A DNA stretch of 64,000 nucleotides, from positions 79,942 through 143,941 of the IMG/VR virus record IMGVR_UViG_3300018080_000112; one strand, 5' to 3'. The stretch comes from a virus. Positions 1-64,000 of this stretch are shown here, piece after piece (position 1 is the first letter of the stretch; each line of letters opens with the position of its first letter). The position numbers and the translations under genes are program-made. The notes under the pieces are model-generated. The model did no database searches. It saw only the letters and a program-made list of their open reading frames with translations, and had not been told where the DNA came from.

Positions 1-411
1 CGGGTGTACATGGAAACAGTAATCGGCGGGGGCTAATCGAGGGACATCAACTCTGTGCAGTCGCCGATCTGGTACAATCTCGACACTCCCGATTGGCAAC
101 ATTCCGCCGTCTTCTTGCTTCGGATTTGTCCAGTACACAAGGAAAGAACTGGCGCAGTTCCCCATGTAGACTATGACTGCATTCAGTTCTTCTCCGAAGT
201 ATTGCCCCAATTTCAGTGACCCCTGGACCGCTTGTTGAAGGTAATGATCATCTGTGGATTGACCAGCCATAGGCTCGATTTCAGGAGCCGTTGTTTCACC
301 GTCCGCAACTACTTTGTTCCATTTTTCCTTGAACACATCTAGTTGTTCTGGTGTTAGGTCTCCTTTTACATTCAACATCCCCTTGACTGTCCCGTCCTCT
401 TTCTTTTCCAT
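1..411 (-). CDS. hypothetical protein, runs off left edge (MEKKEDGTVKGMLNVKGDLTPEQLDVFKEKW...)
   Basis: Translated by hand: ATG at 411 with GGAGAGG RBS, open to position 1; promoter motif at 471-500 just upstream. Confidence 0.75.
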   Translation of the reverse strand, partial: MEKKEDGTVKGMLNVKGDLTPEQLDVFKEKWNKVVADGETTAPEIEPMAGQSTDDHYLQQAVQGSLKLGQYFGEELNAVIVYMGNCASSFLVYWTNPKQEDGGMLPIGSVEIVPDRRLHRVDVPRLAPADYCFHVHP

Positions 412-470
412 TCTATCCTCTCCATGTTCAAAGCTATCGAAAATTGTTCTTTACGCCATAACCATGTTTA

Positions 471-500
471 TAGAGACACACCTTTTGTCAAAAGCGTACC
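471..500 (-). promoter_or_regulatory. phage-specific promoter GGT-N17-TGTGTCTCTA (copy 1)
   Basis: Minus strand GGT ACGCTTTTGACAAAAGG TGTGTCTCTA, upstream of the ATG at 411. Confidence 0.75.
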
Positions 501-520
501 GTTTCACAATAAAAAAGTTT

Positions 521-711
521 TCAAGGTTGTTGACTAGGGGTGGTTCAAGACTGTTGACTAGTGTGACTTACAAGGTCAAGGCTATTGACCGAGTCAGAAT
601 CTAAGTTCAAGGCTGTTGATATCGGTCGGATACGGTTTCAAGGCTGTTGATATCGAGCCGCATACAGGTCAAGACTGTTAACAAAATGCGGATTGGGTTC
701 GTAGCTGTTGA
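521..711. repeat. array of 7 TCAAGRCTGTTGA-like boxes (TCAA-N5-TTGA), mostly 31-bp period
   Basis: Copies start at 521, 545, 576, 607, 638, 669 and 699 (last degenerate). Confidence 0.85.
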
Positions 712-726
712 CCTTCTCGAAAAGAG

Positions 727-1212
727 TCACGGTTTCGCCATTATCTTTTTGATCTTACGCATAAGGACAGGTGTCTTCATGCGCATGGGGCGTCTCTTCC
801 GGGCTGGTGGAAAAGGCATGTTTTTGACTACCTTGTTTGCGAATCGTTTATCCGGTAGACCTGCGGCGGATTTGTTTGCTTCAGCAAAGAGGCGAAACAA
901 CCGCATTGTCTTCTCTTCAGAACTGACCTTGTGGTACTTTTCAATAAGAGATTTTATCTTGTCGTAGTTCTTTCCATAAACGCGCATCCCCAACAAATCA
1001 ACCTTTTGGTCAATGGCAATCATCTGGTTCTGTTGTGACCGCAACAAACGGAATGCTGCAACTGACATTTTGTGTTGCTTCTTCATGTTGTCAGAGACTA
1101 CTTTCACGTAATATCCGACCATTGTGACAACCAGGAAACCGATAATACTGAAAGCTGTTGTTGCCCAAAACTTCCAGGACGGACCTCGTTTTGTGGTCTC
1201 TTCATCGCTCAT
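727..1212 (-). CDS. membrane-anchored hypothetical protein (single N-terminal TM helix, basic C-terminus)
   Basis: Hydrophobic stretch FWATTAFSIIGFLVVTMVGYYV; AGGAG RBS. Confidence 0.65.
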   Translation of the reverse strand: MSDEETTKRGPSWKFWATTAFSIIGFLVVTMVGYYVKVVSDNMKKQHKMSVAAFRLLRSQQNQMIAIDQKVDLLGMRVYGKNYDKIKSLIEKYHKVSSEEKTMRLFRLFAEANKSAAGLPDKRFANKVVKNMPFPPARKRRPMRMKTPVLMRKIKKIMAKP

Positions 1213-1224
1213 CTTGTTCTCCTT

Positions 1225-1268
1225 TCAAGGCTATTAATATAATACGCATCACATTTCAAAACTGTTGA
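1225..1268. repeat. two TCAA-N5-TT(G/A)A boxes 31 bp apart
   Basis: TCAAGGCTATTAA at 1225 and TCAAAACTGTTGA at 1256. Confidence 0.7.
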
Positions 1269-1283
1269 CTGGATCGCCTAAAG

Positions 1284-2651
1284 TTACCCGATAAAGAACT
1301 TGATCAACGATTCTACATTGACGCCGAACTGATTGCCAAGGGACTGCGCCAGCCGGAACACGACACCCTTTCCGATTCCTTTGCCGACCGCCGCCGCCAA
1401 CTTTATCGCGATCTGCATCTTGCTCATGCCATGCAGAACAGGCATCACTTCAGTTTGTTCCAGCGCCTCCATCTCTTCCATGACCTCTGGGGTCTGTTCC
1501 TTGTTCTCAAGCTCGTCAAGGCGCTTCAAGACCTGTTCAAAGCTCATGTTAAGCGTGGCGGTCTGTTGCGCGTTCTCGGCAAGCTCTTGTTGAAGCGCTT
1601 CGTTCTCCGCCTTCATGCGCCGAAGTTGTTCCTCTTGTTCCTCTCTCTCCTTCTCCTTCTTTGCCTGTTCTTGCTCCTCCTGGTAGTTTTGCAGAACATG
1701 AAGATACTCTGATAACGGTATCCGCGACAACTTACGATAGTCGATTTCTTCCAGCGGATAATTTAAGTTGTCTGGACTCACTTCATCCACAAGGTCAACC
1801 GAAGGGGGAATATCAGCGCAAACCTTCCAGTCTACACGAACAATGACCGCACCCGGCTCCTGGTCTTGTAAGACAACGCCGTACCAGTCCGGGAAATGAA
1901 GCGGCGAATAAACGGGATCTCCAACCTTGAAATCCTCATTTTTCACCTTGTTGTGTTCTTCTAAGAGAGACAAATACTCTGTTAAGGGGACACGTTCAAG
2001 CTGGTTCGAATCAATGTATATAAGCGGATATGCTGCAGACTCGATAATTTTCCAATCCACGTTCACAAAGGTGTCATATTCGGCTTGATCGTCCTGTATA
2101 ACGCCGTAACTTCCGGGATAGTAGTTGGGAGAACAAACAGGATCTCCCTTTTTGTAGGGGGTATTCTCTGGCGTGCCGTTCTTCTGCATCGCGATAACAA
2201 ATTCGTGAAGCGGCGCTCTTTCCAGGTTATAAGTTTGTTCGCAATCCGAAGGGTAATAAAGAGGATCTTTTGCACACCAGTCAATGGTCACATTAAACTG
2301 GTCTTGCATCATCGTGACCACACCCATGCTGGTTCCGTAGGATGTGAACTTATGGCGGACCACGTCACCGACAGAGAGGTTTTGACCTTCTGTCTTTTCA
2401 TACCTCTCTTGTTCCTTTTGCTGTTCTAGTCGCTCTTGTTGCTGTTCCAGGTCTCGGATCTTCAAGAGCACTTCATCAGAGACCACATCTTTCAGCGCGT
2501 TTAGTTGCGCCACGACTTCCGCCGTTTTGTCTACTGATCCGGTCACCTCGTGTTTTTGGCTATCAGAAGCAACCAAGTCTACGTATTCTTGTCCTGTTAG
2601 GTGTCCATCTTTGTCATATGTGTATGCTTTTGTTGTTGCCATGTTCTTCAT
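1284..2651 (-). CDS. protein with three tandem SH3/KOW-like beta-barrel repeats and a C-terminal coiled coil
   Basis: Three repeats of (V/K)GDxV...GV(V/I)...V.(I/V)DW...L.R.PL; E/Q-rich coiled coil. Confidence 0.7.
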   Translation of the reverse strand: MKNMATTKAYTYDKDGHLTGQEYVDLVASDSQKHEVTGSVDKTAEVVAQLNALKDVVSDEVLLKIRDLEQQQERLEQQKEQERYEKTEGQNLSVGDVVRHKFTSYGTSMGVVTMMQDQFNVTIDWCAKDPLYYPSDCEQTYNLERAPLHEFVIAMQKNGTPENTPYKKGDPVCSPNYYPGSYGVIQDDQAEYDTFVNVDWKIIESAAYPLIYIDSNQLERVPLTEYLSLLEEHNKVKNEDFKVGDPVYSPLHFPDWYGVVLQDQEPGAVIVRVDWKVCADIPPSVDLVDEVSPDNLNYPLEEIDYRKLSRIPLSEYLHVLQNYQEEQEQAKKEKEREEQEEQLRRMKAENEALQQELAENAQQTATLNMSFEQVLKRLDELENKEQTPEVMEEMEALEQTEVMPVLHGMSKMQIAIKLAAAVGKGIGKGVVFRLAQSLGNQFGVNVESLIKFFIG

Positions 2652-2711
2652 CTCCCCTGATGAATAAAACCGGTCAATATTGTAACGGCGCTCCTCTTGT
2701 GCGCCTTTTAA

Positions 2712-2987
2712 TCAGTCAACACCATCTCTGACCTTGTTCGCCTCAAGGAACGCCTTCACGTCTTCCGGATTGGCTCTGGCGCGGTCTCGCATGGTCTCGA
2801 ACTCATGATCTGTCATAAGCAACACTTCTTCTTCCCCGGTGCTGGTGTCTTTGATCGCCTTTCCATCATGTTCTACTTGCACCACGAGATAGTTCTGATC
2901 GGACCCAAAACGGCGCTCTTTGTTATCGATACGCATCACACGACCCAAAAGACCCAACGACTGACCCATAAAATTCCAAAAACCCAT
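2712..2987 (-). CDS. hypothetical protein
   Basis: 91-aa ORF in the co-directional block. Confidence 0.6.
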   Translation of the reverse strand: MGFWNFMGQSLGLLGRVMRIDNKERRFGSDQNYLVVQVEHDGKAIKDTSTGEEEVLLMTDHEFETMRDRARANPEDVKAFLEANKVRDGVD

Positions 2988-3013
2988 TGTCTTGATCCTT
3001 TCGGCTGTTCAGG

Positions 3014-3220
3014 TTATTTTTGTTCCTTTTCCATGGTGATTCTTGCAGATCGTTTGTTCTCTCCAGGAACAACTTCGCGAATTGTGCGCTCCACTTCCTT
3101 CTCCTGGATGTAATTCAAGCCACACCCAAGCTCGATACCGACCACACTGAAAAAATCCTTCAGGTCTTCACGAGAAGAACCGTCCGGAACATCGATCTCA
3201 CCGTATATTCTGACCTTCAT
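3014..3220 (-). CDS. hypothetical protein
   Basis: 68-aa ORF with AAGGAG RBS. Confidence 0.6.
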   Translation of the reverse strand: MKVRIYGEIDVPDGSSREDLKDFFSVVGIELGCGLNYIQEKEVERTIREVVPGENKRSARITMEKEQK

Positions 3221-3239
3221 AACAACTCCTTTTGTTGTT

Positions 3240-3285
3240 TCAAGACTGTTAACTGATGCTCGTTTCTGGGGTGCAAGGCTGTTGA
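3240..3285. repeat. two TCAA-N5-TTGA-like boxes 33 bp apart
   Basis: TCAAGACTGTTAA at 3240 and GCAAGGCTGTTGA at 3273. Confidence 0.65.
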
Positions 3286-3314
3286 AGATTGTTGTCTCCT
3301 GACACCCGGAAAAG

Positions 3315-3327
3315 GTTAGGACCTAAC
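3315..3327. repeat. 13-bp palindrome GTTAGGACCTAAC (copy 1)
   Basis: Exact match, intergenic. Confidence 0.9.
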
Positions 3328-3366
3328 TATCAGCACGCGAGCATGAAAACAAACAGCGTTACCTAT

Positions 3367-3396
3367 TAGAGACACATTTTTATCCGAAAACGAACC
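3367..3396 (-). promoter_or_regulatory. phage-specific promoter (copy 2)
   Basis: GGT TCGTTTTCGGATAAAAA TGTGTCTCTA. Confidence 0.75.
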
Positions 3397-3528
3397 GTTT
3401 TCCAGTGAAATAAAACCACCTTTTGACAACTACGACCTGAAACCCCAACAAAATCAAGGAAAAAGGTCCGCTCACAAAAGAGTAACCAGAAGCACCCCAT
3501 AAAAAGCACCAAGAAATCAAACACAAAT

Positions 3529-3558
3529 GGTTGCATTTCTACATTTTTCTTGTCTCTA
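3529..3558 (+). promoter_or_regulatory. phage-specific promoter (copy 3, plus strand, upstream of nrdJ)
   Basis: GGT TGCATTTCTACATTTTT CTTGTCTCTA; the only plus-strand copy, and it precedes the only plus-strand core gene. Confidence 0.7.
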
Positions 3559-3706
3559 TTAAAGAAAGCATCTAAAATGTAAGACCACCTCGCACAGTGG
3601 GCGGTAGCGTCTACCGAACAGACGACAGACCGAATACAGACCGATGATAGGGGATACAAGATAGGACAGTTTTTTTCGCCTCAAAACCATAGGAGAAGAA
3701 CGTTCA

Positions 3707-5587
3707 ATGACAACACACACCAACCTTTCAACCCAAACCATGGCGCGGCTCATCCATCACATGAAGTACGCCAAATACCTACCAGACCAGCAAAGAAGGG
3801 AAGAGTACAAAGAAACCGTTAGCCGGAACTTGATGATGCATGTCAAGAAATTTCCCCGGCTCGCACAAGAGATCTCAGAGGCTTACAAGTACGTTTTTGA
3901 CCGAAAAGTACTCCCCGCGATGCGATCAATGCAGTTTGCAGGGGAAGCAATCGAGCGCAACAACTGCAGGCTGTACAACTGTTCTTTTACCCACATCGAC
4001 CATCCAGACGTGTTTCAAGAGATTATGTTCCTCTTGTTGTCTGGTTGCGGCGTTGGGTACAGCGTGCAACAACAACACGTGGCGAAGCTTCCAAAGATAC
4101 AAAAGCCAGACGAACCCTTCACGTACAAAGTACCTGATTCAATCGAGGGATGGTCCCTTGCTGTGGGGAAGTTGATCGATGCTTTTTTGCGGGGTAAGCG
4201 CTTTCCAATCTTCGATTTTAGCGGAGTCAGACCAGCCGGATCACCAATCGTTACCAGCGGGGGGATCGCGCCTGGTCCTGGTCCTTTAAGCACTGCGCTT
4301 GTTGAGATACAGAACATACTGGTGAACAAGGCTCCTGGTTCGAAATTATCAACACTGGAGTGTCACGACATTCTTTGTCACCTTGCGCACGCCGTTCTCT
4401 CTGGCGGTGTCCGTCGTTCCTCTTATATCGCCCTTTTCAGCATTGACGACAAAGAGATGTTGGAGTGTAAGAGCGGCGAATGGTGGAAAGACAACCTCCA
4501 GCGCTCGCTTGCAAACAACTCCGCCGTGGTCTTGCGCAGTGAACTCCACGACCGAAGAGATCAAGTCAATGCAATCTGGGATCTCTTGGAAAACTCCCTA
4601 AGCGGCGAACCGAACATTTTCTTGACGAATGATCTTGATTGGGGTTGCAACCCTTGTGGTGAAATTGGCGGACCTAGCAACTTCTTTTGCAACCTGGATG
4701 AGATCAACGCGAGCAACGTCAAGAACCAGACAGACCTCGACCAGCGAGCGCTGATTGCTTCAAGGCTGGCGACCATTCAAGGCACATACACAGACTTCCC
4801 CTTCCTTCGCCCCATCTGGAAAGAAAGAGCCGAGCAAGCGGGTCTTATTGGCGTGGGAATGACCGGTATTTCTCGCGGGAACATTTTGGGTCTCAACCTC
4901 AAACGCGCCGCAAAAATTGTGCTGGCTGAAAATAAGCGTCTGGCGAAGCTTCTCGGCATTACAAAAGCGGAACGGTCCACAACCATTAAGCCATCTGGAA
5001 CGTCCTCTCTTGCCCTCTCAAATGGTCTTGTCGTGTCTTCTGGCATCCACCCCTACCACAGTCCCTTCTGGAAACGACGGATCACCGTCACACACACCGA
5101 ACCAGTCTACCAATATTTGATGAATGAACACCCCTGGCTTGTTGAGCCGTCCGCGTATCGACCAGAGAGGGAATCTGTGATTACTCTCCCGCAAGCCGCG
5201 CCAGATGGTGCAATCATGCGTGATGAGGGAGCCATGGCTCTTTTAGAGCGCGTCAAGTACTTCTATGACAACTGGATCTCCCCCGGTCACGTCACCGGAA
5301 AGAACACAAACAACATAAGCTGTACCGTATCTGTCAAAAAACATGAATGGCAAATGGTTCGGGATTGGTGGTGGAACAACACAGACTCTTTTGTGTCTCT
5401 CACCTTCATGAACTATGACGGCGGTGTCTACAAGCAAATGCCAATGGAAGAATGCAGCGAGAAAGAGTACAAGCGACTCGTCAAACAACTCCGACCCATG
5501 GATTTAAGAAGTGTGGTAGAGGAAAAGGATACAACGACAAGATCTCAAACTGTGGCTTGTGCTGGCGGTGCTTGCGAGCTAGTCTAA
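3707..5587 (+). CDS. nrdJ: class II (adenosylcobalamin-dependent) ribonucleotide reductase, monomeric RTPR type
   Basis: YNC, GGVRRS, NPCGEI thiyl-radical motif, TTIKPSGTSS, C-terminal CAGGAC redox pair; AGGAG RBS. Confidence 0.93.
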   Translation: MTTHTNLSTQTMARLIHHMKYAKYLPDQQRREEYKETVSRNLMMHVKKFPRLAQEISEAYKYVFDRKVLPAMRSMQFAGEAIERNNCRLYNCSFTHIDHPDVFQEIMFLLLSGCGVGYSVQQQHVAKLPKIQKPDEPFTYKVPDSIEGWSLAVGKLIDAFLRGKRFPIFDFSGVRPAGSPIVTSGGIAPGPGPLSTALVEIQNILVNKAPGSKLSTLECHDILCHLAHAVLSGGVRRSSYIALFSIDDKEMLECKSGEWWKDNLQRSLANNSAVVLRSELHDRRDQVNAIWDLLENSLSGEPNIFLTNDLDWGCNPCGEIGGPSNFFCNLDEINASNVKNQTDLDQRALIASRLATIQGTYTDFPFLRPIWKERAEQAGLIGVGMTGISRGNILGLNLKRAAKIVLAENKRLAKLLGITKAERSTTIKPSGTSSLALSNGLVVSSGIHPYHSPFWKRRITVTHTEPVYQYLMNEHPWLVEPSAYRPERESVITLPQAAPDGAIMRDEGAMALLERVKYFYDNWISPGHVTGKNTNNISCTVSVKKHEWQMVRDWWWNNTDSFVSLTFMNYDGGVYKQMPMEECSEKEYKRLVKQLRPMDLRSVVEEKDTTTRSQTVACAGGACELV

Positions 5588-8500
5588 CCCTTCTTACTTC
5601 CGAATCTCCCCTTCATATACTCTTCATACGGAACAGAACCAACTTGCTCTTCTATCTCTTGTCTCTTTGCTGATTCTATCGCCGCCTTGTGGGATGCCTT
5701 TGACCGCTCCACCGGACTCATAGACTCTTCCGCCGCAATCTGTTCTCTCCTCTTTGCCTGATACTCTTCGACCTCTTTTTGTGTAATATCAGAGAGACTC
5801 TTCAACGTGATACCAGTCGATACACTAGCGGGAATCCCAATACCTGTTCCGCTCAAAATAGCGCTCAAACCTGATAGGAATCCCTCTATATCACCTGTCC
5901 ACGTCGTTTTCCCCCGCAGTGGTGAGAGAATACCATCCAGGAAAACACGCAAACGAGAGGTTGGCTCAAGATCCGCACTCGGTAGCCGTTCCCTCACTTT
6001 CGTCATGATCTGTTCGTAAATGTCTGGCTCTTCCTCTGGCTCTTCCCGTTCAGAGAAACCTTCTCCCTTCGTTGTCTCTGTCGGTGGTGGAAACGTACCT
6101 TCTGAGACAAACGCGCCACCCGCTGCGCTGAGTTCTTGACTGGCTGTAGAAAACGGCACTTCTTCTTTCACCATGCTTGTGCTCGTTCGCTCTACTTGTA
6201 TCCGACAATCAATCCCAAATTCACTCATAAACATTCGAGGTAGCTCACCAGACACCACAAAGTGACTCACAATCTTAAAGGACCGCCTTGAATAGGTGTT
6301 CGCACAAGTAAACCCAAGGCGAAGTTTCTGGGGTGCTACTTCCTCAACAATAGCGTATGTAAGAGCGTTCCCAAGCTGTTCATTTCTGATCTGAACACGA
6401 GAAACAATGTTGCTCCAGTCATAACCCCACATCGTTGCTGTTTGACTCTCCAGATGAACCCACGTCGGCGGTACTTGCAGCGTTGTAGGGTCCGGCTCCT
6501 CGATTGTCTCCGCCGGTACTACAACAACGGGAACAGGCTCCTTTGTACCCGTCTTTTTGATCACAGACTCCCGCAACAAAAACGCATTAGTTGAACACGC
6601 CTCCAACCGTGGTGAGTTTTCCAGTTCAGGACACGCCTGAACATCCTTGATGATATCGTCACAGATCTCCACCGTTCGCTCTTGACTCACCGCCTGGATG
6701 CACTGCGCCGCATTTAAGAGACACTCTTGCTGTTGGATGATGGTATCGTTGAGACGGTGCATTCGAGCCGCTTCAATGTAACAAGCATACGCCATCACCT
6801 GGTTACACTCGTCACGGTACTTCTTACCAAAATTCGACAGATGGATTCCCATCATAAACGGGTCAAGCTGAGCGCGTAACTGGTCTGTAATCACTTTCGC
6901 CTTTAGGTCAGACACAAGACCGGAAACGGATTGCTCTTCTCGGATATATGGTTTCTTGAGACCCCAAAGGTCATTCTCCAGCGTCTTGAGAACATCTTGA
7001 ACCACAAACGACTCCGTCTCTTGTCGTTCTCGCAACTTCTTTGTCCAGTCCTCCAGCGGTTCACTCCAGGCTTGTTCTTCCTGGTCTTGTTCAAGCTGAA
7101 TGATCCAATCCCGCAACCGCACCCGTTCCTGCAATAGGTCACGAAAACACTGCGAAACGCCCGTAAAAGCTTGCCCTATGAACACCCGCTGAAGAGAGAT
7201 GATACCAGCCCCTACAAGCTTCACCTCCATCGAATGTTCTGCACCCGATGATTTCACCGTCACAGACTGCGCCGTTACTTGTTCCAGTCCCGAGAGGATC
7301 TTTGCTGTTCTCGCTTCTGTCTTTGATAGTTTCTTTGTGTCCAGCGGCACAGCTTTCTCAGACCAGATCGGCGGGACCTCTTTCGGGATCTCTTTCGGCT
7401 CTTCTTTCTTTAGTGGTTCCTTAGCTAACTCCGCTCTGTTTCGGTCCCTTATCAGCCGCTTGAACGCCTCCAATGTTTTCGCATCTTTGGGAACATTAGA
7501 GAACAACACCCGAAAAATCTCGGTTTCATCTGGCGTCATTTCAACGTAGCCGTCTTCTGTTGGGAAAGAGACCGAGAAAGGTTTTGGCTCCTCCACTACA
7601 GGACTCGCTTCGAAGGGGATCTTCCCCACTCCGCCGCATGTCTTACATTGTTCCTCGCCAAACAAAGAATAACCTCTCCCTTGACAGTCGTGACAAGGAA
7701 CCAGCGGCTCTTCTTTGACTGGTTCTCTTTCCTTCCAGCCCTCGCCATCACAAGAGTTACAATCGATCCCCATATCATCTGTACCGACTCCGTCACACCA
7801 GGAACAAAGCACGACGTTTGGTTTTGTAGGTATGACACCATAGCCGCGACACCGCGAACATGTGATGTGTACGCCTACTTCGGTTGTTTCCCCGTTACCC
7901 GCGCAAATAGGACACTCTTTGGTCAACCCTTCTTCTGGTTCTTCTTCCACGTAATGCCAGCCCATTCCGTCACAATCTGGGCACTTATAAGGACTCCCCG
8001 CATAACTTGTTTCACCCGTCCCCTTGCACCGAACACACCACTCTGTTTCTCTTTTTGTTATCTCTGGCTCTTCTTTTGCTGCAAAAGGAGAGAAGACAGT
8101 TCCTTCTCCCTGGCAAGAAGGACAAACACCAGTAACAGCGCCGCGCTTCTCCACGACTCTACCAAACCCTTGGCAGTACTCGCACTCTTCCACATACCAC
8201 CACCCCAAACCGCCACATGTTGAACACTCTTCTGTGTATGTTTTTGCGCTCTGTACGTGACCAATCCCATCACAATCAGGACACTCTTTCTTCCGCTTTC
8301 CGTACTTCTCTGCATCCACAGAGCCAGTTCCCAAGCAACCATTACAATCAATCTCGTGACCAGAGACGGACAAAACACCCGTACCACCACAATCTGGACA
8401 ATCCTTCTGTGCTTTCTTCTCTGGTTCTCTCGCCTTTACCTTTTTGGGGTACTTCACTTCCTTGGTGCGCGTCCCTTTCCCCAAACACGGGACACAAAAG

Positions 8501-8601
8501 AGCGAACTATCATGCGCCGCTCTTCCAGTCCCTTTACAAGCGGAACACTCCACGGATTCAAAAACAGGCTGTTTTCTCTTTTCTATTCCTTTCCACGCCA
8601 T
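5584..8601 (-). CDS. 1005-aa protein with 16 DnaJ-type CxxCxGxG zinc-finger repeats, helical mid region and possible DnaX-C/DnaA-N-like domain
   Basis: 16 CxxCxGxG motifs counted in the first ~330 aa; stop overlaps the nrdJ stop (CTAA). Confidence 0.75.
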   Translation of the reverse strand: MAWKGIEKRKQPVFESVECSACKGTGRAAHDSSLFCVPCLGKGTRTKEVKYPKKVKAREPEKKAQKDCPDCGGTGVLSVSGHEIDCNGCLGTGSVDAEKYGKRKKECPDCDGIGHVQSAKTYTEECSTCGGLGWWYVEECEYCQGFGRVVEKRGAVTGVCPSCQGEGTVFSPFAAKEEPEITKRETEWCVRCKGTGETSYAGSPYKCPDCDGMGWHYVEEEPEEGLTKECPICAGNGETTEVGVHITCSRCRGYGVIPTKPNVVLCSWCDGVGTDDMGIDCNSCDGEGWKEREPVKEEPLVPCHDCQGRGYSLFGEEQCKTCGGVGKIPFEASPVVEEPKPFSVSFPTEDGYVEMTPDETEIFRVLFSNVPKDAKTLEAFKRLIRDRNRAELAKEPLKKEEPKEIPKEVPPIWSEKAVPLDTKKLSKTEARTAKILSGLEQVTAQSVTVKSSGAEHSMEVKLVGAGIISLQRVFIGQAFTGVSQCFRDLLQERVRLRDWIIQLEQDQEEQAWSEPLEDWTKKLRERQETESFVVQDVLKTLENDLWGLKKPYIREEQSVSGLVSDLKAKVITDQLRAQLDPFMMGIHLSNFGKKYRDECNQVMAYACYIEAARMHRLNDTIIQQQECLLNAAQCIQAVSQERTVEICDDIIKDVQACPELENSPRLEACSTNAFLLRESVIKKTGTKEPVPVVVVPAETIEEPDPTTLQVPPTWVHLESQTATMWGYDWSNIVSRVQIRNEQLGNALTYAIVEEVAPQKLRLGFTCANTYSRRSFKIVSHFVVSGELPRMFMSEFGIDCRIQVERTSTSMVKEEVPFSTASQELSAAGGAFVSEGTFPPPTETTKGEGFSEREEPEEEPDIYEQIMTKVRERLPSADLEPTSRLRVFLDGILSPLRGKTTWTGDIEGFLSGLSAILSGTGIGIPASVSTGITLKSLSDITQKEVEEYQAKRREQIAAEESMSPVERSKASHKAAIESAKRQEIEEQVGSVPYEEYMKGRFGSKKG

Positions 8602-8615
8602 CTTGTTCCCCTAAT

Positions 8616-8628
8616 GTTAGGACCTAAC
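8616..8628. repeat. 13-bp palindrome (copy 2), supplies the TAG stop of the upstream gene
   Basis: GTTAGGACCTAAC. Confidence 0.9.
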
Positions 8629-9442
8629 CTTGATCAAAGGCTGTCAATTTCTCTACAAATGAGTGACCTGGTTTCTCGTCATTCAGTTCGATTTCCACTT
8701 CTTTTAGCGGCTTACCTATCAGCGGTGTCAGCTTTGTAGGGTCCGGCGGTCTCACCGGTGCCTTTTGGCGCTTCCTTCGCGGCTTACCGTTCTGTTTCGC
8801 TGCAATCATTGGCGGAGTTGGGGCTTGCCGTGGTCTTGAAGCGGTCACATCTTCTTCTTTCAGTGGTTCATTCTGGTAGCGCTTTCCAGTGGGGTCCTTT
8901 TGTTGCGCCTTGATCTCTTCGGTCAAGACCTCCAGATAATGATCCGCCGTCTCTTTTGATACCCCTAACTGTTCCGCAGACACTTCCGCCTTGAACTCTT
9001 GTGGGGGTCGTGGCTTGCCTTGTGGCTTGCCAACCGTCACTGGCACACTTTCCTCTTGCGCCGGTTGTGGTTTGCCTACAGGAGCGCTCTCGGGTGCCTT
9101 CTCGGGTGCCTCTTGTGGTTTTGTTGTGTCGTGTGGCTCAACATCTGGTTCACCTGGATTCCGCCGGTATCGACCAGAACAGTACGCCGCAAAATGCATA
9201 ATCGTGAACTGATCTGATTTGTGCAACTGGTTGAGATGGTGTTTCACATCTTCGTCTTGGCGTTCTGGATATCGGTAAAAATAGCACGCACCGAGAACAC
9301 CCAACATCCGGAACGTGAGAATTTTCTGGTCATACGCTTTGAACAGGTCACACATGGAGTATTTGATCTCCACTGTCCCTTCGTAATCTTCGCCGTCCAT
9401 TGTCTTGAAGGCAATAGCGATCTCATCTTTGTTCGGTTTCAT
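8624..9442 (-). CDS. hypothetical protein; N-terminal domain paralogous to 11305..11754, Pro/Lys-rich tail
   Basis: ATG 9442 with GAGGAG RBS; shared N-terminal pattern. Confidence 0.7.
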   Translation of the reverse strand: MKPNKDEIAIAFKTMDGEDYEGTVEIKYSMCDLFKAYDQKILTFRMLGVLGACYFYRYPERQDEDVKHHLNQLHKSDQFTIMHFAAYCSGRYRRNPGEPDVEPHDTTKPQEAPEKAPESAPVGKPQPAQEESVPVTVGKPQGKPRPPQEFKAEVSAEQLGVSKETADHYLEVLTEEIKAQQKDPTGKRYQNEPLKEEDVTASRPRQAPTPPMIAAKQNGKPRRKRQKAPVRPPDPTKLTPLIGKPLKEVEIELNDEKPGHSFVEKLTAFDQG

Positions 9443-9485
9443 CCGCCGCACTCCTCTTTTGTGTCATTGTGAAACGGTCTACTAA

Positions 9486-9515
9486 TAGAGTCACACTTTG
9501 AAGGGAAACGTAACC
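9486..9515 (-). promoter_or_regulatory. phage-specific promoter (copy 4)
   Basis: GGT TACGTTTCCCTTCAAAG TGTGACTCTA. Confidence 0.7.
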
Positions 9516-9530
9516 GGTAGAAGGAAGAAA

Positions 9531-10385
9531 TCAGGAAGGAGAAGACTCAGTTTGTTGTTTCTCTTGCGCATCTTCAGCGGCGATATAAAGCTGAACAAAC
9601 TTCTTCAAAGCAAAGTACTGGTGAAGAAGTTGAGAGTTCCAATCCGAACAATCGATCCCTTCTGTGTCCTTGTACACATCGAAATATGCCTCATACCAGG
9701 CTTGTTCCGCCGGACAATAGCCGCCGCATAACCGACTCTCGTACTCATCCCACAACTCTCGCCAGCGGGTCCGCAGTCCCTTGATCTTCTCCAGTGCTGC
9801 AAGCGCTTCTTCCGCCTGCAGATCGATATCTTCTTCCTCCAGAAGCAACTCAAAGTTCTTGTCCTTGAGTTCTGCAATCTGGTTGTCAAGCTCAATTACG
9901 TCCGGTGATTCGTCCGTCTCGCCTTGCTTGAAAAGAACATCGATCCCGCACGAAAGGTCATGCATTTTCTCCTGCACTTCCTGGATCGCTTTTTGGGTCT
10001 CCATCACCACTTCGTGATCTTCTCGCAAGTGTTCGAGATGCAACTCCGCCTCTTTGATCAAAAACGTCTTCTGTCTGTGAACCGGCGTCACCTTCTCCAT
10101 GAAATAATCAAGGTGATCGTGCTTGCTGTTCAGCGTGCTCAGGAGCCACGAGAGCGCATCCGGACCACTCGGGACAACGCAGAGGTCTTGCAGATCTCCA
10201 TGGAAGAGTATCGTGTTCGCAGACACTACCACGCGAAAGCTGTACATGCTGGTTCCTGGTTTCTGACAATACCAGCGTCCTTCCCCCTCTTTGATCAGAA
10301 TATGATCCTTGAGAGAGGGATCTGAGAGCGCCTTCATATGCGCTCGCCACTCTTTCGAGTTATATTTTTCCTCATACTGTGACAT
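9531..10385 (-). CDS. hypothetical phage protein with central coiled coil
   Basis: 284-aa ORF overlapping its upstream neighbour. Confidence 0.7.
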   Translation of the reverse strand: MSQYEEKYNSKEWRAHMKALSDPSLKDHILIKEGEGRWYCQKPGTSMYSFRVVVSANTILFHGDLQDLCVVPSGPDALSWLLSTLNSKHDHLDYFMEKVTPVHRQKTFLIKEAELHLEHLREDHEVVMETQKAIQEVQEKMHDLSCGIDVLFKQGETDESPDVIELDNQIAELKDKNFELLLEEEDIDLQAEEALAALEKIKGLRTRWRELWDEYESRLCGGYCPAEQAWYEAYFDVYKDTEGIDCSDWNSQLLHQYFALKKFVQLYIAAEDAQEKQQTESSPS

Positions 10386-10881
10386 GCAATTCTTCCCCTG
10401 TCTTTTGTTCGATGGTTGTCAACATCTTCCGCGCCGCATCTGTAAGACGCCACTTCTTTTGTCCTGAACAGTCGCCGCACACCTCGATCAGTCCCTTTGT
10501 GACCAATGAGGGAAGAGAACCCGCCCCTCTCTTTTGGGATACCGTTGCAGGTTCCTCCTTGCACTTCAGGAAAATGAGCGCCTTTTGTTCTCCCATTGTC
10601 AAATCAATCCAGCGGTATCGCTTCGTGACCTTCGCCTTCTTTGTTCCCTTCTCGATACAAGAGGGACACAACGCCTTTGGAAAGGGTGTGAGACCTTTAC
10701 AGCCCGGACACTTCATTGGAGTAACGGAAGGACCATTCAACGACCAGCCAGAGCCAGCCGGATAATGACGCGCCCAACCAGCCGCGCCGCAAAGCTCACA
10801 TACATAATAGCCGTTAGAAGGGTCTTGTTTCCATTTGTGATCTTTTCGGTCCTTGCAAGGATTCCAATCCGCCACGTTCAT
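10372..10881 (-). CDS. zinc-ribbon plus winged-helix-like hypothetical protein
   Basis: CELC, CPGC, CPSC; SLVTKGLIE...WRLTDAAR wHTH-like end. Confidence 0.6.
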   Translation of the reverse strand: MNVADWNPCKDRKDHKWKQDPSNGYYVCELCGAAGWARHYPAGSGWSLNGPSVTPMKCPGCKGLTPFPKALCPSCIEKGTKKAKVTKRYRWIDLTMGEQKALIFLKCKEEPATVSQKRGAGSLPSLVTKGLIEVCGDCSGQKKWRLTDAARKMLTTIEQKTGEELHVTV

Positions 10882-11270
10882 CGTGCTTGCTCCACTTGTT
10901 GTTCCTGACTTCGCTTCTGGTGCTCTTCAATCTCCGCCATGTTCAGATGGATCTTTTTGGCGTGGTCTTGTGTCACATAACCCGGTGTTGCATCTTCCCC
11001 ATAAGACTCACACCAGCGACAAGACGCCTCTTTGCTTCCTGTCTGTGCGTCTTCAGAGACTCCGGTCCCTTTGCAGATCGGACAAGGAACCCGCATCATA
11101 TCTCCGCCCACAACCGCCATTTTGACCGTCTTTGCGATCAAAAATAGGTCCTTGGGGACACGCGGACCCGCCTTCTTCAAACAAGCAAACAATGCATTCG
11201 CATGCTTTGCAGCTTGCACCAATTCCATCGCTTCATTCGTCACCTTTTCAGTCTGTTCTGTCTGTTCCAT
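10878..11270 (-). CDS. small protein with DnaJ-type zinc finger
   Basis: CPICKGTG ... CRWCESYG; ATGA overlap with next gene. Confidence 0.65.
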   Translation of the reverse strand: MEQTEQTEKVTNEAMELVQAAKHANALFACLKKAGPRVPKDLFLIAKTVKMAVVGGDMMRVPCPICKGTGVSEDAQTGSKEASCRWCESYGEDATPGYVTQDHAKKIHLNMAEIEEHQKRSQEQQVEQAR

Positions 11271-11304
11271 CTGTCTTCTCCTTTGTCCCGTTATTACGGT
11301 GTGT

Positions 11305-11754
11305 TTACAACTCCATAACCTCTAAATGTGCCTCACATAAACCATACTCGACACAGTCCGGATTGGCGGTCTCCACAAGCGCATGACACTCATGACAACG
11401 CAACCCATCATCCAACTGACGGTGAAACCGGTCCAAACAATACTGACCAAACTCCCCAATGGTCAGATCTTCGACCTGGCTTGTATCCACCTCCATACCG
11501 CCGACCTCGACAGACTCACCCGCCGCCTTGCACAACTTACCAAAAAGCTCTTCATCCGCCTCGTGAAGGTTCTCAAGGTAGTACATGACACAGAGCGCCC
11601 CGAAAGCAGTCAACGGGTCAGTCTTTTCTTCTGAATCGTCCGCACTTGGCGCAAAATACCCATCATCGAACAAGGAAACCAGGTTCTGAAAATCAACCAT
11701 TTCGTAATCAATGGTGACCTGTTTTCCGTTATCACCTTCCATGTCCATCTTCAT
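11305..11754 (-). CDS. hypothetical protein, paralog of the 8624..9442 N-domain, with C-terminal Zn finger
   Basis: CHEC...LCEAH; GGAG RBS. Confidence 0.65.
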   Translation of the reverse strand: MKMDMEGDNGKQVTIDYEMVDFQNLVSLFDDGYFAPSADDSEEKTDPLTAFGALCVMYYLENLHEADEELFGKLCKAAGESVEVGGMEVDTSQVEDLTIGEFGQYCLDRFHRQLDDGLRCHECHALVETANPDCVEYGLCEAHLEVMEL

Positions 11755-11773
11755 CGTATGCTCTCCCTTATAT

Positions 11774-12682
11774 TTACCACTCTGTTTTCTCTTCTCTCCG
11801 TCGCATGGACTCTTTCAACTTGCGTCGCTTCTCTTCCCGCTCTTGTTCTTCCTCTGACAACGTCATACCGTCCACAGCTAACGGACCATCATGGAAACCT
11901 GGAATCCCGCCGGAAACTAGGGAAGCACTGTCAAACTCCGCATCATCGATCCTTGTGAAATCTTCCAGCACGGACGTGAATTCAGGATTGATCTCATGAG
12001 AATCATCCCTTGGACAGTGTTGCGGGGGTCCATCCGCTGTTTCCCCGATAACCTCGAAGAATCGCTGTTCCGTAACACAGAAGACCTCATATTTGGTCAT
12101 TTCTGTGCTTTTCTTGATCCTGCCAGACATGCCGACCCCAACACCCGGCGACCCCAGAGAAAAATCGGGTGGTCTGGATGGGTCAGATGTACCTGATTTT
12201 ATCGTTACAGCGCCTGTTGTACCGCCTCCGAAGTGACCACCACGACCCGCACTGGCTCGCAGTGCGCTACTTGTTTCAAAGTTAGGAAGAGACGTTTTTG
12301 GTGCTGGTATGTGCGATTCCTCCAGCCCCTGTTCTCCCACTTTAGTCCACTTGCCTTTGGCGAAAATATACAAGAGACCCGCACTTGTATCCATGCACAA
12401 AGACCCTTCTTCGGCATCATCAGGGAACTCTCCTGTACCTTTTGCAATCTCCACAGACACACGGCGTGTTCCTAGTGGTGCAAATGGTCTCGCTTCCGGG
12501 TCAAAAAGCGCGTCCTCATCTTCCTCTTCATCAAAAGGAAATCCGCGCTCTTCATCCACCATAACGACCTGGATGGCTCTTCTCTCCTCTTTCGCCCTTT
12601 TCTCTCGTTCTTTTCGTCTCTTCATGATTCTCTCAATTGTAGCTTGCGCAAACGGATTTGGTTTCTTTCCTGTGCTCACCAC
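11774..12682 (-). CDS. mosaic hypothetical protein carrying the shared C-terminal tag (KRRKLKESMRRREEKTEW)
   Basis: 302-aa ORF; see findings. Confidence 0.7.
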   Translation of the reverse strand: MVSTGKKPNPFAQATIERIMKRRKEREKRAKEERRAIQVVMVDEERGFPFDEEEDEDALFDPEARPFAPLGTRRVSVEIAKGTGEFPDDAEEGSLCMDTSAGLLYIFAKGKWTKVGEQGLEESHIPAPKTSLPNFETSSALRASAGRGGHFGGGTTGAVTIKSGTSDPSRPPDFSLGSPGVGVGMSGRIKKSTEMTKYEVFCVTEQRFFEVIGETADGPPQHCPRDDSHEINPEFTSVLEDFTRIDDAEFDSASLVSGGIPGFHDGPLAVDGMTLSEEEQEREEKRRKLKESMRRREEKTEW

Positions 12683-14508
12683 TCTGAATCTTCTTCGCGT
12701 CGCTTAATTGACGCCTTCAACAAGCGCTTCTTCTTTTGTTCCTCTGTCTCTTGTGTAGACCAGTCAACACCGACGTGAGCTTGACTCCCGTCTATCATAC
12801 GAACAAGGTCCGTCATATCAGCAAGCGGAACATCAAAGGAGTTGTTTTTGATCGGCGGTAACCCTTCCGCTTCCCGAATCTCGTTGATCGTTCGAACATC
12901 TTGACCATATCTGTCCATGTATTGCCCCCACAGAACTTCGTCTTGTTGTGTTGGAGCGGGAACTGTAACAAATGCTTCGCCATACCTCTCCTGTTGTTTC
13001 TCGTGCTTCTCCAGTATTTTCATCTGTTCAGGAGTAAAAAACGACGCTGGTACAATAGGTTTTTTCTCTTCTTCCTTGCGCAAACCAGAGGTCTCTTTCG
13101 CCTGTTCTGGAGTAAAAAAGGATTCCGAGCCACTGTGTAAAATATCTCCCCACACATCTACAATAGGCTTTTCACTACTTGGTGTCAGTCCCCCCACAAC
13201 GGGGTCAAGGCGCACAAAATCACGAACAACTTGATTCAACCGGTCTAATTCTTGCGCCGACAAATCACCAGAGAACACAACTTCCATCCTTCCGGTGGTC
13301 TCATATACACGAATCAAAACAGGCTTAGGAACACCAGCCTCCACAATCTTTTTTCGCAAAAGCGCTTGATCAATGATTGTGCTTCGAGGAACCTTATAGT
13401 CATAAGAGCGCCTTCTCACCGGGCTTTCTTCCTTGAAAGCATCAAGAAATTTTTCCGCTTCCGGCGTCTCAAAGAAATCACGTGCTTCTTCTATTGTCTT
13501 GAAGACACGAACCTCACCCGGCTTGCCAAGCTGCACTGCGCTTCCTGCAGCAACTGGAACTCTGGTTCCATCCTCTTGCTCAATGGTCATCGTTACCGGG
13601 TCAAACGAACCCGGTATCACCTCAGAACTCATCACGGACTCACCGGGATTCAAGGACTCAGAAACCCGTATAGGTCCCGTGGGATGTGTCGGAGAATGTC
13701 GCCAAGGATCGTCTGGTCCCACTGTACTATCCTCCTGGTTTGGGTCTCCCGCGTTGGTTCGATCATCATCCTCAAAGAAAACAGGACGACCTTGAACCTC
13801 TGACTGGAACTCTGGTTCGGAAGAATGCGCACGTTTCCGCATGCCGGTCACCATTTCCGCGTGTCTCTCATTCGGTGACTCTGTCTTGATCATACTGGAC
13901 TGGATTGCAAAAGCTTGCGCCATAGCCGCGTGGTCAATCTCCATGTGATCGATGTTCAATTGACCCTTGTAACCGGGCGGAACAAACTCAAGAGCCTCTG
14001 CACGTGGAAAAGAAATCGGGTGTATGAACTCTTTTTGTGTTCCGAGAAATTTGACCGTTTGGGTGGTCTTCTCTTTTCTCCGCTCCATTCGTGACTTTAC
14101 TGCGTTCTTTACAGCGGGAACAGCGTGCTTCATATCCACCCACCCAAAGACAGCGTCCTTCGTCCACATCGTTTCTGTGTTCTCATCGAAGTACTGTGTG
14201 CCTTGCGGAGCATCTGACGGCACTTGCTCCCGTCCCTCGAACCCTCGACCTATGTAGAACGGACTCTCGTCTTTTGTGCCACTTATCAGCGCTCCTGGAA
14301 GAGCTTTTGTCTCCGTCATTTCCTTGATCAAATTGTCCACCTTGGAAACATCCTCTGACGAATCTGTGGGCGCAACCCCCACGCCACGAGACTCAAAGTG
14401 TTTACTCGTGGGGATCTCCGGGCTGTCTTGTTTTCTCCTCTTCTTCATGGGAAGCAACTCCTTTGCCTTCGCCAGTAACATCCGCAGTGCGACACTTACA
14501 TCAGCCAT
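12676..14508 (-). CDS. mosaic, largely disordered protein carrying the shared C-terminal tag (KKRLLKASIKRREEDSEW)
   Basis: 610-aa ORF overlapping both neighbours. Confidence 0.75.
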   Translation of the reverse strand: MADVSVALRMLLAKAKELLPMKKRRKQDSPEIPTSKHFESRGVGVAPTDSSEDVSKVDNLIKEMTETKALPGALISGTKDESPFYIGRGFEGREQVPSDAPQGTQYFDENTETMWTKDAVFGWVDMKHAVPAVKNAVKSRMERRKEKTTQTVKFLGTQKEFIHPISFPRAEALEFVPPGYKGQLNIDHMEIDHAAMAQAFAIQSSMIKTESPNERHAEMVTGMRKRAHSSEPEFQSEVQGRPVFFEDDDRTNAGDPNQEDSTVGPDDPWRHSPTHPTGPIRVSESLNPGESVMSSEVIPGSFDPVTMTIEQEDGTRVPVAAGSAVQLGKPGEVRVFKTIEEARDFFETPEAEKFLDAFKEESPVRRRSYDYKVPRSTIIDQALLRKKIVEAGVPKPVLIRVYETTGRMEVVFSGDLSAQELDRLNQVVRDFVRLDPVVGGLTPSSEKPIVDVWGDILHSGSESFFTPEQAKETSGLRKEEEKKPIVPASFFTPEQMKILEKHEKQQERYGEAFVTVPAPTQQDEVLWGQYMDRYGQDVRTINEIREAEGLPPIKNNSFDVPLADMTDLVRMIDGSQAHVGVDWSTQETEEQKKKRLLKASIKRREEDSEW

Positions 14509-15769
14509 CTTTGATCCCGGATTGTTGTGCTTCCACTAGAATCTCTTTTCCTAGCGGAACAAGGTCTTTCGGCTCGAACCCATCTAAGGAAACAAAACCC
14601 GAACACAAAACAGAATCCAGTATCTCTTCAGGAGATTGCTCGGAAGATAGTTGTACCCGAACAGGAGTAGACGAAAAGCGATCTGTATCCTTATCAGGCG
14701 ATAGTAGCTCAACATATACGGCTCCTTTCTGGTAGAAGGCATCCATGGCTCTGTTTATAGCCGACCGGAGCACCTTCACAGAGTCTGGTTGCACCAGCAC
14801 AATATTACCTGATGCACGAGCCGCCATTGATTCAATTGTTGGATCTTGTATGCTGTCAACGTATCTCAGATTCCCATCGATACCGATCCGATACTTCACA
14901 AAAACGGGCGATGTTGGTAAGTAGTAGAACTCCAGGTCAACCGCTTTTTTCGTCTCTGTACTTGCTGCAGATTTGCTTGTTGGCGCTGTCTTAATCGACA
15001 CCGTCCAGACACCGCGTTGTTGTTTGATCTCGTGGGGGTGTTGTTGCCACGGTTGTCCCGGTATCAAGACCTTTGTTCCAGATACATAGGTGATTTGTGG
15101 CATGTGTATGTGACCGGAGATCACCAGGTCAAAACCACGGACCCACTTCTTTGAGATAATCGAGCTTTCTCGAATCACGATCCCCTCGTGATCTACAAGC
15201 TCATCCTTGGCGAGACTATCCACCGGAACATTGTGCTCATTGAGAACAGAGCCAGACACCATTCCATGCGTCACACAGATGGTTGGTTGACCTTCTGTAA
15301 GCGCATAAGGCTTGAACCATTCTTTCTTGAACTGGTCTCGATAGGGAACGGCACACACCGAAATCTTTTGACCATCCGCCAGCCGCCAATCAATCACTTC
15401 CGGTTCATGGGCAACCTGGAAACCAGGAAGGTCTGCAAAAATCTGAAGCGCATGCTGTTCGCCAGAGCGGACCACAAAATCGTGGTTACCCGGTACGAGT
15501 AACACATTCAAGCCAGCATCTGACCACTTCCGAAACTCTGCATAAACCGCATTGAACACATTGATTGTCACCTTGCTCTTTGCATCAAATACGTCACCCG
15601 AGATCACTACATTCTTGATCCTGAGTTGTTCAGAGAGTTGGAGGACCCCGTCAAGGCTATCAAGAGCCGTTTTAAGGCGCGAATTAATTCCGTTGATAAG
15701 ACGACCATACCGCTTATGGTTGTGTGCGTGTATATCGCTGATAACGATAAATTCAACCGATGTTGTCAT
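14501..15769 (-). CDS. sbcD: SbcD/Mre11 (T4 gp47-like) metallophosphoesterase nuclease
   Basis: DIH, GDVFD, GNHD, THG, GHIH calcineurin-like motifs; lies in the recombination cluster. Confidence 0.85.
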   Translation of the reverse strand: MTTSVEFIVISDIHAHNHKRYGRLINGINSRLKTALDSLDGVLQLSEQLRIKNVVISGDVFDAKSKVTINVFNAVYAEFRKWSDAGLNVLLVPGNHDFVVRSGEQHALQIFADLPGFQVAHEPEVIDWRLADGQKISVCAVPYRDQFKKEWFKPYALTEGQPTICVTHGMVSGSVLNEHNVPVDSLAKDELVDHEGIVIRESSIISKKWVRGFDLVISGHIHMPQITYVSGTKVLIPGQPWQQHPHEIKQQRGVWTVSIKTAPTSKSAASTETKKAVDLEFYYLPTSPVFVKYRIGIDGNLRYVDSIQDPTIESMAARASGNIVLVQPDSVKVLRSAINRAMDAFYQKGAVYVELLSPDKDTDRFSSTPVRVQLSSEQSPEEILDSVLCSGFVSLDGFEPKDLVPLGKEILVEAQQSGIKDG

Positions 15770-16286
15770 GTTCGTCTCCCAGATATTTCAAGGATTCTTC
15801 TGTTACCAGATAATTCCAGCGCTTTGATGGGATCTGTTGAGAGGGGTCGTCAAGAACAAGGACCTCCGCCGGATAACCAGCATACCGACACTTCCAGTCA
15901 AGTAACTCCTTCAAAAAGAATTCAACAATCGAACCCTTGTTATAAGCGACCACTATCTTATCCAGAGTAACCAGCGGATCATTCTTGAGAAAGAGACCCA
16001 CACCGATCTGACAAATGGATTGTTTTGGGAAAGCAAGCCCGGATCGAATCAACCGAAACAGATACACAGCGGCTCTCTCAATATCCGTACTCGGTTCATT
16101 CTCTTGTAGCTCTCGCCAGCCGTGCGAGATATCCGATTTCCGCTTTGCAAGATCTTCCGCATCTCGACCAATTTCATACCGAGACGTTCCTTTTGGATAA
16201 ACCTTGACCTGTTCAACATAGGTTCTGTGCCCCACGTCAACCCCCGTTGTGCTCCTGTTCCAGCTTGCATATAATAGAACTCTCAT
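15753..16286 (-). CDS. hypothetical protein
   Basis: ATG 16286 with AGGAG RBS; the ORF-track start at 16340 falls inside the promoter. Confidence 0.7.
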   Translation of the reverse strand: MRVLLYASWNRSTTGVDVGHRTYVEQVKVYPKGTSRYEIGRDAEDLAKRKSDISHGWRELQENEPSTDIERAAVYLFRLIRSGLAFPKQSICQIGVGLFLKNDPLVTLDKIVVAYNKGSIVEFFLKELLDWKCRYAGYPAEVLVLDDPSQQIPSKRWNYLVTEESLKYLGDEHDNIG

Positions 16287-16319
16287 TCGTTTCTCCTTTT
16301 GCCTCTTACCACTCCCTAC

Positions 16320-16349
16320 TAGAGACACACTTTTTGTCAAAAGCGTACC
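16320..16349 (-). promoter_or_regulatory. phage-specific promoter (copy 5)
   Basis: GGT ACGCTTTTGACAAAAAG TGTGTCTCTA, nearly identical to copy 1. Confidence 0.75.
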
Positions 16350-16373
16350 ACTAGAGAAAAGAAAAGTATCAAA

Positions 16374-16449
16374 TCAAGACTGTTGACTCTTTCCGATCAC
16401 TTCTTTTTCAAGGCTGTTGACTTAGAGATGGTTTGAGAGGGGCTGTTGA
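16374..16449. repeat. three TCAA-N5-TTGA-like boxes upstream of promoter copy 5
   Basis: TCAAGACTGTTGA at 16374, TCAAGGCTGTTGA at 16408, half-degenerate GGCTGTTGA ending 16449. Confidence 0.75.
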
Positions 16450-16472
16450 CTGGAATGATAATCAGGTCAAGT

Positions 16473-16485
16473 GTTAGGTCCTAAC
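16473..16485. repeat. 13-bp palindrome (copy 3), supplies the recA TAG
   Basis: GTTAGGTCCTAAC. Confidence 0.9.
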
Positions 16486-17623
16486 CTTTCTTTTTCTTCT
16501 TTCCCGTCTCTTTCGGGTCTGGTGCTTGCGGGATCTTGTCACTTCCAGGAAGTTCCGGCATCGTGGGTTTGGGCTTGCCTGCAGGGATCACTTGTGTCGC
16601 CCGTTGTTCCTCCATCTTTCGCAGAACGTCCGCCTTCAACGCCTCGAATCGTTCCTCATTCTCTCGAAGTTCAATGACAACATTATCTTTGCCTTGACCC
16701 AATGCTTTCGCGCCATACTGATACCAGGACCCTTTCTTTTCGATGATACCGAAATCCACGGCACAATCCATGATTTCGCGGTAAGGGTCAAAACCACGAC
16801 CAAAAATCAAGTCAATCTCCGCTTGCGCAAAGGGCGGAGCGAGCTTGTTCTTGACTACCTTCACCCGTACCGTGTTCCCAAGAACATCTTCGCCTTTCTT
16901 GAGTGTGGCGATACGCCGGATATCCAGCCGTACAGATGCATAAAACTTCAAAGCATTTCCGCCGGTAGTGGTCTCTGGATTTCCGAACATGACACCAATC
17001 TTCTGGCGAAGTTGGTTGATAAAGATCACCGTTGTCTTTGTCTTGCCTATGATGCTTGTCAGCTTCCGCAAAGCTTGACTCATCAGGCGAGCTTGTAGCC
17101 CCATGTGACTGTCGCCCATATCACCTTCGATCTCGGCTCGCGGAACGAGCGCCGCCACAGAATCAACCACAGCAAGATCAAATCCGCCGCTACTCACCAC
17201 GATATCCAGGATCTCCAGCGCTTGTTCTCCATGGTCTGGTTGAGCCAGATACAAGGCATCTGTGTCAACGCCAAGGTTCTGAGCATACGCCAGATCAAGC
17301 GCATGTTCCGCATCGATAAAAGCGCACGCGCCGCCACGTTTCTGAATCTCTGCGATTGCATGCAGTGTCATTGTGGTCTTGCCACCGGACTCAGGTCCGT
17401 ATATCTCGATTACCCGTCCCCTTGGATAACCACCGACACCCAACGCGATATCGAGCTTCATGCTTCCCGTGGGGAATGTATCAACGACCTGAACGGGCGC
17501 ATCACCCAATTGTTGAATCGCACCCTTTCCGTACTGTTTCTCGATTAGATTCACCGCCGCCTGACGAGCTTTTTCTCTCGGATCTTTTGGTTCCTCTTTC
17601 GGGTCTTTCGTCTCTTTTCCCAT
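16481..17623 (-). CDS. recA: recombinase RecA
   Basis: GPESGGKTT Walker [34 protein letters not shown]. Confidence 0.97.
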
Positions 17624-17758
17624 GGATCATGTTCTCCTAAAAAAAACCGATGCTCTCCCCTTCCTCCAATGACACACTACACAAGTCGATATGGTAAAGG
17701 AGAAAGAGAAAGGGGAGAGAACCGGCGGGATTATGGTAGGTGGAAACTGGTGTGATTG

Positions 17759-18985
17759 TTAACCCTGTTCGGCTTGCTTCTCCAGGTATGCCTCGACATC
17801 ATCGACACTTTTGGGTTTCTCTTCTGCAGGAGCCTCCGAAGCGGGTGCCGCTTGTGGTGCGGGTGTCGGCGCAGGTTTGCCGGGTGCAGGCTTACCAGGG
17901 GCTGGCTTACCGGGTGTAGGCGCGGTCTCCGCCTCCATAGCCGGACCCTTGAACCACTTGAGACCAGTCACGGCGCGGAACGTGGCCGCACAGTGCGGAA
18001 CAAGCGCACAATCGAAACAGAATTGCTCTTTGGGATCTGGTTCCTGGCTGTAACACCATGGAACATCATCCTCTTTGGTGAAACCAGCCACACCATTCTG
18101 AACAAGCTGTTCCTTGCTCATCACCGCGCCGCCAGTGATCAACTGTTCGAACGCCTCCGGGTTGAGTCCAGGGGCGGGAGGAGGCGCGGAGTGTTCCGGC
18201 AACGCACCAGCCGAAGGAGCCGAACCAGGAAGGCTATTCTGGGAGTTGGTGTCTTCGCCGTAGTAGAGCGCCCGTGTCTCATCATAGGTGTTGCTCTTCC
18301 ACATGCGATGCTCATCCAGGTTCCCCTCACCACCCATGTACTTTTCCAGGGTCTCCATCTCGCTCTTCTCGGGAAAGACGGGACACTTTTCCGGGATAGG
18401 GAGGAAGCTGTACGTGGTGTTGAGACCTTCGCCGGTACGAGACATCTCCAGGTCATAACCTTCGAAGGGGTCCGTCACATCACCCCAATGAGCGCTTGCG
18501 AACAGGTCCAGCATCTTCTCATGAGCCATCCAGCCGATAGACAAGAACTTGATCTTCGCTTCGCCGATCAACTCTTGCTTCTCCTGAACCTCTTTGTCAG
18601 TCGCCTTGAAGACAGGGTCATCACGGTCGATCACCTGGTACACAAAACGGCGGTTGGGTTTGAGCTTCTTCGAACGAGACGCATCATCAGGGTGACCCGT
18701 TTCAGCAAGCTGTTCGCGCTGTTCGCAGACAAAGCACTTGTCTTCTCGCAACTGCGCTGGACAGTTCGCCCGTTTGCCGCCGGTGAGGTCCCAATGCTGA
18801 TACACCTTCTTATAAGGCAACTCCGCGTTTGGACCTTCAGCGGTCCAGGGGGGGAGAATCCGGATACGGTAGGTGATACCGTTCTTGGGGGTCAAAAAGA
18901 CCGCCGGAGTTCGCGACCCTTTGATAGGGGCGTCTGTGGTTTTCTGTTCTTTCGTCTTCTCTGTGTTTACTTTCACAAATCCCAT
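17759..18985 (-). CDS. T4 gp32-type single-stranded DNA-binding protein with extended Pro/Ala-rich and Cys-cluster C-terminus
   Basis: RIRILPP, CP...C..C Zn site, VIDRDD, DVTDPFEGYDL; acidic C-terminal end; between recA and the uvsY-like gene. Confidence 0.8.
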   Translation of the reverse strand: MGFVKVNTEKTKEQKTTDAPIKGSRTPAVFLTPKNGITYRIRILPPWTAEGPNAELPYKKVYQHWDLTGGKRANCPAQLREDKCFVCEQREQLAETGHPDDASRSKKLKPNRRFVYQVIDRDDPVFKATDKEVQEKQELIGEAKIKFLSIGWMAHEKMLDLFASAHWGDVTDPFEGYDLEMSRTGEGLNTTYSFLPIPEKCPVFPEKSEMETLEKYMGGEGNLDEHRMWKSNTYDETRALYYGEDTNSQNSLPGSAPSAGALPEHSAPPPAPGLNPEAFEQLITGGAVMSKEQLVQNGVAGFTKEDDVPWCYSQEPDPKEQFCFDCALVPHCAATFRAVTGLKWFKGPAMEAETAPTPGKPAPGKPAPGKPAPTPAPQAAPASEAPAEEKPKSVDDVEAYLEKQAEQG

Positions 18986-19112
18986 CGGTTTGTTTTCCTT
19001 TTGTTTCCCTAAAGGCAACGCCTTTTCGGTTCCTTTTGAGTTCCTTTTTACTTCCCGCGATCAAAGTTGTTCTTGACCTATCATAGTTGTGGGGAACACG
19101 ACTTTCCCACGA

Positions 19113-19754
19113 CTATCGCCGTGGTTTTCCTAATGGCAACGATCTTGTTTGGTGGTAGTCTGTCTCTTCCTGTGGGGTTTCACCTCCTTTTTGACTCTCT
19201 TTCCGCAATCTCAGCTTCTCGTTGTGAATATCCGAAAGTTTTCGAGACTGCGACGTTAGCTCTCTCAACTTTTGCTCTGACCTCTCTTCCATCTGGCGGA
19301 TCATGGGATTCAAGTTACCGATCTCCGACCGCTCCTGAGCGCCGACCGAGATCAACATCTTAGATCGTTCGGAAAAGGATTCTGCTGCAACCCGACAAAG
19401 GTCCGCTTCCAGCTTAATGTCAAGAACAGCATCCCGCATCCCTTGAACACGGTCGTCCTCATCCACTTCCATCTCGATAACCTTCATCGCAACTTTGTCG
19501 CCCTGTTTCTTGTAACGGTTCTGGATCTCTCTGAAAATCTCCGCCTCCAGCTTTTTGAGTTCCATCTTCGCCTTCGCCAGCTTCTTCTTTGAGTAAGCTG
19601 AAATCGCGCCATAGTACGCGAACATTCCGGGCTGTTCACACATCTGGTGTGTGAGATTCTCAGAGTCAATCCCGCAAGCTTCGATCCACTCGTTTGCTTG
19701 TTGCACAAACGCCGTGAGATCCATTTCCATTTCGCCAGTGAGTTTGAGTTTCAT
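19113..19754 (-). CDS. UvsY-like recombination mediator (coiled coil)
   Basis: Helical protein with SFSERSKMLIS..A..R.E pattern next to SSB/RecA; ATG 19754 with AGGAGG. Confidence 0.6.
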   Translation of the reverse strand: MKLKLTGEMEMDLTAFVQQANEWIEACGIDSENLTHQMCEQPGMFAYYGAISAYSKKKLAKAKMELKKLEAEIFREIQNRYKKQGDKVAMKVIEMEVDEDDRVQGMRDAVLDIKLEADLCRVAAESFSERSKMLISVGAQERSEIGNLNPMIRQMEERSEQKLRELTSQSRKLSDIHNEKLRLRKESQKGGETPQEETDYHQTRSLPLGKPRR

Positions 19755-19852
19755 TTGAGATAACCTCCTTTGGATTGGTCTTGTTAGACCGTCTACCAAA
19801 CATTCCGGTTTTGGTGTGGCGCAACTTTTGTTTGTTGCGTTTGTTATGTATA

Positions 19853-19882
19853 TAGAGACACATCTTTTGGCGAAACCCTACC
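19853..19882 (-). promoter_or_regulatory. phage-specific promoter (copy 6)
   Basis: GGT AGGGTTTCGCCAAAAGA TGTGTCTCTA. Confidence 0.75.
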
Positions 19883-19909
19883 ACTTTTTTTTCGCCAAAG
19901 TGAAAAAAG

Positions 19910-20332
19910 TTATTTCCCCTTTTCAGACGGGAGACTAGGTCGCCCCATGACGGTCGGAGTACCACTGTCGTCAAGACCTAGCTTCTCATTGTCCGCCTTC
20001 CACTTCTTCCAATCGTTTTTGTGCTCCTCTACCATCCCCTTCTTTGTCACCTTTGTTCTGGTCTTGTTATGCCACTCTTGGTTCGTATTCCGGAAGGTTT
20101 CATTCTCGCGGGGGTCCTGTCTGGACTCCATCATCTTTCTAGTGTGATTCATCGAACGCCGCTTCAACTGCATATCAGTCCGCTCTTTACTCTTGACCCA
20201 TCCCTTGACCGCTGAGATGCACCGGCGTAACGGCTCACCACAACCACAAACCTGATTGTCTCGTGTGTCATTGTTCACAAGGCGATCTTCTTTCTTCCCG
20301 CAAGCATCGCACTCATATTCGAAAAGTTTCAT
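19910..20332 (-). CDS. FmdB-family zinc-ribbon protein
   Basis: MKLFEYECDACG...VCGCG..LRRCIS. Confidence 0.75.
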   Translation of the reverse strand: MKLFEYECDACGKKEDRLVNNDTRDNQVCGCGEPLRRCISAVKGWVKSKERTDMQLKRRSMNHTRKMMESRQDPRENETFRNTNQEWHNKTRTKVTKKGMVEEHKNDWKKWKADNEKLGLDDSGTPTVMGRPSLPSEKGK

Positions 20333-20356
20333 GATTGATCTCCATATTGTTGAAAA

Positions 20357-20369
20357 GTTAGGTCCTAAC
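20357..20369. repeat. 13-bp palindrome (copy 4), 1 nt after the polA stop
   Basis: GTTAGGTCCTAAC followed by TTTT on minus strand. Confidence 0.9.
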
Positions 20370-20370
20370 C

Positions 20371-23300
20371 TTATGCAGCTTTCGCCAACGTCTCTATGAT
20401 CTCCGGTGTCAAATCCTTCTTGTCAGACCATGCCATATCTCCGCCAGCCACATACTCAAAATCCATCACAATGGGTGTTGAGCACCATGGTGCGGCGTCT
20501 TCCTCAAAAGCGACCTTAACGATCTGAGCCGACCTCTCCAGGTCCTCTTTGTGTACCAGGTATTGAATCTCGTCATGGATCGTGTTGATGCATTTAATTC
20601 GCAGACCTTCTCGCTTGAATCGTGCATAAGAAAGAGCCAGCCCTTTCTTGTACATATCCGCCGCCGATCCTTGAATCACGAAATTGGTCAGTTCTCGCTC
20701 TATTCCTTTGATGACCTTCATAGGGGTGTCTCGGTCCAGAAGTTCGTAGAACTCTCGTCTCCGTCCTTGTGCGTTAAGAATAACGCCGGTTCTTCTCGCG
20801 TCACGTCTGGTCTTTTCAATCCAGGAGATAACCATGGGTCGCGCCGTCATATATCGCTCAATGAAATCCTTGCATTCATCTTCTGAAGCATCGATCCCCG
20901 GCTCGAAACCGTCACCTTTGAACAGAATATCACTCAGCCCCTTTGGACCGACACCGTACACAATTGAGAAGTTCAACTGTTTTCCGATAGAACGGAGTGT
21001 TTTCCGCTCCTTTGCGTCCGCCCGATCCCATCTGTCCCCAAACATCGCCTCCGCAGTTGCTGCATGAATATCCAGCCCGTGTGCATACCCTTCAACAAGC
21101 GATGGCTCCTGACAGTAGTGGGTCAAGATGCGCACTTCGATCTGACTCAAATCAGCAAATACCCACACCCAATCCTTTTGTAGTTCCGGCGGGATAATAA
21201 AGATACCCTTTACAAGATGCGCCAAACGACCGCGAGAGGGGAAATTCTGCATGTTGGGTCCGCCACTTGAATTGTGGTTGATAAAACCATGCGCTATGTA
21301 ACTATGGTCTTCCTCAACCGCAATATCCCAAACATCCTCTATTCCGATTGACTCAATTCTTTGGATATAATGACCTCTATCTGGTCTAAAACATCCCCCA
21401 ATGAGGTCAGAACTTCTTTGTCGGTCACACGCAAAAGAAGAAACCCCTTCTCCTGTATAATCTTTTCTTTCTTTGCGTCTCGTTCCTTTGTTTTCTTGTC
21501 TTTGCGATGGTAATCGCCATCGACTTCCACAAGCAAATTTGCAGACGGAAGAAAGAAATCGACCATGTAATTTCGATACAAAATAAACTGACGTTCGTGT
21601 GCTATGTTTCTCTCCAAAAGACCGAGTGAAAGAAACAATTCTCCTCGATTTGTTGACCAACAAATATGGTCTCGTGGAACCTCGTTCTGTTCTCTTCGAT
21701 AACGGTGACCATTTGCCAACTCTTTGATGAACCAAAGCTGTTCGTTTACCTTGATAAATGCCAGATACAACAACTTGAAAAACTCGTGAGGTTTGTCGTA
21801 GTAATTTTTTGTTGCTTCCAGCAACCCTGGTGTCAAAACTTCCAGGCGTTCCAAGTAAACCAGATCCGTATCCTGCAACTTGTAAGGGAGCACTCCCGTA
21901 GGTTTCTTCAACTCGTGAAATTGTATGTTCTGGCGAACAAACCACTCTGTTGTATCGAACTTTCGCGCCAATTCCGAAAGAGACCAGCCATCTCTTAGAG
22001 ATTTTTCTAACTCCTCCTTTGGAATTACTACCGCTGGTTGTTCCTTTTTTCCGCGCTGATTTCCCATCATCGAACGGCGATAATTTAGCCGCTTTGATGA
22101 CTTGATCAAATCGCCGTACTTTTCTTTGTAGTACTTCTTTGAAGTGTTGATGACGTGACGGCTTACGCCGTATCGCCGAACCACTTCGGCATCTGTAATT
22201 CCTTCGTTCATTATCAGAACAAAGCTTTCTTCGTCGAATACCTTTCGGCGACCCCTTTCCACGGAATGTTCCAGAGTAATTACTCGGGGTACAAACTTCT
22301 CGTCCTTCTGCGAGTTCATCTAAACGCCTCCATCCCTTTGGCGTCAAAAAGCGATGCCCCGCTGTACACTTGATAAAAGAACCATTATCAAGTACAACCT
22401 TATACATCTCCTCCTGACCCTTATAATATTTATTCACGATTGGTCGATACCGACCTTTGTGGGTCAGGATAGATACATTCTGATTCTTTGTCAAATCAAG
22501 ATCTGATATTCTAAATTTTCCCATATTTGTCTCAAGCACCGTGTCCCCCGCAACACACAGCCGACCGGACTCTGTTCCTACTTGCCGAAAAGAGGCATGA
22601 ATACAATCGTCCTTCTCCGCTATTCGAGGCAACACGTTCAAGTATTTTGACTTCAGATCACGAGCCTTTCGCCACTTGTGGATATGTCCCGCGATCTCGT
22701 AGCCTTTCTTGTTCAACCGCATCAGCGAATCACCATCCAGAGAAGGAATCTGTTGGCTAGGTGGTAACTTCTTTGTTGCTTCTGTCGCCTTGATAATCGG
22801 GATCTTCATCTCTTTAAAGAGCGCCGCAACCTGGTCACCACTCCCCAGATTAATATCCCGCTGGATCATTTCGAAGATCTTCTCTTCCATCTCCTTCATG
22901 AGACCGTCAAGCTCAAGGCTGTTCGCGTCAACGCGCTCCCGGCTCACATACAGCCCTTCTCGCTCCATTTCATACAAGGGGTCAAGCAAGATGTGCTCTG
23001 TGATTGCCAGGTCTAACAAAGCTGGTACAGCCGCCACACGAGCCAAATAGTGCGCGGTAGCAATCCAGGTGAAGAACGTATCTCGTGCAGCATACGCCGC
23101 CATAATACTTGTCGTGATGTATTCGTAGTAAGCACGCCCAACCGGGTCTCGATCAGATGGCTTCTTCCACCGGTTCATGCGACACAACACGGTCACATAG
23201 ATCTCAAGCAACTTTTCAGCGGTAGCCGCTTCTGGATCTATATCTTCCGCTGCAACAATCTTCAAACCAGCCAGCTTGTCCGCGTAGATCAATCGCCGGA

Positions 23301-23856
23301 GAATCATCCCGTCAAGTGTCGGGTGCGGAGCAATCAGACCGTCATTTGCTCCCATGTGCCAATCGTATTTAGGGTTCCAGAACGCCCACAGACAGTCTGT
23401 TCGTTCATAGATGGGTGCCAGAGCCTCCGAGACCTTTTGCGGGTCAAGACAGGACTCCCCCGTTCGATGTCGAACAGGAATATACACATTCCGCAACTGG
23501 TCATGCGCCACATTCGCCAGCGGACCCAAATCCTTCCGGTAAGAGAACGAATAGCCAATGATGCGATGTCTCAGTTTGCCAAGACCTTCTGTTTCTGTAT
23601 CAGCCGAGATTGCTTTCGCGACTCGCAGATCTTCACAAACTTGGAGAAAAGCATCCCATGTGTTGATCAACTCGAACTGTTCATCCGCCTCCAATATACC
23701 AGGAAATTCTTTCTCCTTTTGTAGGTCCACCTCAGAGGGGAGAACAACATCATCATCATCATAAACGCGGATGTTCTCGCCATTCAGGTCCCTCACAAAC
23801 GTCTGTTGTTTAGAGAACAAACCTAGCTGTTGTTTCGCCATCTCACTCCCCTTCAC
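20371..23856 (-). CDS. polA: family A DNA polymerase (3'-5' exonuclease + polymerase) containing an intein
   Basis: ExoI DTET, YAARD; motif A DLSQIEVR, motif B KQLNFSIVYG, motif C IHDE; GRL|SS..PNMQN split by the intein. Confidence 0.93.
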   Translation of the reverse strand: MKGSEMAKQQLGLFSKQQTFVRDLNGENIRVYDDDDVVLPSEVDLQKEKEFPGILEADEQFELINTWDAFLQVCEDLRVAKAISADTETEGLGKLRHRIIGYSFSYRKDLGPLANVAHDQLRNVYIPVRHRTGESCLDPQKVSEALAPIYERTDCLWAFWNPKYDWHMGANDGLIAPHPTLDGMILRRLIYADKLAGLKIVAAEDIDPEAATAEKLLEIYVTVLCRMNRWKKPSDRDPVGRAYYEYITTSIMAAYAARDTFFTWIATAHYLARVAAVPALLDLAITEHILLDPLYEMEREGLYVSRERVDANSLELDGLMKEMEEKIFEMIQRDINLGSGDQVAALFKEMKIPIIKATEATKKLPPSQQIPSLDGDSLMRLNKKGYEIAGHIHKWRKARDLKSKYLNVLPRIAEKDDCIHASFRQVGTESGRLCVAGDTVLETNMGKFRISDLDLTKNQNVSILTHKGRYRPIVNKYYKGQEEMYKVVLDNGSFIKCTAGHRFLTPKGWRRLDELAEGREVCTPSNYSGTFRGKGSPKGIRRRKLCSDNERRNYRCRSGSAIRRKPSRHQHFKEVLQRKVRRFDQVIKAAKLSPFDDGKSARKKGTTSGSNSKGGVRKISKRWLVSFGIGAKVRYNRVVCSPEHTISRVEETYGSAPLQVAGYGSGLLGTPGSFDTRVAGSNKKLLRQTSRVFQVVVSGIYQGKRTALVHQRVGKWSPLSKRTERGSTRPYLLVNKSRRIVSFTRSFGEKHSTRTSVYFVSKLHGRFLSSVCKFACGSRWRLPSQRQENKGTRRKERKDYTGEGVSSFACDRQRSSDLIGGCFRPDRGHYIQRIESIGIEDVWDIAVEEDHSYIAHGFINHNSSGGPNMQNFPSRGRLAHLVKGIFIIPPELQKDWVWVFADLSQIEVRILTHYCQEPSLVEGYAHGLDIHAATAEAMFGDRWDRADAKERKTLRSIGKQLNFSIVYGVGPKGLSDILFKGDGFEPGIDASEDECKDFIERYMTARPMVISWIEKTRRDARRTGVILNAQGRRREFYELLDRDTPMKVIKGIERELTNFVIQGSAADMYKKGLALSYARFKREGLRIKCINTIHDEIQYLVHKEDLERSAQIVKVAFEEDAAPWCSTPIVMDFEYVAGGDMAWSDKKDLTPEIIETLAKAA
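21271..22557 (-). mobile_element. intein (429 aa) in PolA at the GRL/SS site
   Basis: N-terminal C(VAGDT), block B CTAGHRF, block F VWDIAV..DHSY, terminal HN followed by Ser+1. Confidence 0.92.
21339..22319 (-). CDS. DUF559/Vsr-like homing endonuclease with N-terminal HTH motifs, nested in the +1 frame inside the intein
   Basis: VDF...LLVEVDGDYH...RDAKKEKIIQEKGFLLLRV; ATG 22319 preceded by GGAGG at 7 nt. Confidence 0.85.
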   Translation of the reverse strand: MNSQKDEKFVPRVITLEHSVERGRRKVFDEESFVLIMNEGITDAEVVRRYGVSRHVINTSKKYYKEKYGDLIKSSKRLNYRRSMMGNQRGKKEQPAVVIPKEELEKSLRDGWSLSELARKFDTTEWFVRQNIQFHELKKPTGVLPYKLQDTDLVYLERLEVLTPGLLEATKNYYDKPHEFFKLLYLAFIKVNEQLWFIKELANGHRYRREQNEVPRDHICWSTNRGELFLSLGLLERNIAHERQFILYRNYMVDFFLPSANLLVEVDGDYHRKDKKTKERDAKKEKIIQEKGFLLLRVTDKEVLTSLGDVLDQIEVIISKELSQSE

Positions 23857-24400
23857 TATCTGTTTTCAAGTAGCCAAACCACACATAAAATCCGTCACCC
23901 AAGTACTCAATATCCTCTCTCTTTCGCATCTTCCGCTTCAGTAGTATATACTCAGGATCTTTGTTCACAGTGTAATTACCACCCGTCATACACTCCAAGA
24001 TCGGACCTAGATCATACACATGCATGATTCGACCAGCAAGGCGCAAGATCCTACTGCAAATGTACATATAATCATTGGGTCTCGTCGGACCACGAGAAGA
24101 CTCTTCCCATGCCCACCGGATCATTTTCGCATCTGTGAATTGAAGGAGACAGGCTTGATTCAGATTACAGCGGTCGGTACAAAGAAAGTTACCAGCATCA
24201 TACGAGTTACCAAAGCAACTTGGTGGATCAATCTCTCCTTTGTCTTGTAGTTCATGGACAACACAACGAGCGCACAACATCTTCTGGAGACTAAAACGAC
24301 CAATGTGCGCCTCTTCCTCCAACACAACAAGACCACACTCTTGACAAACAAGCTGACTAGGTTGCTTGTCCTTTTTCTTTCGTGTTCTCTTCGCACTCAT
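23843..24400 (-). CDS. Zn-finger / Cys-cluster / winged-helix (HARE-HTH or RNAP-delta-like) protein
   Basis: CQEC..CARC, CFG..C...C.....C, ILRLAGRIMHVYDL...EYLGDGFYV; coupled to the sigma gene. Confidence 0.55.
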   Translation of the reverse strand: MSAKRTRKKKDKQPSQLVCQECGLVVLEEEAHIGRFSLQKMLCARCVVHELQDKGEIDPPSCFGNSYDAGNFLCTDRCNLNQACLLQFTDAKMIRWAWEESSRGPTRPNDYMYICSRILRLAGRIMHVYDLGPILECMTGGNYTVNKDPEYILLKRKMRKREDIEYLGDGFYVWFGYLKTDSEGE

Positions 24401-25110
24401 TCATCATCATCATCCAACTCTAGGCGTGTCGCAATTTTTGCGATTGCTGTTCGAACAGAGCGCCATCCACAACCCACATACTCTTGGATGGTATCACGAC
24501 CGCACACCTCGAAACCGACAGCACCGGCATTGATTGTCTTGCTTCGCCGGTTCTTGATATCTGTTTGTGCTTCCCGCTCATTGGCGAAATTAAGAAGAGC
24601 TTGTGGAGGACGAACCAGCGACCGAATCACCCATTTGTAAATCTTACCCTTCTGGGTATTGGGGAACTTGTCAGCTTCATCATACGCCTTCTGTAAGAGG
24701 TCCCGCGCTACAAGCCGTTCTTCCTCCGATTGTGGGTTCATTTGGAGAGGCAACCCGTTTCTCTTGCACGAGAAATTCCGCAAGTGCATCACTTCATGTA
24801 ACGTTTTGGTGTCCTCTTTCTCGCTGTGTATGCCGCGATCAAGCGAAACATGAACGTATGAGTTATCGCCACGAATCAGATTCAAAGAGCGCCGCCGCAG
24901 TGACGCCAGCATATACTTCTCTGGATTGTCTGCGCTCTCATATCCATCCGACCTTGCGACCTCCCAAGCGATAATCAGCAACTCCTGATAAAGGTCTTCT
25001 TGGTCGTGGTCCCGGCAAGAACAGGACAAACCATAAGCTAACTTTTTCAAGAATGGTTGGTATTTGGTAGTGAATGCATGGAATGATTGTTCGCCCTTAT
25101 TGCGGGTCAT
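24397..25110 (-). CDS. phage-encoded sigma70-family (ECF-sized) RNA polymerase sigma factor
   Basis: Region-2-like DQEDLYQELLIIAWE...KYMLASLRRRSLNLIR, VSLD, C-terminal HTH-like segment; GGAGG RBS before ATG 25110. Confidence 0.75.
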   Translation of the reverse strand: MTRNKGEQSFHAFTTKYQPFLKKLAYGLSCSCRDHDQEDLYQELLIIAWEVARSDGYESADNPEKYMLASLRRRSLNLIRGDNSYVHVSLDRGIHSEKEDTKTLHEVMHLRNFSCKRNGLPLQMNPQSEEERLVARDLLQKAYDEADKFPNTQKGKIYKWVIRSLVRPPQALLNFANEREAQTDIKNRRSKTINAGAVGFEVCGRDTIQEYVGCGWRSVRTAIAKIATRLELDDDDE

Positions 25111-25150
25111 CTCTTCTTCCTCCAGCACCAGTATTCCTGGTGCAAAACAA

Positions 25151-25205
25151 GTTCCTTTTGGGTTCCTTTGTGCTTCCTTTTGGGTTCCTTTGTGCTTCCT
25201 TTTTT
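25151..25205. repeat. tandem ~11-bp TTCCTTT(T)G repeats (minus strand AAAGGAAC/G) in the sigma gene leader
   Basis: gttccttttgggttcctttgtgcttccttttgggttcctttgtgcttcctttt; similar units at 19021-19049. Confidence 0.7.
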
Positions 25206-25230
25206 CAAGGCGTCTAACCTTGAGCGTCCT

Positions 25231-25259
25231 ATTATAGATCGACCTCCTTTAAACAGCAA
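25231..25259 (-). promoter_or_regulatory. host sigma70-type promoter for the phage sigma gene
   Basis: TTGCTG-N17-TATAAT on minus strand. Confidence 0.65.
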
Positions 25260-25266
25260 GCGCTAA

Positions 25267-25309
25267 AATACAAAGTAAGCTGTACCCGGACCTTTAACCG
25301 GGTACAAGC
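25267..25309 (-). terminator. intrinsic terminator after the cobT-like gene
   Basis: TGTACCCGG/CCGGGTACA stem followed by a T-rich tract on minus. Confidence 0.65.
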
Positions 25310-25317
25310 CCACTTTC

Positions 25318-27207
25318 CTACGCGGTGACCTCTTTCCGTTTCCGTGTTTGCCGTCGTTGTTGAACCAGGTACTCTTTGAGCTTTTGCAACTCCGTCCGGC
25401 TCAGATCCGCCGCATTTCTCAAGACCACGTGATCCGGGTAGTAATGAGAGACCGCATCTGAACAGATCCCGATCCCGATCAACTCGATTCCCGCATCCAT
25501 TGATTGAGTGACCACCCGGCGAAGGTACTCTTGACCGTTCACCTGGAACTCGCCAAATTCTTGCTCTGGGTAGCCATCAGAGAACACAAACAGGATGCGC
25601 CGCTCTCCGGGCTTAGAAGAAAGCTGAAGGCGTCTCACGGCAACGGCAACCGCTTCTCCGTCATAGTTGTGACACTGCGCTTTCATGGTCATGATACGAG
25701 GAGCAACCCGCTTCCACTGTTCGTGAAATTCCTTGTAGATTTCGATCTTCAACTCACCCCATCGTGTAAAGGTATCATGGGCTGGTGTGCCTCTTGTTTT
25801 CGCCCTGTTCTCTCGCTCTGTGTGGAATGCGACAGAGGTAAACCCCAGAATCTCAAACGGCACTCGAATCGAATGACAGAACTCACCAAACGCAATAACG
25901 GCTTTCCGGGCTTCTTGAACCTTCCGTCCCCCCATGCTACCAGAGAGGTCAACTAGCAACGAAACACGAGCGGACGTAGTCTCTGCATAGGTCTTGCGAC
26001 GGAACACACGGGGGTCACCAGTCAGCAAGAACCGAGGAATATCTACAGGACTCAACTCACCCCACAGCTTTCCTCTGGAGATCTCACAGCGCTTGACGCT
26101 TGCCATCGCCATCCGGAGTTGACGAATCATCACACCTACGCTCTTTCGTACTTCCGCCAGAGCCTTTTGATACTCCGCCTTGTGCTTGGCGTTTGCCTTC
26201 ATCACCTTGACCACATCATCCTTTGTGGTATAGGGAGCATAGAAGGACTTTCCTTTTGCCTTGTAGTGCTTGTACAAGCCAGCCGCTTCGTGTTCGATGG
26301 TCTCCGATTTCTCCAGAGCCTTCAAGACCTCTTCCGCCTTTTCCTTGGCGACTTCCGGGTCAATCTCGTGCTCCTTCATCACCCCTTCCATTTCTTCCTT
26401 CAATGCTTCGGTGATTGCTTCCGTCACCTCTTTTATAGAAGGTTCACCCTTTCCGCTTCCCGGCATAGGCATTCCAGCACGACCCGCCGCGCCAGCCGAC
26501 ATCATCGTTTCCATGATCTCTTCCAGCATCTCTTCCATCGCCGCCATAGACGTACCAGAAGGAGGTACAAAATCGAGACCGAACGCTTCCATCAGATACT
26601 TCGCCAGTGCAAGGCTATGGTCGCTTGTGGGGAGATCTTTGATCACATCCAGAACCGGTTGGAGTGGTTCGAGATCTTCGAGAAGAGACGGTTTTGGGAA
26701 CTCATCAATCATCTCTTCGTCACCAGACGCCATCACCAGGATTCCTTCTGCAAGCTGGTGAATCGCCTCAAGCTCATCAAAACGAGGATAGATCTTGTCT
26801 CGGCTGATAATTCGGGCGCTGTCATCCATATTGCGCTTTGAGCCTCGCCACATCTGAACCATCTTTGACTCTGATCGAATATCTTCAGTGACCCCAAGGA
26901 AAAGCTTTGTCAAAGGGTCCTTGACCTTTCGGAGCGTCGTGAAATCACTGAATAAGAGATGAGACACTTCGTGGTCAACGTGCCCCTCCATCAGTGTAAT
27001 CACCTTGTCAAGCTTCTCCTCGAACGCCGTCAGCTTGGCGGGATCTTCTTCGATGTCTGGGAAATCTGGGAGGGATGGGAGATAGATTGTCTTGCCGTCT
27101 GTCTTGCACTCGCCACCTTCAAAGACAACATCAATAAAGTAGCGATCCGAAAGAATACGCGCCAAGCGCTGTATCTTTCCTTCTAATAGTTCCTTGGTCG
27201 TTCTCAT
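25318..27207 (-). CDS. CobT-like / vWA-domain partner of the MoxR ATPase
   Basis: TDGKTIYLP, HEVSH, MIDAS DLSGS, FSDGYP, IGIGI. Confidence 0.85.
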   Translation of the reverse strand: MRTTKELLEGKIQRLARILSDRYFIDVVFEGGECKTDGKTIYLPSLPDFPDIEEDPAKLTAFEEKLDKVITLMEGHVDHEVSHLLFSDFTTLRKVKDPLTKLFLGVTEDIRSESKMVQMWRGSKRNMDDSARIISRDKIYPRFDELEAIHQLAEGILVMASGDEEMIDEFPKPSLLEDLEPLQPVLDVIKDLPTSDHSLALAKYLMEAFGLDFVPPSGTSMAAMEEMLEEIMETMMSAGAAGRAGMPMPGSGKGEPSIKEVTEAITEALKEEMEGVMKEHEIDPEVAKEKAEEVLKALEKSETIEHEAAGLYKHYKAKGKSFYAPYTTKDDVVKVMKANAKHKAEYQKALAEVRKSVGVMIRQLRMAMASVKRCEISRGKLWGELSPVDIPRFLLTGDPRVFRRKTYAETTSARVSLLVDLSGSMGGRKVQEARKAVIAFGEFCHSIRVPFEILGFTSVAFHTERENRAKTRGTPAHDTFTRWGELKIEIYKEFHEQWKRVAPRIMTMKAQCHNYDGEAVAVAVRRLQLSSKPGERRILFVFSDGYPEQEFGEFQVNGQEYLRRVVTQSMDAGIELIGIGICSDAVSHYYPDHVVLRNAADLSRTELQKLKEYLVQQRRQTRKRKEVTA

Positions 27208-27278
27208 TGTTCTGTTCCCCTGTCTATATCAGTTTATGTTCGTTGTCTGTCACATCGTGACACAAAAGGTAAGGGAGT

Positions 27279-27293
27279 GACTTTTTTCTGACT
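27279..27293. promoter_or_regulatory. GACTTTTTTCTGACT box (also at 28711-28725 and 39456-39470)
   Basis: Exact 15-mer in three intergenic regions. Confidence 0.6.
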
Positions 27294-27300
27294 GCGCCAG

Positions 27301-27352
27301 AAAAAGGCAACTTGGAGCGGCTGAAGAGTTCAAGGAACCGCCCCAAGTTACC
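27301..27352 (-). terminator. long-stem terminator/attenuator after the cobS-like gene
   Basis: GGTAACTTGGGGCGG-N17-CCGCTCCAAGTTGCC followed by TTTTT. Confidence 0.65.
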
Positions 27353-27362
27353 GGCGCGACAA

Positions 27363-28625
27363 TCAATCAAAAGCGCGTTGAACCAATCCTTCCAGCGTCC
27401 CCCGCTCCTCTTGTGGAGAGCGATTGATAAAACAGAACTTGGCGGACTTCTGAGGGTTACCCCAGATACAGAACTTTTCCGCCCAATTGATCGCATCCCG
27501 TGTTGAGAGAGGAGCGGACAACTGACCGTTGACAAACGCTTCACGAACCGCATTGATCGCCTTGATGATTGCTTCCGCTTCCCATTCTTCAATGTCGCCA
27601 CCGAAACGGTTCATCAGGATCTTTTGCTCTTGTTTTGCATCCAGGTAATCGAGAATGACGGTCATAGCGAACCGGTTGATCTGTGCGTAGTTTTGGATAC
27701 GAGTCCCTTGCGAGTAGAGACCCGTATCGTCCCCCATTCCGGCGGTGTTCGCCGTAGCGATGATGGTGTTCTCAGGATGTAAAGAGATCAGCTTTTCGCC
27801 TTCTTCCATGATAAGGAGTTGGCTGTTCTTCTCCAGCGGTCGCTGTAGAACAAAGCTCACCTCTTCGCCAATCGTGTCCCACTCATCCAGGAGAACCACC
27901 GTGCCAGGGAGAGCCATCGCTCTCGGCAAGATACCATAACAGAACTCCATTTCACGCTTCTCGCCTTCACCCTTGACCACATAGTGACCGATCAAATCAG
28001 CCCGTGTGATAGCTGAATCGAAGTTGATACGGACAAAGTTAAGGTTGAGACGAGCACAGATTTGTTCGATGATGCTGGTCTTTCCGCTCCCTGTTGGACC
28101 GTAGACCAAGACCTTGTCCTTCAGATGCAGACCGAGAAGCACGACCTGTGTCGCTTCCGGGTCGAACACGTAATCAGGATCAATGGGAGGAGTCAGAGGA
28201 CCCGGTGTCTTGTAGCCGGTGACCATCTTGTCTCGCTTCTCCGCCTTTTTCGCCTTGGGGTTCCACAAGAAATCGAAGGTTTTCTTGACGGAGAACAGCT
28301 TTTTCTCGCGCTCCTCATAGACAAGAGAGCCGACCGAACCAGAGTTGACACCCTTGACCGGGAAACCGGGAAAACGGGTCTCGTAATCCTCCGCAGTGGT
28401 CTTGTGCTCCTTCTTTAGATGATCTGTGAGATCACGAAAAGCTTGACCACAGAGCCGACAGATGGCTTGACCCGCGCTGTTATACTTTGCTTCCAGCCCG
28501 GAGATTTTGAGACCCTTGATCTGTAGTTCGTCAACGCTGCCTGTTGGTTCGGTTGATTCTTCCGCCGTCAACTCCAGAACAGGTTCGGTGGTGGTTTCGG
28601 TGGTAGGTTCTTCTTTTGTGGACAT
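27363..28625 (-). CDS. CobS/MoxR-type AAA+ ATPase with N-terminal C2H2 (Ros/MucR-like) zinc finger
   Basis: GPTGSGKT, LLDEWD, ATANT, NRF, STRD; CRLC...HLKKEH; AGGAG RBS before ATG 28625. Confidence 0.88.
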   Translation of the reverse strand: MSTKEEPTTETTTEPVLELTAEESTEPTGSVDELQIKGLKISGLEAKYNSAGQAICRLCGQAFRDLTDHLKKEHKTTAEDYETRFPGFPVKGVNSGSVGSLVYEEREKKLFSVKKTFDFLWNPKAKKAEKRDKMVTGYKTPGPLTPPIDPDYVFDPEATQVVLLGLHLKDKVLVYGPTGSGKTSIIEQICARLNLNFVRINFDSAITRADLIGHYVVKGEGEKREMEFCYGILPRAMALPGTVVLLDEWDTIGEEVSFVLQRPLEKNSQLLIMEEGEKLISLHPENTIIATANTAGMGDDTGLYSQGTRIQNYAQINRFAMTVILDYLDAKQEQKILMNRFGGDIEEWEAEAIIKAINAVREAFVNGQLSAPLSTRDAINWAEKFCIWGNPQKSAKFCFINRSPQEERGTLEGLVQRAFD

Positions 28626-28734
28626 GGCAAAAACTCCTTGCTTTCGTTTAACATGCAACCGAGAACTCTCTCAGCGCACAAATAAAATCTCTCGAAAAAA
28701 GTGAGGGCTAGACTTTTTTCTGACTCACTTCTTT

Positions 28735-28764
28735 TAGGGACACACATTAGACCAAAGTGACACC
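28735..28764 (-). promoter_or_regulatory. phage-specific promoter (copy 7)
   Basis: GGT GTCACTTTGGTCTAATG TGTGTCCCTA. Confidence 0.7.
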
Positions 28765-28798
28765 ATTTTTTCTTTCGCTTGTTGAAAAAAAGAACACA

Positions 28799-29236
28799 TT
28801 ACTTGCGCCCACTGCGAGAAAACAAGCCAAGAACATCACTGAATCCTATCGTGTCTGACTCCGCCGCTTCTTTCTCTTTCTGTTCCTGATACTCTTCCAT
28901 AGCCTCTTGCATCTTCTGTATATCCTGCAAGCGCTTTTTGAGCCGGTCCAGATAATCCATGCGATGAATCAACTCCACACGGAGCGGGTCGCCCTTTCTC
29001 ATCTCCCGGATGTTCTGTCGTAGCTCATCCATGGTAATTCCGCTCCAGTGATCATCAATCAACTGGTGCAACTTTTCATCCATTCGAATCGCAAGCGTCT
29101 CCAGATCCGCCTTGCTCATACCACAGAAACACCGATTAATCTGGTCAGAATGCAGATTGCACATATCCACAGAACGCAAACGAAACGCCGCTTGTTGCAT
29201 GTAAGCCGCACCGCATATCGGACATATTGTAACCAT
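28799..29236 (-). CDS. hypothetical protein (N-terminal CPIC..CxxH, coiled coil)
   Basis: ORF abutting its upstream neighbour. Confidence 0.65.
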   Translation of the reverse strand: MVTICPICGAAYMQQAAFRLRSVDMCNLHSDQINRCFCGMSKADLETLAIRMDEKLHQLIDDHWSGITMDELRQNIREMRKGDPLRVELIHRMDYLDRLKKRLQDIQKMQEAMEEYQEQKEKEAAESDTIGFSDVLGLFSRSGRK

Positions 29237-29237
29237 C

Positions 29238-29555
29238 TTACTTCTCCGTTCCCCTGAACTTTTCCGCCTCCTGTGGTGTCTTAGGAAACCCCAACAAAAG
29301 AAGGTTCACTTCCTCCTTTGTCTCGATTGTCAACAAGTGGTCCCTTATCCGCTGCAGCAAATCAAACCAGGAAGGAAGGTCGAGCGAAGCTGTTACTGTA
29401 ATGGTCAAAAGAAGGATGTTCATCACCGTGGGGTGGTCTTCTGGTTTGTGGCTCTTCAAGATATCATCCACCACAGAGAAGGAGCCAGCCAAGAGTAGCT
29501 CATCTACGGCGTCAAACACTTCGTCAATTTCGTCATCTGTGACGGTCATACTCAT
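29238..29555 (-). CDS. hypothetical protein
   Basis: ATGA-coupled ORF. Confidence 0.65.
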   Translation of the reverse strand: MSMTVTDDEIDEVFDAVDELLLAGSFSVVDDILKSHKPEDHPTVMNILLLTITVTASLDLPSWFDLLQRIRDHLLTIETKEEVNLLLLGFPKTPQEAEKFRGTEK

Positions 29556-29800
29556 GGTGTTGACTCCACCGCATCTTTTTTCTTGTTGTGTTTCTCTCGA
29601 AGCTTTGCAGTGTGCTCGCGGTTTCTTTGTGCTACCGCTTCACTAAGCTCGAAACTGATTGACCGAATCTCTTCCCAGAGCGCCGTATCATCCAGAATTT
29701 CCTTCCTATCCATCCCCTTGTAACCAGGGGAAGCGGAACAATAACCGGCATGCAAAAACGACGATAGATCCCCATGTGCGGCGGCGCTAATAATTCTCAT
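29552..29800 (-). CDS. hypothetical protein
   Basis: GGAG RBS, coupled to next ORF. Confidence 0.6.
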   Translation of the reverse strand: MRIISAAAHGDLSSFLHAGYCSASPGYKGMDRKEILDDTALWEEIRSISFELSEAVAQRNREHTAKLREKHNKKKDAVESTP

Positions 29801-29816
29801 TGAACTTCTCCAAAAG

Positions 29817-29829
29817 GTTAGGTCCTAAC
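29817..29829. repeat. 13-bp palindrome (copy 5), supplies the primase TAA
   Basis: GTTAGGTCCTAAC. Confidence 0.9.
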
Positions 29830-30903
29830 CGTACTGTATCCCGAAATCCGAACGTTGATCAAGAGAGCAACTTCCTCTTTACTCTCTACATACACCGATT
29901 CATCGATGTAGTTACGAGTCTTCTCTGTTCCAATCTCATCCGGGTCTCCACCAGAGAGACAAGCAATCTTCACAGAGTCGAAACGTCCTAGCAAATAACT
30001 TGCGGCGGTCAAAAGGGGAGGTCTCCCATAACCACCCGTCTTCTTGCCCCCGAACCGACCTTTCGCCTCCAACCGCTTCTTTACAGGGTTGGGGACCTTC
30101 CAGCTATCCGGGTCATAACACAAGACCACCTTGCGAACACCGTACTCTTTCAACAAATTAATCTGAGCTTGGCTGATCTTGTTTCCGAATGTAGCCACGG
30201 CATCTTCACCCGTTTTCAGCGCAGAAAAGACACCTTCGCAGATGATAACCTCATCGAAAGAAGACGCCTTGTCAATGTTGAACAAACAATTGGCTCCTGA
30301 ATAGCCAGCCGGGGTCAAGTAGCGGAGTTGGTGTGTTCCACTTGTGTCTCTTGCTTGCCAGAATACCAGCTTGTTACGTTGCCAAACAGGGAGAATAAGG
30401 CGACCGGAGTACTTTCCGAATACACAACCACCAAATTTCATCTCCAGCATGGTATTCCAGTTTATACCGCGATTAAGAGCATATCGGTTCACCGTGGGTA
30501 TCCGGGGGTCTCCTAGTGGGATGAAGTTTTCTGGTAATTCCAACGCTTTCTTGCTCACCTGAATTCGACCGTGACTCGTGCGTACAAAGGTTTGAGTACC
30601 GTCCATCAGCGCAAGCTGTTTCTTAACGTAATCCTCAAAGGAATCATCCCCTGGTATCGCGTTGTATTCCCCCATCACCTTGAACAACTTCATTCCCCGA
30701 ACACCCGTCAGATATTGCAACAACTCCTCTCTGTCGGGTGACCACTGACAACGATGACAGTAGTACAGATCGTCCGTTACGGTAATCCACAACTTTTCAT
30801 ATCCGCCACAGTACGGACAATCAATCTTGATTTGCTTATCATCGACCGTAACCGCCTTGTAACCGATCTTTCTTTCATGGAGGAACCGCAACATGTCAAA
30901 CAT
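29818..30903 (-). CDS. DNA primase (Zn finger + TOPRIM)
   Basis: CPYC..CHRC, GRLILP, WQAR, ICEG, YDPD, GDPDE. Confidence 0.88.
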   Translation of the reverse strand: MFDMLRFLHERKIGYKAVTVDDKQIKIDCPYCGGYEKLWITVTDDLYYCHRCQWSPDREELLQYLTGVRGMKLFKVMGEYNAIPGDDSFEDYVKKQLALMDGTQTFVRTSHGRIQVSKKALELPENFIPLGDPRIPTVNRYALNRGINWNTMLEMKFGGCVFGKYSGRLILPVWQRNKLVFWQARDTSGTHQLRYLTPAGYSGANCLFNIDKASSFDEVIICEGVFSALKTGEDAVATFGNKISQAQINLLKEYGVRKVVLCYDPDSWKVPNPVKKRLEAKGRFGGKKTGGYGRPPLLTAASYLLGRFDSVKIACLSGGDPDEIGTEKTRNYIDESVYVESKEEVALLINVRISGYSTVRT

Positions 30904-30912
30904 AGGTCCCCC

Positions 30913-31383
30913 TCACCAGCTATCCGCTGTTCGTTCCAAACCGACCTTGTTCAAATCTTCCTCCGAAAAAGCTCGAAGCGGCGTGCGCCCTGAAATAACC
31001 AGAATCCCCACATCCATCTTGTGGCGGTCACAAACCGCTTTGATGAAATCTCGAAACCCTTCCCGTTCTACAGGGTCCATATTCGTGTCCAGAACATTAA
31101 TCGCGATCACTTTTGTACCTTCCGGAACAGTTGTCACTTCATGTTCCAGGTCCCGAACCTTCTCCGCCAGCTTGGGATCAATAATCTCCCCCTTGAAAGA
31201 CAACTGCGCTGACTTTCTCTCCTTCAACAACTTGATCTCCAACTGAAGAGCCGCCAATTCAGATGCTGCGTTACGAACCAGCGTTCGCCAACTCTTGCGC
31301 ACCGGTTCTGTGGAGACCTCCTCAAAGCGCTTGTCTGACAACATACGCTCACAAGCTCGAATCAATCCTTTTATTCCCATCAT
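30913..31383 (-). CDS. hypothetical protein
   Basis: Between helicase and primase. Confidence 0.65.
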   Translation of the reverse strand: MMGIKGLIRACERMLSDKRFEEVSTEPVRKSWRTLVRNAASELAALQLEIKLLKERKSAQLSFKGEIIDPKLAEKVRDLEHEVTTVPEGTKVIAINVLDTNMDPVEREGFRDFIKAVCDRHKMDVGILVISGRTPLRAFSEEDLNKVGLERTADSW

Positions 31384-31392
31384 GCTGATCCC

Positions 31393-32718
31393 CTATCCCG
31401 CGAGCGGATGGCGAACAAGACACATCTTCGCCATGTCCGTCTTCAACGGTCCAATCGTCACCTTCGCAATACCATCCCTGTTCTTGTCCACCCGCAAAAT
31501 GACCTCGTGCTTCTCTCGTAACTCATCATTCATCGTAATCGTGATGATGTAGTCACAAATCCCCAGAGAATCCCAAGAACCCGCTACATGGGTTCCAGTC
31601 ACCACCTTTGCAGTCGCGCCCTTCTTATTCGTCTGTGACGCCGTCCATCCAACTGCGTTCTTGTCCACACACAACCCACGAAACTCTTCCAGGATCTCTT
31701 GAAGTTCAATGTGTCGTTGTTCTCGTGGTGTGGTCGGTTTAACAATCGCCGCATAGTCCAGGACAATCAGGTTCGGTCGCCAGCGCTCCTTTCGCTCTAA
31801 CAGGTCAAGAGACGCTCGCATATCATCAATTGTGGCTCCTTTTGTTGGATAGCGCTTGATCCATAACCGGCGACCAAATCGCCGCGCCATCTTCTGCATC
31901 TCACCCAAAACAAGATCTGTTTTCGGTCTCAGATGGCTCATATCAGTTCCAGTGAAACCAGCATCCATCCGATCCGCATTCTTCTCCGCACTCATCTCAA
32001 ACGAAAAAAGGGCTGTGTTTGCACCAGACCAGATCCCGCGCCTTGCAATCTGACCTAGCGCCACAGATTTCCCGCCGTTTGTCGGAGCGATGAACAGACC
32101 AATCTCACCCGGACACACACCGCCGTATCGTAAGAGCCGATCAAGCTCAGGAATGCCAGTAGGGAGAACACCCGTCAAATCATCATCATCATCCGCTCTA
32201 CGGCGTATCCTCTCGTCAACCGTCTCAAAGTACCAAAGACCACCCGCTTCTGTCGTGGTGATGACAGAATCCGCCTTCTTGACGATCTTTGAGATCTCCA
32301 GAAACTTCCCTTGTTGAATCCGGGGAAGGATCTCTGTGACCGCCTCGCGCCACCCTTGAGCTTGCGCGAAACCAGCCACCACATCGGTTGTGTATTCTTT
32401 GCTGTATGGAATCTCATCGAAAGAGCTATTTACAAGCTCAGCCAGCGAGGTTTCGATACCGCTTCCACTCCACACCTTCTCTACTTCGTTAAGTACTTGT
32501 GCTTTGCGTGGTAGAAGCTTGTAGGTCGAAAAAAAGCGGAGGACGATACTGGAAAGCGCTCGTTTCTCTGGGGTCGCAAAATACCCCGGCTTGACCCAAC
32601 GAACAGCCGCATCTGCAAAATCATGATCTTGCACCATCAGGCGCAAAATATCCTCTTGCGTCTCATTATCAAATGTGTACTTAGGTTCTGGTTTCTCTTC
32701 CTTCGGTTTGCCCGTCAT
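31393..32718 (-). CDS. DnaB/gp41-type replicative helicase
   Basis: APTNGGKS, SFEM, VLDYA, WTASQTN, KNRDG; GGAG RBS before ATG 32718. Confidence 0.9.
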   Translation of the reverse strand: MTGKPKEEKPEPKYTFDNETQEDILRLMVQDHDFADAAVRWVKPGYFATPEKRALSSIVLRFFSTYKLLPRKAQVLNEVEKVWSGSGIETSLAELVNSSFDEIPYSKEYTTDVVAGFAQAQGWREAVTEILPRIQQGKFLEISKIVKKADSVITTTEAGGLWYFETVDERIRRRADDDDDLTGVLPTGIPELDRLLRYGGVCPGEIGLFIAPTNGGKSVALGQIARRGIWSGANTALFSFEMSAEKNADRMDAGFTGTDMSHLRPKTDLVLGEMQKMARRFGRRLWIKRYPTKGATIDDMRASLDLLERKERWRPNLIVLDYAAIVKPTTPREQRHIELQEILEEFRGLCVDKNAVGWTASQTNKKGATAKVVTGTHVAGSWDSLGICDYIITITMNDELREKHEVILRVDKNRDGIAKVTIGPLKTDMAKMCLVRHPLAG

Positions 32719-32779
32719 CTTTGTTCTCCCCTGAACAAGTTGAAAGTTTGTCTGATTGTCTCTTGTTGTACCAGCACAC

Positions 32780-32925
32780 AAAAAACCACCAAACAGGAAA
32801 GGTCAACACGCCGATAGAAAACAAGCTCATCGCCGCTGTTTTCTTTGTCATATCAAAAAGGGTTGACCAAAATAGTTTTCCGCACCGAACAACTTGCCGC
32901 GACAGCGGTCGTTCCTTGGCGGTGT
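32780..32925 (-). ncRNA. candidate structured cis-regulatory RNA upstream of the helicase
   Basis: Four complementary pairings found by eye, closed by a U-tract. Confidence 0.4.
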
Positions 32926-32973
32926 TTCTCTGCGAATAAAAAGAGTACATTCGTCACTCCCCTGACCTGTACT

Positions 32974-33183
32974 TCACCAGTCGGAATTCTCTTCTCGCTT
33001 CTTGATCGAAGAATGCAAGCGCTTCCGTTTGCTGTTTCCTCGAATCTGATTCGGTGGAATTCCCAAAAGCTGACACGCGGTGTCTCTATCCAACACACCC
33101 AAACGCTTCAACTCCAGAATCTTGTCTTCATCGAACTCAAGATCATTCGCGAACCGTTTTGTTTGCAACTCATAAAAAACCAT
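32974..33183 (-). CDS. 69-aa protein carrying the shared C-terminal tag (KRKRLHSSIKKREENSDW)
   Basis: AAGGA RBS; directly downstream of promoter copy 8. Confidence 0.7.
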   Translation of the reverse strand: MVFYELQTKRFANDLEFDEDKILELKRLGVLDRDTACQLLGIPPNQIRGNSKRKRLHSSIKKREENSDW

Positions 33184-33221
33184 TTGTTTACTGTCCTTCT
33201 ATTACTCAAAACTACTATCTA

Positions 33222-33251
33222 TAGAGACACACATTTCTCCAAAAATACACC
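33222..33251 (-). promoter_or_regulatory. phage-specific promoter (copy 8)
   Basis: GGT GTATTTTTGGAGAAATG TGTGTCTCTA. Confidence 0.75.
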
Positions 33252-33305
33252 AGTAGAAGATAAACAATCAAACAATTAAAAGAAATGAGTAAGGAAAAGG
33301 AGGGA

Positions 33306-33641
33306 TTATCGACCGGCGCAGATACGGTAAGAAGTGCCCAGAATCATCTCCATATCACAACGGTCACAACCATGCGACCGTACCGTATTTCCAGGATAAT
33401 GAAGCGCGTCATGAGACCACCCTTGGAGTGTCGCCAACCTCTTTGCGGAACTCGTAGACGAAAGAGATACAATATCCGGCTCAACCACTGCGATGTGTTT
33501 ATATCCGACCATGCTCCGATACAACAACTCTATCGTAATTCTCTCGTGCTTTGTAAGATCATCCACTTCGTACTTCTCTCCCTCTGTAAAGACAAAGAGA
33601 GTTTGACGCATAAGCTCTCGGGTCCACTTTGGAGGAGACAT
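33306..33641 (-). CDS. hypothetical protein
   Basis: ATG 33641 with AGGAG RBS. Confidence 0.55.
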   Translation of the reverse strand: MSPPKWTRELMRQTLFVFTEGEKYEVDDLTKHERITIELLYRSMVGYKHIAVVEPDIVSLSSTSSAKRLATLQGWSHDALHYPGNTVRSHGCDRCDMEMILGTSYRICAGR

Positions 33642-33649
33642 TTCGGCTC

Positions 33650-34411
33650 CTATAAGCTTCGAAGATCCGCTTTGATCGCCATGTTGCCAGGTTGTTGCTC
33701 TCCGATCACCTTCACTGTGAGTTCGTAGCCCCACCAACGCACGGTCCCGTGGGGAAACATTGTACGACGCATCTCCGCCGCTGCCTTGTCATCCTGAACA
33801 TACACGTACAGCGCACCCGGTTCATTGGGCTTGTCCGCAACACCGACCGTGAAAGAACCAGGGGACCATCCCTTTTCTGTTTCGATGTACTGATGAAGGT
33901 CCACACACGCATCTGATAACCCCGTGTTTTCCACAGGTTGTGATACAGGAGCGGACTTCACTTGAAGCATGAGATCACCGAACATATCAACGGCTTGACC
34001 CAAAACATCCGCGACCTCTTCCTGTTCCGCCCCCTCCCGGACCATCTTCAAGGCTTGTTGCAGTGTGTAATCCACGTCCGCCTCGTTAGGAGCCGCAAAG
34101 GAGAGAAATTCATGAATCCAGTACTCCGCAGACTCGTGGTCCGCTGCAACCTCAGAAGCAAAGTTGACCAACGCCCACTTGAGTGTCTTCATCCACCGCA
34201 CAGCGGTCTTGATAAACTCCGCCGCTGCAGGGGAGTTCGAACACGTGGTTGGTAGCTTCGAGACAATATCTTGCGCTTCGTACTCACAAGCCTTCAAAAA
34301 AGCGACAGCACTATCCGGGCTGAGCAATTCATTGGACAGATCTCCAGCTTGTGTTTGAGGCTCATCCTGTGATTCCATTTCTCTTTTCGCGTCCGTTGCC
34401 ATATCTGACAT
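33650..34411 (-). CDS. hypothetical protein
   Basis: ATG 34411 with AAGGAG RBS. Confidence 0.65.
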   Translation of the reverse strand: MSDMATDAKREMESQDEPQTQAGDLSNELLSPDSAVAFLKACEYEAQDIVSKLPTTCSNSPAAAEFIKTAVRWMKTLKWALVNFASEVAADHESAEYWIHEFLSFAAPNEADVDYTLQQALKMVREGAEQEEVADVLGQAVDMFGDLMLQVKSAPVSQPVENTGLSDACVDLHQYIETEKGWSPGSFTVGVADKPNEPGALYVYVQDDKAAAEMRRTMFPHGTVRWWGYELTVKVIGEQQPGNMAIKADLRSL

Positions 34412-34467
34412 TTTTGTGTCTCCTTCTTTCAGTGGCACAGTGCGCCACAAACGAATGTGAAAGTGTT

Positions 34468-35184
34468 TCATGTCTGGTACATATTGCGCCAGACTTCCCT
34501 TGTTTTCTTGAACTCCAATGAGAACGCTTCACTATCATCCGGGTCACCACAAAGAGACCACACCTCTTCTTCGCTTCCCAGATTCTTAATCATTTGCTTG
34601 AGTAGCTTCCCGTCATACTCCAGCAAAAACTCTCGGTCACTCTCCGTGGGATCGATGCGCTTGTCACAAGCACCAGGATGAACAGAAAACGCAGGTTCAT
34701 CCCCTTCCTCCTTCATCTTCTTCCACCACGTATAACGACGCACCGCCCACATGCTTGCAAGCTGGCTGAAGGTAGGAGCCTCTTGTTTATGGTCATTGAT
34801 CCAGTAGAACTGTGCCTCCAGATAGTCTTGAAAGGTCGCGTCAACCATCTCAGCTTGCGCCACAGCACGACAAAGACAACCCATGATCGATTTGTTTGTT
34901 TCCATCTTTCGGCGCATATTCATCTCGTAGGGTCTGCGATAATAGCGAGCGTACAACTTCGCATAAATCGAACCCATCTGATCAGCCTTCTGGTACTTCA
35001 CCCGGCTGGCATCATCAAGGGGCAAAAGACGCTTGCCACAGACCTGGCGAACCATTTCCTCTCTGTCCTGAGAACGACCGCGCCGCGCCTTCTTACTGCG
35101 CCGATAATGCTTCTCCTGGTCTCGCTTGACAACCACCATTGGTTCAGGAGCCTGTCGCGGTGGTTTGCCGACATTACTCATCAT
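34468..35184 (-). CDS. hypothetical replication-cluster protein
   Basis: Likely start MMSNVGKP overlapping the upstream stop; YLEAQFYW segment. Confidence 0.65.
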   Translation of the reverse strand: MMSNVGKPPRQAPEPMVVVKRDQEKHYRRSKKARRGRSQDREEMVRQVCGKRLLPLDDASRVKYQKADQMGSIYAKLYARYYRRPYEMNMRRKMETNKSIMGCLCRAVAQAEMVDATFQDYLEAQFYWINDHKQEAPTFSQLASMWAVRRYTWWKKMKEEGDEPAFSVHPGACDKRIDPTESDREFLLEYDGKLLKQMIKNLGSEEEVWSLCGDPDDSEAFSLEFKKTREVWRNMYQT

Positions 35185-35590
35185 TCGCCGCCGCCTCTTT
35201 CTCTTTGTCAGTAGACAGCGCCTCTCGGTCATACAGTTCCTCTTGTAGCGGAACCATAAAGTGAGGCATCGCCAGCAAAAAGAACTCCACATCATCAATC
35301 TGGATAAAGAACCCGTACATGGAACAACGAAACTGTTCGACACCGGCGGTCTCATACCAGTACGGGTCCTCTTTCAAGCGCTTCATACCGCGAAGAAGAC
35401 CAGACTGCGAGACCATCATCTTCGCCACAAACGCCGCCATTCCGAACTCCCCAAGAGCGTCTGCGCCGGACCTCATAATCTCTTTGACGCCTTCTTCTGT
35501 CTCCAGCTTCCGTTTTAGCTCTTCCTCTGTCATGGTCGAATCCTTCAACTCGATGTTAGGACCTAACCCTTCTTTTTCAGCCATCACCAT
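35174..35590 (-). CDS. hypothetical protein
   Basis: Overlaps both neighbours. Confidence 0.65.
   Translation of the reverse strand: MVMAEKEGLGPNIELKDSTMTEEELKRKLETEEGVKEIMRSGADALGEFGMAAFVAKMMVSQSGLLRGMKRLKEDPYWYETAGVEQFRCSMYGFFIQIDDVEFFLLAMPHFMVPLQEELYDREALSTDKEKEAAANDE
35555..35567. repeat. 13-bp palindrome (copy 6), 16 nt after the J-domain gene stop and inside the next ORF
   Basis: GTTAGGACCTAAC. Confidence 0.9.
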
Positions 35591-36060
35591 CCCCTTTCCT
35601 GAAATATTGCATCCCTTGCTTCTGTCAGCTTTTTCGCCGTTTCTTCATCACCACCGTGGTCCGGGTGATGTTTGCGCATCAGCGCGGTGTACGCCGCCTT
35701 AATCACCTCTTTTGGCGCGTCCTGGTTCACATACAAAACAGAATAAAAGTCATCAGAGACAGATGGAATTGACACACCGGGAGAACGAAAACTCGGGTCT
35801 TGCTGGTGTGGTTTCCCTTGCGCACGGTCAAAAGGAGACTCATATCGAACAGCCCACGAAGCATAAATGAATCGAGACTCAATTTCCCTTTTCAACGACC
35901 GGTGAAAATACCACAGCTTCAACTCCGAGTCATACCGTCTCTTTTTCGGTTCTTGTCGGAGCGCCCACGAGGACCAAATCGGTGCGCCTGGTATCGGGAC
36001 TGACACAGCCAACCACCCCGCTTTACCAGGAGCATCCCAGATGTAACCGATCAAGCTCAC
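35584..36060 (-). CDS. J-domain (Hsp40-like) protein with C-terminal J-domain
   Basis: DFYSVL...EVIKAAY..L.RKHHPD. Confidence 0.85.
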   Translation of the reverse strand: MSLIGYIWDAPGKAGWLAVSVPIPGAPIWSSWALRQEPKKRRYDSELKLWYFHRSLKREIESRFIYASWAVRYESPFDRAQGKPHQQDPSFRSPGVSIPSVSDDFYSVLYVNQDAPKEVIKAAYTALMRKHHPDHGGDEETAKKLTEARDAIFQERGW

Positions 36061-36063
36061 CGC

Positions 36064-36771
36064 TTACTCTCCTTCTTTGTCATGCACCTGAATTGTACCG
36101 CCGTGACCAACCGTCAGAGTCCGGCGAACACCAGCGTCTGCGTTCTGTTGTGGTGGTCCCTCTTGTGGGGGTGCCCCTTGCGGCGATTCGATCAAGGACA
36201 TCTGATTCTCCGGAGTTTGACTCTCTTGTTCTGTGGTCGCCACGGGCGCTCTTGCTGGTGTGCGGTCTGCAATCTTCGGTGTAGCCGCCTTCTTCGTGGA
36301 CTTCTTTGGAGACTTTCGTTTCTTTGCGGGTGCCTTCACTGGTTCCGGTGGTGGTTCTTGACGCAACACCACACCCGCCGGAAGATTAATCCGCTTCAAG
36401 AACAAGCTTCCATCCTCCAGCATGCGACAAATGAAGGTCTCAGGTACTTCAAAAGAGATATCACCGGTCTCTTTCAGAAAGTGTAACGTGTCAACCCATC
36501 CATCAACCATCCGTTGTGCTTCGGCTTGTGGGATCTCGATCAAACCACCAAATCCGGGGTTCAACACAGCGCGATCAACAGCCGCAAACAAGTTGGTCAA
36601 CTCGTTGCCTATGCCTGTCCTGACTTGGTCGTCTATCGCCTCCGTGGACGCTCTGAGCATAGAAGAAAGATCCGCTGAGACCTCTTCCAAAGCTTCCGCA
36701 TTTTCCTCATCAAACATTTGGGTCTGTTTTTCGTTCGCCGTTCTATGATTGTTGTCACTACCCTTGGTCAT
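36064..36771 (-). CDS. hypothetical protein
   Basis: 235-aa ORF, K/P/A-rich tail. Confidence 0.65.
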   Translation of the reverse strand: MTKGSDNNHRTANEKQTQMFDEENAEALEEVSADLSSMLRASTEAIDDQVRTGIGNELTNLFAAVDRAVLNPGFGGLIEIPQAEAQRMVDGWVDTLHFLKETGDISFEVPETFICRMLEDGSLFLKRINLPAGVVLRQEPPPEPVKAPAKKRKSPKKSTKKAATPKIADRTPARAPVATTEQESQTPENQMSLIESPQGAPPQEGPPQQNADAGVRRTLTVGHGGTIQVHDKEGE

Positions 36772-36783
36772 CCTCTGAACTCC

Positions 36784-38349
36784 CTATCCTGGAATGATGT
36801 TAAAACAGTTCTGTTCCTTATAGATCTTCAACCGAATCAAGGAATGTTTCGCCAGCGTTCTGTGTTGACCATCTGCAAAATCCACAAGGACAAGGTCATC
36901 ACCACGGAGACCACGCCCAAACCGCTGCAAGACTCCGATCACGGATTTACCAGCCGCTGCATTGATCACCACGTCAATATCCGGCAAATCAACACCTTGC
37001 TGGAAGATATCACTTGCCAACAAAACACGCAACTTTCCTTCTCTAAAAGAAGATAACGCTTCCTCTCGTTCCTCCAAGCTCGACTCACCATCCAACTTTG
37101 TATGAGCTATGAAGGTCTCTTCTTCATCCTTGTCTTTCTCGGTCCACAACATAGTGGAGAGACGATCCCCGTGGGGAATACTCTTAAACAACACAAGGAT
37201 CTTTTTCCCTTGCTCATAATAGTCCTGAACAAGGCGAGTAATACGGCGGTTTCGTGGCTCATACCAAACAATCCCGCGATCATACACATCATTCCAATTG
37301 CGGGGGTCACCGCCAGATGATCCGCCGATTTGAATGAGCATGATAGTTGCTTCTGGAATAACACCCGCCTCCACCATCTCTTTGTTTGTAGACCGGTGAA
37401 CAATGTCACCGAATCCAGCTATAACCTTGAGATTAGAAGCGTCCGGTCGGTCCAAGGGTGTACCACTCATACAGACCCGATAATACGACGGACAAGACAT
37501 GATGAGATTGTACGCTCCTTTTGCGGCGGACCCGTGACCTTCATCGAAAATGAACAGTTCAACCTTGTCCAGAAAAGCGAGCAAATCTTTGTGGTTCTGG
37601 TGAGCTTTTTTCTTGAGAATATTGGTCATTGTGGTAAGACCAGCCACCGTGATGAAACCCGTCCGGAAATCCCCCTCAACGCAATCTTGAACTGTCAATG
37701 AGTGCTCGTCTAGCCAAGGACCCAAACGGGTCTCAAAACGCTTCTTTGTCTGTTTAACGAGCGAATTTCCGTACACCACAAAGAGAGTCCGCATCCCCAT
37801 CCGACCAATCAGACCAGCCGCCGCCTCTGTCTTACCGCTTCCTGTCGCCGCCCACCAAATACCTGTACCAGGAACACGATAGGAGGAAACACGACCAACA
37901 CGCGCCGTTAGATGCTCCCGGTCTTCCTCAGAAAGAGTCAGCAAAGGGAAATCAACCGTATCCTCTACAGATCGCCGAATGGAAGCAACCATGTCCTCCT
38001 GATAATCACGCAACGCTTCAATACCTGAAAGAGTCTCTGTGGGGGGATATCGTGACTCTGGCTTGTCCCGGAGATCAATCACCACATACAGCGCCTTGAT
38101 CACATTCAGCGTTGACACAACATGGGGAACCAGACCCGTGGGGAAGATGAACTCTTTGTTGTAATCTTGACTCTGACCCAACCGCTCGTAACCATCCCAT
38201 TTTCCTCTGATATAGGCGTCTGTAAAAGCATAACCATCCTTACGGAAAGAGGTCGCCATCTTCAGCGCTTCATAAACGTGTGGTGGGAATTGTTGGCGAG
38301 GGGAGTGATAGATTCGACTATAGTGATTCAAGATGTCTATAATAAACAT
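36784..38349 (-). CDS. superfamily 2 DNA helicase (UvsW-like)
   Basis: LRDYQ, ATGSGKT, DEGH, SGT, GVDLP, QRFGRGLR. Confidence 0.9.
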   Translation of the reverse strand: MFIIDILNHYSRIYHSPRQQFPPHVYEALKMATSFRKDGYAFTDAYIRGKWDGYERLGQSQDYNKEFIFPTGLVPHVVSTLNVIKALYVVIDLRDKPESRYPPTETLSGIEALRDYQEDMVASIRRSVEDTVDFPLLTLSEEDREHLTARVGRVSSYRVPGTGIWWAATGSGKTEAAAGLIGRMGMRTLFVVYGNSLVKQTKKRFETRLGPWLDEHSLTVQDCVEGDFRTGFITVAGLTTMTNILKKKAHQNHKDLLAFLDKVELFIFDEGHGSAAKGAYNLIMSCPSYYRVCMSGTPLDRPDASNLKVIAGFGDIVHRSTNKEMVEAGVIPEATIMLIQIGGSSGGDPRNWNDVYDRGIVWYEPRNRRITRLVQDYYEQGKKILVLFKSIPHGDRLSTMLWTEKDKDEEETFIAHTKLDGESSLEEREEALSSFREGKLRVLLASDIFQQGVDLPDIDVVINAAAGKSVIGVLQRFGRGLRGDDLVLVDFADGQHRTLAKHSLIRLKIYKEQNCFNIIPG

Positions 38350-38369
38350 GTATCTCCTCGAATAAAGGA

Positions 38370-38432
38370 AAATTCAAGAGCCGGTGCGAAGATAACTTAT
38401 TAGTGGGGAGCAGCGCACCGACTCCTGAATTT
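38370..38432 (-). terminator. ~19-bp stem with ~25-nt loop and U-rich tail (terminator/attenuator/processing site)
   Basis: AAATTCAGGAGTCGGTGCG ... CGCACCGGCTCTTGAATTT; G-U pairs favour the minus strand. Confidence 0.55.
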
Positions 38433-38441
38433 TCGTGAACA

Positions 38442-39323
38442 TTACCAGTCAGATTCCTCTTCTCGCCGCCGCATGGACTCCTTCAACTTTTGCTTCTTTT
38501 CCTCTTTCGTCAAGCGACCTTTACGCGCCTTTTTCATTGAAGCTTTCGACTTCGCCTTGACCTCTTCCTGTGCTGGTGTGAGTTCCGGTTTGGGCTGAGC
38601 CGCCGGTTTCGGTGTAGGCTCTGGTGTCGGTTCTGGTTCTGGCTCTGACGCCAGACTGGTTGTGTGCTTCCTTGGCTTACCCACGGTCTTTGGTTTCGGC
38701 TTACCCGCCTTTGGTGCAGACGGCGGTGACACGGTGTGTCCCAATCCCGTCAAGATCTCTTCAAGACCCGCCACACTACTGATCTTCGGCATGTGAAGAT
38801 CTTCCGGCAACGGAAGCGAACCAGGTAACTCCGGAAGCGTCTCCGCCACATCTAACATCACATTGGCAAGAACACACTCTTCTGTGTACTTCTGGCGCAC
38901 CTTGCTCTGCGTCCGCAAGTCAAAAATCTCTGTGATATCTTCCTCTTTATCCGAATAGGAAGACACAATCGCAGATGTACCGTGAACGTTAGTCCAACCA
39001 GTCAGCAACGCAAACAGGTCTTTCTTGATATGTGACGCCAGCTTTACAACGGCAACCCACCACTCTGCAGACCACTTTTTCATCCCCTTGAAAGCAACTA
39101 TCTCCACCGGCTTGTGTGTCTTTAGTGCTTCTATTACCATTCGAGCTTGTTCGCTTCGTTCGTGCCCCTTAATAGAATTGATAGTGAACGCCAGATCCAT
39201 CTCCGGCAATTCATTCTCAACGCAAGCCTCCAAAATAAAGTGAGCTTGCGACATTAGGTTCTTGATTGCTTCTTCCTCATATTTTAACTGTGTCCTGATC
39301 ATTCCGTTTTCTCCTGCTCCCAT
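38442..39323 (-). CDS. hypothetical protein carrying the shared C-terminal tag (KKQKLKESMRRREEESDW)
   Basis: Directly downstream of promoter copy 9. Confidence 0.7.
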   Translation of the reverse strand: MGAGENGMIRTQLKYEEEAIKNLMSQAHFILEACVENELPEMDLAFTINSIKGHERSEQARMVIEALKTHKPVEIVAFKGMKKWSAEWWVAVVKLASHIKKDLFALLTGWTNVHGTSAIVSSYSDKEEDITEIFDLRTQSKVRQKYTEECVLANVMLDVAETLPELPGSLPLPEDLHMPKISSVAGLEEILTGLGHTVSPPSAPKAGKPKPKTVGKPRKHTTSLASEPEPEPTPEPTPKPAAQPKPELTPAQEEVKAKSKASMKKARKGRLTKEEKKQKLKESMRRREEESDW

Positions 39324-39342
39324 GATTCTTACCTCACAGTGT

Positions 39343-39372
39343 TAGAGACACACTTTTTTCCAAAAACACACC
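39343..39372 (-). promoter_or_regulatory. phage-specific promoter (copy 9)
   Basis: GGT GTGTTTTTGGAAAAAAG TGTGTCTCTA. Confidence 0.75.
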
Positions 39373-39506
39373 ACTAAACAACAAAAAAGTTTTAATGTCG
39401 TTGCCCCGTGGGTGATTCCAGACATTACGAAGGAACCACAAAAAAATGAGGGCAAGACTTTTTTCTGACTGTTGCGTTTTCAGAAATGAGGAAAATCAAA
39501 CATGAA

Positions 39507-39977
39507 TCAGAGGATAGACGAAAGGTCACACCGGATCGGTTCTGCGCCTTGCATCACCAAATTCAGACCATCATAATTGACCCGCAAAAGTCGCAACCGA
39601 TAATCATCCGGAACATGAATCGCCATAATTCGAGGGACGGTAGTCTTCACCTCTTTCACACCGGCGCTCTGAAGGATCTCTTTCTTCGGCATACGCCGAA
39701 CAAGGTCCTTCTCTTCCCGCCGAAACAGGATAAATATCTGCGTCAGCTTTCGTTGCGAAAAGAGTGCATGACACCGCTGAGCCAGCTTAATCATACAACC
39801 ATAGTTGCATGTACAAGTTCGCTCTTCCTCCAAACAAATCATCGCGGGAGTCTGGGGGTGGTCTTTTCGCCAGAGGAGATCTTCTGGCAAAATATCTTTG
39901 AGACCCACAAGTAACGTATGATTCTTTATGATGTGACAGGGGATTTGACCCAATTGGGCGACCTCAATTCGAGGCAT
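39507..39977 (-). CDS. hypothetical protein
   Basis: AAGGAGG RBS before ATG 39977. Confidence 0.6.
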   Translation of the reverse strand: MPRIEVAQLGQIPCHIIKNHTLLVGLKDILPEDLLWRKDHPQTPAMICLEEERTCTCNYGCMIKLAQRCHALFSQRKLTQIFILFRREEKDLVRRMPKKEILQSAGVKEVKTTVPRIMAIHVPDDYRLRLLRVNYDGLNLVMQGAEPIRCDLSSIL

Positions 39978-40010
39978 GATTTCCTCCTTGCAGACCTACC
40001 AAAAAGAAAG

Positions 40011-40023
40011 GTTAGGTCCTAAC
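40011..40023. repeat. 13-bp palindrome (copy 7)
   Basis: GTTAGGTCCTAAC, 15 nt after the tail-spike stop. Confidence 0.9.
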
Positions 40024-40038
40024 AATCAACCGAAAAGA

Positions 40039-42897
40039 TTACCGGTTGTAGAGATACACGTCATTGTCACTCAGACCATCATTCAAGTACAAACCGCCGA
40101 CAGAGCCAGACGGCGCGGGTAACGTAACCGCCGGAGTCGCGCCAGCTAACATCTCTCGCATACGTCCACCAGCGTTCCAGGAGCCGCCAGTGAGGTCGAA
40201 GATCGCAATTGACGGGAATCCTATCGGTGAAGTTGGACTGAACTTGTTCCCTGATACCATGTTCTCTGTTGCGTTTCTCATATCATAGTGGCGCTCTTCC
40301 GATGCTGAAGACCGATTTCCGAGAAGCGAACTCCCCGTCATGCTCTGGAGGTCATAGCCCGTCTTGTTGTTGCGACAGATGTTATTGACAATCGTCGCAT
40401 CCTCGCCATTGACCAATTGAAGACCGGTCTCTGTGTTTGTAGTGTAGTTCCCGCTGACCTTTGTTCCCCACGCACCCCGGATACTCATCCCGAATGACGT
40501 TGCAATTGAAGAAGAGACCCCTATCGCTTTATTGTTCTCAATTACCCCAGAACGACAATAACCACCTCCCGCAAGCGACCCCAAAAGATAGGACTGGATC
40601 ACATCTTCAACATAATTTCCAACGATGTTACAAGCCGCAAGGTCACGGAACCGGACCCCAATAGACTGATCAGAAGAAGGAACACCAGCGCTGTTGTTTT
40701 TCAGAAAACGATTATAAAGGAAGTTGAGTTGTGTCGCCGAACCTGGAACCCACATGCGAGCTTCCGCCGTGATCCCGATGCTGATCTCGTGTCGATTCGC
40801 AAAGTAAGCCCCCACAAAGGGATTATTGATCTTGACGCCGTATTCAGATGCAACCCCCACAATCCGATTATCCACGATAAAGGAATTGTTTAAGGACTCG
40901 AACGCAAGTATGCGCTCGTGATGTGACATCGTGTCATCAATACAATTGATTCGAGACGACTGAAAAACAGAGTTCTCAAAAGAATCAAAAGAGAGACCAC
41001 GACCGGCTGTGATGAACTGACAATTTTCAATTGTCCAGCCCACTGCGGACCCGAAATTTGCAGTCAGAATATCAGAAGCAACGTAACGACCGTCCACTTT
41101 GCAGTTGATGAATTGCACCGTGGTACAACTGGAAAAGTTCAACAACTTACCAACACCACGAATCGTCATATCACGGAAAGTGATGCTCGAACAACTAGAC
41201 AAGCTGAAGATCTTGTGCTCATCAATTGTAGTATCTGACAAGCCGTAATCAAGGATCGTATTGTCCAGACCTTCGCCCTGGAAAGTGAGACCATTCGCGC
41301 CAGAGATGGAGAACAACGTCAGAAGCGGAAGCATCGCATCAAAGGAATGCACACCTGTACGGAACAGAATGATGCCACCACCCCGCACAGAAACAACACG
41401 CTGGATCGCCGTGCTGATCTCTCCGAATTGCGTTGTATATGTTGTGGGTCCGTCACTCTGTGGAACATCTGCGCTGACAGCGTGTGACGCCGCAATCGGT
41501 CGCACCGTCAGAGCCGGTCCTTTCCCGCCAGAAATTCGATTGGTGATGTTTGTGAAAGTCACGCCGCTGTGAACATCAATACGACCCGCCAACACCTCAT
41601 CATCCAGAGCGTTCAACCCACGATAATCAGAGTTCGGTGTCGGTTTTCCTACCCAATTCGCTTGTCTGTGCTGGACAACACGACCTTGAGTGTTCGGCGC
41701 AAGACCTTCCTTCCACTCCGGATAATTGGACTGTTTGTTGAGATACAGCCGCGTGACGCCAGAAACATCTTCGGCGTCATTCCCCTTCACCTGTGCATAG
41801 AACCCACGCCAATTGTTGTTGTACACCTGGAAAGTAGTGTTGATAAGCTGGTCCGCTTCTGTGTTGAGATAAGCACCCGTCCAAGGCCAAGCGAGCAACT
41901 TGATATCCACCCATCGCCAGTCAGGATCAACCGCTGTAATCTCCCCAAAATGCCACTGACCAAAATCACCATCGCCGGTTGTATTGTTTTCGTTTGCGCC
42001 GTGTTTAATCTGACCAATGGCATGCGCCAAATGGTCATACGCTGACTTCCAGTCACGAACCCACAGGTCTGAAGAGGCGTCTCCCAGGACCTCATTGGTC
42101 GCGCCATACTCAAACAAGGGCAAGAGAGGTTCAAACATACGAGGTCGCTGGTCTGTGGTCTTACGACCAATCACCTTGACGTTTCCACTGTCATAGTGAC
42201 GAGCCTCGCCATAACCGACCTTGTTCACATACTGTTCTGTTCCCGCCGCCGTCACAACAGACACCAGGTCATTTCCATAGAGATCCACATCAGGATTTCC
42301 AGAAACAATCTGACCAGATGTGTTCGTTCGGATGCAGTGCAAGGGAAGGATGTATGTGTCGTTGTCACTGAAACGAGCGGGGGCATACCCAGAACTGGAC
42401 CGGAGTCCTACCGGATTGCTCCGCATAGGTTGCACAATTCTCCAGTACACTGTCTGGCGCGTGTAAACTTGCGGAATAGGAATCTCTTGTCCATCCGGCA
42501 ACGGGTCTGGATTGTCAACAGTTGAGTCCCAAAAAGCACGCTGGTCCGCATCACTGTTCAATGCATAGAATTCAACCTCAAGCCAGTACTCTGTTTGATT
42601 GGCTCCTAGCTTGACCCGCTGAGCGCTTGTTCCAGTTTGACCATTGATGAATTGACCATTCCAGTCATAACCGCGACCATTGAAGATATCGATCTGACCG
42701 ACCTGAGATCCCACTTGCGGCAAAATGCGCACGTCGAACCCGTCCAGCACACCGACACCTGTCACCAAACGAGCGAGATCCTTTTGGAGATTCGATGGAT
42801 ACTCACGAGTTGCATAATCAACATCCGGCTTATCCATGCGTTCGGCATTATGCCAAACTGGTCTTTTTGCTGTCATAACTGATTCTCCAACCGTCAA
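40039..42897 (-). CDS. tail spike / baseplate protein with right-handed beta-helix (pectin-lyase-like) domain
   Basis: AIQ...GGGIILFRTG, LTFQGEG, ITFRDMTIRG, repeated (I/V)xxN beta-helix turns. Confidence 0.75.
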   Translation of the reverse strand: MTVGESVMTAKRPVWHNAERMDKPDVDYATREYPSNLQKDLARLVTGVGVLDGFDVRILPQVGSQVGQIDIFNGRGYDWNGQFINGQTGTSAQRVKLGANQTEYWLEVEFYALNSDADQRAFWDSTVDNPDPLPDGQEIPIPQVYTRQTVYWRIVQPMRSNPVGLRSSSGYAPARFSDNDTYILPLHCIRTNTSGQIVSGNPDVDLYGNDLVSVVTAAGTEQYVNKVGYGEARHYDSGNVKVIGRKTTDQRPRMFEPLLPLFEYGATNEVLGDASSDLWVRDWKSAYDHLAHAIGQIKHGANENNTTGDGDFGQWHFGEITAVDPDWRWVDIKLLAWPWTGAYLNTEADQLINTTFQVYNNNWRGFYAQVKGNDAEDVSGVTRLYLNKQSNYPEWKEGLAPNTQGRVVQHRQANWVGKPTPNSDYRGLNALDDEVLAGRIDVHSGVTFTNITNRISGGKGPALTVRPIAASHAVSADVPQSDGPTTYTTQFGEISTAIQRVVSVRGGGIILFRTGVHSFDAMLPLLTLFSISGANGLTFQGEGLDNTILDYGLSDTTIDEHKIFSLSSCSSITFRDMTIRGVGKLLNFSSCTTVQFINCKVDGRYVASDILTANFGSAVGWTIENCQFITAGRGLSFDSFENSVFQSSRINCIDDTMSHHERILAFESLNNSFIVDNRIVGVASEYGVKINNPFVGAYFANRHEISIGITAEARMWVPGSATQLNFLYNRFLKNNSAGVPSSDQSIGVRFRDLAACNIVGNYVEDVIQSYLLGSLAGGGYCRSGVIENNKAIGVSSSIATSFGMSIRGAWGTKVSGNYTTNTETGLQLVNGEDATIVNNICRNNKTGYDLQSMTGSSLLGNRSSASEERHYDMRNATENMVSGNKFSPTSPIGFPSIAIFDLTGGSWNAGGRMREMLAGATPAVTLPAPSGSVGGLYLNDGLSDNDVYLYNR

Positions 42898-42913
42898 AAA
42901 TATTTAAAAGATC

Positions 42914-43591
42914 TCACTGATCTTTCGAGTTCGTTACCATTCGATGAAGGTCTTCAACAAAGGGCAAGTGATTCTCCAATGTACCACCTTCTATCTGGTC
43001 GATCCACCACTGGAGTTCTTTTTCCACAACATCCTTGAAAGGGAACATCCAATAATACCAGCGACCCACAAATTGCTTTGTGATCCACACTGGCGGTTTC
43101 ATCTTCTTTTCTGTTCCTTCGTTGTAGCGCCAATGGCTGATCGCCATTGTCATCCCGAAAGCTCGCATCTCGTACTTCTTTCGCCAGTACGCCGGGAGAG
43201 GCAACGCACACAACAAAAACAGAAGGGAGAACAACCAGCCTGCACTTCCCCAGATGGCTCCTAGCGCCAACAGACTCAACACAGCAAGGATCTGTGGAAA
43301 GAGATACAGAATTGCAAAGAGAGGACCCAACCGGCGCGAATCGTCCGCATGAATCATCTCATGGGGTAACACCTCCACAACCGTGTCATCTTCTTCGATC
43401 ATCGACTTCGGAAAATAGACGGTGGACCCGATTGTTGTGATGTATCCGGTCATGAACTCCGGGTTGAAAAAGAGAATCTTGTTGATGATTTTCATCAAAA
43501 GAGACTCTTCCTTCACCTTGACGTGAACCCCACGAAAACTCGCGTACTCCTCTATCTTCTCTCGCAACTCTGATATATTGCTCATCTTCAT
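42914..43591 (-). CDS. membrane-associated zincin-like metallopeptidase (HExxH)
   Basis: TTIGSTVYF, PHEMIH, two TM helices, downstream YEMRA third ligand. Confidence 0.65.
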   Translation of the reverse strand: MKMSNISELREKIEEYASFRGVHVKVKEESLLMKIINKILFFNPEFMTGYITTIGSTVYFPKSMIEEDDTVVEVLPHEMIHADDSRRLGPLFAILYLFPQILAVLSLLALGAIWGSAGWLFSLLFLLCALPLPAYWRKKYEMRAFGMTMAISHWRYNEGTEKKMKPPVWITKQFVGRWYYWMFPFKDVVEKELQWWIDQIEGGTLENHLPFVEDLHRMVTNSKDQ

Positions 43592-43605
43592 TCCTTTTGT
43601 TGTCG

Positions 43606-43618
43606 GTTAGGACCTAAC
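43606..43618. repeat. 13-bp palindrome (copy 8, extends to 15 bp), supplies the MTase TAG
   Basis: GGTTAGGACCTAACC. Confidence 0.9.
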
Positions 43619-45458
43619 CTTTCTCGCCATCGCTGTTCATGAAATCGAAAATAGAGGTTTGACCCTTTCCCTCTTTCTTGATCTTAGTCTCGATCATTTT
43701 TCGAGCTTTATCCAGCGATCCAAGCTGATCAAACTCAATTTGTTGTTTCGCCGCCTCGACTCGCTCTGTCGCAATCTCAATATAATCAGCGTTACACTCC
43801 ACACCGAGGAATCTGAATCCTTCCATCAACGCAGCAACACCTGTGGTTCCACTTCCTGTAAATGGGTCTAATACAACCCCCTCCGGCGGCGTCACCAAAC
43901 GAACCAGATAGCGCATAAGCTTGATCGGTTTGACTGTGGGGTGGATATTGGTTCTCTTTGTCTCTCCGCGTTGATACGGGGTGTCTATCGGTGTGCTTCG
44001 ACCATTGGTGACCTTTTTGCCATTTCGTTCCTCTAGCCCCTCCTCTTTCTCAGATCGGGACGCTTTCGGAATGTAGATGAACGGAGGAGCCGCTTCCAGG
44101 TTTAGAAAAAACCGCGCCGCTGTCCCCTCATCCTCATAACCTGTTCTCTCCACTGGTTTTGTGACCTTGCCACCCACATAACCATCGCTTTGCCAGCCAG
44201 CTTGACCGCCTTCGTGTCCTTTACTACTCCCGCTTTGTTCCCCGAGAAGACGAACAGGACACTGTGGAACACACACATAGTCCTTCACTTCCTCTTTGCC
44301 GTCGTTGCTTACTTGACCATCCGTGTACTGAACAGAGCCAATCCCGAACATAGAGGCGTCACCGTCTCCCTTTGACGCCTTACCACTCCCGTTTGAAGGC
44401 TTGACTCTCTTTGTTCCTTTGCAGATGCAGTCCGGGTGATGCGTCAGCAACAAGTGACTAGGCCAGCGACCCTTCAATTCTCCCTCTGTAGTCTGTCTAT
44501 ATGTTTCCTCAGAGGTTCTAACTTGCCAGCTTCCTTCGTCCTCGTACTTGATCACCGTCTTTGATTTGCGCCGCGCCGCCGCTGTGGATTGTTCTCCCTG
44601 AAAAGAGATCCGACAAGCGTCAATATTCACCGCGCCTGTTCCGAACTGGAGAACAGTTTCAGCAACCGACCCGATCAACGGTTTGCGAGCCAACCACCAA
44701 TCTTCTACTGATGGCTTGAGCGCGAGACCATATCCTTCATACGCTTGTGCTTCTGGTGTCGCCGGTCTCGTTATAAACGCTTCCACTTCATCTTCTTGTG
44801 GTTCTGCACGTCCGTAGTTGTCGCCCTTCATATCAAAGTGACGCCCGTCAAGATTCGGATTTGAGCCTACCACTTCTCGAAATGTTCCCGCTTCGCGTTC
44901 CAGGCGTTCACGAAGCTCATCATGGACCGAAAGAAGTTTCTTGACCGCTTCTTTGTCTCCTTCTTTCTTTGCGTCTTGCACGGCTCGCTTGGCGTCATAA
45001 AGAGCCTGTTTCTCTTCCCCGTGTTCCTTGAGCCACAGATGGAACATGTGTTTGTCTATCGCCTTCGACACATCCATGTTTTTCGGGAATCCTGAACCCA
45101 CGACGTGCGCAATTCGGTCCCTGATCTCAAAACCAGCAGACTCGATAGCCCACGCAGTCCAATGGCTTGTTCGCGGAATAGCCCAACACAACATGTGTCC
45201 ACCGGGCTTGAGAACACGCAAGCAAGCGGTCATCACGTCCGTCATCCACGAGACCCACGCATCCCGACCACCCTTGTCCGTATCCCAATCTTTGTTCATG
45301 AATGCGATACCAGACGGCTACGGAGGGTCAGTCACGATTGCATCGCATGTGTTGTCCGGCAATTCCCGCAACACATCCAGGCAATCTCCCAGACGAAGCT
45401 GATATGACTCTTCGCCTAGAATTGACTGACCCAATTCTCCTTTTATTTGTTTACCCAC
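43614..45458 (-). pseudogene. beta-class N6A/N4C DNA methyltransferase with in-frame TAG (45318-45320) right after the catalytic DPP; pseudogene or recoded
   Basis: GTG 45458 with GGGGAG RBS; GDCLDVLRELPDNTCDAIVTDPP*PSGIAFMNKDWD in frame with ORF 43614..45299; HPTVKP, DPFTGSGTTG. Confidence 0.8.
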
Positions 45459-45540
45459 GGATTACTCCCCTTGACACTCCTCGTCCCATCTCATATTCAT
45501 AAAACATAAGAAACCATTTTCGCAACACAAAGGAAAAAAA

Positions 45541-46281
45541 ATGGGAAAGAAAATAGAACGGACCTGTCCTATTTGTAAAAAAACATACACAGCCGACGAG
45601 ACACGCCTCAAACACGGAAGAAATATAACATGCAGTTACTCTTGCGGAAGAAAACAAACACAGCAAAAAACAACCAAAAAAGTAAAACTTACGTGCCCTG
45701 TTTGCAATTCCACTTTTGAAAGGTCTCCCGGACATATCAAGAAAAACAAACATTCGTTCTGTTCCAGGGACTGTCAATACAAAGCAAGAACGATGGGAAT
45801 ATCCAAAAGAACCATAACCAAACCGTACACGTACACCCCCGAAAGCAAACAAGCTATGTTGGAAGCGTCCAGAAAACCAAAGGGGAAAAGAAAACACCAC
45901 TGGATGATTTGCACAAACTGCGGCAAACGATTCGATGACCCCTCTTACGGAAGAAAACGAAAAAGCGGACAGACGTTCTGTTCTTTGGATTGTTGTAATG
46001 AGTTCAGAACAGGAGAAAACAACCCCGCATGGCGCGGCGGTCACCCCGCTTATTATGGAAAAAAGTGGAAACGCTTGCGAAGAGAAACAAGGAAGCGAGA
46101 TCAAAACACATGCAGACGTTGTGGTATTCTTAGTAAATCCAGAAACCACGACGTGCATCACATTAAGCCCGTATCTTCCTTCGAGGACCCAGATGACGCA
46201 AATTACTTGGACAACCTGATTACTCTTTGTCATCCTTGTCATCAGCTTGTGGAATGGAAAGGATTGGACTTCGACATTTGA
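45541..46281 (+). CDS. HNH homing endonuclease with three zinc ribbons
   Basis: CPIC/CSYSC, CPVC/CSRDC, CTNC/CSLDC, GENNPAWRGG, RDQNTCRRCG..VHHIKP..N...NLITLCHPCH; TTGACA-N17-TATTCA upstream. Confidence 0.9.
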   Translation: MGKKIERTCPICKKTYTADETRLKHGRNITCSYSCGRKQTQQKTTKKVKLTCPVCNSTFERSPGHIKKNKHSFCSRDCQYKARTMGISKRTITKPYTYTPESKQAMLEASRKPKGKRKHHWMICTNCGKRFDDPSYGRKRKSGQTFCSLDCCNEFRTGENNPAWRGGHPAYYGKKWKRLRRETRKRDQNTCRRCGILSKSRNHDVHHIKPVSSFEDPDDANYLDNLITLCHPCHQLVEWKGLDFDI

Positions 46282-46392
46282 ACAAATGGAGTCCACAGAA
46301 TTTTCTGGAAGTTCTTTCAGAGCGGTCAAACAATCGTCACAGACCAGCTTATATGATTTGTTCTCTAACAGAGAACCTGTCGCTTCCTTCAC
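46279..46392 (-). pseudogene. orphan second MTase N-terminus (MKEATGSLLENKSYKLVCDDCLTALKELPENSVDSICS) cut off by the HNH gene
   Basis: Aligns with the downstream N-terminus; GGAGG RBS; similarity ends exactly where DPP should follow. Confidence 0.75.
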
Positions 46393-46412
46393 AATCTCAA
46401 CCTCCCAAAATC

Positions 46413-46442
46413 AAATCAGCCCCCTCTTTTCGGGAGTTGATA
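46413..46442 (-). terminator. intrinsic terminator after the baseplate gene
   Basis: ATCAACTCCC GAAAAGA GGGGGCTGAT TTTG. Confidence 0.55.
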
Positions 46443-46461
46443 GCGAGATGTGAGACAAACT

Positions 46462-49059
46462 TCACTTAAAAAGTACCGGGATCTCGATAACACGGTCCTT
46501 TTCATCGTAGAACGTAACATGTACACCAGCGGCGCGAACCTGTTCAATCAGCCACGCGAGCCGCATTAACAAAGCATTTCCGTCCAGCAACGCGGAGAAG
46601 GAAAAACCATCACGACGCGGCTGAGAATCTGTCAATGTTGAAGTCTTTACAATAGAAACACCGAGAACCACGGAAGGATCGATGTTACTGACTTTGAAAG
46701 CATCGTGGCTAAAATCGGGAATGAACCCGCGCTCAAACTCGAAATAACCGCTGGTTGGAGTTGTAAGTTTTACACCGTCATAATCAATCGTTTCTTGCGT
46801 ACCATACGAGAAATCAAGCAACGCCTTCCCAGATTCATCAGGGAAACCGAGAGGTGTGGCAAGCACACCTGCCAGCGCTGTAAGGGGCAACTCTTCGTGA
46901 TACGACGCAACTCGCGACCCGGCAAGATGTGACCGGACAAGACCAGACACATAAATTACGTTGCTGTCTCCTCCTGTTCCCTTTCCCCAATAGTAAAGCT
47001 CAGGTCTCCCAAAAGTACCTTCAGAGGAAACCACAACACGAGATGGATAGCCCGGATGTGGATTGTCCGGATGCGTCCGCCAAGCGTTCACTTGTGCTGT
47101 TGTTGGGAGATAAGAAGCATCATCCACAACAAGATCAAAAGGCTGATAATACAACGTCACCGGACCTGGCAACGTCACCGTCTGCAACCCCAGAGTCTTT
47201 GGAGATGTTGCGGGATCAAAAGATTCTACAAGAAGCTGATTCGCCATATAAATACGCGCATCATTTGGGTCTGTTCTGTTGACAGACGCCAGCGCATAAA
47301 TAGAAGACACGCTGTCTTTTCGAACCGTCGTGGGTCCACGAGAAGATGTGTCATACAAGTAGGGTCCAGGAAACTTACCCTCTGGCGTGGCTGGCGGAGG
47401 ATAACCCGCTTCTGGAAGATGATCACTGTAGGTAGGAACAACAGGATCTGTACCATAAATACGGCGCAGTGTTGTTCCTGCGCCGTGCGTGTTCGCTAGT
47501 GGTCTCGCCAAAGGCAAGCGCACCATTCCATTGGGGTCATCAACAAGCTCAACCCACGTCAAATTGTTCGCTATATCCGTGGAAAACGTAGGAGCCACGG
47601 CAAGCCCCAACTGAGGAACAAAGTACTCTGTGTTCCCCGTAGGAACCCACCACGTAACACTTGAGACCTCAATTCGACCGAGATAACCCGTTGTGTCATA
47701 CACACGGAAGTGCAAATTCGGCGACTGTGTTCCTTCCGCGATGCCATTCAAAGGAGCATCAATAGAGAACAAAAAAGTGGACGCTGTGATCTCCGAAGTT
47801 AAGCGCCGTCTTTGCCAGGGAGTTCCTGTAACAAACACCAACTCTTCGCTTCCACCACCTTCGTCTAAAATCCAGGTGCCATACACATCTTCCAGCCGAC
47901 AAGGACAATCAAGCCATGTGTTGTTGACAATCGAGGCATATCCGAGACCGCCGGGAACCTCATCTCGCTGAATCCAGCGGATCGTGACTCCTTTTTTCAG
48001 TCTCTTCGTAGCTGGCAACGGAGAACCCAGAGTAAACGTCAATGTGTTCGGATTGTAACCCGTCGCCGGTGTCAGCAACACAGTTGTGTCCCGCTCTTCC
48101 GGGTCTATCAAAATCTGCGGAGTTGTTGGAACCGCCATTGTGACAGACTCTTCAAGCTTGAGATCAGATGTACCACCCGGCGCTTCTTCACGAAGTCTCG
48201 CTTCTTTCCAGGGAAGCATGTGCAGATACGCATTTCCAGGCAAGCCAGAGCGTGTTATTTGGTCACACAAGATCTTGATGAACACACGACGCGCCTGCGT
48301 CTCTATCAGCTTCCAACAACCCCCTTGCATAAACAAAACTGTGTCGGCGGTCTGGTCATTCGCCAATGGCTCTGACAAACGAACTCTTCTGAGGTAGTGA
48401 TCTGTCGTGACCAGTGTCACATCTTCCTCATTAGGTCCACCCGGATCAAGAACACCAGTTCCATACAAAGGCATGCGGTCAAAAACGGGTCTGTCAAGGT
48501 CAGAGACCTGTCGAAGGACTCCGCTGGTCAAAACCACTGTTCCACCGGAAACAGCGCCGGTGAGGGTATCGCCTGTTTGAAATTCGCCCCCTCTCCGCAC
48601 GTTGTAGTGAATCTTTCCGTCTTGCTTGTCGTGATATCGGAAACGAGCCGACACCCCAGAACCGTTTGTGATCAACTCGTCATGTTGGAAATTCGTTAAA
48701 TTCCAGGTCGTATAGTCCGAGTACTCGATGTTTGGGTTACAAACGATATAGCCGTCACCCGCTTCTCGGTCAATCTCCAGGTCAAAGACAAGGTTGTTGT
48801 AGGGTCCAAGGGTGATTTCAAGAAGTTGCCAGAACGCCGCTGGAATGGTCTTGTAATCCGCCATCAGCGCCTGAGCACAAGCCCGGAAGAAGTCATCATC
48901 AAAGAATCCAAGCGGTGGTCGATGTACTCCGTAATTACCTGCAATCGCAGTGAGATAATTCCCCACAGACCAGCGAAGCAACATCATCCGGCGAACCATC
49001 TGAATCGCAGACCGAATCGGAACATCCGCCGGAATCAAAGTAGTTAAATCAAGAGCCAT
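46462..49059 (-). CDS. virion structural protein (baseplate wedge/tail-associated)
   Basis: N-terminal YL..IAGNYGV.RP..DDDFFR and C-terminal VRAAGV, as in baseplate wedge (P2 gpI/Mu gp48-like) proteins. Confidence 0.65.
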   Translation of the reverse strand: MALDLTTLIPADVPIRSAIQMVRRMMLLRWSVGNYLTAIAGNYGVHRPPLGFFDDDFFRACAQALMADYKTIPAAFWQLLEITLGPYNNLVFDLEIDREAGDGYIVCNPNIEYSDYTTWNLTNFQHDELITNGSGVSARFRYHDKQDGKIHYNVRRGGEFQTGDTLTGAVSGGTVVLTSGVLRQVSDLDRPVFDRMPLYGTGVLDPGGPNEEDVTLVTTDHYLRRVRLSEPLANDQTADTVLFMQGGCWKLIETQARRVFIKILCDQITRSGLPGNAYLHMLPWKEARLREEAPGGTSDLKLEESVTMAVPTTPQILIDPEERDTTVLLTPATGYNPNTLTFTLGSPLPATKRLKKGVTIRWIQRDEVPGGLGYASIVNNTWLDCPCRLEDVYGTWILDEGGGSEELVFVTGTPWQRRRLTSEITASTFLFSIDAPLNGIAEGTQSPNLHFRVYDTTGYLGRIEVSSVTWWVPTGNTEYFVPQLGLAVAPTFSTDIANNLTWVELVDDPNGMVRLPLARPLANTHGAGTTLRRIYGTDPVVPTYSDHLPEAGYPPPATPEGKFPGPYLYDTSSRGPTTVRKDSVSSIYALASVNRTDPNDARIYMANQLLVESFDPATSPKTLGLQTVTLPGPVTLYYQPFDLVVDDASYLPTTAQVNAWRTHPDNPHPGYPSRVVVSSEGTFGRPELYYWGKGTGGDSNVIYVSGLVRSHLAGSRVASYHEELPLTALAGVLATPLGFPDESGKALLDFSYGTQETIDYDGVKLTTPTSGYFEFERGFIPDFSHDAFKVSNIDPSVVLGVSIVKTSTLTDSQPRRDGFSFSALLDGNALLMRLAWLIEQVRAAGVHVTFYDEKDRVIEIPVLFK

Positions 49060-49085
49060 CGAACTCGTTGTCCTTTGCCTAAAAA

Positions 49086-49098
49086 GTTAGGTCCTAAC
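49086..49098. repeat. 13-bp palindrome (copy 9), 2 nt after the bfr stop
   Basis: GTTAGGTCCTAAC followed by TTTTT on minus strand. Confidence 0.9.
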
Positions 49099-49100
49099 AA

Positions 49101-49625
49101 TCAATCGTCGTGATCTTCCTCATCTTCTTTCGGCTCTTCTCGCATGCCGTTGAGATACCGCTCAAGACCAACCTGCTTGATGACGGTGAGTTGACTCGTC
49201 AACCAGTCATAGTGCTTCTCTTCGTCTTCCAGCAACCGTTCAATCAGGACCACAGTCCCGTTGTCTTTATCCTCTCGTGCTTGCTGGATCACCAGGTTGT
49301 AATGACGAATCGCGTCCTCTTCAAGCTTGATATTGTGGCGAATCATCGCCTCCACACTTGCGCCTGGATCAACATCATTGAGCTTAAACTTGGGGACTGC
49401 ATCAAAGAACACAACACGCTCCATCAACAAATGGACGTGGTTCATCTCTTCGATTGCTTCCTTCTTCAAAAGAGCGTGCAACTTGAGATAGCCCCAACCC
49501 GCACAAAGCTCAGATTGAATGAGGTAGGTCGAAATCGCCGTGACCTGATCCGACAAAGAATCATTCAACAAGCCAAGCAACTTCGTAGAAATCTTTCTCG
49601 CTTTGGAAATACGTGTTTGGAACAT
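49101..49625 (-). CDS. bfr: bacterioferritin
   Basis: WGY.KL, EAIEEMNH (haem Met), LEEDAI..YN, DEEKHYDWL, IKQVGLERYL. Confidence 0.9.
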   Translation of the reverse strand: MFQTRISKARKISTKLLGLLNDSLSDQVTAISTYLIQSELCAGWGYLKLHALLKKEAIEEMNHVHLLMERVVFFDAVPKFKLNDVDPGASVEAMIRHNIKLEEDAIRHYNLVIQQAREDKDNGTVVLIERLLEDEEKHYDWLTSQLTVIKQVGLERYLNGMREEPKEDEEDHDD

Positions 49626-49657
49626 CGTTACACCTTCTTATAGGGGATGAAGAGACC

Positions 49658-51496
49658 TCATTTATCGTCCCAATCATCTACAGTAAACCTTCCGCCGATT
49701 ATCTCATCACTTTGCTGAATCCCGATCAAGATGCGCCTTGTCAAGCTGTCTTGATTCAACAAGCCCACATCTTTCTGAAGATCGCGACCTTCATCTACCT
49801 TTGTACGTCGCGCCCGGTACTCTACCGGCAAACCACCCGGACAGAAGGACAACCCATATTCGTCCTCAAGGTTCTGAACCAGTAATGTATAGAGACCCCA
49901 AGGCGTATGAATCGCCGTATCCAAATACACGAAGCGGGGGTTACCTTCGCCAAGGCGTTGTTCGGGCTGTTCAGGGTCTACAGGAGCCTTGAACTGTTGC
50001 GGGAGCACTCGCTTGACCACAACCGGTTCTTCGTCACCCTGAGCTTGTATGACGTAATTTGAGGGTGTTCTCAGTGGGGTTCCATCACGGACAGGTCCGG
50101 TGAACTCCACCAGCAAAATATCTTCGGCAATCGGAACAACCCGCTTGAGAGAGACACAATCCGCAGTCAAGAAACAGCAAATCTCTTCCGCGCTGTTCCC
50201 TTCCATATCGTCCACCATAATCCGGAAACAAACCTTGCTGTCTGCGTCCCATAGCGGGTCAGTGGTCGGTCGATTGATCGTGACTGTGTAAACACCTGGA
50301 CTTGGCGAGATAATGGACCCGGAAAAGTTCAGCAACCAGATAGATCCATTCTGGAGAATCTGTGTCCAAGGTCCAATCGTATCAGGTCCGTAATAAACTT
50401 GCAGTGTCGAAAGGTCCACATCACTATCTGTGTCCACAATCTGGAAACTGAACGCCGTGTTTCGAGGAGCACGCCGCTCGTCACCTTCTGTCAAGCCAAG
50501 ACCACACTCTGGATCTTCGTTGATGATGTCCGGCTCGTCATTGTCCTTGTGCTCCATCGTAAAGGAGCACTCATGAATCGTCTCGTTCCCATCCAGGTCC
50601 AGGACCCGCGTCTTGATCAAAACAATATCATCACTCTGGATGTATCCAGCCGGAACCGTGATCGAAACATCTCGGTCAAGAAGAGGGTCAACACCCGGCG
50701 TTATCACACATGTGATGGTCGGCGCATGTGGTTGCAGCGCACCGTCTCGGATCTTGAGAAGAGAACCGCCGTACTGCGATGTAACACTCAACCAAATCAC
50801 AATCGAAGCATCATCAATACCAGAGCCGCCCGTTGGGTACGGAAGATCTTGTATGCTGTACGTGATGTTAGTGAGCGGGAGAGCAACCCCCACAGATGTA
50901 CAAGCCGGATTGTAGTTGTACACCCGTGGAGGCTCCTCTTCCTTACTCTCAAGATACCAGGAGCCACTTCCGTAACCACCCGCCATTGAACCTTCGCTGA
51001 TGCTCATCCCTTCGTGCGGCTCTTCGTCCAGCCCGTTGGGAAAAACATCATTGCTGTTCAAGCGGTCAACCAAAACCCCGTCCTGGCTGTTGATCTGGTT
51101 CACCCCTAACAGGTCCCGGTTGTTCCAGGAGCCGACTGTGATCGGAACCTCATTCCCGGTCCCTGATTCGGACCCGAACACCGTTGTTGTCTTTGCTCTG
51201 TAGTGATACACACCCGGAGTAGGAGGAATGTCCACATAGAAAAACGAGTCCCGGACCACACCGGACACATCTGACCATGTGAGACCCAAATCATCAGACC
51301 GCTCAACCACGAATCCGTCATACCCAGAAGGCAATAATGACAACTGAGGAGCCGAGAGTTGGATCAATGCGGATGCGCTGATACCAGTCAAAGACGAATA
51401 CCGGTCCAATGGTTGTGTGTAAACCAAAATATCAGGGATGATCGGCTGATCATCGCCAGGTATGTCTATTTGAAACTGATACCAGCGGAACGCCAT
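49658..51496 (-). CDS. virion structural protein with Fn3/Ig-like domains
   Basis: VERSDD...W...YHYR Fn3-like domain, repeated beta-sandwich modules; AGGAG RBS. Confidence 0.65.
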   Translation of the reverse strand: MAFRWYQFQIDIPGDDQPIIPDILVYTQPLDRYSSLTGISASALIQLSAPQLSLLPSGYDGFVVERSDDLGLTWSDVSGVVRDSFFYVDIPPTPGVYHYRAKTTTVFGSESGTGNEVPITVGSWNNRDLLGVNQINSQDGVLVDRLNSNDVFPNGLDEEPHEGMSISEGSMAGGYGSGSWYLESKEEEPPRVYNYNPACTSVGVALPLTNITYSIQDLPYPTGGSGIDDASIVIWLSVTSQYGGSLLKIRDGALQPHAPTITCVITPGVDPLLDRDVSITVPAGYIQSDDIVLIKTRVLDLDGNETIHECSFTMEHKDNDEPDIINEDPECGLGLTEGDERRAPRNTAFSFQIVDTDSDVDLSTLQVYYGPDTIGPWTQILQNGSIWLLNFSGSIISPSPGVYTVTINRPTTDPLWDADSKVCFRIMVDDMEGNSAEEICCFLTADCVSLKRVVPIAEDILLVEFTGPVRDGTPLRTPSNYVIQAQGDEEPVVVKRVLPQQFKAPVDPEQPEQRLGEGNPRFVYLDTAIHTPWGLYTLLVQNLEDEYGLSFCPGGLPVEYRARRTKVDEGRDLQKDVGLLNQDSLTRRILIGIQQSDEIIGGRFTVDDWDDK

Positions 51497-51537
51497 TGTG
51501 GTATCTCCTGATTATACTGTTTGACGCCACACCAAAA

Positions 51538-51550
51538 GTTAGGACCTAAC
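51538..51550. repeat. 13-bp palindrome (copy 10)
   Basis: GTTAGGACCTAAC, 1 nt after a stop. Confidence 0.9.
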
Positions 51551-51551
51551 C

Positions 51552-52094
51552 CTATTCGTCTTTTGATGCCTCGTCATCTTCCTCTTTCTTTGCCGGTTTC
51601 TTCTTCGCCGCCTTCTTCGCCTCTTCCAGACGTTTCTGAAGCTCGATGATTTTATCTTCCGGGTCCGCTTCGTCCTCTTCATCCTCTTCCGAAGACCCTT
51701 CCTCTCCTTCGTCCTTGGTGCCGTCCCCTTCAGAAGAACCTTCGTCGCCAGTCTCGTCACCGTCCTCCGCCTCGATCTCCGCAAGAAGAGCGTCCGTGTC
51801 GTCCTCTTGTTCCTGCGCCGGTTGCGGGTTCACAAGGCTCTGGTAGATGCGCTGGAACATCTCGTTCTTACCGTCGAACCCAAAGACCTCGATCAGCAAG
51901 AACAAGATGAAGTCACCATTGGAGGCAAAACCGAAGCGGCTGACGTTCATCCCGCCGGTGAAGACCACCATCCGATCAGCCTTCATCAAGCCTTTGATGA
52001 ACTCCTTCTTCTGTTTCGCATGTTGCGCTTTCGCCTGTTGTTCCTGTGTGGGTGCTTTAGTTTGCTTGTTCTTTTTCTTGTTCTTGTTACTCAT
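51552..52094 (-). CDS. hypothetical protein with basic N-terminus and long acidic tract
   Basis: AAGGAG RBS; D/E-rich segment. Confidence 0.7.
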   Translation of the reverse strand: MSNKNKKKNKQTKAPTQEQQAKAQHAKQKKEFIKGLMKADRMVVFTGGMNVSRFGFASNGDFILFLLIEVFGFDGKNEMFQRIYQSLVNPQPAQEQEDDTDALLAEIEAEDGDETGDEGSSEGDGTKDEGEEGSSEEDEEDEADPEDKIIELQKRLEEAKKAAKKKPAKKEEDDEASKDE

Positions 52095-52262
52095 GTGAGT
52101 CCAACTCCTTCAGATTAAACAATCCCGGTCAAACCGACCATACTAACTCGCGACTGTTCATAAACAGCCGTACCTCAATCGAAAACATAATATATCAAAG
52201 AGATCACAAAACAAAAGATAAATCAAACCTTTCATCAAACCGAAAGAACAGACCCTTGGAAA

Positions 52263-52454
52263 TCAAGGATTTTCCAAAGCATCGATTTCAGACTCCAACG
52301 TGCTGTTTTCCGCCTCTACCGCATCAATCTCCGCCTGCAACTCCTCGGCTGTTTTTTCATCTTGCGCCGCTTCCAACTCCTTCTTCCTTGCCTTCAAGTG
52401 TTCCTTTTTCTTCTCCGCCGCGACAAGCTGACCCTTTAACCCTTCGTTTGCCAT
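52263..52454 (-). CDS. small coiled-coil protein (possible fibre assembly chaperone)
   Basis: MANEGLKG..., GAGGA RBS, directly after a fibre gene. Confidence 0.55.
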   Translation of the reverse strand: MANEGLKGQLVAAEKKKEHLKARKKELEAAQDEKTAEELQAEIDAVEAENSTLESEIDALENP

Positions 52455-52471
52455 TCTTTTCTGTCCTCTTA

Positions 52472-54829
52472 TTACGCAATAAACGTCCAAGTTCCGCCAC
52501 GCATCTGATATATGGCTTGTGTGGCTGATGTTTTCATGTACAAGGAACCATCCGCCGCTGCAGGAGAACTACCACCACCAACTCCGGCGGTTCCAAAGAT
52601 AAGTTGGGGCACCGCAGAAGGAGCAGAAGATGCATTTCCAAAGTTCAGAGCCACGGTTACATTCGTCCTACCAAAACCGCCACGACAATAAACCTCACTC
52701 GCCTCCAATTCCACCTTACCCGTTGTATTGTTTCCCCACACATAACAAACAGCGCTTGTGCCGGACGGATATAATACTAAATTACCAGACGAAGTACTGA
52801 AATTGCTCGAACCATTCGCATCAAGACTAATACCACCACCGGAAGTTGCATCCAGATGAATACCGCCAGACCCCCCGTTGATGTCAACCGAACCGCCAGT
52901 GCTCGTGGCGTTCAAGAAAATATCATAACCATTGATCGTCGTTAGTGTGATATTCCCTACCGATGTGTCCAGCGTAATAGTTCCACCGGCATTCAGATCA
53001 ATATCACCACCGGTAGTTGTGGCATTAAGAACGATCTGTCCGCCCGTGCTTGAGCTATTCAGAGTGATATTTCCAGAGGATGAGTTCGTCAACGTCATCC
53101 CATCATCAGAAGTAAGGCTCAACGTGGCATCAGAATCAATATACAGGTCTGCACCAGCACCAACCGTCGTAATATCAAGATCCCATCCGTTTGCACTTCG
53201 AACAGACTGCAAACCGCCAGACCTCAAATACATACCCTGGTTTGTTCCTGTGGTTAACTCCATGACTCCGCCAGAATCCATGTCGATTCGACCGCCAGTT
53301 GACTGGATGTACAATTGACTACCACAAGTTAAATTACAGGTCCCCGTTCCACCATCGATACTAAACCACCCGCCAGTCCCCGTTGAATCAATGGTGACCC
53401 CGCCAGTCCCGGCGTTAATATCTACCTGTCCACCAGATCCCGTCGCACTCAAAACAAGATCCGCATTCGTTCCCGTTGCTGATAAAGTGAGGTTACCTGT
53501 CGTGGTTGTGAAGTTACTAGCACCAGAAGCATCAATGCTAATAAAACCACTAGGGGAATCAATGGTGACACCGCCCGTACCGGCGTCAATGTTCACTTGT
53601 CCGCCGGACCCCGTTGCACTCAACAAAAGATCTGCATTCGTACCAGATGCCGACAAGGTGAGGTTTCCAGAGGTAGTCGTGAAGTTACTCGCACCGGAAG
53701 CATCAAGGCTAATTACACCACCCGAAGTTGCGTCCAGGTACATACCACCGGAACCTGCATTTATATCAACGGAACCACCGGTGCTCGTGGCATTGAGAAA
53801 AATATCATAACCATTGATTGCTGTCAGCGTGATGTTGCCCACGGTGGTATCAAGGGTCATCGCACCATTCGAGTTAACATCCAAGACACCCCCGGATGTG
53901 ATCGAAATAGTACTGCTCGCACCTGTCGTGAGTAAACCCACTGTACCGGATGTATTGGTATTGAAGAGAGATGTGGTCGCTCCTGAAGATGAAACACTGG
54001 TTGTTCCAGAAGACCCCAAAGAAGCACCTCCAGTGCCTCCGTTTAAGCTAACCAATCCTCCCGATGTTTGAGCATAAACATAAAAACCACCGCCGGTTGC
54101 CGAATTCGTTATGACAATGTTTCCAGATGCCGAGTTGTCCAGCGTAATGCCTTCGTCAGCATCCATATCAAGCGTTCTGTCGGAATTGATGGAAATATCC
54201 GCGCCGCTCCCCACGGATTGAATATCAACATCATACCCGTTAGCGCTTCGTAATGACGCCGCGCCCCCGCTGTACAACCGCAAAGCGGCGTTTGTTCCAG
54301 ACGTGATCTCCATGATGCCAGACGAATCAATGTCCAGTTGTCCGTTATAGTAATACTGACCAATACCAGACAACTGACCGCCGTCAGTCAACACCCCCAC
54401 AGAGTTCTGGATCGTCTTTCCACCGGTCCCATTGAAGCGAGCAAGCGCATGATCAGTCGAAGATGCCGGACCCACAACATCACCAGATGCCGCACCTGTG
54501 CTGATTGTTTGCCAACCGCTATTGTACAACTGTAGTTGTGCGGTCGTTGTATTCCACACGAGCATTCCATTTGCAGGCGAAAGGTAGCCCCTCTGCGTTG
54601 TGTTAAACGGCGCAACTTGCAAAGCGGACCCCAGACCCCCAGACGCACCCGCTTCGCCTATGACAAGCCCCCCGTTGCCATCCTTGCTCAAGCTCGCAGA
54701 CTTGATTCCACTCAGTCCATAATGGATCGTATGGGATTGATTTGTACGAACAGGACCGTGTTCACCAGACGCGGGATCTCCCGTCGTGTATGTCGATCCT
54801 GGATATCCTAAACCTACAAAATCAGGCAT
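52472..54829 (-). CDS. tail fibre-like protein with internal beta-strand repeats
   Basis: G/S/T-rich; duplicated blocks GNITLT.INGYDIFLNATSTGGSVDIN and ASGASNFTTT.GNLTLSA.GTNADL.LSATGSGGQV. Confidence 0.7.
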   Translation of the reverse strand: MPDFVGLGYPGSTYTTGDPASGEHGPVRTNQSHTIHYGLSGIKSASLSKDGNGGLVIGEAGASGGLGSALQVAPFNTTQRGYLSPANGMLVWNTTTAQLQLYNSGWQTISTGAASGDVVGPASSTDHALARFNGTGGKTIQNSVGVLTDGGQLSGIGQYYYNGQLDIDSSGIMEITSGTNAALRLYSGGAASLRSANGYDVDIQSVGSGADISINSDRTLDMDADEGITLDNSASGNIVITNSATGGGFYVYAQTSGGLVSLNGGTGGASLGSSGTTSVSSSGATTSLFNTNTSGTVGLLTTGASSTISITSGGVLDVNSNGAMTLDTTVGNITLTAINGYDIFLNATSTGGSVDINAGSGGMYLDATSGGVISLDASGASNFTTTSGNLTLSASGTNADLLLSATGSGGQVNIDAGTGGVTIDSPSGFISIDASGASNFTTTTGNLTLSATGTNADLVLSATGSGGQVDINAGTGGVTIDSTGTGGWFSIDGGTGTCNLTCGSQLYIQSTGGRIDMDSGGVMELTTGTNQGMYLRSGGLQSVRSANGWDLDITTVGAGADLYIDSDATLSLTSDDGMTLTNSSSGNITLNSSSTGGQIVLNATTTGGDIDLNAGGTITLDTSVGNITLTTINGYDIFLNATSTGGSVDINGGSGGIHLDATSGGGISLDANGSSNFSTSSGNLVLYPSGTSAVCYVWGNNTTGKVELEASEVYCRGGFGRTNVTVALNFGNASSAPSAVPQLIFGTAGVGGGSSPAAADGSLYMKTSATQAIYQMRGGTWTFIA

Positions 54830-54858
54830 AGGTCTGACTCCCTATTGAGTTGAAATTA

Positions 54859-57800
54859 TCAAGTCTGGCGACCGACAACAGTCCACGTAGCGGTTGTGTT
54901 ATTCCCGGTGTTGATATAAAGCTTCCCGTTGACCACATCGATCCACAGGGTTCCTTTTCCATAACCGCCAACAGCGGCGGGAACACCGCCCCATGCAAAC
55001 TTTAGATTTCCACCGCCCGTTGGCGACGTGGTGCCTGTGAACGTGACCTCATCATCATCCGCCCCGAGCACAAGACCCTTACCAGCAACGCCAGCATTCC
55101 CGCGTGTTCCTGCACCCGTGGGTATTCCAGCATACATGGAAACATTTCCAGTGGTCCCTGTGGTTGTCGTGCCGGAGTAAATAGATACCGCACCCGTGTC
55201 TCCCGTTCCAAGAGTACCACCAGACACAAGATTCACAGCGCCCGTGTCTGCAGAGTTACCCGCCGGAACAATCGCACCAGAGGAGAACGTTACAACCCCT
55301 GTACCCGAAGATGTGGAAGTTGGAATAATACCGCTATAAATCAAAACAGAACCACTTGCCCCATCAGAGGCACCACTTCCGCCGATACCCGAGGAGATAT
55401 TGATGCCACCACCCGCACCGCCGTTCCCGCCACCGGTTGAATTGCCTCCGATACCACCGAACAGGTAAACAGCACCTCCAGCGCCTCCAGCACCACCCGT
55501 CGCTGTCGCTCCTCCAGCACCACCGTAGAGACGGCTATTACCACCGACACCTCCAGCACCGACCGTTCCTGTCCCGCCAATGCCACCTTGAATAATAGCA
55601 CCCATACCGGCTGTATCATTCGCCGCGACAGAAGACTGAATATAGAACGTTTTTGCATCCGGATTACCAGATGTGAGCGTGCTTCCAATGTGCGTGTAAT
55701 CAGTGCTTGATCCCGTCGCTACATTCGTGAGTCGAATCGGCACGTCATAATGGATATCCATCGCCCGGTCAAGGTTAAGATCATACGCAGACCCGACCTG
55801 TGTTCCATTTGTAGCACCGGATTTTCCAAGGACTGAAATACCGTAATTTGTTCCTGTACTGAGGTTCCAGGAACCCATGGTGGAATAATCGACAATCATT
55901 CCATAATGGAACCCTGTGTAAGTGTCCGTTCCCTCACTATCATCGAACTGAATGTAAAGAACAGGAGCCGTATTTGATGAGTTGTATCGCTCTTGCAGAT
56001 ATAACGTGTTGTCCGCCGCCGCCGTATGCTCAAGCTCGACGGGTCCTGAGTCCACATTGATCTTCTTACCTACGCCCGGACCACCATAATCATAAGCTTG
56101 ATCCAGCGTTCCGCCGCCACCCGTAGAAGCACCGCCGATGATTTGCCAGCCTGCACCCGTATAAGCGTAGAGGTCATCGTTGGTGTCGTCGTAAACAAGG
56201 TCACCTGTTTGCTGATAGGTCGGAATTGTTGGAATGCTTGCCCCGGCATAAGTGGGGACTTGTAAACCTATATTGCGAGTTCCGTTATGGGTTTCCACAA
56301 ACTGGAAATGAGCATAAGAGTACAAGATGGGTTCATCAGAGTTGTTGCCTACGATAACACTTGTCGTCTCTTGATCTGCAATGTAGACAATACCATGATT
56401 ACCGGGAGAACTAGAAACAAGCCCCGCTCCACCACGTACATAAGCATCGCCGCCAGCACCATCCGTCACAGAAAGAGACTCACCACCTTCAAGATAAGCA
56501 TCGCCGCCCGTTCCATCTACGACTCGATTCTGACCGCCTGCAACAAGAGCATCACCAGGAAGATTCCCGGCAACATTCAGCGCGGGTCCGCCAAGCATCG
56601 AAGCATCCCCGGACTGGACACCACCAATTGAATTCTCATCGAATCCACCTAAAATAAGAACAGGACCTCCATCTCCAGGCGAGCCACCACCGGCATAAGC
56701 ACCAGGCGTTCCACCAACGATAGAAACAGGACCACCTGTACCAGAAGTTCCGGAACCGAGAGTTTCTTCGCCACCTTGACCACCAAAAATGGAAACACCA
56801 CCTCCGACAGCAGATGTTGTGTTGTTTGTGTTTCCGATACCGCCTGTACCACCACCTAACTGAATATCACCGCCGCGCTCTGCAATACCACCTGAAGTTG
56901 TAGATGCGTTTCCTCCTGTACCACCCGCTAGAACAACCGTTCCACCAATACCCGCTGGAGTCGAGCCAGAAGCATCTGCGGCGGCTCCTGCACCTATCGC
57001 GATGGTATGACCGAGTTCATCCGCCACAGTGTGCGCAACACACCCCAGTGTCATTTCTCGCGCTGCATTATCCCAATACCAGTAAGCATCCAAACCGGTT
57101 CCGAAATTAGCCTTTATGCCGTCCTCGTGGCGACTGTCAACACCGAATGAGACCCAATTGCTCGAAGCATCAAAGGTCAGATAATCCGTTGCCGTTTCCC
57201 GGATGATAAAAGCACTGGCGTTCCCTGGATCGAGATACATGAGATGTGTAGCGCTCGCCACAGAGCCATAGACGATTGAACTGGTGTGCTGGTTGCCCAG
57301 GTATAGGACACCATCTGTTCCGCCGCCTGCAGTCCCTGCACCACCATCTACATAGGCGTTTCCACCGTTTCCTGTACCACTTGACGAACCACCACGAAGA
57401 TAGGTTGTTCCTCCAGCGGTCGCCGCCCCTGTTGCAGGTCCACCTTCGACCGTTGTCGTACCGGCGGTTCCTGTCGTGACACCACCCGCCGCAACAGACA
57501 AATTTCCGGATGTTCCAGATGTTACACTACCGGATTTCAGGAACACATTCCCGGAGTTTCCAGTTCCCTGATTGTCTCCAGAAGAAAGAGTCAACACACC
57601 AGAAGCATTTGAACCGCTCGTTATAAAGCCTGTGATCAATTGTACTGGATGTGTGGCGGATGTACCTGAAGTAGTGCCAATATCAAACAAATTCGCCGCC
57701 GTAAATACGATGTTACCTTCGTCATTGTCACCAAACGAGGCATACATTCCGTCTTCAAAACGAAGCGCTGTAAGAGATGGATTTGTGTTATCCAGAATAA

Positions 57801-60363
57801 TCGGTCCATCCGTGGCATTGATTACGATTGTGTTCTCAGTGCCTGGGAGACCACTCGCGGCTTGATAATTCGTATTAAGACCCGAAAGACCACTACCACC
57901 CGCTGTATTCCATGCCGCACCATCATAATACTGGATCTCGTCATCTGTGGTGTTGTAAACAATGGAACCAGCTTGCGGAGAAGCAATCGCATTTCGTTGT
58001 GTCGTGGTAAATTCAACAAGGCGAAGATGGGAACCGGATGTTGCCTGACCGACCTCCACACGAGTTGTGTTCGAGTCTCCCAAGTAGACAAGACCATCCG
58101 TCACCCCATCACCACCACGAACATAAGCATTTCCACCAGGACCTCTAGTGCCAGTATAGGCTCCTGAATCCCCTCCTCGGACATATATATGACCCGCAAG
58201 CCCCGGCTCATTATGCGCCCCACCACCTACTTGATCCCCGCCGTCACCACCTTTTATTGTAAGATGTCCGGCATCTCCCGGACGTTCATGACCATCACCG
58301 CCGTCACCAGCGGAGAGAGTCATCGCACCGCCATCGCCAGCCCACAAAGCATTGTTGATGGTGTTTCCATTCCCAGCCTTGACGCTAATGAGACCACCGT
58401 CACCAGATCCGTTCCCCGAATTCGCAGTACCTACAGAGCCGACAATATAAAAACCATAACCAGCTAAGCGAGTGGGGTTCGCCGCTCTTGTGGCTCCTTG
58501 GATTAGGAGACTGTCTGGGCTAGTGGCGGTGTCAAACTTGGCTATAAAGTTCTCGGAGGAAGACCCCCACCGAACGGAAATGTTACTGGCAAGAGTCAGA
58601 CCGTTACTTGTCAGATCAACACCACCACTGATGTCCACGTTGTTCGGGATGGTAACCTGACCATTACCCACAAACGTGATTGGTGGATTGGTCGTGGAGT
58701 TTCCGATGTAGATGTTCCCGGTAGATGAGGCGGGTGTGCCAGAGGTTCCACCTAAATACACGTCCCCGTGGTAGCCACCGGAACCCGTGACTCCCGCACC
58801 TCCGTTAATTTCAACGTTTCCCCCGTAGACGTTAGTGAAGTTCGTGCTGTCACCTACGTCGCCACCAAGAATAAAAACAGCGCCGCCAGGACCCACAGCG
58901 CCGGGGGAGTTGCCACCTTTCCCACCTGATAGTACAACTGATCCGCCGTCTCCGCCCACACCTCCAAACGGATGGGGGCAACTACCGCCCAATCCGCCCG
59001 TTAAGTTAAGGGTGCCACCGTCGCCGCCTCCGTAGTATTGCTCACTTCCTCCACCACCAGTACCGCCAACGAGACTTGTTGGTCCAGCGTTGCCGGGGGC
59101 AGAAACAGTGCTGTAGCCAGGGCTACCTTGGATCAGAGTGCTATACCCCGTTGGGTACACAGTAGTGTGCCCCGCGATCTGGAACTGACTCCCTGTAAAC
59201 CGGATGCTGAAGTCATTGCCTGATCCGAAGTAGACAGGAATGTTATCTGCAGTTGTCATACCTACCGTTGTAAGGTCTAAACCCCCCGTCATGTCTACGT
59301 TAGGAGAGATGGAAATTTGCCCTGCCCCAACAAAATCAACAGGGGGATCACTTGTGAGGCTACCGATTTCTATAGCACTTGTTGTGTGTGCCGATACCCC
59401 ACGCCCAATGTAGATAGCCCCCCCGTCTGTGAGGGAGTCACCAACACCACCGTTGAGGTAGACAGAACCGCCAGTTCCATTTGTCCCGCTTGCCCCTCCT
59501 TGAAGAGTAGCTGACCCACCCGTTGCCACAGTAGTCAAATATGCACCACCAGAACCACCTACAACTTCGACAGCACCACCTACACCGCCCCCTGGTCCAG
59601 CCGCAGAATCACCGCCGTCACCACCCGCCAACGTAAGCAGACCACCGACACCACCAAAATAAGAAGATGTGCAGTCACCGCCGTCGCCTGATTTGATGGT
59701 GGTCGCACCGCCAACACCCGGAGGAGTCGATAAAGTGACGCCATTTGAACCAAGGATGTTGGTGGTGTAGCCTGTACCGCCAGACTGTGCCCCCAGCAAA
59801 TTGAACGTACTTCCATTGAACGTCGCAGAAAAATCATCACCCGTACCAAATGACAACACTTGCGAATCATTGAACCGCATAGCGTCTGTGCTTCCGCCAT
59901 TCGCCAAAATAATCGGTCCATCCGTCGCGTTGATGTCGATCTGATTTTCCGTTCCAGGGAGACCAGACGCCGCCTCATAATTTGTATTCAGACCCGAGAG
60001 ACCACTACCACCCCCTAACGCAACCCACGCAGACCCGTTGTAGACCTTCGGTTCTGTGTCCGAAGTGTTCCACAACAACATCCCCGTCGCTGGAACCAAA
60101 TAAGCCTGTTCCGTATCAGAAAAGCTGGCAAGACGAAGCGTGGACCCACGCTGACCCACGCCCGTCCCTGTACCAGTTTCACCGATCAGTAAGCCCCCTC
60201 CGTTTGCGGTTGAGCGAAGGGATGCCGCTCGTAATTGAGCATCGCCATAATGGATCGTATGACCTCCGGACGTATCGAACTGACCATGTGTATTCACCAC
60301 AGGGTCTGTCGAATGCGTGGCTGTCTCGTTCTTATTAAAGGCTACGCCTAAATATTCCGACAT
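54859..60363 (-). CDS. long Gly-rich tail fibre protein (1834 aa)
   Basis: GG.V.I.GG.G repeats; P..G..VYNTT..IQYYDG..W knob modules; AGGAG RBS. Confidence 0.75.
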   Translation of the reverse strand: MSEYLGVAFNKNETATHSTDPVVNTHGQFDTSGGHTIHYGDAQLRAASLRSTANGGGLLIGETGTGTGVGQRGSTLRLASFSDTEQAYLVPATGMLLWNTSDTEPKVYNGSAWVALGGGSGLSGLNTNYEAASGLPGTENQIDINATDGPIILANGGSTDAMRFNDSQVLSFGTGDDFSATFNGSTFNLLGAQSGGTGYTTNILGSNGVTLSTPPGVGGATTIKSGDGGDCTSSYFGGVGGLLTLAGGDGGDSAAGPGGGVGGAVEVVGGSGGAYLTTVATGGSATLQGGASGTNGTGGSVYLNGGVGDSLTDGGAIYIGRGVSAHTTSAIEIGSLTSDPPVDFVGAGQISISPNVDMTGGLDLTTVGMTTADNIPVYFGSGNDFSIRFTGSQFQIAGHTTVYPTGYSTLIQGSPGYSTVSAPGNAGPTSLVGGTGGGGSEQYYGGGDGGTLNLTGGLGGSCPHPFGGVGGDGGSVVLSGGKGGNSPGAVGPGGAVFILGGDVGDSTNFTNVYGGNVEINGGAGVTGSGGYHGDVYLGGTSGTPASSTGNIYIGNSTTNPPITFVGNGQVTIPNNVDISGGVDLTSNGLTLASNISVRWGSSSENFIAKFDTATSPDSLLIQGATRAANPTRLAGYGFYIVGSVGTANSGNGSGDGGLISVKAGNGNTINNALWAGDGGAMTLSAGDGGDGHERPGDAGHLTIKGGDGGDQVGGGAHNEPGLAGHIYVRGGDSGAYTGTRGPGGNAYVRGGDGVTDGLVYLGDSNTTRVEVGQATSGSHLRLVEFTTTQRNAIASPQAGSIVYNTTDDEIQYYDGAAWNTAGGSGLSGLNTNYQAASGLPGTENTIVINATDGPIILDNTNPSLTALRFEDGMYASFGDNDEGNIVFTAANLFDIGTTSGTSATHPVQLITGFITSGSNASGVLTLSSGDNQGTGNSGNVFLKSGSVTSGTSGNLSVAAGGVTTGTAGTTTVEGGPATGAATAGGTTYLRGGSSSGTGNGGNAYVDGGAGTAGGGTDGVLYLGNQHTSSIVYGSVASATHLMYLDPGNASAFIIRETATDYLTFDASSNWVSFGVDSRHEDGIKANFGTGLDAYWYWDNAAREMTLGCVAHTVADELGHTIAIGAGAAADASGSTPAGIGGTVVLAGGTGGNASTTSGGIAERGGDIQLGGGTGGIGNTNNTTSAVGGGVSIFGGQGGEETLGSGTSGTGGPVSIVGGTPGAYAGGGSPGDGGPVLILGGFDENSIGGVQSGDASMLGGPALNVAGNLPGDALVAGGQNRVVDGTGGDAYLEGGESLSVTDGAGGDAYVRGGAGLVSSSPGNHGIVYIADQETTSVIVGNNSDEPILYSYAHFQFVETHNGTRNIGLQVPTYAGASIPTIPTYQQTGDLVYDDTNDDLYAYTGAGWQIIGGASTGGGGTLDQAYDYGGPGVGKKINVDSGPVELEHTAAADNTLYLQERYNSSNTAPVLYIQFDDSEGTDTYTGFHYGMIVDYSTMGSWNLSTGTNYGISVLGKSGATNGTQVGSAYDLNLDRAMDIHYDVPIRLTNVATGSSTDYTHIGSTLTSGNPDAKTFYIQSSVAANDTAGMGAIIQGGIGGTGTVGAGGVGGNSRLYGGAGGATATGGAGGAGGAVYLFGGIGGNSTGGGNGGAGGGINISSGIGGSGASDGASGSVLIYSGIIPTSTSSGTGVVTFSSGAIVPAGNSADTGAVNLVSGGTLGTGDTGAVSIYSGTTTTGTTGNVSMYAGIPTGAGTRGNAGVAGKGLVLGADDDEVTFTGTTSPTGGGNLKFAWGGVPAAVGGYGKGTLWIDVVNGKLYINTGNNTTATWTVVGRQT

Positions 60364-60405
60364 CGCTCATCTCCTGCAGAGGAAACCTATATATAGTAAA
60401 CCTGA

Positions 60406-63400
60406 TTAGCTTTGTGATCCGACCTTCACCCAAGCATCAGGACTTCCTTCCTGGAAAATCCACATCACGCCGCCTTCATTTCCACCGGTCTGATCAATGT
60501 CGATCCAGATGCTTCCGATACCAGGTGTGCCAGTTGGGTCACCAGATCCCCACACCATGACAATCCCGTTAACGGAGTCAATCACGATCTTCGCAGTCGC
60601 ATTCAGACCCGTGAGGTCAAGCTGGCTCGCTGTGACGTTCACATTCCCTTGCGTACCTGAAGCGGAGGTTCCCGTGGTCAGATTCACATCACCCGAGTCA
60701 CCCGAACCCGCAATCACATTTCCAGTGGCTACTGTGACATCACCAGAGTTTCCAGCCGTTGCTCCTGTATCTACGATACCACTTCGAATCTGGATCGGGT
60801 CCGTTGCAGCTAACCGCGTCACAGTCCCGATATCGAACAACGATCCTGTAAAGTAAATATAACCATCACCACCCGTTCCGAAATCAAGAGCCATGCCGTC
60901 CTGGAACAACATCGCAGTATCAGAACCGTTCGTATTGTCCATGACAATCGAGCCATAAGACGCGGTGTCTATCTCAATTGTGTTGTCATTCTTCTGGTAA
61001 TTCGTGTTGAGACCAGCACCAGCACCCGCCGCGAGCCACCACGTACCATCTGCACGGAACCACAAACCTTCATTACCATCATCATTTCGAACAACCAGGT
61101 CACCATCAGCCGAATTTGTGACATTCGCCACCGCCGCTGTGGTTGTCGGTGCTTGAAGACCCACATTAGCGATGTGACCATCCGTCTCAAGACGACCGTG
61201 GAAAGTTGTTACCGGACGGTCAGTCGTGTTACTGATGTGAATCGCAGAGGTTTTTCCGTTGAAACTGTAACTTCCCTCTGTGTTTGTAAAAACAGATCCT
61301 AAGTAAACAGCACCATCTGTTCCACCGACTGATCTATGATCGCCACCGGCAATGTGAACGTCCCCACTGACACCTGTCGTGCCTGTACCAGCACCACCGG
61401 CTAAGAAAGAATCACCACCATCACCGCCGTTTGCACTGCCACCACCAGCCTCCCCAGCAACAAAGTAGACGTTTCCTCCAGGACCATCATCAAAGGTTGT
61501 ATTTCCATAACCACCAATACCGGCGAAGAATCCAACCCAACCACCGTCTCCTGGTCCGTTTGTACTCGCCGCCGCTGCGCCAGCAAGAGAACCGGCACAC
61601 AAGAAATAACCACCGTCACCCGCAGTTTCACCAGCGGCGGTTCCCGCTGCACCACCACCGGAAGGTTCAAACACAATCCTACCGCCATTTTTTGCGGCTG
61701 TGTTGGAGTGAGCCACATACACAGATGTTCCATCTGGTTGTGTTGTCCACGCAGAAGAAACCGTGGCGAGTCTTGTAGACCCCACATAGTCACTGACAGA
61801 TCGTGTTTGACCTGACCCGGTTCCACTGGTGATTTCTATGTCATACCCGTTGTAAAAATCATCAACATCACTAGCAGTTGCTGCTAATGTAATGGTTGAC
61901 GCACCACCCGCTTGAGCCGTTGCGCTTTCTGACGCAGGACCAGCCGTACCACACTCAACTCCGAAAGACAGACCAGGAGCCTGTACGCGACTCTCAGTGT
62001 CCCCTTGTATTTTAATGTATTTCGTAAACCCGTTGTTCCACCCGGTTATGTGTGGGTCTGTGGAAGCTGTGCTGTTCCAGTAAATATCTGTGTTGTTCTC
62101 CTCAAAGAGAAGACCACCAGACCCCTTCATCGTTGTCAGCGGATTGTCTGTGCTATTTCCGATCTCGATTGCACTGGTGTTCTGATCCGCGATGTACACC
62201 AACCCATCTGTTCCTGTTGGTTGCGTGCCGCCACGGAGATAAATACTACCGGGTGTCCCGCCGCTCAAGGGGTCAGCACCACCCTGAACAAAAACATTTC
62301 CGGCTGTTCCCGCGCCAAGAGTTGAACCACCGATAAGCGAAGCGCTTCCGGCTTGTCCTGTGGTTGTACCACCACCAGCAATCGAAGCTGTTCCAGCACT
62401 CTGAGCAGTAGAATTTCCACCGGACATTGTGACGTTTCCGCCAGCACCTTCCGTACCGCCACTCGCAGAGCCAGCTTGACCGCCATAGATACCGACGTGA
62501 CCACCGGCACCACCTGTGGTTCCAGTGTTTCCATCACCACCTTGACCACCATATATTGTAACGCCACTTCCAGCACCACCGGCTCCTTCACTGGCGAATG
62601 CTGATCCACCTTGACCGCCTTGCAGCAAGAAATCACCAGCATCACCCGCGCCATAACCAGTAACTGCGTTTCCACCATTCCCTAACCAGAATGCAACTGC
62701 GCCGCCCTCACCAGCATCCGCGCCACTGGCAACACCACCGTCTCCCGCCTGGAGATAAAAGTCATCACCAGCCGTCGCCGCCGCCGCTGTAGAACTAATA
62801 ACAGCCAAAGTTCCAGCCGTGGTTCTCTGCATCTGCCAGTTGGTCCCTGTGGATGTACCGAAACCAAGCTTCATATCATTGTTGAAACGGAAGGCTGTGT
62901 TCGATTCTGTCCAGGTCCCTGTGTCAGCGATTGTGATCTCACCATCTGTGTTGTCCATCGAAATGGTGTTATCACCAACTTGGTAATTGGAATTTAATCC
63001 CTCCGCGCCACCGGCGGCTTCTACCCATTGTGTTCCATCATAATATTGAAGGGTGTCTGTGGTTGTGTTGTAAACCATAGAACCAGCTTGGGGAGAACTA
63101 ATCGCATCTCGTTGCACAGTTGTAAATTCAACCAGACGAAGATGAGAGCCAGAAGACGCTTCGCCGACCTCGACACGAGTTGTGTACTGGTCGCCAAGAT
63201 AAACATTTCCATGAGAACCAGCCGCGTTTGACTGACCACCGCGAATTCGAGCATTTCCTATCGTACCAGTGCCAAGCAAGTTCGCGCCGCCATAAACAAG
63301 AGCATCTCCCGCAGTACCAGCCCCTGTCGCCGCACCGCCCCAAAGAAATGCTGACCCCCCAGAACCTGTTGCCGTACTACCACCAACTACAGAAGAACTT

Positions 63401-64000
63401 CCCGCTTGCGAACTTCCAGAAGCACCACCTGCAAGCGACGATAATCCGGCTGTTCCAGAAACAGTAAGACCTGCAGTAATAACAATATCGCCAGACTGCT
63501 GTGTATCTGATTTACCTGCCGTTATAGTAAGCTTACCACCGTCTCCCTCAACACCTGTGCCAGATGACGTTGCGCCGTCTCCGGTTAAGATGTACATCCA
63601 ACCGCCGTCACCGCCTTGTTGCGTTCCAGCACCCGCGCCGCCACTTCCCGAAGTGAGATTAGTAGTGCCTCCGTCACCGCCACGACCATTACCAGAGAAA
63701 GCGACCTGACCGTTGCCTGAACCAAGTGTGGCATTTCCGCCGCCGCCAGCATTCACACCGTTTCCAAAACCACCAATTCCACCGGTAATCGATACCAGAC
63801 CCCCATTCCCTGCAGCTTGAGTAAGTGTTCCGTTACCGCCAGCCCCGGCAACTAAAAAAGCGTCTCCACCTTCGCCGCCGCTACTAGCAGAAGCCACGCC
63901 TCCTTCCTGGGCACTGATATGGATATCGTAACCTTCAGTATCATTAGGAGCATCAGCATCCGCCTCAATAAGTAATCTACGAGGAGAAGTCTGTAACTCC
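60406..64000 (-). CDS. long Gly-rich tail fibre protein, 5' end beyond the window
   Basis: Frame is open from 63999 through the ORF-track GTG at 63897; same modules as 54859..60363. Confidence 0.75.
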   Translation of the reverse strand, partial: ELQTSPRRLLIEADADAPNDTEGYDIHISAQEGGVASASSGGEGGDAFLVAGAGGNGTLTQAAGNGGLVSITGGIGGFGNGVNAGGGGNATLGSGNGQVAFSGNGRGGDGGTTNLTSGSGGAGAGTQQGGDGGWMYILTGDGATSSGTGVEGDGGKLTITAGKSDTQQSGDIVITAGLTVSGTAGLSSLAGGASGSSQAGSSSVVGGSTATGSGGSAFLWGGAATGAGTAGDALVYGGANLLGTGTIGNARIRGGQSNAAGSHGNVYLGDQYTTRVEVGEASSGSHLRLVEFTTVQRDAISSPQAGSMVYNTTTDTLQYYDGTQWVEAAGGAEGLNSNYQVGDNTISMDNTDGEITIADTGTWTESNTAFRFNNDMKLGFGTSTGTNWQMQRTTAGTLAVISSTAAAATAGDDFYLQAGDGGVASGADAGEGGAVAFWLGNGGNAVTGYGAGDAGDFLLQGGQGGSAFASEGAGGAGSGVTIYGGQGGDGNTGTTGGAGGHVGIYGGQAGSASGGTEGAGGNVTMSGGNSTAQSAGTASIAGGGTTTGQAGSASLIGGSTLGAGTAGNVFVQGGADPLSGGTPGSIYLRGGTQPTGTDGLVYIADQNTSAIEIGNSTDNPLTTMKGSGGLLFEENNTDIYWNSTASTDPHITGWNNGFTKYIKIQGDTESRVQAPGLSFGVECGTAGPASESATAQAGGASTITLAATASDVDDFYNGYDIEITSGTGSGQTRSVSDYVGSTRLATVSSAWTTQPDGTSVYVAHSNTAAKNGGRIVFEPSGGGAAGTAAGETAGDGGYFLCAGSLAGAAAASTNGPGDGGWVGFFAGIGGYGNTTFDDGPGGNVYFVAGEAGGGSANGGDGGDSFLAGGAGTGTTGVSGDVHIAGGDHRSVGGTDGAVYLGSVFTNTEGSYSFNGKTSAIHISNTTDRPVTTFHGRLETDGHIANVGLQAPTTTAAVANVTNSADGDLVVRNDDGNEGLWFRADGTWWLAAGAGAGLNTNYQKNDNTIEIDTASYGSIVMDNTNGSDTAMLFQDGMALDFGTGGDGYIYFTGSLFDIGTVTRLAATDPIQIRSGIVDTGATAGNSGDVTVATGNVIAGSGDSGDVNLTTGTSASGTQGNVNVTASQLDLTGLNATAKIVIDSVNGIVMVWGSGDPTGTPGIGSIWIDIDQTGGNEGGVMWIFQEGSPDAWVKVGSQS

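Follow-up and report, generated by a model that had tools for sequence, protein, structure and literature searches.

[quoted passage not shown] We addressed this question for the palindrome GTTAGGWCCTAAC, which occurs in ten exact copies in the window (the whole 64,000-nt stretch analyzed here, positions 79,942 to 143,941 of IMG/VR virus record IMGVR_UViG_3300018080_000112) and in 28 exact copies in the whole 143,941-bp record.

Copy number, spacing and positions of the palindrome

All ten window copies listed in a preliminary description of this DNA were recovered at their positions, and their number was far above chance as claimed there, since 100 dinucleotide-preserving shuffles of the window gave 0 matches. 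Neighboring copies are 2452 to 9460 nt apart, in agreement with the 2.5-9.5 kb given previously, and near-copies with one or two mismatches were absent from the window, which bears out the claim that variation is limited to the central base. The preliminary description had also proposed mapping all copies genome-wide. On the 144-kb contig, the 28 exact copies are accompanied by a single one-mismatch variant, and the mean density is approximately one palindrome per 4.8 kb. The spacing of the 28 sites is more even than chance (CV of 0.455 versus approximately 1.0), and 0 of 20,000 permutations over gene junctions reached the observed evenness. With the other contigs added, the total rises to approximately 41 sites. 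The central base (W), the sole variable position among the copies, is A at 12 and T at 16 of the 28 sites on the coding strand, without strand bias relative to transcription. Symmetric preferences in the flanks (A at -3 in 23 of 28 sites and T at +15 in 21 of 28) extend the site to a 19-bp dyad, and these flanking positions do not base-pair. No doublets occur among the 28 main-contig sites. Isolated half-sites are rare, yet exactly as rare as a Markov model predicts, giving no depletion signal. The exact 13-mer had no match in the literature searched.

Nearly all genes lie on one strand, and most palindromes are located at gene 3' ends. As described previously, four window copies supply the stop codon itself. 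The copy at 8616..8628 ends ORF 8624-9451 with TAG, and a 1005-aa ORF (5584-8601) begins 14 nt farther on; that at 16473..16485 holds the TAG stop of the UvsX/RecA-like gene (16481-17623) and is followed by a gap of 132 nt, in which repeat boxes and a P2 promoter-like motif are found; that at 29817..29829 holds the TAA stop of the primase gene (29818-30903), 16 nt before ORF 29552-29800; and that at 43606..43618 holds the TAG stop of the DNA methyltransferase gene (43614-45299), 14 nt before ORF 42914-43591. Five further copies lie 1-16 nt past a stop, again as described: 20357..20369 (between the intein-bearing DNA polymerase gene 20371-23856, whose stop is 1 nt away, and ORF 19910-20332, which follows after 24 nt), 35555..35567 (16 nt after the stop of ORF 35584-36060), 40011..40023 (15 nt after the stop of a 952-aa ORF, 40039-42897, and 33 nt before ORF 39507-39977), 49086..49098 (2 nt past the end of ORF 49101-49625, with an 865-aa ORF, 46462-49059, following after 26 nt), and 51538..51550 (1 nt past the end of ORF 51552-52094, with a 612-aa ORF, 49658-51496, following after 41 nt). 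The remaining copy (3315..3327) is located 38 nt after the stop of a 97-aa ORF on the minus strand (3366-3659) and approximately 40 nt downstream of a P2 promoter-like core (3367). A short T run follows six window copies on the coding (minus) strand, also in line with the preliminary description. Along the 144-kb contig, a stop codon is at most 40 nt away for 21 of the 28 sites, and the next start is 6-41 nt downstream of 15, most of which are also approximately 40 nt or less from the preceding stop.

We then compared orthologous sites in relatives with approximately 72% nucleotide identity (70-75%). The 12 fixed bases were intact in all nine comparisons, while the ±40-nt flanks were only 54% identical, and the central W was flipped in three of the nine. 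The copy at 29817 is conserved in the relative L262 and that at 35555 in L268, each with the central base flipped, and the copy at 40011 is conserved in both L257 and L268; the distant relative L267 carries its own, different palindrome upstream of the orthologous gene. In two relatives, L301 and L302, the palindrome also occurs within a gene, a conserved one that follows the portal gene; the copies are in frame, are read as LGPN, and occupy different positions in its variable linker. The same gene of L305 contains no palindrome, unlike those of L301 and L302.

A UvsX/RecA-based search returned 80 loci at approximately 60% identity, which were rejected as relatives because they belong to unrelated phages without the motif, and single-protein searches of IMG/VR with the 865-aa protein and with the helicase gave no matches. 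By a motif scan of IMG/VR, the sole true relative was G001. A provirus with four motif copies proved unrelated, its copies forming a coding repeat that reads LGPN. We also rejected the idea that two unrelated phages share the motif, because G001 is a tail module that is absent from the window's contig and comes from the same samples. In reference genomes of bacteria and archaea, the matches listed by a motif scan were all single and scattered, a weak indication that the palindrome is not a host repeat.

A candidate ParB-family binder encoded beside the portal gene

The preliminary description had named two putative wHTH proteins (10372-10881 and 23843-24400) as possible binders. Neither has a DNA-binding domain in Pfam, and the better candidate is a ParB-like protein encoded off this contig. 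This protein, P0013 (ORF L254:8685-9875), matched Pfam ParB_N with 27.4 bits, above the cut-off of 26.3, and HTH_ParB with 21.6 bits, just below the cut-off of 22.6, and it carries the GxRR and ENxQR motifs. Sequence matches to the structures of Spo0J, Noc, and KorB in the PDB had E values of 2.6e-8 to 5.6e-6. A Foldseek search with the structure model gave Spo0J (TM 0.72), Noc, ParB, and KorB as the best folds, and the top matches were all members of the ParB family. Box II of P0013-type ParB reads GFRR rather than GERR. The Glu residue of GERR is needed for CTP hydrolysis in the ParBs studied, and the clamp behavior of a phage ParB lacking it may therefore differ; the clamp may be long-lived.

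The parB and portal genes are neighbors on other contigs of the same samples; the incomplete contig of the window gave no ParB_N match and lacks portal and tail genes. The link between this ParB and the window was drawn from sample co-occurrence, common regulatory motifs, and L267. The samples 3300017987/89/91 are common to a helicase identical to that of the window contig, the ParB contigs, and the tail contigs; these three kinds of contig have both promoter-like motifs and the same G+C content in common; and L267 carries both modules on one contig.

On all four contigs encoding this ParB or its 74-81% homologues, two palindromes are located 170-240 nt upstream of the parB start (the doublet-bearing contigs being L254/L305, L301, and L302/L303), and this doublet is the only known double copy of the palindrome. 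Furthermore, the palindrome changes with the ParB lineage. The ParB of the syntenic relative L267 (lineage 2) is 30% identical and is preceded by a doublet of a different palindrome with the core TTTAGC-NN-GCTAAA, which occurs in 12 copies in 38.7 kb, all intergenic and mostly 2-9 kb apart except for three tight clusters. L304 represents a third lineage, in which a third palindrome precedes parB and also occurs at a gene end. Each of the three ParB lineages has its own HTH recognition helix, and recognition helix and palindrome change together in this small sample of three lineages, with two sites only in the third. A site upstream of parB in three of three lineages has, by our estimate, a chance probability of roughly 1%, which is suggestive and not proof.

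This ParB does not appear to belong to a canonical ParABS partition system, in which ParB would carry a ParA-binding motif and be partnered by a ParA ATPase. No AAA_31 (ParA) match was found in the 144-kb contig, no ParA family member is on record among the parB neighbors, and none of the six ParB homologues contains the motif [LFI]G[KR]G[LFI]. A tyrosine integrase was not found on the 144-kb contig either. Among 27 distant phage ParB loci, only four had a palindrome in at least three copies, versus four of 72 control loci, and such a palindrome lattice is therefore not a property of every phage ParB. A link to the thymine dioxygenase partners of phage ParBs was dropped, because the ParBs so partnered lack a DNA-binding domain (PMC13229309); a search for Tet_JBP here gave no match, though the control also gave no signal.

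Taking these results together, we consider that the palindrome is probably a dispersed docking site in double-stranded DNA, of the parS or KorB-operator type, for the phage's own partner-less ParB, the gene of which lies outside the incomplete contig. A parS-like, genome-wide logic was among the options of the preliminary description and gains support from the positional conservation, the in-frame copies, and the ParB gene with its upstream doublet. In the mechanism that we propose, an orphan ParB dimer encoded next to the portal gene would dock on the palindromes, which would occupy whichever short intergenic gap exists or, where there is no gap, fall within a coding sequence in its reading frame. 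Reasoning from ParB, KorB, and Noc, we expect the dimer to be loaded at every site as a nucleotide-gated clamp that would slide or spread from there over a few kilobases, and the even spacing would let sliding ParB cover the whole chromosome. Binding of the palindrome by P0013-type ParB and its action as a CTP clamp are both inferred here, the latter from these relatives.

Alternative explanations

The alternative that survives best, which we nevertheless regard as unlikely, is that the palindrome serves as an operator or roadblock for another dimeric DNA-binding protein, of phage or host origin, which would gate read-through at gene ends as a symmetric analogue of a stoperator or in the manner of the Cluster O repeats. 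The dyad symmetry and invariance are compatible with such a protein, as are the proximity of most sites to a stop and the position of a few directly upstream of promoter-like motifs, and Cluster O phages have 34 copies of an invariant 17-bp palindrome without an assigned binder (PMC4351075). However, it is parB that has the only known doublet and whose lineage changes together with the palindrome. No HTH was found among the window proteins scanned, the scattered matches among those listed for reference genomes give no sign of a host regulon, and sites were not significantly enriched at promoter-bearing junctions (odds ratio 1.9, p = 0.28). The stoperators of Cluster A phages such as L5 resemble the present sites in being 13 bp long, present in dozens per genome, and located in short intergenic gaps (PMC9283540), but they are asymmetric, orientation-dependent, and bound by the monomeric immunity repressor of a temperate phage (PMC9283540). 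Identity with stoperators was rejected on account of the perfect dyad and the near-balanced central base (12 A : 16 T).

A signal at the RNA level, namely a factor-dependent terminator, a processing site, or a 3'-end stabilizing hairpin in long same-strand transcripts, appears less likely again. It would suit the one-strand gene arrangement with sites at 3' ends, the flanks that are A-rich upstream and T-rich downstream, and the compensatory manner in which the palindrome arms differ between lineages. However, the computed RNA stem has little stability (approximately -3 to -7 kcal/mol), which at most sites does not exceed that of shuffled sequences, and the minimum-energy fold leaves out the palindrome stem in three of six tested sites. 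Within a genome there are no G-U or other pairing-preserving variants, and the central-base orientation is unrelated to transcription. Many sites stand directly before the RBS and start of the next gene, and because stop, site, and start are tightly packed at about half of the sites, transcription must read through them. An intrinsic (Rho-independent) terminator was rejected, because in addition to the weak hairpin and the invariant sequence, a T run follows only some copies and the copies of L301 and L302 lie in frame inside a structural gene. The factor-dependent terminator and RNA-processing options of the preliminary description are thus disfavored by the weak hairpin and the read-through positions, and its preference for a dimeric-protein site over a plain hairpin is upheld by the invariance, the non-pairing symmetric flanks, and the weak stem.

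It is very unlikely that the sites are recombination scars or hot spots at the ends of exchangeable gene cassettes. Some differences between relatives do have one edge at a palindrome (the G000 44338 region versus L256, and G000 52019 versus L265), at the place of a 6.4-kb insert in this phage lineage 2 carries two adjacent palindromes, and deletions between the repeats are known in Cluster O (PMC4351075). In the best-sampled region (L256), however, most of the 0.4-0.6 kb indels are not bordered by a palindrome, and scars would not stay perfect, evenly spaced, or in frame within genes. The cassette idea of the preliminary description therefore holds for a few differences that end at palindromes and fails for most L256 indels, and recombination at the sites is at most a side effect. 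Finally, a restriction- or modification-related site around the internal GGWCC, a common restriction target in a phage that encodes a DNA methyltransferase, can practically be set aside, because the genome shows no avoidance of GGWCC elsewhere (392 occurrences versus approximately 262 expected), which leaves this reading without support, while the conserved unit of 13-19 bp extends beyond GGWCC and the lineage 2 palindrome lacks it.

Relation to known systems and implications

For the ParB docking sites proposed here, the closest known system is KorB-OB of the IncP-1 plasmid RK2, which likewise combines a ParB-family protein with a 13-bp palindrome whose central base is free. The TTAG...CTAA skeleton of the phage palindrome recurs in the OB core TTTAGCGGCTAAA, the half-sites of which are those of lineage 2. 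RK2 carries 12 copies of OB on 60 kb; the dispersal is approximately one per 5 kb in both systems, and RK2 has a site at korB's own gene, as the phage has at parB. To our knowledge, even spacing of OB sites has not been reported. KorB acts on a plasmid, whereas the genome here is that of a large myovirus of virulent type whose replication genes are T4-like; the phage has at least 28 sites, located at gene ends or inside genes, whereas OB is found mainly at promoters; and, unlike in the RK2 system, box II reads GFRR and an IncC/ParA gene was not found. The RK2 system also has a clamp-locking partner of KorB (KorA/TrbA). As a CTP clamp, KorB slides as far as 1.5 kb from OB (PMC11790492).

Noc/NBS of Bacillus (7nfu, 7ol9) offers a second parallel, an orphan ParB paralogue without ParA that has many dispersed palindromes chromosome-wide, as proposed here, and Noc is among the best sequence and fold matches of P0013. 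Noc, however, is cellular and controls division by tethering DNA to the membrane, and the phage site density is more than 10 times higher. The plasmid prophages P1 and N15 resemble the present phage in encoding ParB/SopB with palindromic sites, and N15 has four separate IR sites scattered in its genome (PMC7205306). These are plasmid-prophage partition systems with a ParA/SopA partner, whereas here no ParA was found and the ParA-binding motif is absent. The 17-bp palindromes of Cluster O phages share more than 30 invariant copies, a variable center, and no orientation relative to transcription with the sites described here (PMC4351075); they are located in narrow gaps between genes and at some positions within coding sequence, and the host genome lacks them (PMC4351075). 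They differ in that no binder, function, or ParB link has been reported and a third of them lie within genes, and both the phage group and the motif are unrelated. We found no published description of an evenly spaced, plasmid-style genome-wide ParB system for this kind of phage.

What ParB coating would do is a matter of inference, with global transcription control, genome condensation or organization for packaging, and shielding as candidate roles. The gene-end position and short T runs of many sites would also fit a transcriptional role, and the constant location of parB beside the portal gene would fit a role in packaging. We tentatively propose, as a possibility that falls well short of the docking-site assignment in likelihood, that an orphan ParB clamp coats the entire chromosome of a large virulent-type phage from sites selected approximately 5 kb apart, even within coding sequence. 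Such a coat would be a switch or scaffold for transcription silencing or timing, for condensing and individualizing replicated genomes for packaging, or for nuclease shielding.

Three roles of ParB-family CTP clamps are known: ParB partitions chromosomes and plasmids, KorB silences plasmid genes, and Noc controls division. If the present reading is true, the ParB switch would be extended to viral genome organization during infection, with approximately 40 evenly spaced loading sites, and the ParB-CTPase fold would gain a new cellular role in lytic infection. One protein and one 13-mer would make a simple, testable system, in which the even spacing gives an indirect estimate of the clamp travel needed in vivo, approximately 2-2.5 kb per side. 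The three specificities may provide orthogonal protein-site pairs for DNA labeling or synthetic regulation. The same reading would explain the puzzling dispersed palindromes of phage genomes, such as the published Cluster O repeats, which still lack an explanation.

Placement and conservation of the palindrome

Among the proteins encoded by the 143,941-bp record (49% G+C; hereafter the main contig), whose final 64 kb form the window, are an intein-bearing family A DNA polymerase, a UvsX/RecA-like recombinase, a gp32-like SSB, a primase, two helicases (one of them DnaB-like) and an SbcD-like nuclease. The contig also encodes a ribonucleotide reductase, a methyltransferase, a CobT/AAA pair and a sigma-70-family protein of its own (window 24397-25128). 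No close cultured relative of the phage exists. A 1005-aa protein (window 5584-8601, minus strand) showed a weak PHROG match to Q-like antitermination proteins (E 7e-9, residues 157-238).

The ten exact copies of the palindrome GTTAGGWCCTAAC reported for the window in the preliminary description were all found where it had placed them, and its counts of gene ends and T-runs proved correct on recheck. Shuffled sequence contained no copy, and no copies with one or two mismatches occurred within the window; the whole contig holds 28 exact copies and a single one-mismatch variant. Almost every gene is on the minus strand; read on that strand, 21 of the 28 sites fall between 12 nt inside and 40 nt past a stop codon. 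The palindrome itself supplies the stop codon at 8 or 9 sites, and at 15 the next start codon follows only 6-41 nt later. Flanking bases were symmetrically biased (A at -3 in 23/28 sites, T at +15 in 21/28), with C never at -1/-2 and G nearly absent at +13/+14. Palindrome and flanks form a 19-bp dyad, the outer positions of which are not complementary within single sites. The spacing was far more even than chance: the mean distance was 4758 nt (range 1476-9460 nt, CV 0.455), and when 28 sites were placed at random over ~200 gene junctions (CV about 1.0), 0 of 20,000 permutations were as even. None of the 28 sites formed a doublet.

We also found two promoter-like, strand-specific motifs. P1 (22 nt, GTCAGAAAAAAGTCTTGCCCTC with up to 4 mismatches) has 14 copies in the contig, always co-directional with the genes, including window 27271-27292, 28703-28724 and 39448-39469; no convincing sigma-70 -10/-35 pair is readable in it. 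P2, a ~40-nt motif upstream of genes (GTGGT, 4 nt, TTTTGAC, about 6 nt, GTGTCTCTA), has 16 copies, including those at window 471, 3367, 16320, 19853, 33222 and 39343, and together with the phage's sigma-70-family protein suggests phage-specific promoter classes. One P2 lies only ~40 nt upstream of the first palindrome copy (window 3315-3375) with no ORF in between, and could yield a very short transcript or be a promoter gated by the palindrome. Palindromes showed no enrichment at promoter-bearing junctions, evidence against a role centred purely on promoters.

Protein-based searches of IMG/VR yielded no relatives. A search with P1, which is nearly unchanged across all related contigs, gave 32 metagenome contigs, about 19 of them related; those from one sample set were syntenic with the main contig at about 70-75% DNA identity. 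All 12 fixed palindrome bases were retained in nine of nine orthologous comparisons (covering 8 sites), in which the 40 nt on each side were 54% identical and the central base was flipped in three. The site at 44338 of the main contig (G000) is absent in contig L256, where a local rearrangement left a copy at another junction. A 104-nt non-coding stretch, possibly a small RNA, was 91% identical between contig L254 (2936-3039) and the main contig (49114-49217).

DNA site or RNA hairpin

The preliminary description had favoured a site for a dimeric protein over a plain hairpin, and our results supported this and spoke against the hairpin on several grounds. The palindrome folds weakly as RNA (-3 to -7 kcal/mol): at 5 of 6 sites tested the fold was no better than shuffles, and at 3 of 6 it lacked the palindromic stem. 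Variants that would preserve pairing are absent within a genome. The centre is oriented independently of transcription direction, and at many sites the next gene's ribosome-binding site follows directly. Finally, contigs L301 and L302 carry an in-frame copy, reading LGPN, at different positions in the variable linker of a conserved ~550-aa gene after the portal gene; it is not present in this gene of contig L305. A position inside a structural gene is hard to reconcile with a terminator or cleavage site, whereas it fits a DNA site needed somewhere within a gapless 8-kb stretch.

An orphan ParB as candidate binder

The candidate binder, P0013, is a 396-aa ParB-family protein encoded outside the main contig, at L254:8685-9875, where its ORF is preceded by two palindrome copies 57 nt apart, then P1, P2 and a ribosome-binding site. 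Its Pfam match to ParB_N was above the cut-off and those to HTH_ParB and RepB were below theirs; GFRR and ENVQRED in its sequence correspond to ParB boxes II and III. It also matched the structures of Spo0J, Noc and KorB in sequence. The top fold matches of its model (core pLDDT about 80) were ParB-family only (Spo0J, TM 0.72; KorB, 0.63). Homologues with 81% (L301) and 74% (L302/L303) identity also have the double palindrome 170-240 nt upstream of parB, and gene order is conserved (parB, 131 aa, about 180 aa, about 240 aa, portal). The ParA-binding motif is absent in all six ParB homologues, and the records show no ParA gene near parB. The Glu of GERR in studied ParBs is required for CTP hydrolysis, and it is missing here, because all six proteins (P0013, P0014-P0018) have GFRR instead. 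Their N-terminal tails are long, disordered and rich in Lys, Thr and Glu.

Genes for tyrosine integrase, ParA, ParB, portal, tail, sheath and baseplate are all absent from the main contig, although IMG/VR rates it 89% complete. Samples 3300017987, 3300017989 and 3300017991 contain a helicase identical to that of the main contig and are also the source of the ParB-portal and tail contigs, which share P1, P2, the palindrome and G+C content with it; a 17.4-kb contig with the same palindrome is a myovirus tail module. From these shared samples, motifs and G+C content, we infer one phage population. Because portal, sheath and baseplate genes are missing from the main contig and same-sample contigs bearing them (L113, L254, L263) add >50 kb, the real genome probably exceeds 200 kb; contigs combined, it would hold about 41 non-redundant palindromes in about 200 kb. 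The tail module on L113 also contains a free-standing LAGLIDADG homing endonuclease gene (3992-4831).

ParB and palindrome co-varied. The distant relative L267 (with L307/L308) is syntenic, comprises 38.7 kb of an 86.6-kb contig and has a helicase of 43% identity. It combines, on one contig, orthologues of window genes with a ParB homologue (30% identity to P0013, E 4e-40). It has zero copies of GTTAGGWCCTAAC and 12 of another palindrome (core TTTAGC-NN-GCTAAA), all intergenic and without mismatch, with the centre in both orientations and spacing mostly of 2-9 kb. Two copies form a doublet about 200 nt upstream of its parB, a triplet with copies about 40 nt apart directly follows the intein-bearing portal gene (L308 82885-82966, record coordinates), and another copy is upstream of the gene orthologous to window ORF 39507-39977, at the place of site 40011 in our phage. 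Inteins were seen in both the helicase and portal genes of this lineage. The ParB lineage of L304, the third, has yet another palindrome, located both upstream of parB and at the end of a gene, and the HTH recognition helix differs in each of the three lineages. In L287, an unrelated viral contig (59% G+C), three copies of a 15-bp palindrome whose half-sites are of the KorB type (GTTTAGC-N-GCTAAAC) lie around the ParB gene (7522, 9768, 11006).

Known systems and proposed mechanism

Among known systems, KorB and its OB operators, of which plasmid RK2 (60 kb) has 12, come closest. Both have a 13-bp palindrome whose centre is free and a TTAG...CTAA skeleton, similar site density and a site at the protein's own gene. 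However, the replicon here is a large phage of virulent type, its sites differ in number, evenness and placement, and its system lacks ParA and has GFRR instead of GERR. Stoperators differ from the phage palindrome in symmetry. Cluster O mycobacteriophages have a very similar, still unexplained repeat (PMC4351075), and a ParB-fold survey lists many uncharacterised phage members (PMC12704722). The exact 13-mer was not met in the literature searched, nor did we find genome-wide ParB sites described there for lytic phages.

The palindrome is probably the specific DNA site of the orphan ParB, and this predicted binding is the best-supported step of the mechanism that we propose. ParB, KorB and Noc are CTP-gated clamps that slide after loading at their palindromes. 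For KorB, promoters up to 1.5 kb off are within reach (PMC11790492). By analogy, the orphan ParB would load at each palindrome as a CTP-gated clamp and then slide, and clamps from sites kept about 4.8 kb apart could cover the whole chromosome; a need for such coverage would explain why the spacing is even and why in-frame copies exist. The coat may serve in transcription control, in condensation or organisation for packaging, or in protection, and the constant position of parB beside the portal gene hints at a link with packaging.

Follow-up and report, generated by a model that had tools for sequence, protein, structure and literature searches.

Why should proteins that otherwise have little in common finish on the same short peptide? 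The question is raised by a window of 64,000 nucleotides (the whole stretch of viral DNA analysed here), in which a preliminary description had reported four proteins with shared C-terminal residues. The four open reading frames are present on the minus strand and their last residues are as described. F302 (11774..12682; 302 amino acids) is largely low-complexity and without known family, its tag being formed by the last 18 codons (11777..11830, minus strand). Its start overlaps the stop of G610 (12676..14508), an orphan of 610 amino acids (tag at 12679..12732, minus strand) that lies directly downstream of a Mre11/SbcD-like phosphoesterase (14501-15769). H69 (32974..33183; 69 amino acids) consists of two short helices and then the tail (tag at 32977..33030, minus strand); it is the first gene after a promoter-like motif and is found upstream of a DnaB-like helicase and a primase. 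I293 (38442..39323; 293 amino acids) combines a conserved N-domain, a disordered linker rich in Pro, Lys and Glu (residues 196-268; 38520..38738, minus strand) and the tag, which together with a conserved lead-in makes up the last 25 residues (38445..38519, minus strand). Its gene is located just upstream of a SNF2-like helicase (36784-38349) here, in a close relative and in the sister phage G2.

In a genome-wide scan of the 144-kb phage contig, nine proteins were identified as sure carriers, representing seven unrelated families, and one more as a doubtful carrier. The phage is uncultured and its genome is 89% complete. The five further carriers, all on the minus strand and given in genome coordinates, are A155 (4851-5318; 155 amino acids), M117 (5312-5665; 117 amino acids, with a shortened tag), B255 (5676-6443; 255 amino acids), the WGR-like C155 (18485-18952, outside the window; 155 amino acids) and E142 (44370-44798; 142 amino acids). 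The bodies of the tagged proteins are unrelated, as had been claimed for the four, the exception being three paralogues encoded in tandem (4851-6443). For most of the carriers no lead was obtained from Pfam, PHROG, PDB sequence searches or the ESM Atlas. The doubtful carrier is a methyltransferase (genome coordinates 43222-43926, minus strand), which was downgraded because its homologues in other phages already have a similar basic C-terminal helix; this helix is a feature of the enzyme family and the extra residues amount to only about five. Two Trp-ending proteins of the window were rejected, a J-domain protein (35584-36060) and a protein of 156 amino acids (30913-31383), since neither fits the register of the tag.

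The core of this tag, PHI-[KR]-[KR]-R-E-x-x-S-x-W, has eight matches in the proteome of roughly 215 proteins and 41,023 amino acids, all of them terminal, and eight in the six-frame translation, each with a stop codon directly after it. Residue shuffles give 0.013 expected matches anywhere, a figure that is illustrative, since the expression was derived post hoc from the members. A search of the genome with a tag profile returns these termini only. Scanning all C-termini by expression and profile thus enlarged the set to nine with terminal matches alone, and the concern that the motif might be equally frequent at internal positions does not hold for this genome, which has no internal copy, although a protein of one relative does contain one.

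The full register comprises Leu at -14, a hydrophobic residue at -10/-11, Arg at -7, Ser, Thr or Ala at -3 and Trp at -1, followed by the stop. Including Leu -14, it is observed in the four window tags, in C155, in the I293 orthologue of metagenome contigs L005/L006, in all five tags of G2 and in the end found in L126, a further relative; A155, B255 and E142 fit from -10 on only. The terminal Trp is present in 9/9 carriers, and position -3 is Ser or Thr in seven of the nine (Ala in C155, Glu in the shortened tag of M117). Positions -11/-10 are Ser-[Met/Ile] here, and the four window tags, unlike those of the other five carriers, have Glu-Glu at -6/-5. Overall, the tail has a net basic charge, with Lys equal to or above Arg in 6/9, and the window tags hold four to five acidic residues. 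A linker before the tag is clear in I293 and C155. In a single-sequence AlphaFold2 model of C155, of low confidence overall, the tag is predicted as a helix (residues 138-152) after a coil linker and is the most confident part of its chain; the low-confidence model obtained in the same way for H69 does not predict a helix in the tail.

Is it the peptide that is conserved, or the DNA beneath it? Nucleotide identity among the tags is 35-78%, each pair uses different codons for 3 to 8 identical residues, and Ser at -3 is encoded by both the AGY and the TCN families, in agreement with the earlier proposal of peptide-level conservation. On this codon evidence, the conservation reflects selection at the level of the peptide. 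The same observations bear on the idea of a nascent-peptide or termination-control element, or of a DNA or RNA element translated by accident. The ribosome exit tunnel holds a peptide of roughly 14-18 residues, and the conserved span of about 14-18 positions before the stop is close to that length. Nonetheless, the tagged genes use all three stop codons, the distance to the next gene varies from a 7-nt overlap to 190 nt, nucleotide identity is low with mixed Ser codon families, and an arrest peptide would have no use for a disordered tether, so that this explanation is very improbable. The idea that the tag arises incidentally from a Shine-Dalgarno sequence or another DNA element was rejected as well, given that codons and downstream spacing vary.

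The I293 orthologue of L005/L006 indicates how the parts of a carrier evolve. It is 66% identical overall, with 77% identity in the N-domain, 39% and 15 gap columns in the linker, and 84% without gaps in the tag (last 25 residues), where half of the identical residues are on different codons; synonymous change is saturated throughout. By this comparison, the tag is under purifying selection in the orthologues while the linker drifts. The sister phage G2 (TerL 51% identical, replication module syntenic) has five proteins that end in L-x6-R-[RK]-K-x-S-D-W. They include tagged orthologues of I293 (23% identity, E 3e-11, likewise before the helicase) and of C155 (39% identity), both in the same replication-module synteny; most carriers are not the same in the two phages. 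Leu -14, Arg -7, Ser -3, Asp/Glu -2 and Trp -1 are common to the tags of both, whereas -6/-5 is [RK]-Lys in all G2 tags and Glu-Glu in the four window tags, a lineage-level shift that is what co-evolution with one reader predicts. The same kind of W-ending terminus occurs in L126 (TerL 50%). Further TerL matches of 45-58% identity, from the same clade, are on contigs of 60-230 kb. G1, the closest sister by TerL, is nevertheless without the basic tag; the orthologues in L005/L006 and G2 have kept it. Judged by this distribution, the tag is old and lineage-tuned, and predates the split from the sister phages.

The lineage-specific rewording is also relevant to the proposal of direct nucleic-acid binding, in which the helix, rich in Lys and Arg, would contact DNA or an RNA hairpin and the terminal Trp would stack on a base, in the manner of lambda N. 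The tail does have a net basic charge and is found on proteins of DNA metabolism, and repeated palindromes and boxes, abundant in the genome, would offer possible targets. Against this, a co-evolving protein surface would explain more readily the change at -6/-5 from acidic here to basic in G2, and a protein pocket that reads the free carboxylate is what the strictly C-terminal position and the conserved Ser/Asp/Trp end suggest; the window tags also include four to five acidic residues. Arginine-rich motifs of the lambda N type are dominated by Arg, work anywhere in a protein and bind a defined hairpin, in contrast to a strictly terminal tag in which Lys outnumbers Arg in several carriers and at least equals it in 6/9. 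We therefore regard nucleic-acid binding as quite unlikely.

The distribution outside these phages was addressed by several searches. A direct search of IMG/VR for relatives of the 610- and 293-residue proteins found none; a first alignment of the helicase gave no relatives and a second only distant loci without tags. A strict back-translated tag pattern had no match in IMG/VR or in GTDB genomes and two in metagenomes, both of them the I293 orthologue. Tag-profile searches of 5.8 billion proteins (word-based) and of 1.84 billion proteins (exhaustive) had no matches outside this phage and its close relative. This profile finds all of the phage's own tags and misses the true sister tags of G2, and for this reason the database negatives say little about the wider distribution. 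Literature searches found no description of the motif.

What kind of partner could read such a tail? The surroundings of the tagged genes include Mre11-like, RecA, gp32-like SSB, PolA, primase, DnaB and SNF2 helicase genes; all carriers lie in the replication/recombination module or in early-type regions, and none in or beside a recognisable head gene. A promoter-like motif is present in seven copies, three of which directly precede tagged genes: I293 (39343..39374, minus strand, 29 nt upstream), H69 (33222..33253, minus strand) and the WGR-like 155-residue protein outside the window. Two of the four window genes had been described as the first after a phage-specific promoter, and these correspond to I293 and H69. 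The remaining copies are in front of small non-structural genes and of the untagged operon for a CobS-like AAA+ protein, CobT and a sigma factor (28735..28766, minus strand). The class also serves the helicase operon and no structural gene, neither TerL nor tail genes.

This context weighs on a second proposal, in which the tail would bind the inside of the procapsid, the portal or the scaffold, so that the carriers are packaged and co-injected with the DNA. The T4 capsid-targeting signal is N-terminal and is cleaved off. Loading could work as with the cargo-loading peptides of encapsulins or the T4 capsid-targeting sequence, which are likewise portable addresses on unrelated proteins. Encapsulins have an HK97-like shell, and their unrelated cargo proteins are as a rule targeted to it by C-terminal peptides (PMC7925596, PMC8346489). 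A DNA-protecting cargo is plausible too (the WGR DNA binder, possibly the methyltransferase). The sequence of the tag is, however, unrelated to these signals, and it has neither a link to head genes nor a late-gene context: all tagged genes are among replication or early-type genes, three of them follow the promoter class that also drives the phage sigma-factor operon, the conserved orthologues are in the replication module in both lineages, and no protease-site pattern was seen beside the tag. Replication-module position and a non-structural promoter thus argue against capsid loading, one of the options first put forward, which is unlikely. Gene positions and the shared non-structural promoter favour a replication/recombination hub instead.

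Hubs of this sort that recruit partners through short tails are well known, and the tag resembles each of them in part. In T4, the clamp-binding motif comprises the LDFL ends of gp33 and gp55, plus the polymerase tail (PMC9690074). By analogy, one short C-terminal peptide on unrelated phage proteins may dock on a single replication-linked hub. The T4 motif is hydrophobic and acidic, whereas the tag is a basic helix ending in Trp; compared by eye with Q-L-[SD]-L-F, Q-x-x-L-x-L and the T4 L-D-F-L, 0/9 tails fit, and no sliding clamp was detected in the 89%-complete genome with PF00712 or PF09116. A conserved protein of 228 amino acids beside the SSB was considered as a hidden clamp and rejected, its alignment looking helical and coiled-coil-like.

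The bacterial SSB tip D-D-D-I-P-F and the tails of T7 gp2.5 and gp4 are acidic and end in an aromatic residue. They share with the tag a flexible linker and a terminal aromatic with a free carboxylate, and the window tags are acidic just before the end. In those systems, however, the tip belongs to the hub and serves many readers, while here many proteins carry the tail. Moreover, the tail has a net basic charge, and four of the nine carriers lack the acidic stretch. The analogy with SSB tails suggested at first is therefore only partial, extending to linker and aromatic end but not to charge. The gp32-like protein (17759-19018), which has a Cys-rich extra domain, ends in a different helix and the carriers are non-SSB proteins. 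In the sister phages an SSB with a D-I-P-F type end is found alongside W tags, which means that the two systems coexist. An anticorrelation between SSB-tail charge and tag charge across lineages was discarded, the pattern being broken by L125. Class I PDZ ligands follow [ST]-x-hydrophobic-COOH, and the last three residues fit in 7/9 carriers, but conservation of the tag extends over 14 residues, far longer, and no PDZ domain was detected in the 89%-complete phage genome.

Since no phage clamp was found, docking on a host hub is conceivable, be it the beta clamp, SSB-interaction sites, RNA polymerase or the ribosome. The sequence is nevertheless outside the pentapeptide and hexapeptide consensus for the beta clamp, and a phage partner that evolves fast would account more easily for lineage-specific rewording, which leaves little probability for a host hub.

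A further alternative is that the tag serves an ATP-driven machine or chaperone, as a degron for timed removal by a host AAA+ protease, as a handle for CobS/CobT, or for DnaK by way of phage J-domain proteins. Unfoldases classically recognise free C-termini. Among the phage's own products are a MoxR-type AAA+ protein (CobS-like) and its VWA partner (CobT); this pair is conserved in all three lineages, adjoins tagged genes in G2 and is preceded here by the same promoter class. There are also genes for a J-domain protein and for a protein containing six DnaJ zinc-finger repeats. Known ClpX, Lon and tail-specific-protease degrons, on the other hand, are non-polar or end in LAA-type residues, unlike the tag; a long tether and a 14-residue helix are not obviously needed for degradation, and nothing ties CobS/CobT to peptide recognition. 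This option is accordingly an improbable one.

Taken together, strict terminal position, unrelated carriers, selection while the linker drifts, and retention in sister phages with lineage-wide rewording support the view that the tag is a portable peptide-level label, presumably for one common reader. This much of the original portable-tag proposal is upheld; its list of receptors (capsid, import, replisome or RNA polymerase, degron) has only been narrowed. We infer that the tail has a protein partner, that this partner is common to all carriers, and that it belongs to the replisome; a replication role of the tagged proteins is suggested by gene position only. The reading that we put at about an even chance is that the nine carriers share a short linear docking motif for the same partner site, most likely on a phage replication/recombination component. 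The tail would be an amphipathic basic helix of 14-18 residues, usually hanging on a disordered Pro/Lys/Glu-rich tether, with fixed contacts through Leu -14, Met/Ile/Leu -10, Arg -7, Ser/Thr/Ala -3 and the terminal Trp, whose carboxylate is free. In this way, seven or more unrelated phage proteins would dock on one site of one partner, to which the wording of the tag would be tuned within each phage lineage. Candidate clients are the WGR-type DNA-binding protein, the companion of the SNF2-like helicase, the two proteins behind the Mre11-like nuclease and the small helix-turn-helix-like protein in front of DnaB, accessory factors that would be concentrated where the phage DNA is copied and repaired. 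A bolder version, to which we assign a rather low probability, sees in the tag a private addressing code of a clade of large marine/sediment phages, with about ten clients and one co-evolving reader that is neither clamp nor SSB. This reader might be the AAA+-VWA pair CobS/CobT or an as yet unrecognised scaffold in a replication factory.

It is through shared docking tails, such as clamp motifs and SSB tips, that replisomes and repair machines bring in varying sets of factors. A tail with a new sequence marks about ten orphan proteins of this uncultured phage and provides a functional handle on proteins without a database explanation, in that they may have the same place of work. The 18-residue peptide would be a simple bait for the hub of phage DNA metabolism, and the natural specificity variants (this phage versus the G2 type) allow a test of co-evolution. 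The tag may also give the widespread and unexplained phage CobS/CobT pair a testable role and, if the private code were true, it would point to a general mechanism, so far undescribed, by which large phages arrange their proteins within the cell.

The source of the sequence is a linear virus contig of 143,941 bp, 89% complete according to CheckV, of which the window is the final 64 kb, and nearly all of its genes lie on the minus strand. The near-identical contigs L012 and L015 run beyond the start of the record (thymidine kinase, DUF1653, T5orf172 and a 237-aa gene), which means that the 144-kb record is incomplete at that end, in agreement with the CheckV estimate. The preliminary description had reported four open reading frames of the window that share a C-terminal peptide ending in Trp (the tag), and they are present, all on the minus strand, with the terminal residues quoted: F302 (302 aa, 11774–12682), G610 (610 aa, 12676–14508), H69 (69 aa, 32974–33183) and I293 (293 aa, 38442–39323). 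Reading all C-termini across the genome added five carriers: a tandem trio of paralogues of 255, 117 and 155 aa (genome 4851–6443, outside the window), which have an N-terminal domain in common and all bear tag variants, that of the middle one (117 aa) being shorter by two residues; C155, of 155 aa (genome 18485–18952), with a weak WGR-domain match; and a 142-aa protein with the tag at its C-terminus (genome 44370–44798). More than 10 metagenome contigs, from samples of hypersaline or sediment origin, have an array identical to that of the trio (L001). The sole match of C155 in the PDB is a non-significant one (E 0.5) to an uncharacterised chain of Bacteroides. A methyltransferase of 234 aa (genome 43222–43926, phrog_15480) has a similar C-terminal end, and its membership is doubtful because, in an alignment with homologues of four unrelated phages, the terminal basic helix is a trait of the enzyme family, only about five last residues being extra. 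Apart from the trio, the bodies of the carriers are unrelated outside the tag, as had been claimed for the four window proteins, and the tagged proteins were orphans in every library tried.

The tag is a real and strictly terminal feature. In an alignment anchored at the C-terminus, the sure members all have a hydrophobic residue at −10, Lys or Arg at −8, Arg at −7, Ser, Thr or Ala at −3 and Trp at −1, to which the four window tags and C155 add Leu −14 and Ser −11, and the 4-3-4 spacing places the shared residues on the same face of a helix. The core regular expression, PHI-[KR]-[KR]-R-E-x-x-S-x-W, has 8 matches in 41,023 residues, all at the extreme C-terminus and none internal, and 8 in the six-frame translation of the genome, every one followed by a stop; shuffled proteins gave 0.013 matches, a figure that is illustrative, the expression having been written after the members were known. 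A separate search of the genome with a tag profile returned the same termini only. Trp is the last residue in 11 or 12 of about 145 proteins, its frequency being 1.5%. The claim that conservation lies at the level of the peptide is borne out: in pairs of tags, 3–8 identical residues are encoded by differing codons, nucleotide identity is 35–78%, and Ser −3 is written with AGY as well as TCN codons. Tagged genes also vary in stop codon and in spacing to the next gene. Taken together, these differences exclude both a recent DNA duplication and an overlapping nucleotide element. A 13-bp palindrome, G-T-T-A-G-G-W-C-C-T-A-A-C, occurs in 28 copies genome-wide, one of them (genome 44338) directly 3' of the tagged 142-aa gene; no general association of these copies with tags was seen across the genome.

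A back-translated strict-tag pattern led to two metagenome contigs, L005 and L006, on which an I293 orthologue precedes the same SNF2-like helicase (85% identical). Between I293 and this orthologue, the N-terminal domain is 77% identical with 2 gap columns, the Pro/Lys/Glu-rich linker 39% identical with 15 gap columns, and the last 25 residues 84% identical with none, and about half of the identical residues in all three regions rest on different codons. The contrast between tag and linker implies that the tag, which the orthologue has retained, is under purifying selection while the tether drifts freely, which is the hallmark of a short linear motif carried by a flexible arm. In the single-sequence AlphaFold2 model of C155, a coil linker leads into a helix spanning the tag, the part of the chain predicted with the highest confidence; the tail of H69 remains coil in its predicted structure.

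The terminase gene (TerL) lies at genome 71851–73602 and has relatives 45–82% identical on large contigs. Three IMG/VR records of sister phages were examined in full: G1 (161 kb, TerL identity 58%), G2 (104.6 kb, 51%) and G3 (23 kb, 58%). The source phage and G1 share a syntenic replication/recombination module, in the order helicase, J-domain protein, DnaB, primase, CobS, CobT, sigma, PolA, gp32-like SSB, RecA, Mre11-like nuclease, SbcC and TerL; G2 has most of it in the same order, and matching for orthologues did not find the J-domain protein, sigma factor, PolA or CobS there. Five G2 proteins end in L-x6-R-[RK]-K-x-S-D-W. The tagged protein immediately upstream of the G2 helicase is the orthologue of I293 (23% identity, E 3e-11), and a tagged WGR protein is that of C155 (39% identity); since orthologous carriers are tagged in both lineages, the tag predates their split and has outlasted most of the carrier sequence. 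A contig with TerL 50% identical, L126, encodes a 332-aa protein with a similar tag end (14868–15866), which also has an internal copy ending K-S-S-E-W at about residues 60–72; a small tagged gene may have fused with the gene beside it, or the tag may work internally as well.

The tag is also tuned to the lineage: the four window tags have Glu-Glu at positions −6/−5, where every G2 tag has [RK]-Lys, as co-evolution with one common reader would predict. Direct binding of nucleic acid by the tag is disfavoured, given both this change of charge between lineages and the strictly terminal position. The basic tag is absent from G1, whose weak WGR-like protein is acidic but preserves the spacing of hydrophobic residues and an Ala-Glu-Trp end, and acidic Phe-ending tails are found on several proteins of G1 and of the contig L125. 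Acidic tails whose last residue is Phe or Trp (E-D-D-T-E-F, L-E-E-D-L-F, V-L-F-D-F and E-E-D-A-E-W), one of them on the weak WGR-like orthologue, occur at L107:15757–16425 (G1 95757–96425), G1 96595–97287, G1 111941–112252 and L125:4395–5000. These acidic tails may represent a re-tuned form of the tag system or its replacement, and the clade appears to have made such a change more than once. Profile searches found the tag nowhere beyond the source phage and a close relative, and since the same profile also misses the true G2 tags, these negatives are no evidence of a restricted distribution.

The tagged genes are co-located with replication genes. An Mre11/SbcD-like nuclease (window 14501–15769) is directly upstream of G610 and F302, H69 precedes the primase and DnaB, I293 precedes the SNF2-like helicase, and RecA, a gp32-like SSB, an intein-bearing PolA, a sigma factor, CobT and a CobS-like AAA+ protein also surround them. 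A strongly conserved promoter-like motif, unlike a standard sigma-70 promoter in appearance (GTGGTG, 5 nt, TTTGGA-A-rich, then TGTGTCTCTA[TA]), occurs in about seven copies on the coding strand (minus; window 39343–39374, 33222–33253 and 28735–28766; genome 60235, 48559, 19046 and 12533). The copies front non-structural operons, one of them that of CobS/CobT/sigma, and none precedes TerL or tail genes. Three of the seven stand directly before tagged genes (I293, H69 and C155), against about 0.4 expected with 9 tagged among about 150 genes; the observation that two of the four window genes come first after a phage-specific promoter thus holds for this putative promoter and extends to C155. From the placement of the motif, the carriers are taken to be produced alongside the replication proteins rather than together with the particle. 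Among the functions listed in the preliminary description, docking to the replication machinery is accordingly the favoured one, and loading into the capsid is disfavoured by the gene context.

In this clade, the gp32-like SSB (window 17759–19018; L113:3652–4920; L126:1139–2323) includes a further conserved Cys-rich module, P-W-C-Y ... C-x2-C ... C, after which come a long linker of Pro and Ala and a short tail. In G2 and L126 the tail is of the bacterial D-I-P-F type, and in the source phage, G1 and L125 it is a different amphipathic helix. Between it and PolA, a 228-aa protein (window 19113–19799), conserved in G1 and G2 and helical-looking in alignment, may by its position be a UvsY-like recombination mediator. 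Inteins differ by lineage: PolA in the source phage (window 20371–23856), DnaB (14176–17247) and RecA (29455–31539) in G1 (L103–L104), and RecA in L125. A 158-aa protein (window 35584–36060), conserved in G1 and G3, bears a J domain with an HPD motif at its C-terminus, and a 1005-aa protein (window 5584–8601) has six zinc-finger repeats of the DnaJ type (CXXCXGXG); the phage seems heavily invested in Hsp70 co-chaperone parts.

The clamp-binding C-terminal ends of T4 gp33, gp55 and polymerase (PMC9690074) and the aromatic-tipped tails of SSB and T7 resemble the tag in working principle, but it lacks their defining sequence features, so that the analogy with SSB tails drawn earlier stands for the principle and not for the sequence. 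Neither a sliding clamp nor a PDZ domain was detected in the 89%-complete genome, and a literature search found no paper describing the motif. The tag may be classed as a C-terminal motif for hub docking whose sequence is new. Besides capsid loading and nucleic-acid binding, both disfavoured, the rival readings retained are that an AAA+ machine or a chaperone grips the tag (CobS/CobT, DnaK via the J-domain proteins of the phage, or a protease) and that its docking partner is a host hub; a nascent-peptide effect is unlikely. The best-supported reading, in which the binding of a protein, the existence of a single partner and its identity are all inferred, is that of a tethered C-terminal docking helix: the helix would plug several accessory proteins into one site of a common partner, most probably part of the phage replication/recombination apparatus.
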